This document shows positions 1 to 64,000 of a stretch of DNA of 64,000 nucleotides, piece by piece. The stretch spans positions 102,116,001 to 102,180,000 of the forward strand of contig NC_086097.1 of NCBI RefSeq assembly GCF_963921235.1. Reading direction: 5' to 3'. The notes under the pieces were generated by a model. That model was not told where the DNA came from. It searched no databases and was given only the letters and a program-made list of their open reading frames with translations. Origin of the DNA: Mobula hypostoma (Eukaryota). How positions within the stretch are numbered: the stretch's first letter is position 1; every line of letters begins with the position of its first letter. The translations under genes and the position numbers were made by a program.

Positions 1-176
1 CTACTGCCTTTCTTGAACAAGGGGACAACATCTGCAACCTTCCAATCCTCTGGAACCACTCCTATCCCCATTGCTGATGCAGAGATCATTGCCAGAGGCT
101 CAGCAACCTCCTGCCTTGTCTCCCACAATAGCCTGTTTTACATCTCATTTGGTGCCAGAGACTTATCCAACTTGAT

Positions 177-929
177 TATCTAAATGGAGTCAAGTTAGGA
201 AAAGGGGAAGTACAATGAGATCTAGGTGTTCTTGTACATCAGTCACTGAAAGCAAGCATGCAAGTACAGCAGGCAGTGAAGAAAGCTAATGGCATGCTGG
301 CCTTCATAACAAGGTGAATTGAGTATAAGAGCAAAGAGGTCCTTCTGCAGCTGTACAGGGCCCTGGTGAGACCACACCTGGAGTACTGTGTGCAGTTTTG
401 GTCTCCAAATTTGAGGAAGGACATTCTTGCTATTGAGGGAGTGCAGCGTAGGTTCACAAGGTTAATTCCCGGGATGGCAGGACTGTCATATGTCGAAAGA
501 TTGAAGCAACTGGGCTTGTATACTCTGGAATTTAGAAGGCTGAGAAGGGATCTTATTGAAACATATAAGATTATTAAGGGATTGGACGCGCTGGAGGCGG
601 GAAGGATGGGTGAGTCCAGAACCAGAGGCCACAGTTTAAGAATAAGGGGTAGGCCATTTACAACGGAGTTGAGGAATAACTTTTTCACCCAGAGACTGGT
701 GGATATATGGAATGCTCTGCCCCAGAAGGCTGTGGAGGCCAAGTCTCTGGATGCTTTCAAGAAAGAGATGGATAGAGATCTTAAAGATAGCGGAATCAAA
801 GGTTATGGGGATAAGGCAGGAACTGGATACTGATTGTGGATGATCAGCCATGATCACAGTGAATGGCGGTGCTGGCTCGAAGGGCCAAATGGCCTACTCC
901 TGCACCTACTGTCTATTGTCTATTGTCTG
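177..929 (+). mobile_element. 5'-truncated CR1 3' fragment inserted in the host CR1
   Basis: ORF 366..833 RPHLEYCVQFWSP...RTRGH...FFTQR, (TGTCTAT)n tail, and TTGAT at both 172-176 and 930-934. Confidence 0.9.
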
Positions 930-1764
930 TTGATGCTTTCCAAAAGCTCCAGCACTCTTAATGTCTATATGCTCAAGCTTTTCAATCCACTGTAAGTCAT
1001 CCCTACAATCGCCAAGATCCTTCTCCGTAGTGAACACTGCAAAGTATTTATTAAGTACCTCCACTATCTCCTCCAGTTCCATACACACTTTTCCACTGTC
1101 CTATTCTCTCACATCTTATCCTCTTGCTCTTCACATACTTGTAGAATGCCTTGGGATTTTCTTTAATCCTGCTCACCAAGGCCTTCTCATGGCCCCTTCT
1201 GGCTCTCCAAATTTCATCCTTAAGTTCCTTCCTGCTGGCCTTATAATCTTCTAGATCCATCATTACCTAGTTTTTTGAACTTTTTGTCAGCTTTTCTTTT
1301 CTTCTTGACTAGATTTTCAACAGTCTTTGTACACCACGGTTCCTGTACCCTACCATCCTTTCCCTGTCTCATTGGAACGTACCTATTCAGAATGCCACAC
1401 AAATCCCCTGAACATTTGCCACATTTCTGCCATACATTTCCCTGAGAACATCTGTTCCCAATTTATGTTTCCAAGTTCCTGCCTGATAGCTTCATATTTC
1501 TCCTTGCTCCAATTGAATGCTTTTCTAACTTGTCTGTTCCTATCTCTCCAATGCTATTGTATAGAATTATGATCACTATCTCCAAAATGCTCTCCCACTG
1601 AGAGATCTGACACCCGACCAGGTTCATTTCCCAATACCAGATCAAGTACTGCCTCTCCTCTTGCAGGCTTATCTACATACTGTGTCAGAAAACCTTCCTG
1701 AACACACCCAACAAACTCCACCCCATCTAAACCCCTTGCTCTAGGGAGATGCCAATCAACATTT

Positions 1765-4006
1765 CTTCTTCTTCATGTGCCTTGCTTGGGCAATCATGGC
1801 ACTCCACATTGAACGATCCCACACAGCGTCAATGATATCTCGCACATTTAGATATGTTAGTTCTTTCACAGTGTCCATATATTTTCTTCTTTGCCTTCCT
1901 CTTCCGTGTTTCCCAGGCTTATGGCCTTGTAATGTAAGGCATTCTGTTTCTCCCTTTCTGATGACATGGCCCAGGAATTTAAGTTTCCTCTCATTTAATG
2001 TTCTCATTAAAGATCTTTTTGTATGGGCACATTGGAGTACTGCCTCATTAGTTACCCTATCTCTATATGATATTTTCAACATTCTTCTAAGAAACCACAT
2101 TTCTGTTGCTTCTAAGTTTCTTTGGAGTTCTGGTATTATAGTCCATGCTTCAGAAGCATACAGCAAGATTGACTAAATGTAACATTTTAGTAGCCTAAGT
2201 CTTGTTGTCATAAAAATGTTTTGTTGGTAAAAATGGGTTTCATTTTTTGGAAGTTGGTTTTGGCAATGGCAATTCTTCTTTTTATTTCTACTTTACTTCT
2301 AGCATCTTGTGATATAAAACTACCAAGGTAATCAAAGCTGGTTTTTTGTTCAATCTCTTGGTTACCGATGTACAATTGGCAGTTGGGAGTTTCCTGCTGT
2401 TTTGATATTACCATACATTTATTTTTTTTACAGTTGATGGTTAGAGCAAAATCTGCACTTGTTTATACTACTTTGTCTAGGAGGATTTGTAGGTCTTCTG
2501 CAGCACTTGCTATTAGGGTGGTATCGTCTGCATATCTTATATTGTTGATGTTAACACCTCCAATTTTTATCCCATCTAGGTCTTCCATTTCTCTGAGAAT
2601 CATTTCACTATAGATATTAAATAATTCCGGTGAGGCAACACATCCCTGTCTAACTCCTCTTTGAACTTTAGTCCAACAGCTTATATTATCATTAATTTTT
2701 ACCGCTGCCATTTGGTTCCAATATAAATTTTGAAGCAGTTGTTGATCCCTTCCATCAATGTTTAGTTTAGCGAGAATTTGAAATAATTTTTCATGTTGCA
2801 CTTTGTCGAATGCTTTAGTAAAATCAATAAAACATAAAAAGACATCATTTTGATATTCAATTGCCCTTTCTGAAAGCATTTGTAGTATGAAAATTGTGTT
2901 CCTAGTTCCTCTATCTTCAATAAACCCATATTGCAGTTTAGAAGCTTCTGGCCTCAACTTGTTTTTAATTCAACTCAACAATTCTCAACAAAATCTTTAT
3001 TAATTGACTGATTGTTCTCTAATTTTCGCAGTCAATAGTTCCAGGAATTTTTGGCAGAGTTATAAATACTGATTTCAAGAGATCGTCAGGCAATACACCA
3101 GACTCATATATACCATTAAACAGTTCAAAAGAAGTATCTATGCCCAGATCTTCTAGGGTTTTTATCATTTCTACTGAAATTCCATCAGGTCCAGTGGCTT
3201 TACCGTGTTTCATGCTTTTCATTGCTTTAGTTATTTCTTCTATTCCTTAATTTTCTTGTGCATTTCTTTGCTGTTGTTAATATGGCCTTCTACTTCATTG
3301 CATTTTTGATTCAGCCATTCTTCCTTTGCAATATTGTACAATTGTCTGATCTGTCTGTCCAGCTCTCTGTATCGCACTTCATCATTCTTCACTAACCTTC
3401 TTTGTTCCATCAGATCTAGAATTTTTTGGGTTATCCACCCCTTGCTGGTGTGTTGGATTTCTTGTACTGGGATTATCTCCTCTGCTGATTGCTGTATAGC
3501 ATATTTAAATCTGTCCCAAATAGGTGTTGTTTCATTTTCATTGAGGTGTTTTTCTACAGCTGTTTTGAATTGTTGCTGAAGTATGCTATCATTTTTAAAT
3601 TCTCCCAACATATACTTCTTCCTCTTTTTTCCACGTTTCAGTTTCTTTAATTTTGTTTTGATGGTAGCTATTACCGGATGGTGATCTAAACCACAGTCTG
3701 CTCCTGGATAGGCTTTAGAATTTGTGATATTATTTCTAAAGCATTCATTGATGGTAATTAAATCTATTTGATTCCTTGTTCTATCTCCAGGGCTAATCCA
3801 AGTACACAATCTGCGTGGATGGTTTTTATACCAAGTATTGGTGATCACTTGGTTGTTTCTGATGCACCAATCAGTAAATCTTTCTCCATTTTCATTTTTC
3901 TCCCCTAATCCAAAAGGTCCTATGATGTTATCAACCCTTTCCTGTCCAACTTTGGAGTAAAAATCTCCCATGAATAATTTTATATCCTGAGATTTATATT
4001 TAAATA
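1765..4006 (-). mobile_element. 5'-truncated RTE-clade LINE, frameshifted (endonuclease C-part, RT, C-terminus)
   Basis: FIDFTKAFD, GVRQGC, IRYADD, YASEAWT..EMWFLRRML motifs. (AAG)n tail at 1765-1774. 11-bp TSD AATCAACATTT at 1754-1764 and 4007-4017. Confidence 0.9.
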
Positions 4007-5434
4007 AATCAACATTTAGGAACTTAAAATCTCCCACCACGACAACCCTGTTATTATTATACCTTTCCAGAATCTGTCTCTCTATCTGCTCCTCGATGTC
4101 CCTGTTACTATTGGGTGGTCTATAAAAAAAAACACCCAGCAGAGTTATTGACCCCTTCCTGTTTCTAACTTCTACCCACAGAAACTCAGTAGACGATCCC
4201 TCCATGACTTCCTCCTTTTCTGCAGCCGTAACACTATCTCTGATCAGCAGTGCCACACCCCCACTTTTTTTGCCTCCCTCCTTGTCCTTTCTGAAACATC
4301 TAAAACCTGGCACTCTAAGTATCCATTCCTGCCCCTGAGCCATCCAAGCCTCTGTAATGCCCACAACATCATAGCTCCAAGTACTGATCCACACTCTAAG
4401 CTCATCCGCTTTGTTCATGATGCTTCTTGCATTAAAATAGACACATCTCAAACCATCGGTCTAAGCGTATCCCTTCTCTATCACCTGCCTATCCTCCCTC
4501 TCACACTGTCTCCAAGCTTTCTCTATTTGTGAGCCAACCGTCCCTTCCTCCATCTCTTCAGTTTGGTTCCCACCCCCAGCAATTCTAGTTTAATCCTCTC
4601 CCCAGCAGCCTTAGCAAACATCCCTGCCAGGATATTGGCCCCCCTGGGATTCAAGTGCAACCTGTCCTTTTTGCATGGGTCACGCCTGCCCCAAAAGAAG
4701 TTCCAATGATCCAGAAATCTGAATCCCTGCCCCCTACTCCAATCCCTCAGCCACACATTTATCCTCCACCTCACTCTATTCCTATACTCACCGTCACGTG
4801 GCACAGGCAGTAATCCCGAGAATACTACCTTTGAGGTCCTGCTTCTCAACTTCTTTCCTAGCTCCCTGCAGTCTGTTTTCAGGACCTCCTCCCCTTTCCT
4901 ACCTTTGTCATTGGTACCAATATGTATCACGACCTCTGGCTGTTCACCTTCCCACTTCAGGATATCGGGGACACGATCAAAAACATCCCAGACCCTGACA
5001 CCTGGGAGGCAAACTACCATCCGTGCTTCTGTTCTGCGTCCACAGAATCGCCTGTCTGACCCCCTAACAATAGAGTCACTGCTGCCATTCTCTTCTTTTC
5101 CCTACCCTTCTGAGCCACAGGGCCAGACTCCGTGCCAGAGGCACGGCCACTGTCGCTTCCCCCAGATAGGCTGTCCCCTCCCCCACCTTCCCAACAGTAC
5201 TCAAACAGGAGTACTTATTGTCAAGGGGGACAGCCACAGGGGTACCCTCTAGTATCTGACTCTTGCCCTTCCCTCTCCTGTTACCCACTTTATCTGTCTC
5301 CCGAGGCCCCGATGTGACCACCTGCCTATAGCTCCTCTCTATCACCTCCTTACTTTTTCCGACCAGACGATGGTCATCGAACTGCATCTCCAGTTCCCTA
5401 ACCCGGTCTCTAAAGAGCTGCAGCTTGACACACC

Positions 5435-8400
5435 ATACAACCATATAACAATTACAGCACGGAAACAGGCCATCTCGGCCCTTCTAGTCCATGCTGAACT
5501 CTTACTCTCACCTAGTCCCACCGACCTGCACTCAGCCCATAACCCTCCATTCCTTTCCTGTCCATATATCTATCCAATTTAACTTTAAACGACAACATCA
5601 AACCTGCCTCAACCACTTCTGCTGGAAGCTCGTTCCAAACAGCTATCACTCTCTGAGTAAAGAAGTTCCCCCTCATGTTACCCCTAAACTTTTGTCCTTT
5701 AACTCTCAACTCATGTCCTCTTGTTTGAATCTCCCCCACTCTCAATGGAAAAAGCCTATCCACGTCAACTCTATCAATCCTCCTCGTGATTTTAAACACC
5801 TCTATCAAGTCGCCCCTCAACCTTCTATGCTCCAAAGAATAAAGACCTAACTTGTTCAACCTTTCTCTGTAACTTAGGAGATGAAACCCAGGCAACATTT
5901 TAGTAAATCTCCTCTGTACTCTCTCAATTTTATTGACATCTTTCCTATAATTCGGTGACCAGAACTGTACACAATACTCCAAATTTGGCTTTACCAATGC
6001 CTTATACAATTTCAACATTACATCCCAAGTCCTATACTCAATGCTTTGATTTATAAAGGCCAGCATGTCAAAAGCTTTCTTCACCACCCTATCCACATGA
6101 GATTCCACCTTCAGGGAATTATGCACCATTATTCCTAGATCCCTCTGTTCTACAGCATTCTTCAATGCCCTACCATTTACCATGTACGTCCTATTTTGAT
6201 TAGTCCTACCGAAATGTAGCACCTCACATTTTTCAGCATTAAATTCCATCTGCCATCTTTCAGCCCACTCTTCTAACTGGCCTAAATCTTTCTGCAAGCT
6301 TTGAAAACCTACTTCATCATCCACAACACCACCTATCTTAGTATCATCTGCATACTTACTAATCCAATTTACCACCCCATCATCTAGATCATTAATATAT
6401 ATGACATACAACATTGGACCCAGTACAAATCCCTGAGGCACACCGCTATACACCGTCCTCCAATCTGACACAAAGTTATCCACCACTACTCTCTGGCGTC
6501 TCCCATCCAACCACTGCTGAATCTGTTTTACTACTTCGATATTAATGCCTAACGATTGAACCTTTCTAATTAACCTTCCGTGTGGAACCTTGTCAAAGGC
6601 CTTACTGAAGTCCATATAGACAACATCCACCGCTTTACCCTCATCAAATTTCTTAGTAACCGCATCAAAAAATTCAATAAGATTTGTCAAACACGACCTT
6701 CCACGCACTAATCCACGTTGACTGTTCCTAATCAGACCCTGTCTATCCAGATAATTACACATACCATCTCTAAGAATACTTTCCATCAATTTACCCACCA
6801 CTGACGTTAAACTCACAGGCTGATAATTGCCAGGTTTACTCTTAGAACCCTTTTTAAACGATGGAACCACATGAGCAATACGCCAATCCTCCGGCACCAT
6901 CCCCGTTTCCAATGACATTTGAAATATTTCTGTCAGAGCCCCTGCTAGTTCCACACTAACTTCCCTCAAGGTCCTAGGGAATATCTTGTCAGGCCCATAG
7001 ACTTATCCACTTTTATACTCCTTAAAAGCACCAGTACTTCCTCTTCTTTAATTGTCATACTTTCCATAACTACCCTTCTTGCTTCCTTTACCTCACACAA
7101 TTCAATATCCTTCTCCTTAGTGAATACCGAAGAAAAGAAATTGTTCAAAATCTCCCCCATCTCTTTTGGCTCCGCACATAGCTGCCCACTCTGATTCTCC
7201 AAGCGACCAATTTTACCCCTCACTATCCTTTTGCCACTAACATAACTGTAGAAACCCTTTGGATTTATTTTCACCTTACTTGCCAAAGCAGCCTCGTATC
7301 TTCTTTTAGCTTTTCTAATTTCTTTCTTAAGATTCTTTTTACATTCTTTATATTCCTCGAGCACCTCATTAACTCCAAGCTGCATATATTTATTGAAGAT
7401 CCCTCTCTTTTTCCGAACCAAGTTTCCAATATCCCTTGAAAACCATGGCTCTTTCAAACTTTTAACCTTTCCTTTCAACCTAACAGGAACATAAGGATCC
7501 CGTACCCTCAAAATTTCACCTTTAAATGATCTCCATTTCTCTATTACATCCTTCCCATAAAACAAATTGTCCCAATCCACTCCTTCTAAATCCTTTTGCA
7601 TCTCCTCAAAGTTAGCCTTTCTCCAGTCAAAAATCTCAATCCTAGGTCCAGTCCTATCCTTCTCCATAATTACACAGAAACTAATGGTATTGTGATCCCT
7701 GGACCCGAAGTGCTCCCCAACACATACCTCCATCACCTGCCCTATCTCATTCCCTAACAGGAGATCCAACACTACCCCTTCTCTAGTTGGTACCTCTATG
7801 TATTGCCCCAAAAAACTATCTTGCACACATTTGACAAACTCAAAACCATCCAGCCCTTTTACAGAATGGGCTTCCCAGTCTATGTGTGGAAAATTAAAAT
7901 CTCCCACAATCACAACCCTATGCTTACCGCAAATATCTGCTATCTCCTTACAAATTTGCTCCTCCAGTTCTCGGTCCCCATTAGGTGGTCTATAATACAC
8001 CCCTATAAGCATCACTACACCTTTCCCATTCCTCAATTCCACCCAAATAGATGAGCCCTCTAATTATCCTGCCGGATCACCGCTGTTATATATTCTCTGA
8101 CAAGCAATGCAACACCTCCCCCTCTTGCCCCTCCTATTCTATCACACCTGAAGCAACAAAATCCTGGAATATTTAGTTGCCAATCACACCCCTCCTGCAA
8201 CCACGTTTCACTAATAGCTACAACATCATATGTCCAGGTATCAATCCATGCTCTAAGCTCATCCACCTTTCTTACAATGCTCCTAGCATTAAAATAGATG
8301 CATTTGAGAAATTCTCCACCTCCCACTCTCCGTTTATCCTTAACGGAGCAAACAACTTTGTTATCTTTTTCTTCCTTGCCCCTTACATCTTCAGTCTGAT

Positions 8401-8517
8401 TGCTCCTGATCTCTGTCCCCTGCCTATCCTCCCTCACACACTGCCTACCTGCCTTCTCCATTTGTGAACCAATCCCCCCCTCTCCTAGTCTCCTTAATTT
8501 GATTCCCTCCTCCCACC
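5435..8517 (-). mobile_element. Younger CR1 LINE with nearly complete ORF2 in three broken pieces (8060..8461, 6966..8042, 5512..6969)
   Basis: Endonuclease motifs FNARSI, ISETW, YRPP, GDFN. RT motifs DFSKAFD, GVPQG, YADD. Imperfect TSD TGACACACC (5426-5434) and TGACTCACC (8518-8526). Confidence 0.93.
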
Positions 8518-8879
8518 TGACTCACCTGGCGCAGATGTGGTCATCCGGGAGGCTGGGAGTTTCCCAGACTTCCCACATCTGACACCCAGCACAGAACACC
8601 GGCCTCACAGACATACTCCCTTTTACTATTCCTCACGGGTAACTTACCTCACCTCAACCCGTTATTGCCAAAGCCTGAATGAGCCAAAGCCTCAGATCAC
8701 TCCGTTGATGTCCACTCCGCTAGGCCGTGTCTCCCTTTCATGCTTCAACCTTCCCTGCTATTTAACTCATGGTTAGTGCTCCGGTTATAGCTGCTGATAG
8801 GCCATGTACAATGGACATTCGCTCTCGAAGATCCCTTTTTAAATAACTGCTGCCAACCTGTGAGAAATCCCTCTTCCCA

Positions 8880-11800
8880 GCCTTCTTAAGTGTGAGGTTG
8901 AGCAGGTGGAGGCCGCGGTCCGTACAGGTACCAATGACAGGTAAGAAGAGGTATGAGATTCTGCAAGGTGAGTTCAGGCTATTAGGTGCTACGTTAAAGG
9001 ACAAGTCCTCCTCCACGGTCGTGCCATGTGCTGGCCAGGCCAGAACTAGGAACATCACACAGTTTAACACATAGAACATAGAACATAGAATAGTGCAGCA
9101 CAGTACAGGCCCTTCGGCCCACAATGTTGTGCCGACCCTCAAACCCTGCCTCCCATTTAAGTCCCCACCTTAGATTCCTCCATATACCTGTCTAGTAGTC
9201 TCTTAAATTTCACTAGTGTATCTGCCTCCACCACTGACTCAGGCAGTGCATTCCACGCACCAACCACTCTCTGAGTAAAAAACCTTCCTCTAATATCCCC
9301 CTTGAACTTCCCACCCCTTACCTTAAAGCCATGTCCTCTTGTATTGAGCAGTGGTGCCCTGTGGAAGAGGCGCTGGCTATCCACTCTATCTATTCCTCTT
9401 ATTATCTTGTACACCTCTATCGTGTCTCCTCTCATCCTCCTTCTCTCCAAAGAGTAAAGCCCTAGCTCCCTTAATCTCTGATCATAATGCATACTTTCTA
9501 AACCAGGCAGCATCCTCTCCTCTGTACCCTTTCCAATGCTTCCACATCCTTCCTATAGTGAGGTGACCAGAACTGGACACAGTACTCCAAGTGTGGCCTA
9601 ACCAGAGTTTTATAGAGCTGCATCATTACATTGCGACTCTTAAACTCTATCCCTCGACTTATGAAAGCTAACACCCTATAAGCTTTCTTAACTACCCTAT
9701 CCACCTGTGAGGCAACTTTCAGGGATCTGTGGACATGTACCCCGAGATCCCTCTGCTCCTCCACACTACCAAGTATTCTGCCATTTACTTTGTACTCTGC
9801 CTTGGAGTTTGTCCTTCCAAAGTGTACCACCTCACACTTCTCTGGGTTGAACTCCATCTGCCACTTCTCAGCCCACTTCTGCATCCTATCAATGCAATCT
9901 TTGACAATCCTCTACACTATCTACAACACCACCAATTTTTGTGTCGTCTGCAAACTTGCCAACCCACCCCTCTACCCCCACATCCAGGTCGTTAATAAAA
10001 ATCATGAAAAGTAGAGGTCCCAGAACAGATCCTTGTGGGACACCACTAGTCACAATCCTCCAATCTGAATGTACTCCCTCCACCACCACCCTCTGCCTTC
10101 TGCAGGCAAGCCAATTCTGAATCTGCCTGGCCAAACTTCCCTGGATCGCATGCCTTCTAACTTTCTGAATAAGCCTACTGTGTGGAACCTTGTCAAATGC
10201 CTTACTAAAATCCATATAGATCACATCCACTGCACTACCCTCATCTATATGCCTGGTCACCTCCTCAAAGAACTCTATCAGGCTTGTTAGACATGATCTG
10301 CCCTTCACAAAGCCATGCTGACTGTCCCTGATCAGACCATGATTCTCTAAATGCCTATAGATCCTATCTCTAAGAATCTTTTCCAACAGCTTTCCCACCA
10401 CAGACGTAAGGCTCACTGGTCTATAATTACCCGGACTATCCCTACTACCTTTTTTGAACAAGGGAACAACATTCACCTCCCTCCAATCCTCCAGTACCAT
10501 TCCCATGTACAACGAGGGCATAAAGATCCTAGCCAGAGGCTCAGCATTCTCTCACCTCATGAAGCAGCCTGGGGAATATTCCGTCAGGCCCCGGGGACTT
10601 ATCTGTCCTAATGTATTTTAACTACTCCAACACCTCCTCTCCCTTAATATCAACGTGTTCCAGAACATCAACCTCACTCATATTGTCCTCACCATCATCA
10701 TGGCTAAGGAGTTGGTGTAGGAGAGAGAGCTTCAGATCCTTGGATCATTGGGCTTTCTTCCACAGAACGTAGGACCAGTACAGAAGAGAATGCTTGCACC
10801 TGAATTTGAAGGGGTCTAATATTCTTGCAGGATGGTTTGCTAGTGCTGCACGGGAGGTGGGGCAGGGGTTAGCCTGGAGTTGTAGAGGGATGGAAACCAG
10901 AACAGGTAGTGGAGTGGTCTGGAGACATGTTGTTGAGACCTCTGACACCACCAGGAATCAGAAGGTTGAGCATGGTGTGACTAATATTCTGAGTTGTGTA
11001 CATTTCAATATTGTAGGAAAGGCAGATGAGCTCAGGGCATGGAATTATGATATTGTAGCCACTAGTGAGACTTGGTTGCAGGAGGGGCAGGACTAGCAGC
11101 TCAATATTCCAGGGTTCTGTTTTAGACATGATGGAGCGGGAAGGATTAAAGGGGGAGGGGTGGTGTTACTAGTTGGAAAATGTCATGGCAGTGCTCAGTC
11201 AGGACAGACTGGAGAACTCGTCTAGTCAGGATTTATGGGTGGAACTGAGGAATAAGAAAGGTATGACCATGTTAATGGGGCTATCTTATAGACCACCCAC
11301 CAATCTACAGGATTTAGAGGAACAAATCTGTAGAGATCACAGACTGATCAACATCTCCACCCGCTAGCCCTTCCCACCACCACCGCTTCACGTTTTCTGA
11401 TAGGATAACCTTATATACAGACAATCCCGTATCTAATGCCACTTTATGCACATGTAATCAATCTATGTATATAAGCTATCTTAATTTGTAGAGAGATTAC
11501 AGACTGTTGCAAGAAACACAAGGTTAATGTAGTAGGTACTTTTAACTTAACTGGGACTCCCATACTGTAGAAGGACTAGATGGGATAGAGTTTGTCAGAA
11601 GTGTTCAAGAAAGTTTCCTTAATCAGTACATAGAAGTACTAACGAGATGTGTACAACACTTGATCTTCCATTAGAGAATGAGGCTGGGCAGGTGACAAAA
11701 GCCTGTGTCGGGGAACTCTCTGCATCCAGTGATCATCATGCCATTCGTTTCAAGGTATTACAGAAAAGGATAGGTCTGGTTCTCGGGTTGAGATTCTAAA

Positions 11801-13740
11801 TTGGAGAAAGGCCAATTTTGATGCTATCAGAAAAGATTGGGCAAGTGTGGATCGGGACAGGCTGATTTTTGGCAAAGGTATATTTGATAAGTAGGAGGCC
11901 TTCAGAAGTGAAATTTTGAGAATACAAAGCTGTCAGAATAAAAGGCAAGGATAACAGGCTCAGGGAGTTTTGGTTTTCAAGAGGTATTGAGGCCCTGGTG
12001 AAGAAAAACAAAAGCAAATGCATAAAGATAGAGGCAGTTAGGAATAAGTGAGTTACTTGAGGAGTACAAGAAATCCAAGAGAACACTTAAGAAAAATCAA
12101 GAAAGCTAACAGAAGGCGTGAGGTTGTTCTCACAGACGAAGTGAAGGAGAATCCGAAAGGATTCTTCAGATATGTTAAGAACAAAGGACTGCAGGGGATG
12201 AAGTTGGTCCTCTGGTAATCAATGCATAGAGCCAAAAGAGTTGGGGACATTTCTTCCGCCATATTTACTTGGGAGGTGGGCACGGTCTATAGAAGTGAAA
12301 TCAGCAGCCAGGTTAAAGACCCTATACACATTACAGAGGAGGTGGTGTTGTTGTCTTTAGGTAAATTAGGGCGGGTAAAGCCCTGTGGGAGGCAAGTGCA
12401 GAAATTGAAGAGGTATTTAAATCATCCTTAGCAAATGATGAGGTATCGGAGGATTGGAGGACCACCAATGTTGTTCCGCTGTTTAAGAAAGGCTCTAAAA
12501 ATAAACCAGGAAATTATAGGTCGGTGAGCCTGACATTAGGATTTGGGGAAATTAATGGAAGGTATTCTAAGGAACCAGATATATGAGTATTTGGATAGAC
12601 AGGGACTGATTAGGAATTGTCTTAACCAGTCCTATTGAGTTTTTCAAGGAAATTATCGGGAAAGTTAAAGAAGGCAGTGGATGTTGTCTACATGGACTTC
12701 AGCAAGGCAGTTGACAAGGTACCACATGGGAGTTTGGTCAAGGTTAATTCGCTTGGCATTCAAGATGAGGTATTAAATTGGGTTAGACATTGGCTTTGTG
12801 GGAAAGTAAATGGGTGCCTCTCTGACTGGAGGCTTGTGACAAGTGGAGTGCCACAGGGACTGGTTTGTCATCTATGTCAGTGATCTGGATGATAATGTGG
12901 TTTACTGGATCAGCAAATTTGTAGACGACACCAAGACTGGGGTGTAGTGGACAGCGAGGCAGGCTAACAAAGCTTGCTGCAGAATCTGGACCAGCTGGAA
13001 TTTAATGAAGCCAAGTGTGAGCTGTTGCACTTTGGAAGGACCTACCTGGGTAGCTCTTACACAGTGAATGGTAGGGCACTGAGGATTGCAGTGGAACAAA
13101 GGGAGCTGGGAGTATAGGCCCATAATTCATTGAAATTGGTGTCATAAATAGTTCGGGTTGTAAATAAAGTTTTGGGCACATTGGCCTCCATAGATCAAAG
13201 TATTGAATAAGGAGATGGGATGTTCTGTTGAAGTTGTTTATGTTAATGGGGCCTAGTTTGGAGTGTTATGTGTAGGTACATACAGCAGAGGTGCAAATAA
13301 GGACCAGAGTAGAGACTGGAGGGCCTGTGTTATAAGGAAAGATTGAATAGAGGTTAGAACTGAGTCTCAGAACATTGAAGATTGAAGGGAGATTTGATCG
13401 AGGTATACAAAACCATGAGGGGTATAGAGGGGGCAAATAGATGCAGGCTTTTTCCACTGTGTTTGGGTGAGACTGCAAAGAGAGGTCATGGATTAAGGTG
13501 AAATGTTTAAAGGAAACATGTGGGGAAACTTCTTCCTTCAGAAGGTGGTGAGAATGTGGAATGAGCTGCCAGTGCAAGCCGTGGATGTGATTTTGATTTC
13601 AAAGTTTAAACGAATTTTGGATGGGAGGGATATGGAGAGTTGTAGTCTGGCACACAGCAGTGTAGTTTGTTCAGCACGGACTAGGTGACCTGAAGCGGCA
13701 GTTTCTGAGCTGTAGTTTTCTACAGCTCTATGCATGCACA
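8880..13740 (+). mobile_element. Old heavily decayed CR1 (ORF1 esterase, endonuclease, RT remnants) interrupted by the 9067-10698 element
   Basis: Esterase remnant at 8900-9060 continues at 10700 (WLRSWC..LDHW..LHLN). Then SETW, YRPP, YMDFSKA, SGVPQG and a CR1-type 3' end. Boundaries approximate. Confidence 0.8.
9067..10698 (-). mobile_element. 5'-truncated CR1 LINE (RT and 3' end)
   Basis: ORFs 9889..10521 ([14 protein letters not shown]), 9498..9884 and 9157..9513. (CTATGTT)n tail seen as ACATAGA repeats at 9067-9092. Confidence 0.92.
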
Positions 13741-13789
13741 TTGATAGTTCAAAAGGAAAAATAAGCAGATATATTAAGAAATATATCGG

Positions 13790-14408
13790 CCGGAGGAAAA
13801 GATGGCAGTGCGCTGTGCATGCGCAGCTCTCCGATGAAAAATGATGTCGTATCTGTTAAATAGGGGCCGTGGACAATTCTGATTTGATGGAAAATGGACG
13901 TGAAATCACAGAGGAACATCTGGAGAAATTTCTGAAACGCCTGTTTGCTGCTGTCGTTACTGTGTGGTCAGGAATCTTTCGGAGGGTAGGCCTCAAAATC
14001 CCCGGCCTTGCCTGCTTTTGGCGACCAGGAAAGAGGTCCAATTGCTCGGACAGAGATGGTGCTCAGTACTCAGTGTCGGAGAGCTGATCAGAGCTCGAAG
14101 TTTTCGGATGACTCACAGTCGGATTGTGGTCGGCATGGCAGGGAGAGTTTTTCTTCCCTCTCCCGACTGCGTGAGATGTGGGACATTTGAGAAACTTTGA
14201 ATTTTACTGTGCTCACGGACTTTCTTCATCAAGTTATGGTATTGTACACTGTTATAACTATATGTATAATTATGTGGTTTTGTCAGTTTTTTCAGTCTTG
14301 GTTTGTCCTGTGTTTTGTGATATCACACCAGAGGAAATAATGTATCATTTCTTAATACATGCATTACTAAATGACAATAAAAGGGGACTACGTGTCTTCA
14401 TAATCTAA
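13790..14408 (+). repeat. Probable non-autonomous interspersed repeat
   Basis: CpG-rich 5' part, T-rich 3' part, AATAAA followed by a short AATCTAA tail. Family not identified. Confidence 0.45.
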
Positions 14409-15009
14409 ATATGCAGCAAGGAATAAGAAATGCACAAGTAGAAAGAGAGAAGGACAGTTAGAGTTTGTGGTCCAGGAAAGCAAATACACAGATGTATAAA
14501 TTCAGCTGAATTACAGACTCAATTTCAATGTTTATATTTCGAGATCGTTGGCAAGACCAGCATTTGTTGCCCAATGCTATTGCCCTTGAGAAATGGTGGC
14601 GAAGTTTTTTTTTACCTTCCCATGGTGCTGTGATGGTTTATACTGAGTAACTACAAAGGTACAGCAAGGCTGCTGTGATGGTAACAAGCCTGAAACTGGA
14701 ACGTGGGTAGTCTTGACTGGAAACAAAATACAGCACACATGATTCTACAATACAGTAGATTACTAGAATGGGAGTTATTTATAGACCTTTGGCAAAATGC
14801 CATAACTAAACAACCATTCAGCAAAAGTGATTTTAATCGGTAATTTAACTTTCATATTGATTGGGGAAAAACAAGTATGTTCACATGAAAAACTAAACAA
14901 ATTTATGGAACCCTGTTCAGGATAGTTTTCTACAACAGTGTAGACAAGGAGCAAAAGAAAAATTAGGCCTTAGTAATTTTAACAATGAATAATGAGTAAT
15001 TGAGCTAAT

Positions 15010-15220
15010 ATCTCTGCCACAGGAAACAGTTGAGGCCAGTTCATTGGCTATATTTAAGAGGGAGTTAGATATGGCCCTTGTGGCTACGGGGATCAGGGAG
15101 TATGGAGGGAAGGCTGGGGCGGGGTTCTAAGTTGGATGATCAGCCATGATCATAATAAATGGCGGTGCAGGCTCGAAGGGCCAAATGGCCTACGCCTGCA
15201 CCTATTTTCTATGTTTCTAT
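15010..15220 (+). mobile_element. CR1 3' end fragment
   Basis: Similar to 715-910 (GATGATCAGCCATGATCA..GGCTCGAAGGGCCAAATGGCCTAC), with a CTATGTTT tail. Confidence 0.8.
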
Positions 15221-16580
15221 ATCGAATAGCATAATTGTTGTTAAATTAAACAACAATTTAATGGATGAAACATATCTTCAGCTCAGGTCCTGAATTTTGG
15301 ACCTTGAACAATAGCTGGTGTTATTATAGTCCAGAGGTTGAGAATTTGGTAAATTGTACACCAAATTTGCCTATGCTCACCTCTTGGTTTTCTACAGAAT
15401 TATGAACCTCAATTTATTGTAGGCTTCTGTTTAATTTTGATCCACTTATCTCAGGTCATCCAGGGATCTTAACCATTAAATGTTCTTCCAACTTGTGGAA
15501 AATGTTTGCTGTGTCCAAACTTTCTCCTCTTTACAGGCATACTTGCTGTTTGAACCAGTGTCTTTGATTCCATTTGTCCTGGGCCAGATTTTCTCTTAAC
15601 ACGTATATTTAGCTCCATTTCAGTTGAATATTTAATGTTTGAATTTCCTTATTTGCTATAAGAGCTCAGAACCTAATTAAAGTGTCCACTGCTCCTCTAC
15701 TGAAACATACACCATTTCATGTTTATTCCAGTGATCCAGATCCAATGAACACTTGCAGACTAGAAACCTTAATCGAGGCAGTTCTCCTTGATGTTGGGAG
15801 TTGAATGCCGTCTTCCATTTACATTTATTATTGGTCATTGTGAGCATATTTTGCTTAAGTCCTTCTCTCCCACAGCCCTTGGCTATTTAAATATACCAGC
15901 TATTTATCTCGACTCCATGTGATAGCAAGTTTCTTGTGTGTAAAAAAACAATGTTTTTCTTTAATGGGTTTAAAAGGTTATTAATTCTGATCTCCAATTC
16001 CAATTCTGACAATATCTCACTGCATCTACATTAAACCGTTTCATAAATTTACAAAATTTATCAGCGCAACCTTTTCTTTTCCAAGTTATCAAGAACAAAT
16101 TACCACTTCTATCTTGAATCAATCTGGTGGCCCTCAGCAAGCACGTGGTTTCAATAATCATTCTAGAAATTTAACACATGAAGAAACTTACCAACACTCC
16201 ACTAGCAGAGATGTTATATTTTGTACAAAATAGCAAAATACCCCCTCAGGTAAAGCATAGAATGACCTGATCCATAATTATCCCAGAATAAATGTGACTA
16301 GTTCTAAAAGAGATCTAATCTTCATCATCCCAGTGCTGTTTGCCAGAGCCATCAAGTTTCCTTTCCTTAACATCACACCCTATTACAAATAATCTAGTTA
16401 TTATCTATCTACTTTTCACAGTGGACTGAATCATTAACCTTTTTGAATACTAAATACAGTTGAGGCAGCAACGGTTAATAATAAATGAGAAATTTTGCAG
16501 ATACTGGAAATCCACAGCAACACATACAAAATGCTGGAGGAGCTCAGCAAGTCAGGCAACATCTATGGAAATGAATAAAC

Positions 16581-16615
16581 AGTCGACATTTCGGGCCAAG
16601 ATCCTTCTTCAGGAC
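16581..16615 (-). ncRNA. Diverged minimal hammerhead motif in a Penelope terminus fragment (about 16485-16615)
   Basis: Minus strand GTC-CTGAAGA-AGGATCTTGGCCC-GAAAT-GTC-GACT. Core retained, stem II weakened. Confidence 0.55.
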
Positions 16616-18332
16616 ATTTAATAATGGTGTGTTTACATTTTGTTTGTAAAACATAACATTGCCATAGATACAAAAAGATGCATTTCAAGGGCCTGATGCT
16701 TTTAAGCAGGTAATAAAAGAACTTAACACACTAGTTCTTGGCTTAAGTTTAAAAAGGGGAAGGAGCAAAAAAAGGTTGCTGAAAAGTAAAAATATTTACA
16801 AACCCATTCACAGAATATATTGTTCAGGCCAGCCTTGCTAAAATCAATGACTTTACAAATCTTATAAAGTTTTTATACAGAAACCAAATAGCTGAGTAAG
16901 AATAAATAATACTTATTTTTAATGTATTTACAAGGCTCATGTTAAAATAGGCTGCTGAATTCAGTTTTGACAGCATAGCTTAAGCTGGTTTATATAATTA
17001 CTCTTGTGCTGTATATACAATGGCATAACGAGCAAAAAGCTGCAATATCACATTTAAGATATATATTAAAAAGTTCAGGGTTGCCTAGTTTAATACCCCA
17101 GAATCTAAAAAAATAATCCTATTCAAATTATTTCCCCCATACATTAAATATGTTTTTCCTCAGCAGGTTAGGCAGCATTTGTGAAAAGAGAAGCAGAGTT
17201 AATGTTTCTGTTCTTTTAAAAAAAATATCTATTTTAAAAGGTAACTGTTTCTCTCCTCAGAGATACTGCATGACCTGCTGAATACTTCCAGCATTATATT
17301 TTCGTTTTAGATGCTTTTGCGTCATTGCGACAGCGAATAAAACATAACTTCCCAACTCTCTGACTGCCCCGAAGACTTCAAAAATTGCATTTTGATCTCG
17401 GGACAGATGCAAAGAGAAAGCTGGTACACACATAGACTGTACATTGTACCAGTGACGCAGTTGACACAATAGGTACAAGTGGGTTAAATTAACAAAGTGA
17501 CACAATTGGCAAGCAACTGAAATCACTTTGCTCCTGCCTCTTCATAAAGCAACTTCGGAGAAAAATCACAAGGCTTCTGAAATGTTACGTATTCTTTTTT
17601 GGACGTAGGTGTAGTTAGCCTTTCCCAAAAAGGTAAAAATATACTATGATGATCCCTCTAAGAACAAATATACTCAACTGGAGATGGCAATCCTGCCACA
17701 GTAAAGTGCTGCAAAGACTGGCCAGGTTCTGACCGGACCATATTTAGGGCCCACAAGCTTACCCCATTCATTGCGCTGTGGAAGGAAAATGCAACAGAGT
17801 ATTAATGATGGTGATTTGTTTCACTCTGTTAATAACCTGATATTTTTTTCTGCCTCTTCAAATAAATATCACTTGAGCTGATTTTAAAACAAGTACTGAT
17901 TTCACAGAACATGAAGCCAAGTCCAAGTACAGATCTGCAGCTACAGATTTAGTGAGGCAGGCAACATACCAAGCATTTTTTTTTCTTTTGAAAAGGACTG
18001 TGCTAGGAATGGGTAATCTGAAAGTATTCTTCTTGTATCAACGGCAACAAGCACAGGCATGACGGGCATGTAGCTTCCCTCTATGCTGTAAACCACTGCA
18101 TTGACTCAATTTAATAATATTAGAGGAAGGGTTGCAGAACAAGTATGATGAGGAAAAACTGGACTGGAAAGTTTAGAAGGGGAAACTAAATCTACAATAT
18201 TTGCTTTGCCAACTATAAGATGTGTTACGGTAGGGAAAATAGTGACATGAGTGTTTCAGCGAGGAGGCAAGGAAATAGACAATATTACAACTTCCTAAGT
18301 TAGCAAGCATTTGTTAATGTGCAATATGTCTC

Positions 18333-18428
18333 TCTCACCCCCGGTGCACCAGTAATCTTAATGTAGGGGACAGTACAAGGTGCGTCTCACACCCGGTACA
18401 CCAGTAATCCTAATGTAGGGGGCAGTAC
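18333..18428. repeat. Two-copy tandem duplication, 52-bp period
   Basis: TCTCAC.CCCGGT.CACCAGTAATC.TAATGTAGGGG.CAGTAC at 18333-18376 and 18385-18428. Confidence 0.8.
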
Positions 18429-19182
18429 TGATTTGTGCTGTGTCCAGGTATAATGGAAGCTAAATGATTCAAGTGTTGGAGACAAAGTATAATAACAGTA
18501 AGGGACAGTCCCAATGTGCATCATGTAAGAGTGAAATTGATTATTATTTTACAGGGTTACAAGTCAATTTTCACAACTTAGATCTAGGATTCAAAATGTA
18601 ATTTAAATGAAAGCTCAATCCTAGTTAGTCTAGCTGCAGAAATGAACCATTATAAATGAGCCCAAAGTTTGTGCTGTAATTTTAACATGCAGTGCAAACA
18701 TGCAACTGCATCTGTTTGGTGCAATGTAAACCCAGACTATTGAAATTCTTTTCTACTGAACATTTTAAAACCCATTCTTTGAGATAAGTAAGATTTAGCA
18801 ATCCAGCCTTAACTGATGTGCAACACTTTCACAGCATCCAAGCAACTTTGAATCTTTGCAAGAAATTTGTGTGACTGCAAAATAAAGGTGAGGTGTTGTT
18901 CTGTCAGTCAGGCAGAACAAGAATTGTGTGATATTTTACAATGTGCAACAAAAAGGCCTCTCGGTCATTGTGGCTTCAGCTAAACACCTGAGCAATTGGC
19001 CTTCGGCCTCCACACTCGACTATACATGAGGTTGGGCCCAGGGCAAGAATAAACAAACAGAGCTGGAACTACCCAGAGTTGTATCCAGTTCCGACATCCA
19101 GATGAAACTACAGGTCACGTCTCAAGTTCCACAGCTGCTCGTAAGTCGGAGCGAACCAGTTTACTTCATCACCATTGCATAA

Positions 19183-19348
19183 CTATCCATCCTGGCAATA
19201 AAGGGAATAATCATCGCATTCCTCGTCGTCCTTTGCCTGCTCGTCCGCTGCTGGAGCTTGTCGTTTTAATTCCACCTCCCTCTGTTTCTTCTCCTGGACA
19301 CTGTGACTCTTCATGTGTGCACTCCGACTCTTTACTTTGTAGAACACC
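19183..19348 (-). CDS. MIDEAS: MIDEAS last coding exon: VFYKVKSRSAHMKSHSVQEKK...SLYCQDG-stop
   Basis: tttctgttcaag| acceptor. Completes the finger CKKCGKVFYKVKSRSAHMKSH. TAG at 19185-19183. Confidence 0.9.
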
Positions 19349-20239
19349 CTTGAACAGAAAGATTGTGTCAGGCGTCAGCTCAGACTGTGCACAGTTAGAA
19401 CAACACTAAATAAGTAACAAAAAAGGAAACAGCAGAACTCTGCTATGTGGTCAGTAAATCAGTTCCAGATTCCTACGGGTGCAGGGTACGTCTGTGCTGG
19501 GCTGAGATTGACGGATAGCCACATTCAAGCAGGGGCCATGGATAATTTCATCTTGCACGATCACATTCCAAAAATAGTCAATGTCCTAGGGGAGACTAAA
19601 GAGTTCCTGGAGACACTGGTCCTTCCAACAATTGCAATGTGGTTCACTATTACCCTTCAGGGGAATAAAGCTGCTGTCCTTACTCAATCTGGTCTCTGAA
19701 TAACTCCAGGTCCACTGGTATGGAGAACCTTTGAATATCCTCTGCAGTGGCCCAGCAAGCTCCATAACACAAGAGCAAATAGGTAGAGGTGAAAAATGCC
19801 AACCCTGTAAAAGTATTAAATAAAAGAAACTTGTCTGAATGGAGAGAGGAGACAACCGGATTGCAGAACAAGAAGTCTTGGGGAAAACTGTAGAATTGAA
19901 AGGATTTACTGATTCAACAACTGGTACAAAAGTATCTCCACAACCACACTGAGACACCATCTGGTGCCAGGAGTACACAGCGTGATGTGGCTGGGGAGGA
20001 ATGAAGGAAAATCAAATGGATGAGTCCAATGTTGTAGAAAACAATATTGGAAAAGGCTTCCTTAGATGATATCAGAAGCTCAATAAGAGCAGTTCTACCC
20101 TGCAGAGAGTGCCGATTTGTTATTGCAGTCTTGCTTCTTCAATCTGAACATTTATAGACACTTCATAAGACAACATCCAATCAGGGTGAATGCTCAGGTC
20201 CCAACTACTCTAATCCTATTCCTTTCAATCCACCACCTA

Positions 20240-20410
20240 TACGAGGGACAATTTACAGTTAACGTAGTGATCCTGATCTCTGGGACCTGCGAGGAAGAAG
20301 CAACACGGAGGAAACCCATGCGATTATAGGGAGAACATGCAAACTCCACTTAAACAAGGACCAGAAGTCAGAATTGAACCTGGGTCACTTAAGCTGTGCG
20401 GGAGAGGCTC
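20240..20410 (-). mobile_element. Degenerate tRNA-derived SINE
   Basis: B-box-like GGTTCAATTC on the minus strand followed by a GTGGAGTTTGCATGTTCTCCC..GGGTTTCCTCCG core. Confidence 0.55.
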
Positions 20411-20645
20411 AGCTCGATTTCCTTCTCACACTGGTAACTTTTTGAGAAGGAAGTTTTTAAACCAGAAGCTTTTACATTAAATTGGGAGGGGCATTTTAAA
20501 CAAAATTACAGAATTATTAAAAATGAACACTCCATTGCCATACTCAGGCATCAACTACCACCACTCATTAGGAGAATGAATTCAAAACACAACCTCTCCC
20601 ACTCAGCTGATGGGGCATGAATGCCTCAGCTAGAAGCCCACTTAC

Positions 20646-20824
20646 TTCCCACATTTTTTGCAAGGGAAGACATTTTCTTGAGTCTGCTTTCCAGGCTTGG
20701 TTGAGTCACCCAACTGCACACGCTCATTCCTGGACGAAGCACGGGGAGCAGCTGCAGGTTGGCGCTGTCTGTAGTTGCAACGGTAGGTGGGGTTGTGATT
20801 CTTCCGCAAGTGAACATTCTGGGC
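20646..20824 (-). CDS. MIDEAS: MIDEAS penultimate coding exon: AQNVHLRKNH...KQTQENVFPCKKCG(K), first half of the C2H2 finger
   Basis: Pyrimidine tract then aagcag| acceptor, AA|gtaagt donor, 179 nt. QENxFPCKKCG motif. Confidence 0.9.
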
Positions 20825-21484
20825 CTGCTTCGAGAGAAGAGGAAAGAGCAAGATTAGGGGGGAAAAATCAAGAGAGGTGCAACTCTCCCAGAAATACAGA
20901 AACATGCAGCTTGCAAAATACAGTCACAATTTCTGATGGATGCTTTTAACTACTTTAGCAAGTGTGGCAACCATTCCCAAGTACAGCAATGAGATAATGA
21001 TCAAATAAGCATTATGATGATGCTGTTTGAAGGATTCACTGGCCAAACATTCAGGAAGAATCCATTTGCTGCACCAAAAGAGGGCAGAGGTTTAGACAGA
21101 AGGATGGGAGTTTTTTAAGGGAATTTGAGGAGCAAGTTTCTTTTAAATCTTGAATGCACTGCCAGACGAGGTGGTAGAATCAGATACAATCACTGATTAA
21201 GAGGCATTTGGGCACATACTTCAATAGGGAATGGTTCCAATGCAAGTAAGGGGATTGCCATAGATGGGAAAGATGATAGGCACAGTCAAGGTGGGCCAAA
21301 GGTTCCATTTCTGTGCTGCACAACTCTGTGGTTCTCTTTCTCAGATAGCGCTCATACCTTTTATTTACAAATGAGGAGGGTAACTGGGCTTTGACAATGC
21401 TCTACTTGAAAGATGGCACCTCTGAGAGTACAGCACTCCTTCAATACTGCTGCCTGCACTTGGTTCTCAAGTTTGGTCTATATT

Positions 21485-21800
21485 CATAGAATATAGAAAA
21501 CTTACAGCACAATGCGGGCCCTTCGGCCCACAAAACTGTGCCGAACATGCCCTTACCTTAGAACTACCTAGGCTTACCCATAACTCTCTATTTTTCTAAG
21601 CTCCATGTACCTATCCAGGAGTCACTTAAAAGACCCTATCGTTTCCACCTCCACCACTGCCACTGGCAGCCTATTCCACGCACTCACCACTCTCTGTGTA
21701 AAACAACTTACCCCTGACATCTCCTGTGTATCTACTTCCAAGCACCTTAAAACTATGTCCTCTCGTGCTAGCTATTTCAACCCTGGGAAAAAGCCTCTGG
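21485..21800 (-). mobile_element. CR1 3' end fragment
   Basis: ORF 21671..21868 LFPRVEIASTRGHSFKV. Same 3' terminus as 63750-64000. Confidence 0.82.
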
Positions 21801-22544
21801 GAAAGGCTGTTGTGTCCAATCAACAGGAATGCAATGCTTCCACCTTCAATCTTCAGGCTCAGAAGCAATCATTTAAATGCAGTGCGCAAGGTGCACCCAA
21901 GACTTTGTGGTAAATAGTTTCAGGCTGTAAATCAAACCTGGATAAACACATGAATGTGGTGGGTGCTTACTAAATTCAACCATGTTACACAACAAACTTT
22001 TATGTTTCTAACTCTAATGTACAAGTTTAAGTAATTTGTCTGTCATGTTTGTAATATACTTGTTGCTGCAAAAAGCTAATTTTAATGGCACTTACACCTT
22101 GGGTATGTATGGCCACGACAATAATAACAAATAAAATCTTCCACAAAGCCAAAGTCTAATCCAATTTACTACCTCATCTTGCCAAGCGACCCAATTTGAC
22201 CAGCCTCCCATGCAGGACTTTGTCCAGTGCCTTGCTGAGTTTAGCCACTTGGTAAACCCTAATCGGGTCTCTTTTACAGTGTTAGCGACTGAAGGAGAAT
22301 TTAGAGAAAAGACTGTTGTGTTCAACCAACAGGTATGCAATGCTTCCACCTTCAGTGTGTGAAAACAAGTAACTTAAGGGCTGCTGTCTCATCAGCATCC
22401 TGGGTTTATTGTTAGCACTGGTAAAATGCAGACAGCAACTGCACAGTTCCTGTCCCAAACAATATGCCTTGGCCTTTCCAGGAATAGTGAACCATTCAGC
22501 TCATGATCAATGTTAAACTTCCATAGATGTGTGGTAAACACTGG

Positions 22545-23357
22545 CTGCCTCGCACTGCTATGGAAACACCAATGCCCCGGAATGGAAGATCCTAGACAAA
22601 GTAGTGGATACAGGCCAGTCCGTCACAGGTAAAGCTCTCCCTACAATTGAACACATCTACAAGGAGCGCCGTCACAGGAAAGCAGCATCCATCATCAAGG
22701 ACCCCACAGCCGAAGTCATGCTTAATTTTTGCTGTTGCCATCAGGAAGGGACAGGAGCCTCAGAACCCACATCCCCAGGTTCAGGAATACTTATTACCCT
22801 TCAACCATCAGGCTCTTGAACCAGAGTGGATTAACTTCACTTGACCAAACACTAAGCTGTTCTCACTAACTATGGACTCACTTTCAAAGACTCTTCGTCC
22901 CATGTTCTCGATATTTATTGCTTATTATTATTACTATTTCTTTTGTATTTGCACAGTTTGTCTTTTGCACATAGGTTGTTTGTTCCGTTAGGTGCAGTCC
23001 TTCACTAAATCTATTGCGTTTCTTGGATTTACTGTGTATGCACAGTGGGCATGTGGTTAAGGCGTTCGTCTAGTCATCTGAAGATCACTAGTTCAAGCTT
23101 CAGCTGTGGCAGTGTGTTTGTGCCCTTGAGCAAGGCACTTAATCACACATTGCTCTAGTCTGTGCGAGGAGTGGTGCCCCACAGACTTCCAATCTGTGCC
23201 TTGTAAGGCATTAAAATGCCCGACGCAGACCTCTCATGGTCTGAGTCGATGTTCCCCTCCCCCCCACACTGTGTATGCCCACAAGAAATGAATTTCAGGG
23301 TTGTATAAGGTGACATTAAAGTACAATATTTTGGTAATAAATTTACTTTGAACTTTC
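22545..23357 (+). mobile_element. Rex1/Babar-like LINE 3' fragment, interrupted by a SINE
   Basis: KVVDTGQSVTGKALPTIEHIYKERRHRKAASIIKDP resembles the Rex-Babar C-terminus. AATAAA plus (ACTTTGA)n tail at about 23336-23357. Confidence 0.65.
23045..23267 (+). mobile_element. tRNA-derived SINE with target-site duplication
   Basis: A-box-like TGTGGTTAAGG and B-box-like AGTTCAAGC. TSD ACTGTGTATGC at 23031-23041 and 23268-23278. Confidence 0.75.
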
Positions 23358-23539
23358 ATTTAGTCTGATGGTGGCTGATCATGTTTCATGCTTTCAGCCA
23401 AGTTGGGCTCTGCAGGGTGCAATGGAAACTAACGATATCCTGGTTTAGATGGCATGATTCACTACTACTTCTGGAATTTTCTAAGACATTTTTGAATATG
23501 GCTGCCCATGCTTTAATAGAATTGTTCCTGGTACCCTAC

Positions 23540-24000
23540 CTGTAGGCCTACCCCAACTTGCCACAAATCAAAGCTGATACCCCAGCTACACATGCCATTT
23601 CATTGTCTATTTGGAGCAGTCCACATTTCAAACCAATCGGTACCATTCCCCAACAATTCCTTCGCTACACTGGGGCTGCTTCTTGCACCTGTGTGGAATT
23701 CATCAATTTCATCAACTTTCTCCCGCCTCGGACCATTTCCTCCTCTCTCTCCTTTCTGGATAGAACCCCAGCTACGACTAATCCACCAAATACCACAACT
23801 ACCAAACCTACACCTCCTCCCAGCCTGTCACATTTAAGAACACCATGACTGTCTCAGATTCTATATCTGTTCCTGCTGCCTCTCTTCCAGAGAGAAGTCC
23901 TTCCACCCGCAGACACTGGACATGTCTTTTTTCCAGGGAATGGAACACTCCCTCTGGCACCACTCCATCCCCAGTTATTGATGGAGCACTGGTCTACAAC
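23540..24000 (+). mobile_element. Old degenerate Penelope-like element, RT C-terminal part (left of the array)
   Basis: ORF 23558..23848 FLRYTGAASCTCVEFINFINF...TISSSLSFLD aligns with SLRYINDCIGAVSCTHAELVDFINF...SISDTSLPFLD of the young Penelope ORF 49236..50249. Confidence 0.75.
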
Positions 24001-24066
24001 GTTCAAAGTAAATCAAAGGTATTTAAAAATGTAAAGTTGAAAGTAAACCTGATCTCTTTCATTCCT

Positions 24067-27000
24067 AGCATGTTTACTCTCCCCACACACCCGGGATAAA
24101 CTCCTTTCAGCACGTTTACTCTCCCCCCACACAGGGGATAAACTCCTTTCAGCACGTTTACTCTCCCCCCACACCGGGGATAAACTCCTTTCAGCACGTT
24201 TACTCTCCCCCCACACAGGGGATAAACTCCTCTCAGCACGTTTACTCTCCCCCCACACCGGGGATAAACTCCTTTCAGCACGTTTACTCACCCCCCACAC
24301 CGGGGATAAACTCCTTTCAGCACGTTTACCCTCCCCCCACACCGGGATAAACTCCTTTCAGCACGTTTACCCTCCCCCAACACCCGGGATAAACTCCTTT
24401 CAGCACGTTTACCCTCCCCCCACACCGGGGATAAACTCCTTTCAGCACGTTTACCCTCCCCCCACACCGGGGATAAACTCCTTTCAGCACGTTTACCCTC
24501 CCCCCACACCGGGGATAAACTCCTTTCAGCACGTTTACTCTCCCCCCACACCGGGGATAAACTCCTTTCAGCACGTTTACTCACCCCCCACACCGGGGAT
24601 AAACTCCTTTCAGCACGTTTACTCTCCCCCCACACCGGGGATAAACTCCTTTCAGCACGTATACTCTCCCCCCACACCGGGGATAAACTCCTTTCATCAC
24701 ATTTACTCTCCCCCCACACCGGGGATAAACTCCTTTCAGCACGTTTACTCTCCCCCCACACCGGGGATAAACTCCTTTCAGCACGTTTACTCTCCCCCCA
24801 CACCGGGGATAAACTCCTTTCAGCACGTTTACTCTCCCCCCACACCGGGGATGAACTCCTTTCAGCAGGTTTACTCTCCCCCCACACCGGGGACAAACTC
24901 CTTTCAGCACGTTTACTCTCCCCCCACACCGGGGATAACCTCCTTTCAGCACGTTTACCCTCCCCCCACACCGGGGATAAACTACTTTCAGCACGTTTAC
25001 TCTCCCCCCACACCGGGGATAAACTCCTTTCAGCACGTTTACCCTCCCCCCACACCGGGGATAAACTCCTTTCAGCACGTTTACTCTCCCCCCCACACCG
25101 GGGATAAACTCCTTCCAGCACGTTTACCCTCCCCCCACACCGGGGATAAACTCCTTTCAGCACGTTTACTCACCCCCCACACCGGGGATAAACTCCTTTC
25201 AGCACGTTTACTCTCCCCCCACACCGGGGATAAACTCCTTTCAGCACGTTTACTCTCCCCCCACACCGGGGATAAACTCCTTTCAGCACGTTTACCCTCC
25301 CCCCACACCGGGGATAAACTCCTTTCAGCACGTTTACTCTCCCCCCACACCGGGGATAAACTCCTTTCAGCACGTTTACTCTCCCCCCACACCGGGGATA
25401 AACTCCTTTCAGCACGTTTACTCTCCCCCCACACCGGGGATAAACTCCTTTCAGCACGTTTACCCTCCCCCCACACCGGGGATAAACTCCTTTCAGCACG
25501 TTTACTCTCCCCCCACACCGGGGATAAACTCCTTTCAGCACGTTTACCCCCCCCCCCACACCGGGGATAAACTCCTTTCAGCACGTTTACTCTCCCCCCC
25601 ACACCGGGGATAAACTCCTTTCAGCACGTTTACCCTCCCCCCACACCGGGGATAAACTCCTTTCAACACGTTTACCCTCCCCCCACACCGGGGATAAACT
25701 CCTTTCAGCACGTTTACTCTCCCCCCCACACCGGGGATAAACTCCTTTCAGCACGTTTACTCTCCCCCCACACCGGGGATAAACTCCTTTCAGCACGTTT
25801 ACCCTCCCCCCCACACCAGTGATAAACTCCTTTCAGCACGTTTACTCTCCCCCCACACCGGGGATAAACTCCTTTCAACACGTTTACTCTCCCCCCACAC
25901 CGGGGATAAACTCCTTTCAGCACGTTTACCCTCCCCCCACACCGGGGATAAACTCCTTTCAGCACGTTTACACTCCCCCCACACCGGGGATAAACTCCTT
26001 TCAGCACGTTTACCCTCCCCCCCACACCAGTGATAAACTCCTTTCAGCACGTTTACTCTCCCCCCAACACCGGGGATAAACTCCTTTCAGCACGTTTACT
26101 CTCCCCCCACACCCCGAGGATATACTCTTTCCAGCACGTTTACTCTCCCCCCACACCGGGAATAAACTCCTTTCAGAACGTTTACTCTCCCCCCACACCG
26201 GGGATAAACTCCTTTCAGCACGTTTACTCTCCCCCCACACTGGGGATAAACTCCTTTCAGCACGTTTACCCTCCCCCCACACCGCCGATAAACTCCTTTC
26301 AGCACGTTTACTCTCCCCCCCCAGCGGGGATAAACTCCTTTCAGCACGTTTACTCTCCCCCCACACCGGGGATAAACTCCTTTCAGCACGTTTACCCTCC
26401 CCCCCCACACCGGGGATAAACTCCTTTCAGCACGTTTACCCTCCCCCCCCACACCGGGGATAAACTCCTTTCAGCACGTTTACCCTCCCACCACACCGGG
26501 GATAAACTCCTTTCAGCACGTTTACTCTCCCCCCACACCAGGGATAAACTCCTTTCAGCACGTTTACTCTCCCCCCACACCGGGGACAAACTCCTTTTAG
26601 TACGTTTACCCTCCCCCCCACAGCAGGGATAAACTCCTTTCAGCACGTTTACCCTCCCCCCACACCGGGGATAAACTCCTTTCAGCACGTTTACCCCCAC
26701 CCCACACCGGGGATAAACTCCTTTCAGCACGTTTACCCTCCCCCCCACACCGGGGATAAACTCCTTTCAGCACGTTTACTCTCCCCCCCACACCGCGGAT
26801 AAACTCCTTTCAGCACGTTTACTCTCCCCCCACACCAGGGATAAACTCCTTTCAGCACGTTTACCCTCCCCCCCACACCGCGGATAAACTCCTTTCAGCA
26901 CGATTACCCTCCCCCCACACCAGGGATAAACTCCTTTCAGCACGTTTACTCTCCCCCCACACCGGGGATAAACTCCTTTCAGCACGTTTACTCTCCCCCC

Positions 27001-30000
27001 ACACCGGGGATAAACTCCTTTCAGCACGTTTACTCTCCCCCAACACCAGGGATAAACTCCTTTCAGCACGTTTCCTCTCCCCCCCCACACCACCGATAAA
27101 TTCCTTTCAGCACGTTTACTCTCCCCCCACACCGCCGATAAACTCCTTTCAGCACGTTTACTCTCCCCCCACACCGGGGATAAAGTCCTTTCAGCACGTT
27201 TACCCTCCCCCCCACACCGGGGATAAACTCCTTTCAGCACGTTTACCCTCCCCACCCACACCGGGGATAAACTCCTTTCAGCACGTTTACCCTCCCCCCA
27301 CACCGGGGATAAACTCCTTTCAGCACGTTTACTCTCCCCCCACACCGGGGATAAACTCCTTTCAGCACGTTTACTCTCCCCCCACACCGGGGATAAACTC
27401 CTTTCAGCACGTTTACCCTCCCCCCACACCGGGGATAAACTCCTTTCAGCACGTTTACTCTCCCCCCACACCGGGGATAAACTCCTTTCAGCACGTTTAC
27501 TCTCCCCCCACACCGGGGATAAACTCCTTTCAGCACGTTTACCCTCCCCGCACACCGGGGATAAACTCCTTTCAGCACGTTTACTCTCCCCCGACACCGG
27601 GGATAAACTCCTTTCAGCACGTTTACTCTCCCCCCCACACCGGGGATAAACTCCTTTCAGCACGTTTACTCTCCCCCCCCCCCCACACCGGGGATAAACT
27701 CCTTTCAGCACATTTACCCTCCCCCCCCACACCGGGGATAAACTCCTTTCAGCACGTTTACTCTCCCCCGACACCGGGGATAAACTCCTTTCAGCACGTT
27801 TACTCTCCCCCCACACCGGGGATAAACTCCTTTCAGCACGTTTACTCTCCCCCCCACACCGGGGATAAACTCCTTTCAGCACGTTTACTCTCCCCCCACA
27901 CCGGGGACAAACTCCTTTCAGCACGTTTACTCTCCCCCCACACCGGGGATAAACTCCTTTCAGCACGTTTACTCTCCCCCCCAACCGGGGATAAACTCCT
28001 TTCAGCACGTTTACTCTCCCCCCACACTGCCGATATACTCCTTTCAGCACATTTACCCTCCCCCCACACCGGGGATAAACTCCTTTCAGCACGTTTACTC
28101 TCCCCCCCCCCCACACCGGGGATAAACTCCTTTCAGCACGTTTACCCTCCCCCCACACCGGGGATAAACTCCTTTCAGCACGTTTACTCTCCCCCCACAC
28201 CGGGGATAAACTCCTTTCAGCACGTTTACCCTCCCCCCACACCGGGGATAAACTCCTTTCAGCACGTTTACCCTCCCCCCACACCGGGGATAAACTCCTT
28301 TCAGCACGTTTACCCTCCCCCCACACCGGGGATAAACTCCTTTCAGCACGTTTACTGTCCCCCGACACAGGGGATAAACTCCTTTCAGCACGTTTACTCT
28401 CCCCCCACACCGGGGATAAACTCCTTTCAGCACGTTTATTCTCCCCCTACACCGGGGATAAACTCCTTTCAGCACGTTTACTCTCCCCCCACACCGGGGA
28501 TAAACTCCTTTCAGCACGTTTACTCTCCCCCCCCACCGGGGATAAACTCCTTTCAGCACGTTTACCCTCCCCCCACACCGGGGATAAACTCCTTTCAGCA
28601 CGTTTACTCTCCCCCCACACCGGGGATAAACTCCTTTCAGCACGTTTACTCTCCCCCCACACCGGGGATAAACTCCTTTCAGCACGTTTACTCTCCCCCC
28701 ACACCGGGGATAAACTCCTTTCAGCACGTTTACTCTCCCCCCACACCGGGGATAAACTCCTTTCAGCACGTTTACTCTCCCCCCACACCGGGGATAAACT
28801 CCTTTCAGCACGTTTACTCTCCCCCCACACCGGGGATAAACTCCTTTCAGCACGTTTACTCTCCCCCCCACACCGGGGATAAACTCCTTTCAGCACGTTT
28901 ACCTCCCCCCACACCGGGGATAACTCCTCACCCCCCCCCACACCGGGGATAAACTCCTTTCAGCACGTTTACTCTCCCCCCACACCGGGGATAAACTCCT
29001 TTCAGCACGTTTACCCTCCCCCCACACCGGGGATAAACTCCTTTCAGCACGTTTACTCTCCCCCCACACCGGGGATAAACTCCTTTCAGCACGTTTACTC
29101 TCCCCCCACACCGGGGATAAACTCCTTTCAGCACGGGGATAAACTCCTTTCAGCACGTTTACTCTCCCCCCACACCGGGGATAAACTCCTTTCAGCACGT
29201 TTACTCTCCCCCCACACCGGGGATAAACTCCTTTCAGCACGTTTACTCTCCCCCCACACCGGGGATAAACTCCTTTCAGCACGTTTACTCTCCCCCCACA
29301 CCGGGGATAAACTCCTTTCAGCACGTTTACTCTCCCCCCACACCGGGGATAAACTCCTTTCAGCACGTTTACTCTCCCCCCACACCGGGGATAAACTCCT
29401 TTCAGCACGTTTACTCTCCCCCCACACCGGGGATAAACTCCTTTCAGCACGTTTACCCCCCCCCACACCGGGGATAAACTCCTTTCAGCACGTTTACTCT
29501 CCCCCCACACCGGGGATAAACTCCTTTCAGCACGTTTACTCTCCCCCCACACCGGGGATAAACTCCTTTCAGCACGTTTACTCTCCCCCCACACCGGGGA
29601 TAAACTCCTTTCAGCACGTTTACTCTCCCCCCACACCGGGGATAAACTCCTTTCAGCACGTTTACTCTCCCCCCACACCGGGGATAAACTCCTTTCAGCA
29701 CGTTTACCTCCCCCCACACCGGGGATAAACTCCTTTCAGCACGTTTACCCTCCCCCCACACCGGGGATAAACTCCTTTCAGCACGTTTACTCTCCCCCCA
29801 CACCGGGGATAAACTCCTTTCAGCACGTTTACGGGGATAAACTCCTTTCAGCACGTTTACCCTCCCCCCACACCGGGGATAAACTCCTTTCAGCACGTTT
29901 ACTCTCCCCCCACACCGGGGATAAACTCCCCCACACCGGATAAACTCAGCACGTTTACTCTCCCCCCACACCGGGGATAAACTCCTTTCAGCACGTTTAC

Positions 30001-33000
30001 GTCCTCTCCCCCCACACCGGGGATAAACTCCTTTCAGCACGTTTACTCTCCCCCCCACACCGGGGATAAACTCCTTTCAGCACGTTTACTCTCCCCCCCC
30101 CCCGGATAAACTCCTTTCAGCACGTTTACCTCCCCCCACACCGGGGATAAACTCCTTTCAGCACGTTTACCCTCCCCCCACACCGGGGATAAACTCCTTT
30201 CAGCACGTTTACTCTCCCCCCACACCGGGGATAAACTCCTTTCAGCACGTTTACCCTCCCCCCCACACCGGGGATAAACTCCTTTCAGCACGTTTACTCT
30301 CCCCCCACACACCGGGGATAAACTCCTTTCAGCACGTTTACTCTCCCCCCACACCGGGGATAAACTCCTTTCAGCACGTTTACTCTCCCCCCACACCGGG
30401 GATAAACTCCTTTCAGCACGTTTACTCTCCCCCCACACCGGGGATAAACTCCTTTCAGCACGTTTACCTCCCCCCACACCGGGGATAAACTCCTTTCAGC
30501 ACGTTTACCCTCCCCCCACACCGGGGATAAACTCCTTTCAGCACGTTTACTCTCCCCCCACACCGGGGATAAACTCCTTTCAGCACGTTTACTCTCCCCC
30601 CACACCGGGGATAAACTCCTTTCAGCACGTTTACTCCCCCCCACACCCGGGGATAAACTCCTTTCAGCACGTTTACTCTCCCCCCACACCGGGGATAAAC
30701 TCCTTTCAGCACGTTTACTCTCCCCCCACACCGGGGATAAACTCCTTTCAGCACGTTTACTCTCCCCCCACACCGGGGATAAACTCCTTTCAGCACGTTT
30801 ACCCCCCCCCACCGGGGATAAACTCCTTTCAGCACGTTTACCCCCCCCACACCGGGGATAAACTCCTTTCAGCACGTTTACCTCCCCCCCACACCGGGGA
30901 TAAACTCCTTTCAGCACGTTTACTCTCCCCCCACACCGGGGATAAACTCCTTTCAGCACGTTTACTCTCCCCCCACACCGGGGATAAACTCCTTTCAGCA
31001 CGTTTACTCTCCCCCCACACCGGGGATAAACTCCTTTCAGCACGTTTACTCTCCCCCCACACCGGGGATAAACTCCTTTCAGCACGTTTACTCTCCCCCC
31101 ACACCGGGGATAAACTCCTTTCAGCACGTTTACTCTCCCCCCACACCGGGGATAAACTCCTTTCAGCACGTTTACTCTCCCCCCACACCGGGGATAAACT
31201 CCTTTCAGCACGTTTACTCTCCCCCCACACCGGGGATAAACTCCTTTCAGCACGTTTACTGTCCCCCCACACAGGGGATAAACTCCTTTCAGCACGTTTA
31301 CTCTCCCCCCACACCGGGGATAAACTCCTTTCAGCACGTTTACTCTCCCCCCACACCGGGGATAAACTCCTTTCAGCACGTTTACTCTCCCCCCACACCG
31401 GGGATAAACTCCTTTCAGCACGTTTACCCTCCCCCCACACCGGGGATAAACTCCTTTCAGCACTTTACTCTCCCCCCACACCGGGGATAAACTCCTTTCA
31501 GCACGTTTACTCTTTCTCCCCCCCCCACACCGGGGATAAACTCCTTTCAGCACGTTTACTCTCCCCCCACACCGGGGATAAACTCCTTTCAGCACGTTTA
31601 CTCTCCCCCCACACCGGGGATAAACTCCTTTCAGCACGTTTACTCTCCCCCCACACCGGGGATAAACTCCTTTCAGCACGTTTACTCTCCCCCCACACCG
31701 GGGATAAACTCCTTTCAGCACGTTTACCTCCCCCCACACCGGGGATAAACTCCTTTCAGCACGTTTACTCTCCCCCCACACCGGGGATAAACTCCTTTCA
31801 GCACGTTTACCCTCCCCCCACACCGGGGATAAACTCCTTTCAGACGTTACTCCTTTCAGCACGTTTACTCCCCCCCACACCGGGGATAAACTCCTTTCAG
31901 CACGTTTACTCTCCCCCCACACCCGGGGATAAACTCCTTTCAGCACGTTTACTCTCCCCCCACACCGGGGATAAACTCCTTTCAGCACGTTTACTCCTCC
32001 CCCCCACACCGGGGATAAACTCCTTTCAGCACGTTTACTCTCCCCCCACACCGGGGATAAACTCCTTTCAGCACGTTTACTCTCCCCCCACACCGGGGAT
32101 AAACTCCTTTCAGCACGTTTACTCTCCCCCCACACCGGGGATAAACTCCTTTCAGCACGTTTACTCTCCCCCCACACCGGGGATAAACTCCTTTCAGCAC
32201 GTTTACCCTCCCCCCACACACCGGGGATAAACTCCTTTCAGCACGTTTACTCTCCCCCCACACCGGGGATAAACTCCTTTCAGCACGTTTACTCTCCCCC
32301 CACACCGGGGATAAACTCCTTTCAGCACGTTTACTCTCCCCCCACACCGGGGATAAACTCCTTTCAGCACGTTTACTCTCCCCCCACACCGGGGATAAAC
32401 TCCTTTCAGCACGTTTACTCTCCCCCCACACCGGGGATAAACTCCTTTCAGCACGTTTACTCTCCCCCCCACACCGGGGATAAACTCCTTTCAGCACGTT
32501 TACTCTCCCCCCACACCGGGGATAAACTCCTTTCAGCACGTTTACTCTCCCCCCACACCGGGGATAAACTCCTTTCAGCACGTTACTCACACCGGGGATA
32601 AACTCCTTTCAGCACGTTTACTCTCCCCCCACACCGGGGATAAACTCCTTTCAGCACGTTTACTCTCCCCCCACACCGGGGATAAACTCCTTTCAGCACG
32701 TTTACTCTCCCCCCACACCGGGGATAAACTCCTTTCAGCACGTTTACTCTCCCCCCACACCGGGGATAAACTCCTTTCAGCACGTTTACTCTCCCCCCCA
32801 CACCGGGGATAAACTCCTTTCAGCACGTTTACCCTCCCCCCCACACCGGGGATAAACTCCTTTCAGCACGTTTACACCTCCCCCCCTCCCCACACCGGGG
32901 ATAAACTCCTTTCAGCACGTTTACTCTCCCCCCACACCGGGGATAAACTCCTTTCAGCACGTTTACTCCTCCCCCCACACCGGGGATAAACTCCTTTCAG

Positions 33001-36000
33001 CACGTTTACTCTCCCCCCACACCGGGGATAAACTCCTTTCAGCACGTTTACTCTCCCCCCACACCGGGATAAACTCCTTTCAGCACGTTTACCTCCCCCC
33101 ACACCGGGGATAAACTCCTTTCAGCACGTTTACCCTCCCCCCACACACCGGGGATAAACTCCTTTCAGCACGTTTACCCTCCCCCCACACCGGGGATAAA
33201 CTCCTTTCAGCACGTTTACCCTCCCCCCACACCGGGGATAAACTCCTTTCAGCACGTTTACTCCCCCACACCGGGATAAACTCCTTTCAGCACGTTTACC
33301 CTCCCCCACACCGGGGATAAACTCCTTTCAGCACGTTTACTCTCCCCCCCCCCCCACACCGGGGATAAACTCCTTTCAGCACGTTTACTCTCCCCCCACA
33401 CCGGGGATAAACTCCTTTCAGCACGTTTACCCTCCCCCCACACCGGGGATAAACTCCTTTCAGCACGTTTACTCTCCCCCCACACCGGGGATAAACTCCT
33501 TTCAGCACGTTTACTCTCCCCCCCACACCGGGGATAAACTCCTTTCAGCACGTTTACTCTCCCCCCCACTCCGGGGATAAACTCCTTTCAGCACGTTTAC
33601 TCTCCCCCCACACCGGGGATAAACTCCTTTCAGCACGTTTACTCTCCCCCCACACCGGGGATAAACTCCTTTCAGCACGTTTACTCTCCCCCCACACCGG
33701 GGATAAACTCCTTTCAGCACGTTTACCCTCCCCCCACACCGGGGATAAACTCCTTTCAGCACGTTTACTCTCCCCCCACACCGGGGATAAACTCCTTTCA
33801 GCACGTTTACCCTCCCCCCACACCGGGGATAAACTCCTTTCAGCACGTTTACCTTAAACTCCTTTCAGCACGTTTACTCTCCCCCCACACCGGGGATAAA
33901 CTCCTTTCAGCACGTTTACTCTCCCCCCACACCGGGGATAAACTCCTTTCAGCACGTTTACCTCCCCCCACCTTTCAGCATAAACTCCTTTCAGCACGTT
34001 TACTCTCCCCCACACCGGGGATAAACTCCTTTCAGCACGTTTACTCTCCCCCCACACCGGGGATAAACTCCTTTCAGCACGTTTACTCTCCCCCCACACC
34101 GGGGATAAACTCCTTTCAGCACGTTTACTCTCCCCCCACACCGGGGATAAACTCCTTTCAGCACGTTTACCTCCCCCCACACCGGGGATAAACTCCTTTC
34201 AGCACGTTTACTCTCCCCCCACACCGGGGATAAACTCCTTTCAGCACGTTTACTCTCCCCCCCACACCGGGGATAAACTCCTTTCAGCACGTTTACTCTC
34301 CCCCCACACCGGGGATAAACTCCTTTCAGCACGTTTACTCTCCCCCCACACCGGGGATAAACTCCTTTCAGCACGTTTACTCTCCCCCCACACCGGGGAT
34401 AAACTCCTTTCAGCACGTTTACTCTCCCCCCACACCGGGGCACGTTTACTCTCCCCCCAACTCCTTTCAGCACGTTTACTTTACTCCCCCCACCCACACC
34501 GGGGATAAACTCCTTTCAGCACGTTTACTCTCCCCCCACACCGGGGATAAACTCCTTTCAGCACGTTTACTCTCCCCCCACACCGGGGATAAACTCCTTT
34601 CAGCACGTTTACCCTCCCCCCACACCGGGGATAAACTCCTTTCAGCACGTTTACTCTCCCCCCACACCGGGGATAAACTCCTTTCAGCACGTTTACTCTC
34701 CCCCCACACCGGGGATAAACTCCTTTCAGCACGTTTACTCTCCCCCCACACCGGGGATAAACTAAACTCCTTTCAGCACTTTACTCTCCCCCCCACACCG
34801 GGGATAAACTCCTTTCAGCACGTTTACTCTCCCCCCACACCGGGGATAAACTCCTTTCAGCACGTTTACTCTCCCCCCACACCGGGGATAAACTCCTTTC
34901 AGCACGTTTACTCTCCCCCCACACCGGGGATAAACTCCTTTCAGCACGTTTACTCTCCCCCCACACCGGGGATAAACTCCTTTCAGCACGTTTACTCTCC
35001 CCCCACACCGGGGATAAACTCCTTTCAGCACGTTTACTCTCCCCCCACACCGGGGATAAACTCCTTTCAGCACGTTTACTCTCCCCCCACACCGGGGATA
35101 AACTCCTTTCAGCACGTTTACTCTCCCCCCACACCGGGGATAAACTCCTTTCAGCACGTTTACTCTCCCCCCACACCGGGGATAAACTCCTTTCAGCACG
35201 TTTACTCTCCCCCCACACCGGGGATAAACTCCTTTCAGCACGTTTACCCTCCCCCCACACCGGGGATAAACTCCTTTCAGCACGTTTACTCTCCCCCCAC
35301 ACCGGGGATAAACTCCTTTCAGCACGTTTACCTCCCCCCACACCGGGGATAAACTCCTTTCAGCACGTTTACTCTCCCCCCACACCGGGGATAAACTCCT
35401 TTCAGCACGTTTACTCTCCCCCCACACCGGGGATAAACTCCTTTCAGCACGTTTACTCTCCCCCCACACCGGGGATAAACTCCTTTCAGCACGTTTACCT
35501 CCCCCCACACCGGGGATAAACTCCTTTCAGCACGTTTACTCTCCCCCCACACCGGGGATAAACTCCTTTCAGCACGTTTACTCTCCCCCCACACCGGGGA
35601 TAAACTCCTTTCAGCACGTTTACTCTCCCCCCACACCGGGGATAAACTCCTTTCAGCACGTTTACTCTCCCCCCACACCGGGGATAAACTCCTTTCAGCA
35701 CGTTTACTCCCCCCACACCGGGGATAAACTCCTTTCAGCACGTTTACTCTCCCCCCACACCGGGGATAAACTCCTTTCAGCACGTTTACTCTCCCCCCAC
35801 ACCGGGGATAAACTCCTTTCAGCACGTTTACTCTCCCCCCACACCGGGGATAAACTCCTTTCAGCACGTTTACTCTCCCCCCCACACCGGGGATAAACTC
35901 CTTTCAGCACGTTTACCCTCCCCCCACACCGGGGATAAACTCCTTTCAGCACGTTTACCTCCCCCCACACCGGGGATAAACTCCTTTCAGCACGTTTACC

Positions 36001-39000
36001 CTCCCCCCACACCGGGGATAAACTCCTTTCAGCACGTTTACTCTCCCCCCACACCGGGGATAAACTCCTTTCAGCACGTTTACTCTCCCCCCACACCGGG
36101 GATAAACTCCTTTCAGCACGTTTACCTCCCCCCACACCGGGGATAAACTCCTTTCAGCACGTTTACTCTCCCCCCACACCGGGGATAAACTCCTTTCAGC
36201 ACGTTTACTCTCCCCCCACACCGGGGATAAACTCCTTTCAGCACGTTTACTCTCCCCCCACACCGGGGATAAACTCCTTTCAGCACGTTTACTCTCCCCC
36301 CACACCGGGGATAAACTCCTTTCAGCACGTTTACTCTCCCCCCACACCGGGGATAAACTCCTTTCAGCACGTTTACTCTCCCCCCACACCGGGGATAAAC
36401 TCCTTTCAGCACGTTTACTCTCCCCCCACACCGGGGATAAACTCCTTTCAGCACGTTTACTCTCCCCCCACACCGGGGATAAACTCCTTTCAGCACGTTT
36501 ACTCTCCCCCCACACCGGGGATAAACTCCTTTCAGCACGTTTACCCTCCCCCCACACCGGGGATAAACTCCTTTCAGCACGTTTACTCTCCCCCCACACC
36601 GGGGATAAACTCCTTTCAGCACGTTTACCCTCCCCCCACACCGGGGATAAACTCCTTTCAGCACGTTTACCCTCCCCCCACACCGGGGATAAACTCCTTT
36701 CAGCACGTTTACTCTCCCCCCACACCGGGGATAAACTCCTTTCAGCACGTTTACCTCCCCCCACACCGGGGATAAACTCCTTTCAGCACGTTTACTCTCC
36801 CCCCACACCGGGGATAAACTCCTTTCAGCACGTTTACTCTCCCCCCACACCGGGGATAAACTTTTCACGTTTACTCTCCCCCCACACCGGGGATAAACTC
36901 CTTTCAGCACGTTTACTCTCCCCCACACCGGGGATAAACTCCTTTCAGCACGTTTACCTCCCCCCACACCGGGGATAAACTCCTTTCAGACCGGGGATAA
37001 ATCCTTTCAGACGTTTCTCTCCCCCCACACCGGGGGATAAACTCCTTTCAGCACGTTTACTCTCCCCCCACACCGGGGATAAACTCCTTTCAGCACGTTT
37101 ACTCTCCCCCCACACCGGGGATAAACTCCTTTCAGCACGTTTACTCTCCCCCCCCACCGGGGATAAACTCCTTTCAGCACGTTTACTCTCCCCCACACCG
37201 GGGATAAACTCCTTTCAGCACGTTTACTCTCCCCCCCACACCGGGGATAAACTCCTTTCAGCACGTTTACTCTCCCCCCACACCGGGGATAAACTCCTTT
37301 CAGCACGTTTACTCTCCCCCCACACCGGGGATAAACTCCTTTCAGCACGTTTACTCTCCCCCCACACCGGGGATAAACTCCTTTCAGCACGTTTACCCTC
37401 CCCCCACACCGTGGATAAACTCCTTTCAGCACGTTTACCCTCCCCCCACACTGGGGATAAACTCCTTTCAGCACGTTTACTCACCCCCCACACCGGGGAT
37501 AAACTCCTTTCAGCACGTTTACTCTCCCCCCACACCGGGGATAAACTCGTTTCAGCACGTTTACTCTCCCCCACACCGGGGATAAACTCCTTTCAGCACG
37601 TTTACTCTCCCCCCACACCGGGGATAAACTCCTTTCAGCACGTTTACTCTCCCCCCACACCGGGGATAAACTCCTTTCAGCACGTTTACTCTCCCCCCAC
37701 ACCGCCGATAAACTCCTTTCAGCACGTTTACCCTCCCCCCACACCAGGGATAAACTCCTTTCAGCACGTTTACCCTCCCCCCACACCAGGGATAAACTCC
37801 TTTCAGCACGTTTACTCTCCCCCCACACCGGGGATAAACTCCTTTCAGCACGTTTACTCTCCCCCCGCCCCAGCGGGGATAAACTCCTTTCAGCACGTTT
37901 ACTCTCCCCCACACTGCCGATAAACTCCTTTCAGCACGTTTACTCTCCCCCCACACCGGGGATAAACTCCTTTCAGCACGTTTACCCTCCCCCCACACCG
38001 GGGATAAACTCCTTTCAGCACGTTTACCCTCCCCCCACACCGGGGATAAACTCCTTTCAGCACGTTTACTCTCCCCCCACACCGGGGATAAACTCCTTTC
38101 AGCACGTTTACTCTCCCCCCACACCGGGGATAAACACCTTTCAGCACGTTTACTCTCCCCCCACACCGGGGATAAACTCCTTTCAGCACGTTTACTCTCC
38201 CCTCACACCGGGTATAAACTCCTTTCAGCACGTTTACTCTCCCCCCACACCGGGGATAAACTCCTTTCAGCACGTTTACTCTCCCCCCACACCGCCGATA
38301 AACTCCTTTCAGCACATTTACCCTCCCCCCACACCGGGGATAAACTCCTTTCAGCACGTTTACCCTCCCCCCCACACCGCCGATAAACTCCTTTCAGCAC
38401 GTTTACTCTCCCCCCACACCGGGGATAAACTCCTTTCAGCACGTTTACCCTCCCCCCACACCGGGGATAAACTCCTTTCAGCACGTTTACTTTCCCCCCA
38501 CACCGGGGATAAACTCCTTTCAGCACGTTTACCCTCCCCCCACACCGGGGATAAACTCCTTTCAGCACGTTTACCCTCCCCCCACACCGGGGATAAACTC
38601 CTTTCAGCACGTTTACTCTCCCCCCACACCGGGGATAAACTCCTTTCAGCACGTTTACTCTCCCCCCACACCGGGGATAAACACCTTTCAGCACGTTTAC
38701 TCTCCCCCCACACCGGGGATAAACTCCTTTCAGCACGTTTACTCTCCCCTCACACCGGGTATAAACTCCTTTCAGCACGTTTACTCTCCCCCCACACCGG
38801 GGATAAACTCCTTTCAGCACGTTTACCCTCCCCCCACACCGGGGATAAATTCCTTTCAGCACGTTTACTCACCCCCCACACCGGGGATAAACTCCTTTCA
38901 GCACGTTTACCCTCCCCCCACACCGGGGATAAACTCCTTTCAGCACGTTTATTCTCCCCCTACACCGGGGATAAACTCCTTTCAGCACGTTTACCCTCCC

Positions 39001-42000
39001 CCCACACCCGGGATAAACTCCTTTCAGCACGTTTACTCTCCCCCCACACCCGGGATAAACTCCTTTCAGCACGTTTACTCTCCCCCCACACCGGGGATAA
39101 ACTCCTTTCATCACGTTTACTCTCCCCCCACACCGGGGATAAACACCTTTCAGCACGTTTACTCTCCCCCCACACCGGGGATAAACTCCTTTCAGCACGT
39201 TTACTCTCCCCTCACACCGGGTATAAACTCCTTTCAGCACGTTTACTCTCCCCCCACACCGGGGATAAACTCCTTTCAGCACGTTTACTCTCCCCCCACA
39301 CCGCCGATAAACTCCTTTCAGCACGTTTACCCTCCCCCCACACCGGGGATAAACTCCTTTCAGCACGTTTACCCTCCCCCCCACACCGCCGATAAACTCC
39401 TTTCAGCACGTTTACACTCCCCCCACACCGGGGATAAACTCCTTTCAGCACGTTTACCCTCCCCCCACACCGGGGATAAACTCCTTTCAGCACGTTTACT
39501 TTCCCCCCACACCGGGGATAAACTCCTTTCAGCACGTTTACCCTCCCCCCACACCGGGGATAAACTCCTTTCAGCACGTTTACCCTCCCCCCACACCGGG
39601 GATAAACTCCTTTCAGCACGTTTACTCTCCCCCCACACCGGGGATAAACTCCTTTCAGCACGTTTACTCTCCCCCCACACCGGGGATAAACACCTTTCAG
39701 CACGTTTACTCTCCCCCCACACCGGGGATAAACTCCTTTCAGCACGTTTACTCTCCCCTCACACCGGGTATAAACTCCTTTCAGCACGTTTACTCTCCCC
39801 CCACACCGGGGATAAACTCCTTTCAGCACGTTTACCCTCCCCCCACACCGGGGATAAATTCCTTTCAGCACGTTTACTCACCCCCCACACCGGGGATAAA
39901 CTCCTTTCAGCACGTTTACCCTCCCCCCACACCGGGGATAAACTCCTTTCAGCACGTTTATTCTCCCCCTACACCGGGGATAAACTCCTTTCAGCACGTT
40001 TACCCTCCCCCCACACCCGGGATAAACTCCTTTCAGCACGTTTACTCTCCCCCCACACCCGGGATAAACTCCTTTCAGCACGTTTACTCTCCCCCCCACA
40101 CCGGGGATAAACTCCTTTCGGCACGTTTACTCTCCCCCCACACCCGGGATAAACTCCTTTCAGCACGTTTACTCTCCCCCTACACCGGGGATAAAGTCCT
40201 TTCAGCAAGTTTACTCTCCCCCCACACCGGGGATAAACTCCTTTCAGCACGTTTACCCTCCCCCCACACCGGGGATAAACTCCTTTCAGCACATTTACTC
40301 TCCCCCCACACCGGGGATAAACTCCTTTCAGCACGTTTACTCTCCCCCCCACACCAGGGATAAACTCCTTTCATCACGTTTACTCTCCCCCCACACCGCC
40401 GATAAACTCCTTTCAGCACGTTTACTCTCCCCCCCACACCGGGGATAAACTCCTTTCAGCACGTTTACTCTCCCGCCACACCGGGGATAAACTCCTTTCA
40501 GTACGTTTACCCTCCCCCAGCACCGGGGATAAACTCCTTTCAGCACGTTTACTCTCCCCCCACACCGGGGATAAACTCCTTTCAGCACGTTTACTCTCCC
40601 CCCACACCGGGGATAAATTCCTTTCAGTACGTTCACTCTCCCCCCCACACCGGGGATAAACTCCTTTCAGCACGTTTACCCTCCCCCCACACCGGGGATA
40701 AACTCCTTTCAGCACGTTTACCCTCCCCCTACACCGGGGACAAACTCCTTTCAGCACGTTTACCCTCCCCCCACACCGGGGATAAACTCCTTTCAGCACG
40801 TTTACCCTCCCCGCCACACCGGGGATAAACTCCTTTCAGCACGTTTACCCTCCCCCCCACACCGGGGATAAACTCCTTTCAGTACGTTTACCCTCACCCC
40901 CAGACCGGGGATAAACTCCTTTCAGTACGTTTCCTCTCCCCGCCACACCGGGGATAAACTCCTTTCAACACGTTTACTCTCCCCCCACACCGGGGATAAA
41001 CTCCTTTCAGCACGTTTACTCTCCCCCCCACACCGGGGATAAACCCCTTTCAGTACGTTCACTCTCCCCGCCACACCGGGGATAAACTCCTTTCAGCACG
41101 TTTACTCTCCCCCCACACCGGGGATAAACTCCTTTCAGCACGTTTACTCTCCCCCCACACCGCCGATAAACTCCTTTCAGCACGTTTACCCTCCCCCCAC
41201 ACCAGGGATAAACTCCTTTCAGCACGTTTACCCTCCCCCCACACCAGGGATAAACTCCTTTCAGCACGTTTACTCTCCCCCCCCCCAGCGGGGATAAACT
41301 CCTTTCAGCACGTTTACCCTCCCCCCACACCGGGGATAAACTCCTTTCAGCACGTTTACTCTCCCCCCCCCCCCAGCGGGGATAAACTCCTTTCAGCACG
41401 TTTACTCTCCCCCACACTGCCGATAAACTCCTTTCAGCACGTTTACTCTCCCCCCCACACCGGGGATAAACTCCTTTCAGCACGTTTACCCTCCCCCCAC
41501 ACCGTGGATAAACTCCTTTCAGCACGTTTACCCTCCCCCTACACTGGGGATAAACTCCTTTCAGCACGTTTACTCACCCCCCACACCGGGGATAAACTCC
41601 TTTCAGCACGTTTACTCTCCCCCCACACCGGGGATAAACTCGTTTCAGCACGTTTACTCTCCCCCACACCGGGGATAAACTCCTTTCAGCACGTTTACTC
41701 TCCCCCCACACCGGGGATAAACTCCTTTCAGCACGTTTACTCTCCCCCCACACCGGGGATAAACTCCTTTCAGCACGTTTACTCTCCCCCCACACCGCCG
41801 ATAAACTCCTTTCAGCACGTTTACCCTCCCCCCACACCAGGGATAAACTCCTTTCAGCACGTTTACCCTCCCCCCACACCAGGGATAAACTCCTTTCAGC
41901 ACGTTTACTCTCCCCCTACACCGGGGATAAACTCCTTTCAGCACGTTTACTCTCCCCCCGCCCCAGCGGGGATAAACTCCTTTCAGCACGTTTACTCTCC

Positions 42001-45000
42001 CCCACACTGCCGATAAACTCCTTTCAGCACGTTTACTCTCCCCCCACAGCGGGGATAAACTCCTTTCAGCACGTTTACCCTCCCCCCACACCGGGGATAA
42101 ACTCCTTTCAGCACGTTTACCCTCCCCCCACACCGGGGATAAACTCCTTTCAGCACGTTTACTCTCCCCCCACACCGGGGATAAACTCCTTTCATCACGT
42201 TTACTCTCCCCCCACACCGGGGATAAACACCTTTCAGCACGTTTACTCTCCCCCCACACCGGGGATAAACTCCTTTCAGCACGTTTACTCTCCCCTCACA
42301 CCGGGTATAAACTTCTTTCAGCACGTTTACTCTCCCCCCACACCGGGGATAAACTCCTTTCAGCACGTTTACTCTCCCCCCACACCGCCGATAAACTCCT
42401 TTCAGCACGTTTACCCTCCCCCCACACCGGGGTTAAACTCCTTTCAGCACGTTTACCCTCCCCCCCACACCGCCGATAAACTCCTTTCAGCACGTTTACA
42501 CTCCCCCCACACCGGGGATAAACTCCTTTCAGCACGTTTACCCTCCCCCCACACCGGGGATAAACTCCTTTCAGCACGTTTACTCTCCCCCCACACCGGG
42601 GATAAACTCCTTTCAGCACGTTTACCCTCCCCCCACACCGGGGATAAACTCCTTTCAGCACGTTTACCCTCCCCCCACACCGGGGATAAACTCCTTTCAG
42701 CACGTTTACTCTCCCCCCACACCGGGGATAAACTCCTTTCAGCACGTTTACTCTCCCCCCACACCGGGGATAAACACCTTTCAGCACGTTTACTCTCCCC
42801 CCACACCGGGGATAAACTCCTTTCAGCACGTTTACTCTCCCCTCACACCGGGTATAAACTCCTTTCAGCACGTTTACTCTCCCCCCACACCGGGGATAAA
42901 CTCCTTTCAGCACGTTTACCCTCCCCCCACACCGGGGATAAATTCCTTTCAGCACGTTTACTCACCCCCCACACCGGGGATAAACTCCTTTCAGCACGTT
43001 TACCCTCCCCCCACACCGGGGATAAACTCCTTTCAGCACGTTTATTCTCCCCCTACACCGGGGATAAACTCCTTTCAGCACGTTTACCCTCCCCCCACAC
43101 CCGGGATAAACTCCTTTCAGCACGTTTACTCTCCCCCCACACCCGGGATAAACTCCTTTCAGCACGTTTACTCTCCCCCCCACACCGGGGATAAACTCCT
43201 TTCGGCACGTTTACTCTCCCCCCACACCCGGGATAAACTCCTTTCAGCACGTTTACTCTCCCCCTACACCGGGGATAAAGTCCTTTCAGCAAGTTTACTC
43301 TCCCCCCACACCGGGGATAAACTCCTTTCAGCACGTTTACCCTCCCCCCACACCGGGGATAAACTCCTTTCAGCACATTTACTCTCCCCCCACACCGGGG
43401 ATAAACTCCTTTCAGCACGTTTACTCTCCCCCCCACACCAGGGATAAACTCCTTTCATCACGTTTACTCTCCCCCCACACCGCCGATAAACTCCTTTCAG
43501 CAGGTTTACTCTCCCCCCCACACCGGGGATAAACTCCTTTCAGCACGTTTACTCTCCCGCCACACCGGGGATAAACTCCTTTCAGTACGTTTACCCTCCC
43601 CCAGCACCGGGGATAAACTCCTTTCAGCACGTTTACTCTCCCCCCACACCGGGGATAAACTCCTTTCAGCACGTTTACTCTCCCCCCACACCGGGGATAA
43701 ATTCCTTTCAGTACGTTCACTCTCCCCCCCACACCGGGGATAAACTCCTTTCAGCACGTTTACCCTCCCCCCACACCGGGGATAAACTCCTTTCAGCACG
43801 TTTACCCTCCCCCTACACCGGGGACAAACTCCTTTCAGCACGTTTACCCTCCCCCCACACCGGGGATAAACTCCTTTCAGCACGTTTACCCTCCCCGCCA
43901 CACCGGGGATAAACTCCTTTCAGCACGTTTACCCTCCCCCCCACACCGGGGATAAACTCCTTTCAGTACGTTTACCCTCTCCCCCAGACCGGGGATAAAC
44001 TCCTTTCAGTACGTTTCCTCTCCCCGCCACACCGGGGATAAACTCCTTTCAACACGTTTACTCTCCCCCCACACCGGGGATAAACTCCTTTCAGCACGTT
44101 TACTCTCCCCCCCACACCGGGGATAAACCCCTTTCAGTACGTTCACTCTCCCCGCCACACCGGGGATAAACTCCTTTCAGCACGTTTACTCTCCCCCCAC
44201 ACCGGGGATAAACTCCTTTCAGCACGTTTACTCTCCCCCCACACCGCCGATAAACTCCTTTCAGCACGTTTACCCTCCCCCCACACCAGGGATAAACTCC
44301 TTTCAGCACGTTTACCCTCCCCCCACACCAGGGATAAACTCCTTTCAGCACGTTTACTCTCCCCCCCCCCCAGCGGGGATAAACTCCTTTCAGCACGTTT
44401 ACCCTCCCCCCACACCGGGGATAAACTCCTTTCAGCACGTTTACTCTCCCCCCCCCCCAGCGGGGATAAACTCCTTTCAGCACGTTTACTCTCCCCCACA
44501 CTGCCGATAAACTCCTTTCAGCACGTTTACTCTCCCCCCACACCGGGGATAAACTCCTTTCAGCACGTTTACTCTCCCCCCCCCCACACCGGGGATAAAC
44601 TCCTTTCAGCACGTTTACTCTCCCCCCACACCGGGGATAAACTCCTTTCAGCACGTTTACCCTCCCCCCACACCGTGGATAAACTCCTTTCAGCACGTTT
44701 ACCCTCCCCCTACACTGGGGATAAACTCCTTTCAGCACGTTTACTCACCCCCCACACCGGGGATAAACTCCTTTCAGCACGTTTACTCTCCCCCCACACC
44801 GGGGATAAACTCGTTTCAGCACGTTTACTCTCCCCCACACCGGGGATAAACTCCTTTCAGCACGTTTACTCTCCCCCCACACCGGGGATAAACTCCTTTC
44901 AGCACGTTTACTCTCCCCCCACACCGGGGATAAACTCCTTTCAGCACGTTTACTCTCCCCCCACACCGCCGATAAACTCCTTTCAGCACGTTTACCCTCC

Positions 45001-47383
45001 CCCCACACCCGGGATAAACTCCTTTCAGCACGTTTACTCTCCCCCTACACCGGGGATAAACTCCTTTCAGCACGTTTACTCTCCCCCCGCCCCAGCGGGG
45101 ATAAACTCCTTTCAGCACGTTTACTCTCCCCCACACTGCCGATAAACTCCTTTCAGCACGTTTACTCTCCCCCCACAGCGGGGATAAACTCCTTTCAGCA
45201 CGTTTACCCTCCCCCCACACCGGGGATAAACTCCTTTCAGCACGTTTACACTCCCCCCACACCGGGGATAAACTCCTTTCAGCACGTTTACTCTCCCCCC
45301 ACACCGGGGATAAACTCCTTTCATCACGTTTACTCTCCCCCCACACCGGGGATAAACACCTTTCAGCACGTTTACTCTCCCCCCACACCGGGGATAAACT
45401 CCTTTCAGCACGTTTACTCTCCCCTCACACCGGGTATAAACTCCTTTCAGCACGTTTACTCTCCCCGCACACCGGGGATAAACTCCTTTCAGCACGTTTA
45501 CTCTCCCCCCACACCGGGGATAAACTCCTTTCAGCACGTTTACCCTCCCCCCACACCGGGGATAAACTCCTTTCAGCACGTTTACTCTCCCCCCACACCG
45601 GGGATAAACTCCTTTCAGTACGTTTACTCTCCCCCCACACCGGGGATAAACTCCTTTCAGCACGTTTACTCTCCCCCCACACCAGGGATAAACTCCTTTC
45701 AGCACGTTTACTCTCCCCCTACACCGGGGATAAACTCCTTTCAGCACCTTTACTCTCCCCCCCCCCAGCGGGGATAAACTCCTTTCAGCACGTTTACTCT
45801 CCCCCCACACCGGGGATAAACTCCTTTCAGCACGTTTACTCTCCCCCCACACCGGGGATAAACTCCTTTCAGCACGTTTACTCTCCCCCCCACACCGGGG
45901 ATAAACTCCTTTCAGCACGTTTATCCTCCCCCCCACACCGGGGATAAACTCCTTTCAGCACGTTTACTCTCCCCCCACACCGGGGATAAACTCCTTTCAG
46001 CACGTTTACTCTCCCCCCACACCGGGGATAAACTCCTTTCAGCACGTTTACCCTCCCCCCACACTGGGGATAAACTCCTTTCATCACGTTTACTCTCCCC
46101 CCTCACTGGGGATAAACTCCTTTCAGCACGTTTACACTCCCCCCCACACCGGGGATAAACTCCTTTCAGCACGTTTACTCTCCCCCCACACCGGGGATAA
46201 ACTCCTTTCAGCACGTTTACCCTCCCCCCACACCGGGGATAAACTCCTTTCAGCACGTTTACCCTCCCCCCACACCGGGGATAAACTCCTTTCAGCACGT
46301 TTACTCTCCCCCCACACCGGGGATAAACTCCTTTCAGAACGTTTACTCTCCCCCCACACCGGGGATAAACTCCTTTCAGCACGTTTACCCTCCCCCCACA
46401 CCGGGGATAAACTCCTTTCAGCACGTTTACCCTCCCCCCACACCCGGGATAAACTCCTTTCAGCACGTTTACTCTCCCCCCCACACTGGGGATAAACTCC
46501 TTTCAGCACGTTTACCCTCCCCCCATACCGGGGATAAACTCCTTTCAGCACGTTTACTCTCCCCCCACACCGCCGATAAACTCCTTTCAGCACGTTTACA
46601 CTCCCCCCACACCGGGGATAAACTCCTTTCAGCACGTTTACCCTCCCCCCACACCGGGGATAAACTCCTTTCAGCACGTTTACTCTCCCCCGACACCGGG
46701 GATAAACTCCTTTCAGCACGTTTACTCTTCCCCCACACCGGGGATAAACTCCTTTCAGCACGTTTACCCTCCCCCCCCCCACACCGCCGATAAACTCCTT
46801 TCAGTACGTTTACTCTCCCCCCACACCGGGGATAAACTCCTTTCAGCATGTTTACTCTCCCCCCACACCGGGGATAAACTCCTTTCAGCACGTTTACCTC
46901 CCCCCACACCGGGGATAAACTCCTTTCAGCACGTTTACCCTCCCCCCTCACCGGGGATAAACTCCTTTCAGCACGTTTACTCTCCCCCCACACCGGGGAT
47001 AAACTCCTTTCAGCACGTTTACTCTCCCCCCACACCGGGGATAAACTCCTTTCAGCACGTTTACCCTCCCCCCACACCCGGGATAAACTCCTTTCAGCAC
47101 GTTTACTCTCCCCCCCACACTGGGGATAAACTCCTTTCAGCACGTTTACTCTCCCCCCACACCGGGGATAAACTCCTTTCAGCACGTTTACCCTCCCCCC
47201 ACACCGGGGATAAACTCCTTTCAGCACGTTTACTCTCCCCCGACACCGGGGATAAACTCCTTTCAGCACGTTTACTCTCCCCCCCCACACCGGGGATAAA
47301 CTCCTTTCAGCACGTTTACTCTCCCCCCACACCGGGTATAAACTCCTTTCAGCACATTTACTCTCCCCCTACACCGGGGATAA
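24067..47383. repeat. Tandem satellite/minisatellite array, 42-bp monomer CCGGGGATAAACTCCTTTCAGCACGTTTACTCTCCCCCCACA, about 555 copies, intronic in MIDEAS
   Basis: Directly visible head-to-tail repeats. Copy number estimated as length/42. Main variants are TACTCT vs TACCCT and C-run length. Confidence 0.99.
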
Positions 47384-48100
47384 GCTGCTTTGCTCCTTTT
47401 ACCCCACCAGGTGACACATCTAGAACACTTTCCCGTAGTTACAACAGGATCTCACCTCCAGCCACATCCTGCTTTCTGCAAAGATCACTCTTTCCATGAC
47501 TTCTGGCTCCACTGTTCCCTCCCACTCCCCAGACATTTTCTCTACAGCCAGAGAGGAGTAACACTTGTCCCTACACCATCCAGGGCCTTTTCAGGTCAGG
47601 CAGCTGCTTCCTCCAAGCATGTTTATTGCATTCAGTGCTCTCGATGTGGCCTTCGGTGAGACCAAGCACAGTCTAAGCTTTGCGAAACTCCTGTGCTTTC
47701 ATCCACCGTGCCCCATCTGGATCCACCTGTTGCCAGATATTTTAATTCCCTTCCACACTGGCCCATTTATCCTCAGCCTCCTTCACCACCAGCATGAGGC
47801 CAAACACAATCTAGCAGAACCGTAGCTCATATACTGCCTGGTTAATCTACAGCCGATAGCATAACATCAAAATCTGCAACTTTGGTAACCTGCTCCCTGT
47901 CCTTTCTTTCTGATATACGCATTCCTCCCAAATTTGTCCCTGCCCCCATCACCCTGCACTTCACCTCCCTCTCCAAACACACACATGCCCATCAATCCAC
48001 TTATCCCCTCCTGCTATTGTTCTCATTGCCATCCCTACCTCCCTTATTTACTTCCCACTCCACTTCCCTTTCTTATCATATTCCATCATCCACATTCCTT
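47384..48100 (+). mobile_element. Old degenerate Penelope-like element, linker, GIY-YIG endonuclease remnant and pyrimidine-rich 3' region (right of the array)
   Basis: ORF 47390..47659 AFCKDHSFHDFWLH...VYCIQCSRCGL matches AFRRDCSLRDSLVH...IYCVQCSRCGLLYIGET of the young copy. Right boundary approximate. Confidence 0.78.
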
Positions 48101-48633
48101 TCTGCATGGGAAGTTGAGCTTCTCTATGTTTATAGAACTGTTCTGCTTTTTTGAAGAAGCATCAAGAATGGACGACAAAGGTATGGCAGAGGATATTGTC
48201 TCTTCATTTTCGCCAGTTGTAGTAAAGCCAACAATAGCTTTTTAACACCTCTACCGTAAGTACCAATTGATCTTGTGAGTAAGGAATTCAAATACATACA
48301 ATGATCAATGGAAATTCTGTATAAAAATAGCAGTTTGCTGTTCCAAGTTCAGAACGGTGTGGGTGACACTGCGTGATGGTGGTCTCTTTATGCACAAGTA
48401 AAATAAAAGAGAATGCTTGAGATGTAAGAGTGCCTGTGTTCTGGGCCAGTTACTGTATCACTGGCAACAACAGTTACTTCAACACAAGGTTTTTGACCAA
48501 GTCCTGCCTGGTAAACTGGTCACATACAATCGAGGAGACAACAGGAATTCTGCAGATGCTGGAAATTCAAGCAACACACATCAAAGTTGCTGGTGAACGC
48601 AGCAGGCCAGACAGCATCTGTAGGAAGAGGTAC

Positions 48634-48669
48634 AGTCGATGTTTCAGGCCGAGACCCTTCGTCAGGACT
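48634..48669 (-). ncRNA. Minimal type I hammerhead ribozyme motif (Penelope terminus)
   Basis: Minus strand AGTC-CTGACGA-AGGGTCTCGGCCT-GAAAC-ATC-GACT: CUGANGA and GAAA core, stem I AGTC/GACT, stem II hairpin. Confidence 0.72.
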
Positions 48670-50858
48670 AACTGAACAAAGAGATAGTAAGAGATTTAAA
48701 AGTTGGAGGGGGAGGGGGAGATACAAAATGATAGGAGAAGATGGGGGTGGGGGGAGGGATGGAGCCAAGTGCTGGACAGTTGATTGGCAAAGGGGATATG
48801 AGAGGATCATGGGACAGGAGGTCCGGGGAAAAAGACAAGGGGGGGGAACCCAGAGGATGGGCAAGGGGTATAGTCAGAGGGACAGAGGGAGAAAAAGGAG
48901 AGTGAGAGAAAGAATGTGTGTATAAAAATAAATAACGGATGGGGTACGAGGGGGAGGTGGGGATGGCATTAGTGGAAGTTGGAGAAGTCGATGTTCATGC
49001 CATCAGGTTGGAGGCTACCCAGACGGAATATAAGGTGTTGTTCCTCCAACCTGAGTGTGGCTTCATCTTTACAGTAGAGGAGGCCGTGGATAGACATGTC
49101 AGAATGGGAACGGGATGTGGAATTAAAATGTGTGGCCACTGGGACATCCCGCTTTCTCTGGCGGACAGAGCGTAGGTGTTCAGCAAAGCGGCCTCCCAGT
49201 CTGCGTCGGGTCTCGCCAATATATAGAAGGCCACATCAGGAGCACCGGACACAGTATATTACCCCAGCCGACTCACAGGTGAACTGTTGCCTCACCTGGA
49301 AGGACTGTCTGGGGCCCTGAATGGTGGTAAGGGAGGAAGTGTAAGGGCATGTGTAGCACTTGTTCCACTTACAAGGATAAGTGCCAGGAGGGAGATCAGT
49401 GGGGAGGGATGGGGGGGACAAATGGACAAGGGAGTCGCGTAGGGAGCAATCCCTGCGGAAAGCAGAGAGAGTGGGGGAGGGAAAGATGTGCTTAGTGGTG
49501 GGATCCCGTTGGAAGTGACAGAAGTTACGGAGAATAATATGTTGGACCCGGACGCTGGTGGGGTGGTAGGTGAGGACCAGGGGAACCCTATTCCTAGTGG
49601 GGTGACGGGAGGATGGAGTGAGAGCAGATGTGCGTGAAATGGGGGAGATGCGTTTGAAAGCAGAGTTGATAGTGGAGGAAGGGAAGCTCCTTTCTTTAAA
49701 AAAGGGCATCTCCCTCATCCCGGAATGAAAAGCCTCATCCTGAGAGCAGATGTGGCGGAGACGGAGGAATTGCGAGAAGGGGATGGCATTTTTGCAAGAG
49801 ACAGGATGAGAAGAGGAATAATCCAGATAGCTGTGAGAGTCAGTAGGCTTATAGTAGACATCAGTGGATAAGCTGTCTCCAGAGACAGAGACAGAAAGAT
49901 CTAGAAAGGGGAGGGAGGTGTCGGAAATGGACCAGGTAAACTTGAGGGCAGGGTGAAAGTTGGAGGCAAAGTTAATAAAGTCAACGAGCTCAGCATGCGT
50001 GCAGGAAACAGCGCCAATGCAGTCGTTGATGTAGCGAAGGGAAAGTGGGGGACAGATACTAGAATAGGCATGGAACATAGATTGTTCCACAAAGCCAACA
50101 AAAAGGCAGGCATAGCTAGGACCCATACAGGTGCCCACAGCTACACCTTTAGTTTGGAGGAAGTGGGAGGAGCCAAAGGAGAAATTATTAAGAGTAAGGA
50201 CTAATTCCGCTAGACGGGCCCCAGACAGTCCTTCCAGGTGAGGCGACACTTCACCTGTGAGTCGGCCGGGGTGATATACTGCGTCCAGTGCTCCCGATGT
50301 GGCCTTCTATATATTGGCGAGACCCGACGCAGACTGGGAGACCACTTTGCTGAACACCTACGCTCTGTCCGCCAGAGAAAGCAGGATGTCCCAGTGGCCA
50401 CACATTTTAATTCCACATCCCATTCCCATTCTGACATGTCTATCCACGGCCTCCTCTACTGTAAAGATGAAGCCACACTCAGGTTGGAGGAACAACACCT
50501 TATATTCCGTCTGGGTAGCCTCCAACCTGATGGCATGAACATTGACTTCTCTAATTTCCACTAATGCCCCACCTCCCCCTCGTACCCCATCCGTTATTTA
50601 TTTTTATACACACATTCTTTCTCTCACTCTCCTTTTTCTCCCTCTGTCCCTCTGTCTATACCCCTTGCCCATCCTCTGGGTTCCCCCCGCCCTTGTCTTT
50701 CTCCCCGGACCTCCTGTCCCATGATCCTCTCATATCCCCTTTGCCAATCACCTGTCCAGCTCTTGGCTCCATCCCTCCCCCTCCTGTCTTCTCCTATCAT
50801 TTTGTATCTCTCCCTCCCCCTCCCACTTTCAAATCTCTTACTAACTCTTCCTTCAGTT

Positions 50859-50894
50859 GGTCCTGACGAAGGGTCTCGGCCTGAAACGTCGACT
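50859..50894 (+). ncRNA. Minimal type I hammerhead ribozyme motif (Penelope terminus)
   Basis: GGTC-CTGACGA-AGGGTCTCGGCCT-GAAAC-GTC-GACT, with GUC cleavage triplet and palindromic ACGT in place of stem III. Confidence 0.75.
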
Positions 50895-50959
50895 GTACAT
50901 TTTCCTAGAGATGCTGCCTGGCCTGCTGGAATCGAGGAGAACTAGTTAGTCCACCTGAT

Positions 50960-51200
50960 ACTTTCCAGCTTCTGTTGGTATTCTCATTCTCTCCTCCTCC
51001 ATCTGCCTATCATCTCTCCTCCCCTGGATCCATCTACCAGCTCTTTCGACCCCTTTCCCTCATTTCATTATAACTGGCTCTCTTCCCTTTACCTTTCAGT
51101 CCAGATGAAAGGTTTTGACCCAAAACACTGACTGTCCATTTCCCTCCACAGATGCTGACTGACCCTCTGACGTCCTCCAGCAGTTTTTCCAACATTTGCA
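50960..51200 (+). mobile_element. Old Penelope 3' terminus with a decayed hammerhead core
   Basis: CAGTC-CAGATGA-AAGGTTTTGACCC-AAAAC-ACT-GACTG at about 51097-51134, followed by the GATGCTG..TGACC terminal motif. Confidence 0.55.
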
Positions 51201-51959
51201 GTCTGAGTCTTCATTAAACTATGTCATCTGGCATCTCAAACACAATGCTTTAGTATTGAGGGAAAGCTATGTGGTCAAAGAGGACATTTTTGAGATACTT
51301 GTGAAAGATTGCACAGTACTATTTAAAGGAGTGCAGAGAGATCTCTCTGGTGTCCTGAGAAGTTGTATCTTTCAATCAAAATTATTAAACCGATTATCTG
51401 CTCACTGACAATTGAATGACCCAAAATACAACAACATCTAATTGTAAAAACCACTTAATTGCCTTTAAAGTGCTCTGACATGTTGTGAGATCCTGACAGT
51501 CAACATTGAGAAGCAGTTCCTCTTGCTATACCATTTCAACATTCACCCTACCAACAATACCAAGTAACAGCTATCTGAAAACGCCACAGAATATCACAGA
51601 CAATCCTTGTCTGTACATCTGTGTGTAACTTCAAGCAACACAGCTACCAAGCTGAGTTACAAAGAGAAGAACAATAGTTTTAAGTCAGGCAGTTGAACCG
51701 TGAATAAATGAGAAAAGATAGTCATCTGAAAGGTTAACTCAGATTCTCTCCTCACAGATGCTGCATGACCTTCTGAGCATTTCCAGTATTTTCTTGTTAG
51801 TTTACTAAATGGCCCCTTATCAAATTATCTGCAGTACACTGAAAAGAGGTCAACCACAAGTAATTAACATAAGCCTCTGACCCTGCAATCTACAACTCCA
51901 ACTCATTGCACCAGATTAACACAGGCTGCAAAACCCCACTCATTCCCCACAAACCTCAC

Positions 51960-52133
51960 CTGAGTCAAGATCACCTTCTTGTGATCAGGTTTGTATTCTT
52001 CTTTATCTTCCTCTACTTCCTCTTCTTCCTCATCCTCTTCCTCCTCTTCCAACTCATCCTCTTTCTCCTCCTCCGATAATTCATTCTTAAAATCTTCTGC
52101 AAGAGGAATTCGGGCTTTTCGTCGGAGTGAAAC
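51960..52133 (-). CDS. MIDEAS: MIDEAS exon, acidic low-complexity region: VSLRRKARIPLAEDFKNELSEEEKEDELEEEEEDEEEEEVEEDKEEYKPDHKKVILTQ
   Basis: Poly-T tract then ggcag| acceptor, CAG|gtgagg donor, 174 nt, phase 0-0. Positionally matches the Glu-rich post-SANT region. Confidence 0.82.
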
Positions 52134-52571
52134 CTGCCAAAAAAAAAAAAATCGCAATCCGAGTAAGAGATTCAGGTTGTAGATGCACCCTAAGACCGCA
52201 CAGAAGGATCTCGGCTTGACCAAGTGTTCAAGCTTAACATCAAGACCACTTCAACAGAATGTCTCCAGCCCCTTGGTGTGAACATAGAATTCTCCAACTT
52301 CTGGTAATTCCCTCCCCCTCCTTTCCTCTACCCCTATGTCACTCTGCCCCCTCCCCCAGCTGCCTATCACCTCCCTCATGATTCCGCCTCCTTCTACTAC
52401 CCATTGTGTTTTCCCCTATTCCTTCTTCACCTTTCCTGCCTATCATCTCCCTGCTTCACCTCCCCCATCCCTTTATCTTTCCCCTTACTGGTTTTTCACC
52501 TGGAACCTACCAGCCTTCTCCTTCCCACCCTCCCCCCACCTTCCTTATAGGGCCTCTGCCCCTTCCCTCTA

Positions 52572-52609
52572 CAGTCCTGACGAAGGGTTCCGGCCCGAAA
52601 CATCGACTG
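52572..52609 (+). ncRNA. Minimal type I hammerhead ribozyme motif in a solo Penelope 3' fragment (about 52255-52645)
   Basis: CAGTC-CTGACGA-AGGGTTCCGGCCC-GAAAC-ATC-GACTG, 5-bp stem I. Confidence 0.72.
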
Positions 52610-53651
52610 ATCATTTCCACGGATGCTGCCCGACCTGCTGAGTTGTGAGTGTTGCTCTCTCTAGTTTAACTCTTGCTCAATCACATTCTCAAATACAGAT
52701 TAATAATTTGTATTATTTTAATTCCTCCAACATTAAAATATCACACTGTAACTGCAAATTATTGTAGATTATAAAGGTGATCTTTACATTGATAAATATA
52801 TCCCAAAGCAGAAAATAAAATTTAAGCTGAGTCTCAGATGGCCTGAGATGGGCTTTCAGGAGCAGTAGGAAGTAGAGGGGCTGAGAGATTTGGCCCAGTT
52901 CCACAGACTTTAACACATTTATTTCAATTCTCCAGTGCGAGGAGCTTTCTGCTTTTGTCTTCAGTACACAATTTAATATTACACTACAAGAATGCAATTA
53001 GGAACTGGGAATAAATGCTGGTGGTGTCAACCACACCTAGATGGTACACCCACTGTCAACATCCAGATCTGTGTAGATTACACCAAGGTACCAGGTAATG
53101 GGACCGGCCAATCAATTAATCCAGATCCAAAGGCAGCGCCACCATCAAACCCTTATTAGATCAGTATGGACCAAAAACCCTTGGCACCAGCAACTAAAAC
53201 ATTAGTTACAATGGCTGGGAACCCTGTAGTAAGTGACACCTTCTCCCACCCCCAAAAAAATGTTTCCACCATCAACAAGAAACAAAACTCAAAAGTATAT
53301 CACAGTACTCTCTACTTGCCTGACGAATTAAACCGTAACAACAAAATCTAGTCTGATATTCGGGGAAAGACAACATATTTTAACAATCTGCAATCCACTA
53401 CCTTAAATAATTCACTTCTTCTGTCATCACACCATTACTCCACTCCATTTCTGCTCATTTCCTTACACTCCCGTATGAAATGAACCCATGTTCCAATTAT
53501 CCTTCAAATTTTTTCCCAAGTTTTTATCGTGTCATGTCGAGACTATAAATGCTGTTCTAAGGTTGGATTTTCTACAGGCAACAGATGAAGTTCACCGTTT
53601 GGGCAGCATCAGCAAGATGAAGGAATTACTGACACTTTGGGTCAAAACCCT

Positions 53652-54256
53652 ATAACCATATAACAACTACAGCACGGAAACAGGCCATCTCAGCCCTTCT
53701 AGTCCGTGCTGAACTCTTACTCTCACCTAGTCCCACCGACCTGCACTCAGCCCATAACCCTCCATTCCTTTCCTGTCCATATATCTATCCAGTTTAACTT
53801 TAAACGACAACATCGAACCTGCCTCAACCACTTCTGCTGGAAGCTCGTTCCAAACAGCTACCACTCTCTGAGTAAAGAAGTTCCCCCTCATGTTACCCCT
53901 AAACTTTTGCCCTCTAACTCATGTCCTCTTGTTTGAATCCCCCCCCACTCTCAATGGAAAAAGCCTATCCATGTCAAGTCTATCTATCCCCCTCGTAATT
54001 TTAAATACCTCTATCAAGTCCCCCCTCAACCTTCCACGTTCCAAAGAATAAAGACCCAACTCGTTCAACCTTTCTCTGTAACTTAGGTGATGAAACCCAG
54101 GTAACATTCTAGTAAATCTTCTCTGTAGATTTAGTTGACATCTTTCCTATAATTCGGTGACCAGAACTGTACACTATACTCCAAATTTAGCCTTACCAGT
54201 GCCTTGTACAATTTCAACATTACACCCCAACTCCTATACTCAATGCTCTGATTTTT
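53652..54256 (-). mobile_element. CR1 3' fragment of the same subfamily as 5435-8517
   Basis: Near-identical to 5437-6055; ORFs 53706 and 5491 translate almost identically. Confidence 0.9.
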
Positions 54257-54385
54257 AGCATTCTTCCTTTTCCCTTCCCCCACCGCAAACAGATCTTCTC
54301 TACTCACTGAGTTCTTCCAACAGATTGTCTGTAGTATTTTGTGTCTGAACTTTTACAGGTCCTTTCATAACCTACTAGGCATTAC

Positions 54386-54535
54386 CTTTCTGTCGATTGT
54401 GCTCGACTCATCCACGGTTTTACTGTCTGTGGTGGACACGTCACCAAATATCAGTGTTCCATTCTTGCCAATTTTCACCTGCTTTTTGTATGTATAGTAA
54501 AACTCCACACACTGGGCTACGGTCTTTGTTTTCAC
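54386..54535 (-). CDS. MIDEAS: MIDEAS exon, SANT C-part: VKTKTVAQCVEFYYTYKKQVKIGKNGTLIFGDVSTTDSKTVDESSTIDRK
   Basis: tttctacag| acceptor and |gtaatg donor, 150 nt. FYYTYKKQVKIGxNGTL distinguishes MIDEAS from TRERF1 (YYYTWKKIMRLG, as recalled). Confidence 0.94.
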
Positions 54536-54989
54536 CTGTAGAAATCAATGGGGGGGGGGGGAGGACAGTTCAGTGAATTTGTTAGCACCTATTGTGTCCT
54601 TAAATGTTGGTATCACTCTCTTGCTATTCCCATAGCACTGTGAATTTCTTTTTTTTTAAATTATACATCCAACATTGTTGAAGGTTTCTGCTGAATCTAC
54701 TTGCTTCAACCCTTCGAGTAATGCATTCCAGATTACCACTACGAAGTATTTTTATTTGTATCACTGACCAGACTGCTAATGAGAACAGAATCTGGAATAA
54801 AGCTAAACATCCTAGTAAAACACTCCCCTAATCTTTGCTACTCAAGGGAAATAGCCCCGGTTTTCTCCAAGATTTCCATTAGCTAAACTCTGGTTTGAGT
54901 AAGTTTTCCCTTAATCTTCACCACTTCCCCGTTTGAACAGCATCACCACAAAGCCTCTCCACTTTAGCAGCACAGAGTTTGGGCCTTAC

Positions 54990-55078
54990 CAGTTTCTGAA
55001 CAAGGAAGAAATCCTTCTTGTGTGCTGTCAGCCCTTTGTTAAACATCGCCTTCTCTCGAGAAGTCCATTTATCTGAAC
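54990..55078 (-). CDS. MIDEAS: MIDEAS exon, SANT N-part: GSDKWTSREKAMFNKGLTAHKKDFFLVQKL
   Basis: ttccacag| acceptor and |gtaagg donor, 89 nt, in phase. KKDFFLVQKL matches the recalled MIDEAS SANT domain. Confidence 0.93.
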
Positions 55079-56221
55079 CTGTGGAACATTAAAGCATATT
55101 GGTGAATGTTTTATAAAGGCAATGTCTACTCAATATAGGGCATAAATTCACCCATAAACTTTTAAAGAACTTTTCAATATAGTAATAACAATATTAATAA
55201 TGTTTCATAATGTTCAATAATGACTGGATACATGTTCAGCAAAGTTAGGATGAATATTCAGTGGAATAATAGGATCATATCAAGTATGTGTGGAACGATA
55301 CAGTATGGGTTACTACAGAAAGTGGATGTTTCTGAGTTATGGACAACTCTCAGGAACTGAGCTGTTCTGTAAACCACTGACTGCCTGCACATGACAGCAG
55401 TAGTGATTCTCACATCTGAATTACTGCTGCCGTTGGTCTGGGCAGCCTTGCAGTCTTTATTTTAATGGTTCTGATTCTGTACTACTGAAGTAGGACTGCT
55501 ATATTGGGCAGGGGGGTTGGTGGTTGGAAGCCAACATTTAAACTTTGTTCATTTGCCAGTGCACTCCCTCTGTTCCTGGTGGAACAAGCAAGGGTTGTGT
55601 CCATGTTTTGGAGTGAGACACGACAGCAGAACAGAGTGGAGAGGCAAGAAGCTGGGAAATGGAGAAGGGGAGTGGTGAGACAGGAGAGGGGAAGGGGGAG
55701 GTGGAGGCAGGAGGATGGTGGATAGAAGCAGAGAGAGCTAGGTGCAGGGGAGGGGTGGTGGAAGGGTGAAGGTGTAGTTAGCTATGGAAGGGAGACAAGC
55801 AGAAACACCACGGTTATCAGTGCATCTGATAAGTAAGGGAGCACCAATGGCTTTTGTATTCCTATTTAGCTGTGTTATTGATGTTGGTTCAGGATGAGAA
55901 TTGGTCAGAACACTAGGAACAATGCTCCTCCTCACATCTTACAGATGTTTCATGTGCTTTTGGACAGACCTCCTTGTACCACATCACAGTGGAGTGGAAG
56001 CCTCGAGGGATGTAATTATCACTCATCAACCATGGCTGATTGCTGTCAACTGGTGCAGTCTGTTGTTAAAGATGTTGAAGACTCACTGTGACAGACAGTA
56101 GCATCACTGCCCGCTTCAGGGACAATCTCATAGTCTCACATGGTTTTTTTTTTGCAACCGGTTTGAGAATGAGTGTGAAAGTAAATGATAGTCAGAATCA
56201 GGGTGTAAAAACTCCACTTAC

Positions 56222-56297
56222 CTGCATAGTGGTAGTTGATCAGTGCCCTGCTCCTTCCTCGTGGACTTTTCCTTAAAAGCAGCATGTTCAGGGCTGC
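56222..56297 (-). CDS. MIDEAS: MIDEAS exon, ELM2-SANT linker: AALNMLLLRKSPRGRSRALINYHYAG
   Basis: ccgttag| acceptor and |gtaagt donor, 76 nt, with a 109-bp intron upstream. YHY(A/T)G motif typical of MIDEAS/TRERF1. Confidence 0.9.
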
Positions 56298-56406
56298 CTA
56301 ACGGATAAAAAGATAACATAGAGATCAAACAGAAATACACACAAAGATAAACATATACATCTTCATAGATGAGAGTCAACAAACAAAGAGACGGAGGTTA
56401 CTTTAC

Positions 56407-56510
56407 CAATATGTTGCCCTTGGCCTCATGCAGACAGTGCAGGGTGAGCTCCTGGTTTGTACCTCCACCTGGCAAAATACTGGAACAGGCCACAGTCATC
56501 AGGTCTTCCA
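56407..56510 (-). CDS. MIDEAS: MIDEAS exon, ELM2 C-part: [35 protein letters not shown]
   Basis: tcttgtag| acceptor and |gtaaag donor, 104 nt, in phase. Matches the family motif CSSxxPGxGTNQELALHCLHE. Confidence 0.93.
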
Positions 56511-58325
56511 CTACAAGACAAACCGGTCGGTGCAAAGGTTAGCAAGAGGAATAACACAATCTCCAAGTGTCTCCAATTGCTCCCTTCCCCTACCCTGACA
56601 CTCCAATCAGCCATTTCCTTACCATGCCTTCCCCTCCCTCAAAGAGGATGCCAGATTGGTCAGATACCAGCCATCAGATTCTGAATGCCCAGCAGCAGAA
56701 GGACACAGAGTCCATGCTGACGGTCAGCCAACTAGGTCTCAATCCTACACTGACCCCACTTTTTATCCTGCCCATATTCTCAATTACTGCCCTTCGATTC
56801 TACCACACACCTTAGGAAAAATGTACAGTGGCCATTTAACTTACTAGCCTGACAATGTGGAAGGAAAGTAGAGCACGACAGCCACAGGGAGAGCTTGTGA
56901 AGTCCACCGGTTGGGACTGAACACAGGTCGGTGATGCTGTTAGTCTGTGGCTCTACCAGCTGTACCATTGTGCTGGAAAGAGGCCACAAAGTCAATGGCA
57001 ATAGATTAGCCTGTCACCGTATCAGCAAAGGCCAGCCCACTCTTCTCCCCATTCTACACTTCCCAGCAGAGGAGACTGGCCAGCAGTTAGAAACGGCTGA
57101 TAGTCGTCACACGTTGCTCCACCCGAAGACCTGTTGTAGGTCTGCCTGCATTACTGCTCTCTATGCTGAGAACGTCAAACTCTGCCCTGACTCAAGATCA
57201 AATGACATCAGTAACTCCGTAATGCTTTAAAAAATGTCTAAATCAAATAAATCTGACACTGAAAAAATGCCGTGGTATATGGGTACGTCACTAAAGTCTT
57301 CGCCCTAGTAGATGCATTTTAAAGATGGAATGAGCGTTTAAAGATGAAATGAAGTAGAGATATATAGGAACAGAGTTCCAGAGCTGCGGGCTGAGGTGAC
57401 TAAACGCACGGTCACCAGTGGAGCAGCAAATCCACCTGGAGATGGTCAGGTGGCTGGGAGTGAATCAGGGACAGCAGAGGAAGGCAGTGTTGGAGCTGAC
57501 TAAAATCGTGTGGTGACATGGGAATAAAGTAATGCCAGTATGACGACGAGATACTTAAATGACAGGGTTCTATCAGATCCGAAGCCACTTGAATTTGGCA
57601 AGTATAGGACTAATTTGTTGCTAGAGTGACATTTATAATCAAATATCTGCAGTATCTACATTAATCTTAATCACTGCCTTCACTGTGTAGCATGAATTTG
57701 TCCCAACGTCACTATCAGTATACGTTCATGGCTGGCTACCACTGTTCGGAATACAAAACACCAAATACACAAACACCATCATTTTCAGCTTATCCAGAGA
57801 ATTAAAGAATGCTGGGGTCAGTGCACCTAGGTGATTCTTAGATAAAAGATTAATCATTAATTTGCCAAATTCCTGTTAATGTACTTGTGTTTTAATTCAT
57901 TAAAGTGCCATTTTGTGAGAACAGATGAAAAGATTATGGTTATCAAGCAATGGAAAAATGAACACTGACACATCTCTATCAGCCAGCAGTTTGGAGGTGA
58001 GCTTCCCAATTATACTCTGAGTAGGTAGTCTAGGTTACCAAAAACAAAGGCAACTCAGCAAACACTCGGCTGAAACTGTACTAACAGTCTCTGTGCCCCG
58101 AGCAGACAGAGAGCTCGAGAGCTAAACGAAGCAGGATTACTTTTCCAGTACACCGTGGACACGGAAGGATAGTTATATAATATCACTCAAAAATAATCAC
58201 AATTACTTGCAACAGTATGATGCAAAAGACTGATTAACAATCTTCATTCTGCTGTGATTTGTGGCATTGCAATATATAAACAAACTGCTTTCTTAATAAT
58301 TTAAAAATTAAATTATAGTTCTCAC

Positions 58326-58468
58326 TTCTTTGTTGGTCAAGCTGATGGTTTTTACGACTCTCCCAGGGCTTGAATACCAGATCAGCGTGGTTGGCATCCA
58401 ACAGAGCCAGGGACTTATCACGTAGTTCGGGTATTTCTGCTTGGAACTGGGGGCCAATGTTGATCCGC
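58326..58468 (-). CDS. MIDEAS: MIDEAS exon, ELM2 N-part: [47 protein letters not shown]
   Basis: ttctttag| acceptor and |gtgag donor, 143 nt. Contains the ELM2 signature RINxGxxFQAEIP. Lies within ORF 58234..58491. Confidence 0.93.
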
Positions 58469-59590
58469 CTAAAGAACAGGACAGAGAACATGCTAAATCA
58501 GTAAGTCACCTTCCAAGCAACCCCAGATCCATCAGCAAAACAAGGGTTTGCATCCTATACTGTCCATACAGCACGAAATGTGTGGCAAGTTTCACTCCAC
58601 AAATCCTATCCATCACAGCTGTATTATACAGTAAACCACATAGATACTGTACTTGCAGTAAAATGGCGGGGTGTTTGAACACAGCAGCTTCTACAGTCAA
58701 CCAAGGGCATTATTGTCTTTTATAATCAAATTTTTTTTACAATTGCAAGTCCCTGCTAGACATTAAAAACCAAGTACTACAGGTCTACCCCATCAGCAGG
58801 TTGTTCATTGGCAGACAAACTTAAAGAGCCGGACTTGGCACGGATCGTGCTACCGCCAGCGTCAGAGAGGTTGGAGGAGCCGCTGCAAAGGCGGTGTGCA
58901 GTCTAACAGCCAGTGATCATCTCAGTCACTTTTTTTGTGATCGCAAGACCCTGCTGGATCTTGTTAATGTGGAAGGCTGCAAGTCTGATTCACTGGTTTA
59001 TTGGCAGACGGCCTCAGTCATAGCAAGGACGAGGCCTCAAGCCACGTGTCGCCTGTTTGCAGCCGCCCAGGAGAACCGGAGGCAGAGTCAGAGGCAGTGA
59101 GCTGCGGCATCCATGCTGGAGTTGGTGCTGCCCCCCAGTGTTCACTTGGCAGAAGACAAGCTGTATTGTATTCAACTGCAGGCTGCTGCAACGTTCGTGG
59201 ACTCAGGGACGTGGACTATAGTTTTTTGTGTGACTCTATTTTACTGCTATCTTGTATGTGCTGTGTGTGCCTTGTGCTGTGTATGACTGTTGGCATGGTG
59301 TTTTGCACCTTGACACTGTTTTGTTTGGCTGCATTCATGTCTGATTGAATGGCAATTAAACCTGAACAAGGTATTTTGGGAGAAACTACATTCTCCCGAG
59401 ATGAACAGGAACAAGGTAACTCACCCTCGACCGCTATTCATCTTTATTGTAGACTGCTTGTGTCCCAACCCTATGCTCCCCATCCTTCCATCACCCAAAC
59501 ACTATCTGTCAAGCATCTCCTGTACCAACAACATACATCAAAGTTGCTGGTGAACGCAGCAGGCCAGGCAGCATCTATAGGAAGAGGCGC

Positions 59591-59626
59591 AGTCGACGTT
59601 TCAGGCCGAGACCCTTCGTCAGGACT
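59591..59626 (-). ncRNA. Minimal type I hammerhead ribozyme motif in a short Penelope terminus (about 59527-59650)
   Basis: Minus strand AGTC-CTGACGA-AGGGTCTCGGCCT-GAAAC-GTC-GACT with intact core. Flanks nearly identical to 48570-48675. Confidence 0.75.
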
Positions 59627-60160
59627 AACTGAAGGAAGAGTGAGTAAGTTTTAACCTCAGAGCTGGGTCCTGTTTGGGTTTTTACCACACAGAGCAAAAT
59701 TTAAGCTAGCGACAAGAAAAACTCAAATTAAAAGCTCCAGAAGGAAATTGTATATGCCAGAATGAAAACAAGATGTTCTCACCCTCTTCGCTCTTTGTGC
59801 ACACCCAATGGAAATAATCCCCATTAACTGATCAAGCCCGAGCACTTCAAGACGCAACAGGCCCATGGTGGAGGAAGTAATACTGAAATATCAGAGTGGT
59901 ACTGGATGGGAACCAAGGCCAAGACAATCATTTTCCTCTGTCTGTGTACACCTGCACAGAGGTGGAGATGTGTAACCGGCAGCTCCACACAGGGGCCACG
60001 AAGACAAAGCTGTAACACAGCATCCACTAAACAACCTAACAAGAACTCGCCAGCTCAGACCTGTGGAAACCGGCTCCTTCTGTTCTGCTGACAACCTCTG
60101 CTTCTCTGTTGTATGTGTAAAATTGGAAAGCCAGCACCCTTTTTTTCCCCTGTTACTTAC

Positions 60161-60227
60161 GGTTCAATGCTTGCAGGTGTGGCTTCATTCATGAGAGGCA
60201 GGACTGGAGGAGGGGTATCTGCACTGT
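60161..60227 (-). CDS. MIDEAS: MIDEAS (ELMSAN1) coding exon just upstream of ELM2: xSADTPPPVLPLMNEATPASIEP
   Basis: Minus strand reads ttttttcag|ACAGTGCAG...ATTGAACC|gtaagt. 67 nt, phase 1 to 2, joins the next exon as CC|G (Pro). Resembles the recalled human segment TPPVLSVMGEATPVSIEP. Confidence 0.88.
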
Positions 60228-60814
60228 CTGAAAAAACAGGAGAAATGGTGTTACAATCATCATTAAAGGGAGAGTGCTGATATCCTTGTGCTCTCAGGTG
60301 GGCAAGAAATGGATGTTCTAAACCTCATATCCCACTTTGTTTGACAGAGTTGTGCTGACAACACCAATCGAACAACATGCTGGAATCAGATATTCACTTG
60401 TTCTTGCACACCTCTTCAGCTGTCTCCAGCCACATCAGCTGTCAGCACCACGCCACTCCACTGACATCGGCTCCATACCATCCCACTTCTGGTCACTGTG
60501 TTAGGGTGTGGAGTACTTAGGCAACAGGTCAGAGGCTTGGCAACTTACTTCCATCCCACCTCTCCCCCTTAACCAAACTTCTGACCAGCTTTCCTAATAT
60601 CTGACAACATTTTGAGACCTAAAAATATACTGAAAATGTATGTTAAACATAAAAAATAGATGCAGGAGTAGGTCATTCGGCCCTTCGAGCCTACACCACT
60701 GTTATTCATAAAGCCACAGAAAGGTTTGAACGCAAAGCTTTAAAGCACAGGACTATACACAAGAAACTATTCTTCTGCTGAAGGTTCCCAGTCTAACAAA
60801 TGAGGTCACAGATG

Positions 60815-63800
60815 ATGCTCTGGAGGACTGGGGAGTGGCTAACGTGGTACCATTGTTTAAAAAAGGTAGCAAAAACAAGACAGGAGATGACAGACTGGCA
60901 AATCGGTCAGTGGTGGATAAACTGCTGGAGGAGATTCTGAAGGAGAGGATCCACCAGCATTTGGAGAGACAGAGTGTGATTCAGGACAGCCTTTGTATGT
61001 GGGAAGTCATGTCTGACAAATCCCTCAGAGTTCTTTGAGGCAGTAATCAAGAGGGTAGATGAGGGTAGGGCAGTGGGGGTTGTATATATGGACTTTAGCA
61101 AAGTTTTTGATGAGGTTCTTCATAAAAATCTAATCTAGAAGCTTAGATAGCATGGGATCGAGAGAAAGATAGCTGATTGGGTTCATAATTAACGCAGTGG
61201 TAGAATTAGAGCAATACAAAACAGATATAGGCCCTTCAGCCCAACAAGTCTATCCAAACGTTGTCCAACTAGCTAGCTCTAAATTTCCTGTGTTTTGCCA
61301 TTTCTCCCCAGGCCTCTAGCCTCAGTGTACCTACCCAAATGATTTTTAAATGATATTATTGTACTTGCCTCATCCATTTCCACAGGCAGCTCATTCCATA
61401 AACGTACCGCACTGAAAAACGTTGCCCTCAGTTGCCCTCTTTCCTCTTTCACCCCAAATCTACACTTAGTTTTGTTGTGATAATCCATCTTACCAATGTC
61501 TCTCTTGCTAAGGTTCTCTTACAAGCAAAAAAAATACAGGCCTAGCTTGGCCAACCACTCTCCATAACGCAGGCCCTCAAATCCTGGCAGCATCCTCAAA
61601 TCCCTTCTCCGTACTTCCCAGTTTAGCCACAACTTTCCTATAACAGGGTGACTATAACAGTATGGCCTCATCAATAACTTATACAACTACAGCATAATGT
61701 CTCAACACCCTGACTGATGAAGGCCAGCATTCTAAACACTTTTTTCATCACTATCTACATATGATGCCATTTTCAAGTGAGTATAACTTGTACTCCTAAG
61801 GCCCTGGGGATTTTTCCACCCTAATTTGCCTCAAGACAGAAGCCAGCTCCTCCTCTGTAATCTGTCTATAGTCCCTGACCTCACTGCTACTTTGCCGCAC
61901 ATCTATAGACTCTGAGTCCATCTCCCAAGTAAATACAGGTGCAAAAAAATCCATTTTGGCTCCATGCTTAGATGGCTACTCTATTCTTCCTTTGCCATCC
62001 TTTTGCTCTTAATATATCTCTGGAAGACCTTGGGATTCACCTTCACCTTGTCTCCTACAGCAACCTCCTGCTTTCTTTTAGCCTCCTCATTTCCTTCTCT
62101 TGCATTTCTTATTCTCCTCAAATAACTCTTCTGCTCCTTCCTGCCTATACCTGCTATTTCTGATACCATCAAAATTGGCCTTTCTCCAATTTAGAATCCC
62201 AAGCCAAGGACCAGACCTATCTTTCTTGACACTAATGGCAGGGTGTTAAAAAACTTACCACTATGTTGCCTGGACTTGAAGGCCTGAATTACAAGGTAAT
62301 TTTATGTAGACCAGGATTTTATTCTCTGGAACGCAGCAGATTGTAGGTTGACAATCCTGAGAGGAGATTGTGGAAAGGGCACGTAATAAGGGTAATGTCC
62401 CAATTGTAATAGGGGACTTCAATATGCAAGGGGATTGGAAAAATCAGGTTGGTATTGGATGACAAGACAGGGAATTTGTTGAGTGCCTATGAGATGGCTT
62501 TTTAGAGCAACCTGTGCTTAAGCCTACTCAGGGAAAGGCCATCTTAGATTGGCTGTTGTGTTATAACACAGATCTTATTAATCAGCTTAACGTAAAGGAA
62601 GCCTCAGGAGGCAGTGATCATAATATGATGGAACTCGTATTGCAATTTGAGAGGGAGAAGCACAAATCATATGTATCAGTATCACAATGGAATAAAGAAT
62701 TACAGAGGCACAAGAGAGTAGATTGCCCAGGTGGATTGGAGGAGAGTACTGGTGGGGATGATGGCAGAGCAAAAGAGATGGCTGAGGTTTCTGGGATTAG
62801 TTCACAAGGCACAGGGTACTTATGCCCCACATAAATTCTCAAATGGCAGGGCTAGGCAACCATGACTGACAAGGGAAGTTAAGGACTGCATAAAAGCCAA
62901 GGAAAGGGCATATAAGGGTAGCAAAAATCGGTAAGAAGTTGGATGATTGGGAAGCTTTTAAAATCCAACAAAAGGCAACTGAAAAAAGCTAAAAGAAGGG
63001 AAAAGACAAAATATGAAGGCAAACAAGCTGATAAAATAAAGCAGGATACCACAAGTTTTTTTCAGTTATATAAAGAATAAAAGGAAAATGAGAGTTAGAC
63101 ATATAGAAACACAGAAAACCTACAGCACAATACAGGCCCTTTGGCAAACAGCATGTTGAGTGTGTTGTTTTGACCCCAGCTTATGCAGGGTATTTTGTGT
63201 TTGGGACTACATCCCAGATTTCTGAAACAGGTTGCTGAAGAGATAATGGATGTATTGGTCATGATTTTTAAAGAATCACTTGACTCTGGCATGATCCTGG
63301 AGGACTGGAAAATTGAAAATGTCACTCCACTCTTTAAGAAGGGAGGAAGACAAAAGAGAGGAAATTATTGGTCAGTTAGCCTAACCTCAGCAGCTAGGAA
63401 AGTGTTGAAGTCTATTATTAAGGATGAGGTTTCAGGATACTTGGAGACTAATGATAAAATAAGTCAAAGTCAGCATGGTTTCTGTAAAGGGAAATCTTGC
63501 CTGACAAATCTAATGAAGAGTTCTTCAAGGAAGTAATAAGCAAGGTGGACAAAGGAGAGTCAGTGGATGTCATTTCCTTGGATATTCAAAAGCTCTTTGA
63601 TAAGGTGCCTCACATGAGGCTGCTTAACAAGATAAACCCAGGGGCGTTACAGGAAAGATACTGGCATGGATAGAGGAAAGGCTCGCGGGCAGGAGGCAGT
63701 GAGTGGGAATAAAGGGGCCTTTTCTATTGGGACTGCTACTTTTCATATTACATAGAAACACAGAAAACCTACAGCACAATACAGGCCCTTCAGCCCACAA

Positions 63801-64000
63801 TGTTGTGCCATACATGTACTTACTTTAGAAATTACCTAGATTTACCCAGAGCTCGCTATTTTTCTAAGCTCCATGTACCTACCTAGGAATCGCTTAAAAG
63901 ACCCTATCGTATCCGCCTCCACCACCATCACTGGCAGCCCATTCCACGCACTCACCACTCACTGCGTATAAAAATTACCCCTGACATCTCCTCTGTCCCT
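60815..64000. mobile_element. Cluster of decayed CR1 fragments (plus 60815-61200, minus 61210-62230, plus 62350-63745, minus 3' end 63750-64000)
   Basis: [40 protein letters not shown] motifs and CR1 tails (CATAGAAA) at about 63100 and 63750. Internal boundaries approximate. Confidence 0.8.

Follow-up and report, generated by a model that had tools for sequence, protein, structure and literature searches.

A 42-bp minisatellite in a MIDEAS intron of Mobula hypostoma and its probable origin from the linker of a Penelope-like element

Described transposon-derived minisatellites and the array in MIDEAS

Minisatellites derived from transposable elements (TEs) have been surveyed in human DNA (Ahmed and Liang, 2012; PMC3389668), and that survey describes a TE piece that is duplicated after insertion and expanded in place, in single- and multi-locus forms, with preferred regions reported in AluS. 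Initiation is attributed there to flanking direct repeats of 5–20 bp (citing Haber and Louis; Jurka and Gentles). The ray arrays described here resemble this system in each of these respects, the direct-repeat trigger having been shown only for the 39-bp sister arrays discussed below and not for the 42-bp unit. They differ in size, with 553 to approximately 2,700 units (23–100 kb) against a mean of about 2.3–2.4 copies given in the survey for Alu-derived arrays, and in their parent, which is a Penelope-like coding region; among the human cases, direct repeats accounted for just 300 of 7,276. A second relevant group is the SINE-derived satellites of squamates (sSats), which are described as having units of 70–290 bp, being homogenised between loci and being biased towards subtelomeres (Vassetzky, Kosushkin and Ryskov, 2023; PMC10702118). 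The ray arrays have an endonuclease-bearing (EN+) Penelope-like coding parent, units of 32–43 bp, mostly locus-private sequences and a visible bounding 12-bp repeat; 'direct repeat' and 'Penelope' each occur 0 times in the sSat text. The array works like an sSat but is not one, since its parent is a protein-coding Penelope-like region rather than a SINE.

The general route is also covered in a review of TE-born tandem repeats, which lists minisatellites born from mouse B1 and MaLR (Zattera and Bruschi, 2022; PMC9659126) and contains 0 occurrences of 'Penelope'. EN+ Penelope-like elements of the Neptune/Nematis linker type, as characterised by Craig et al. (2021; PMC8557442), correspond to the parent of the array and not to the array itself. 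A literature search confined to the main texts of non-subscription papers found no report of Penelope-linker satellites or of ray examples. The array likely arose by the known route of TE-derived minisatellites, as represented by the Alu minisatellites and the squamate sSats, and on its own it is a clean example of that process with the parent, both junctions and a relative with a small array in view.

Within the 64,000-nucleotide stretch of DNA that was analysed (the window), the array occupies positions 24067–47391 on the plus strand, about 23 kb, and consists of 553 units with a period of 42 bp and a GC content of 55% (typical unit 24528–24569). This agrees with the approximately 23 kb and 555-fold amplification of the earlier note, whose quoted entry and exit sequences are also present. 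The array lies in an intron of MIDEAS (20825–51959, 31.1 kb; gene on the minus strand) and accounts for 75% of its length; a chromatin-regulator intron had been proposed as the location. The exon on the upstream side lies at 51960–52133 (minus strand; tblastn with P0001 and P0002 and splice-site readout) with a GT donor at 51959, and that on the downstream side at 20645–20824 (minus strand) with an AG acceptor ending at 20825. The array is a ready marker for length polymorphism.

With a mean of 1.5 differences per unit, the array falls within the limits used by Ahmed and Liang for the array (unit of at least 20 bp, GC of at least 40%, at least 2 copies, about 95% alike) and for TE derivation (unit at least 70% TE-like, or array overlapping a TE by at least one period), and it belongs to their single-locus type. 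All 159 genome-wide exact 69-mer matches and all 538 genome-wide 42-bp junction matches lie inside the window, and the 42-bp unit array is thus a single locus in the genome; the satellite does not occur at other loci away from Penelope flanks. A multi-locus or centromeric satellite family was rejected on the same ground, there being one intronic 23-kb locus. A retrozyme or hammerhead was likewise rejected, as a search of Rfam with 37400–38600 (1.2 kb of the array, E ≤ 10) gave 0 matches and the unit comes from the coding linker rather than the tail.

The host element and the parentage of the unit

Both sides of the array were compared with a Penelope profile built from 27 copies of the same genome. 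The left half of an old, decayed host element (end of the RT region, 23580–23990, plus strand) covers profile positions 92–559 with 68% identity and 9 deletions, and the right half (remaining linker and GIY-YIG region, 47392–47900, plus strand) covers positions 647–1242 with 66% identity and 14 deletions, followed by a pyrimidine-rich tail to about 48100. In tblastn the two halves matched the protein of a young neighbouring element with E-values of 6e-5 and 8e-8, respectively. When the locus was collapsed to one unit, a single alignment of 317.5 bits to the profile was obtained, which split in two when the unit was left out. By their alignment the flanks are contiguous parts of one old element, on the same strand, colinear and similarly decayed, as had been claimed, and not parts of two elements. 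On the left, about 55 AT-rich, non-Penelope bases (23997–24051, insert columns of the profile alignment) stand just before the entry and are separated from it by single-copy Penelope sequence at 24052–24066, whose place in the profile alignment is immediately before the unit. The AT-rich insertion had no look-alike in the window or the fetched loci and is also found in a contig of a related organism (organism B).

The young neighbour was confirmed as a 5'-truncated Penelope-like element at 48539–50215 on the minus strand, comprising the RT end, a CX4CxxC linker motif, GIY-YIG and a tail, with a 356-aa open frame. In Pfam this truncated frame gave no RT match and a weak GIY-YIG match under the cut-off (E 0.008). 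An inverted partial copy (endonuclease and tail) follows at 50216–50928 on the plus strand, 94% identical to 48600–49317. The arrangement of the EN+ Neptune/Nematis linker type (RT, CX2-5CxxC linker, C-terminal GIY-YIG) is found in this neighbour, while the host, whose own linker motif has decayed, is assigned to the type by DNA homology to the shared profile. The neighbour is 80.5% identical to that profile, of which it is itself a member, and by sequence comparison it is a cousin subfamily of the host. The proposed relative of the parent sequence 2 kb from the array is thus indeed a related Penelope, though not the nearest parent of the unit.

The earlier note had described the monomer as an amplified piece of the element, and placing one unit back into the gap bears this out. 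The unit in place scored 68.8 bits, compared with 50.6 ± 1.2 for shuffled C-rich units, none of 400 of which did as well, and with 49.9–52.7 bits for the reversed, reverse-complement and no-unit versions. The best-scoring register starts with AGCACG (0 of 41 rotations higher) instead of the CCTTTCA first suggested. The isolated monomer behaved differently according to the copies with which it was compared. Against a first mixed set that included the young element it was only marginal, being equalled by 46 and 22 of 1000 shuffles and, in a whole-element test, by 5 and 13 of 100; edge read-through was not significant (74/1000) and nhmmer with the isolated monomer gave no match. Against another subfamily, the linker site was its top match for 22 of 30 copies (2/200 shuffles as often), and with copy L096 it shared 34 of 40 aligned bases, a score reached by 0/500 shuffles. 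The match claimed to the young element is therefore marginal, and the strong one is to a different subfamily. It should be noted that the element has another C-rich site with a resemblance to the unit, about 120 bases downstream, and that the best match of copy L094 falls there.

These results bear on the possibility that the unit is foreign C-rich DNA, for instance from an unrelated satellite or from something like a CRISPR repeat, which was inserted and resembles the element by chance. The unit does agree with an enterobacterial repeat (period 61 bp) in 18 of 23 columns, and one variant in 21 of 22; the isolated monomer performed weakly with the first set of copies, and the AT-rich insertion adjoins the array; however, no shuffled unit fills the gap as well, the best register restores colinearity and the identity to L096 is to a real Penelope copy, and a foreign origin is largely refuted and almost certainly wrong. 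A CRISPR array as such was rejected, as unique spacers are lacking, the whole 42-bp unit repeats, the period of the look-alike is 61 bp and Rfam gave 0 matches.

It is considered very probable that the array is a minisatellite formed from the linker of the dead Penelope element surrounding it, by local tandem duplication and a recombination-type expansion, and that it is probably functionless. A 14-bp deletion relative to Penelope lies inside the unit and is carried by the edge units as by the others, and from the last unit the sequence continues directly into that of the host. Both observations, together with the absence of a donor from the assembly, where every 42-bp junction match is in the window, stand against a Penelope-derived satellite born elsewhere and copied into the host linker by homology-directed repair or ectopic conversion. 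That route gains some credit from two sister arrays on contig C18, which have an unusual 37-bp variant in common despite only 77% identity between their host flanks, so that arrays in this genome probably do exchange sequence; as the origin of the array in the window it is highly improbable. Possible breakpoints, located by eye in the alignments, are imperfect pyrimidine tracts only and can be placed no closer than about 9 bases. The 12-bp direct repeat of the family has decayed in this host, and the 42-bp unit is not bounded by it.

Structure and growth of the array

The commonest unit sequence accounts for 196 of the 553 parsed units, and 153 distinct unit types occur. The ends of the array are rich in variants (0.56–0.66 substitutions per unit), whereas the centre (28500–36900) is homogeneous (0.04–0.10) yet has more indels and truncated units than the ends, which may in part reflect assembly smoothing. 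Block duplications in the 3' half have offsets of 1009, 3084 and 4093 bp, or 24, 73 and 97 units.

Both junctions of the array were recovered in sequencing contigs of the same species, with 0 and 1 differences, and in contigs of organism B (4% diverged), with 32/792 and 35/875 differences. In organism B the last unit has an A at 47376, which is the base of the Penelope subfamily. Summed repeat-to-flank depth, which as a contig depth is not equal to copy number, was 1,600–2,700 in the own-species run X1, compared with 2,850 in a simulation from the assembled array, and 24–109 in organism B, where two runs of one sample were four-fold apart. Organism B thus has roughly tens of copies, a small array in place of the 1-copy state that had been anticipated in related species. 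As this small array has the two junctions, the array was likely born before the split, and its growth is likely recent. In runs X9 and X13, from organisms C and D, the unique flanks were not covered.

The agreement in depth, with values for X1 near the simulated one, and the number of distinct unit types argue against the view that the array originated as proposed but is in reality much shorter, its 23 kb being a product of the assembly. The centre, with its few substitutions and its indels and truncated units, and the near-exact kilobase blocks, which could be false duplications, would fit such an artefact, which is nevertheless very unlikely.

The history of the locus preferred here, as a locally born minisatellite, starts with an old element in the MIDEAS intron, which is about one third diverged and carries many deletions of 8–20 bp, including the one of 14 bp in the future unit. 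Once the element had decayed, but before organism B split off, a 42-bp piece would have been duplicated in place by slippage or misaligned repair. Growth from tens to hundreds of copies would then have occurred in the lineage or allele sequenced, as the contrast in depth suggests. The kilobase block duplications within that growth favour unequal exchange or template-switching repair over unit-by-unit slippage.

Sister arrays from the overlapping linker stretch

A 39-bp linker stretch overlapping the 42-bp unit was found in tandem at no fewer than 17 other loci, from 2 copies to about 100 kb. The specific Penelope-linker origin is thus supported but is not a one-off event, as one short Penelope segment has given at least 18 arrays in one genome, with up to approximately 2,700 units. 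At 13 of 15 loci the commonest sister unit has a length of 39 bp; the remaining two loci have 43 and 32 bp. The two C18 arrays have 37-bp units, measure about 100 kb and 46 kb and lie 1.4 Mb apart on opposite strands. The value added by this series is that its arrays come from one TE segment, that their parent is known and that the nucleating repeat can be seen. In the 1,641-base majority line of the subfamily, the two longest exact direct repeats at 15–60 bp spacing both lie in the linker (12 bp at a spacing of 36 and 12 bp at 39). The latter bounds the 39-bp stretch in the single-copy parent, and the sister arrays accordingly show the flanking repeat described by Haber and Louis.

A shared duplication could also have pre-existed in an active master element, been spread by retrotransposition and then grown at each insertion. 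Most sister arrays are in the same 39-bp register, and lengths of 39 and 42 bp are in frame, 13 extra codons leaving the frame intact. On the other hand, the copies at two-copy loci are 92–100% alike and share private changes while their flanks are 78–91% like the family line, and the duplication therefore came after insertion and decay. The host flanks of the sister arrays are also no closer to one another than background (median 76–79% alike, compared with 75% for random copies), pairwise flank identities point to array-bearing copies scattered among array-free copies, and the 14-bp deletion in the unit of the window would break the frame. A master element is therefore extremely improbable. 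Most of the sister arrays would instead have arisen independently of one another, with the 12-bp repeat as nucleus, and this part of the element would be a duplication hot spot and likely a recurrent birthplace of satellite DNA by the already known route.

In a comparison with four control sites, control motifs of the same design gave 2, 2, 3 and 12 matches at 2, 2, 3 and 10 loci, none with more than 3 copies seen, against 1,239 matches for the linker stretch. For the other 12-bp repeat pair, spaced at 36 bp, there were 3 matches, with 1 locus at that spacing, and microhomology length alone is thus insufficient to explain the hot spot. Of 5 loci first listed for the 39-bp stretch, one (L132, a 36-bp repeat) lacks Penelope context and was dropped from the sister count. 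G-quadruplex or hairpin potential was rejected as the cause, the 39-bp unit standing at the 52nd and 48th percentile of the 39-bp windows of the element; by eye, these measures did not visibly track array length among 16 arrays.

The series makes it possible to test directly how a duplication of two copies differs from a satellite, and whether some TE segments form satellites preferentially; the review of TE-born tandem repeats treats such preference as unproven (PMC9659126), and the human survey found it only weakly (PMC3389668). A further reading, possible but doubtful, is that about 60 bases of the subfamily linker form a sequence-encoded satellite nursery, in which the 12-bp repeat starts duplications and some feature of a shared CACCRGGGATA core drives runaway growth. 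If true, one dispersed element would repeatedly seed separate satellites of 23–100 kb in two registers, and arrays of 2 to about 2,700 copies would form a natural series. The feature of the core could, for example, be a site bound by a factor of meiotic recombination or of DNA breakage.

The array, its host intron and the surrounding element

The 42-bp tandem array delimited by TRF at 24067–47391 in the window was parsed into 553 units (23,326 bases), with 420 of the 553 being 42 bp long, the commonest unit accounting for 196 and a mean difference of 1.5 per unit. Its plus strand is C-rich with a GC content of 55%, and the sequences by which the earlier note had the array entered and left were both found in the window. 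Across the 3.48-Gb genome, an exact 69-base array pattern was matched 159 times and a 22-base junction pattern (up to two mismatches) 538 times, all inside the window (159/159 and 538/538) and none on the reverse strand. The genome-wide monomer search proposed in the earlier note thus places the matches of both patterns at one locus.

Consecutive MIDEAS exons were located by tblastn on the minus strand at 52133–51960 and approximately 20824–20645, with GT and AG ends, and the array occupies 75% of the 31.1-kb intron between them. For the ELM2 exon, matches were obtained to MIDEAS chains of solved structure (E 2e-10) and to Pfam ELM2 (E 5e-10). Of 50 candidate proteins, 19 matched the last exon; most of these carry the name MIDEAS, and the top one is from Mobula hypostoma (96%). 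A NAGNAG tandem splice acceptor lies at 20825–20828 (minus strand), and at this point one Gln separates the two MIDEAS protein queries P0001 and P0002. It should also be noted that the intron gains 1,103 CpG dinucleotides and 519 RCGTG pentamers from the array, and that unit variants altering the second CpG are relatively common, which is compatible with germline methylation. LINE fragments with RT and endonuclease frames are numerous at 239–10551 and 60700–63700, with a 496-aa open RT frame at 5512–7002 (minus strand).

The earlier note had taken the sequences flanking the array (left 23580–23990, right 47392–47900, plus strand) as parts of one Penelope element, and this was borne out with a Penelope profile built from 26 linker-spanning copies (out of 58 retained loci) and the young neighbour. 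Reducing the array to one unit yields a single 317.5-bit alignment over profile positions 92–1388, and without any unit the alignment breaks into two. The halves are decayed alike, since identity (68% left, 66% right) and deletion counts (9 and 14) are similar. Genome searches with the left and right flanks gave 40 and 39 other matches of 65–88% identity over short parts, and the best candidates that were scored included none closely resembling the host. Approximately 55 AT-rich foreign bases (23997–24051) immediately precede the array entry, with an imperfect 14-base direct repeat near the insertion ends; they are also present in a relative, organism B, where sequencing run X6 has four additional bases at 24050.

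The young neighbour (48539–50215, minus strand) encodes RT, a CX4CxxC motif and GIY-YIG, the Neptune/Nematis layout as set out in part of PMC8557442, and has an inverted partial copy. Small tandem duplications of 30–57 bp (L154–L159) are grouped at one 5′ truncation/inversion point that young Penelope copies share (around profile position 690–705), the same point at which the inverted copy in the window starts (50216).

Origin of the 42-bp unit

The alignment of the monomer to the Penelope linker, made by eye in the earlier note, was marginal for the isolated unit against a first mixed set of copies, with 46/1000 and 22/1000 shuffles scoring as well in two registers, but stood when the unit was scored in place against a subfamily. 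As several copies show CCACACCAGGGATAG at the unit site of the element, the subfamily reading CCACACCAGGGATAG was chosen for comparison (30 of the 40 matches listed were fetched, all 30 usable). Between the real flanks a typical unit scored 68.8 bits against the subfamily profile, a value attained by none of 400 shuffled units (50.6 ± 1.2 bits), with 52.7 bits for no unit, 49.9 for the reversed unit and no better rotation among 41. On the mixed profile, the in-place score was equalled by 0/400 shuffles for the typical unit and 3/400 for the edge version.

The isolated unit had its best match at the linker site in 22 of the 30 subfamily copies, equalled by 2/200 shuffles, and its mean score over these copies was attained by 5/200. 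Against one copy (L096) it was identical at 34/40 positions spanning one 14-bp and one 1-bp gap (0/500 shuffles attained the score). A second C-rich site farther along the element is also unit-like (copy L094). The unit spans the codons around SRTSALTP..RDRVPL, its breakpoints can be placed no more precisely than to about 9 bases, and no exact repeat bounding it was seen in the host element of the window. The first partial unit and the 9 bases past the last unit together make 42 bases that are 36/42 like the typical unit, a partly circular comparison. The observation of the earlier note is confirmed, and it is very likely that the array derived in place from the surrounding Penelope linker.

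Sister arrays from the same linker

The unit core occurring twice within 20–50 bases gave 1,675 matches genome-wide, of which only 378 lie in the window, and a core form ending GATAG gave 1,239 matches with none in the window. Sister loci were enumerated with further patterns and then fetched, 123 matches of one enumeration pattern being outside those listed. At least 17 Penelope-linker loci were verified: four of about two copies, one of three, one of about four, three of 7–8, and longer arrays of 0.6, 0.9, 1.7, 2.2, 3.2, 46, 71 and ~100 kb. The 71-kb array, with 32/38-bp units, lies at approximately G000:C2:123731953–123802935 (L149–L153, L171–L173). The 46-kb (G000:C18:89375169–89420830; 89.38–89.42 Mb) and ~100-kb arrays (G000:C18:87899856–87999392; 87.90–88.00 Mb) lie on opposite strands 1.4 Mb apart (jointly L188–L190, L194–L198), their edges read directly and their interiors inferred from scattered pattern matches. 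The core of the 71-kb array is often changed to CACCGGGGATA, as in the window's array, possibly by convergence; this change is absent from the commonest units of the C18 giants.

Penelope sequence was found on both sides of 11 sister loci (one with short remnants only) and on one side of six. Anchored patterns presuppose a Penelope flank at the loci they find; in unanchored searches all 8 of the 8 Penelope loci seen also have one, and one unrelated repeat was dropped. L132 (G000:C1:127671921), a 36-bp repeat of 6.6 copies with a chance 12-base core and no Penelope flank, was rejected as a sister locus. As the entry-anchored (4 loci) and exit-anchored (9 loci) searches overlap at only one, a rough total of a few dozen linker arrays is suggested.

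The flanks of array-bearing copies have a median likeness of 76% downstream (79 of 136 pairs aligned) and 79% upstream (23 of 105), with a maximum of 87%, near the background of 75% (120 pairs), and at two-copy loci the copies are 92–100% alike with private changes in common. Duplication therefore came after insertion, and each host is an insertion of its own. The C18 pair, which has a dominant 37-bp variant in common and host flanks only 77% alike, is an exception to independent birth and suggests that arrays housed in separate Penelope copies have exchanged sequence.

Among exact direct repeats spaced 15–60 bp in the subfamily majority line (1,641 bases), the two longest are 12 bp each and both lie in the linker, spaced 39 and 36 bases. 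The 39-spaced repeat, CCACCCCACCAG, encodes two HPT motifs 13 codons apart and matches the sister unit. Four control sites of the same pattern design, conserved in 21, 21, 9 and 19 of 30 copies versus 13/30 for the linker core (picked from the window's unit before the sister loci were known), gave 2, 2, 3 and 12 matches at 2, 2, 3 and 10 loci, respectively. The control loci fetched have at most three copies, those of the 12-match control being mostly at 5′ truncation/inversion junctions. For the linker, the identically designed pattern is matched at 13 or more loci. Against a simple account of the trigger count the single locus found for the 36-bp-spaced pair, G4 and hairpin scores of the unit that are nothing special, and the register of the window's own array, which differs from the 39-bp sister register.

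The array very likely arose by the known route of TE-derived minisatellites. In the human data of Ahmed and Liang (PMC3389668, in part), 23% of minisatellites are TE-derived, AluS has weak hot regions and direct-repeat initiation accounts for 300/7,276 cases. The squamate sSats, as described in part of PMC10702118, are the nearest known system in behaviour, and a review (PMC9659126) regards the evidence for preferred TE segments as short of conclusive and leaves Penelope unmentioned. Neither Penelope-linker satellites nor ray cases came up in the literature searches. The recurrent same-site series raises the array above a routine example, with no new mechanism or function demonstrated.

Growth of the array and its state in a relative

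Among the 17 runs listed, four of organism A, the window's own species, contain most of the left flank and four of organism B contain 30–36% of its words. Contigs of run X1 of organism A, possibly the source of the assembly, cross the left (23332–24115, no differences) and right junctions (47332–48200, one difference). Both junctions were also found in X5 and X6 (one sample of organism B) at ~4% divergence (32/792 and 35/875), continuing into repeat units, and the last unit of organism B has A at 47376, the base of the Penelope subfamily.

Summed repeat-to-flank depth was 1,600–2,700 in X1, ~90–109 in X5 and 24–27 in X6, against 2,850 in a de Bruijn simulation of the assembled array at the filter with a contig count nearest X1 (4,400–5,000 at laxer filters). 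The assembled size is therefore plausible and organism B probably has about 5–35 copies, both rough estimates, as depth from contigs is not copy number. The simplest reading is birth before the split of A and B with later growth in A, a possible alternative being shrinkage in organism B.

The variant-rich ends and uniform centre of the array are in keeping with a recent expansion from its middle through unequal exchange or template switching, as inferred from general minisatellite biology. Outside the C-run, substitutions per unit number 0.56–0.66 at the ends and 0.04–0.10 in the centre (28500–36900); the ends have 13–16 variant types common to both, and the centre has at most four in common with either end. 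The centre also has an excess of indels, which could be assembly smoothing. Exact block duplications in the 3′ half have offsets of 1,009, 3,084 and 4,093 bp (24, 73 and 97 units).

One unit variant occurs nine times (26321, 37870, 41285, 41373, 41963, 44370, 44457, 45092 and 45765). Near 37870 it agrees at 21 of 22 positions with an enterobacterial repeat, a type I-E CRISPR repeat, of 61-bp period in a phage-collection record (L143), and the likeness was judged a coincidence. This variant also extends a C/G hairpin, as expected of quasi-palindrome correction.
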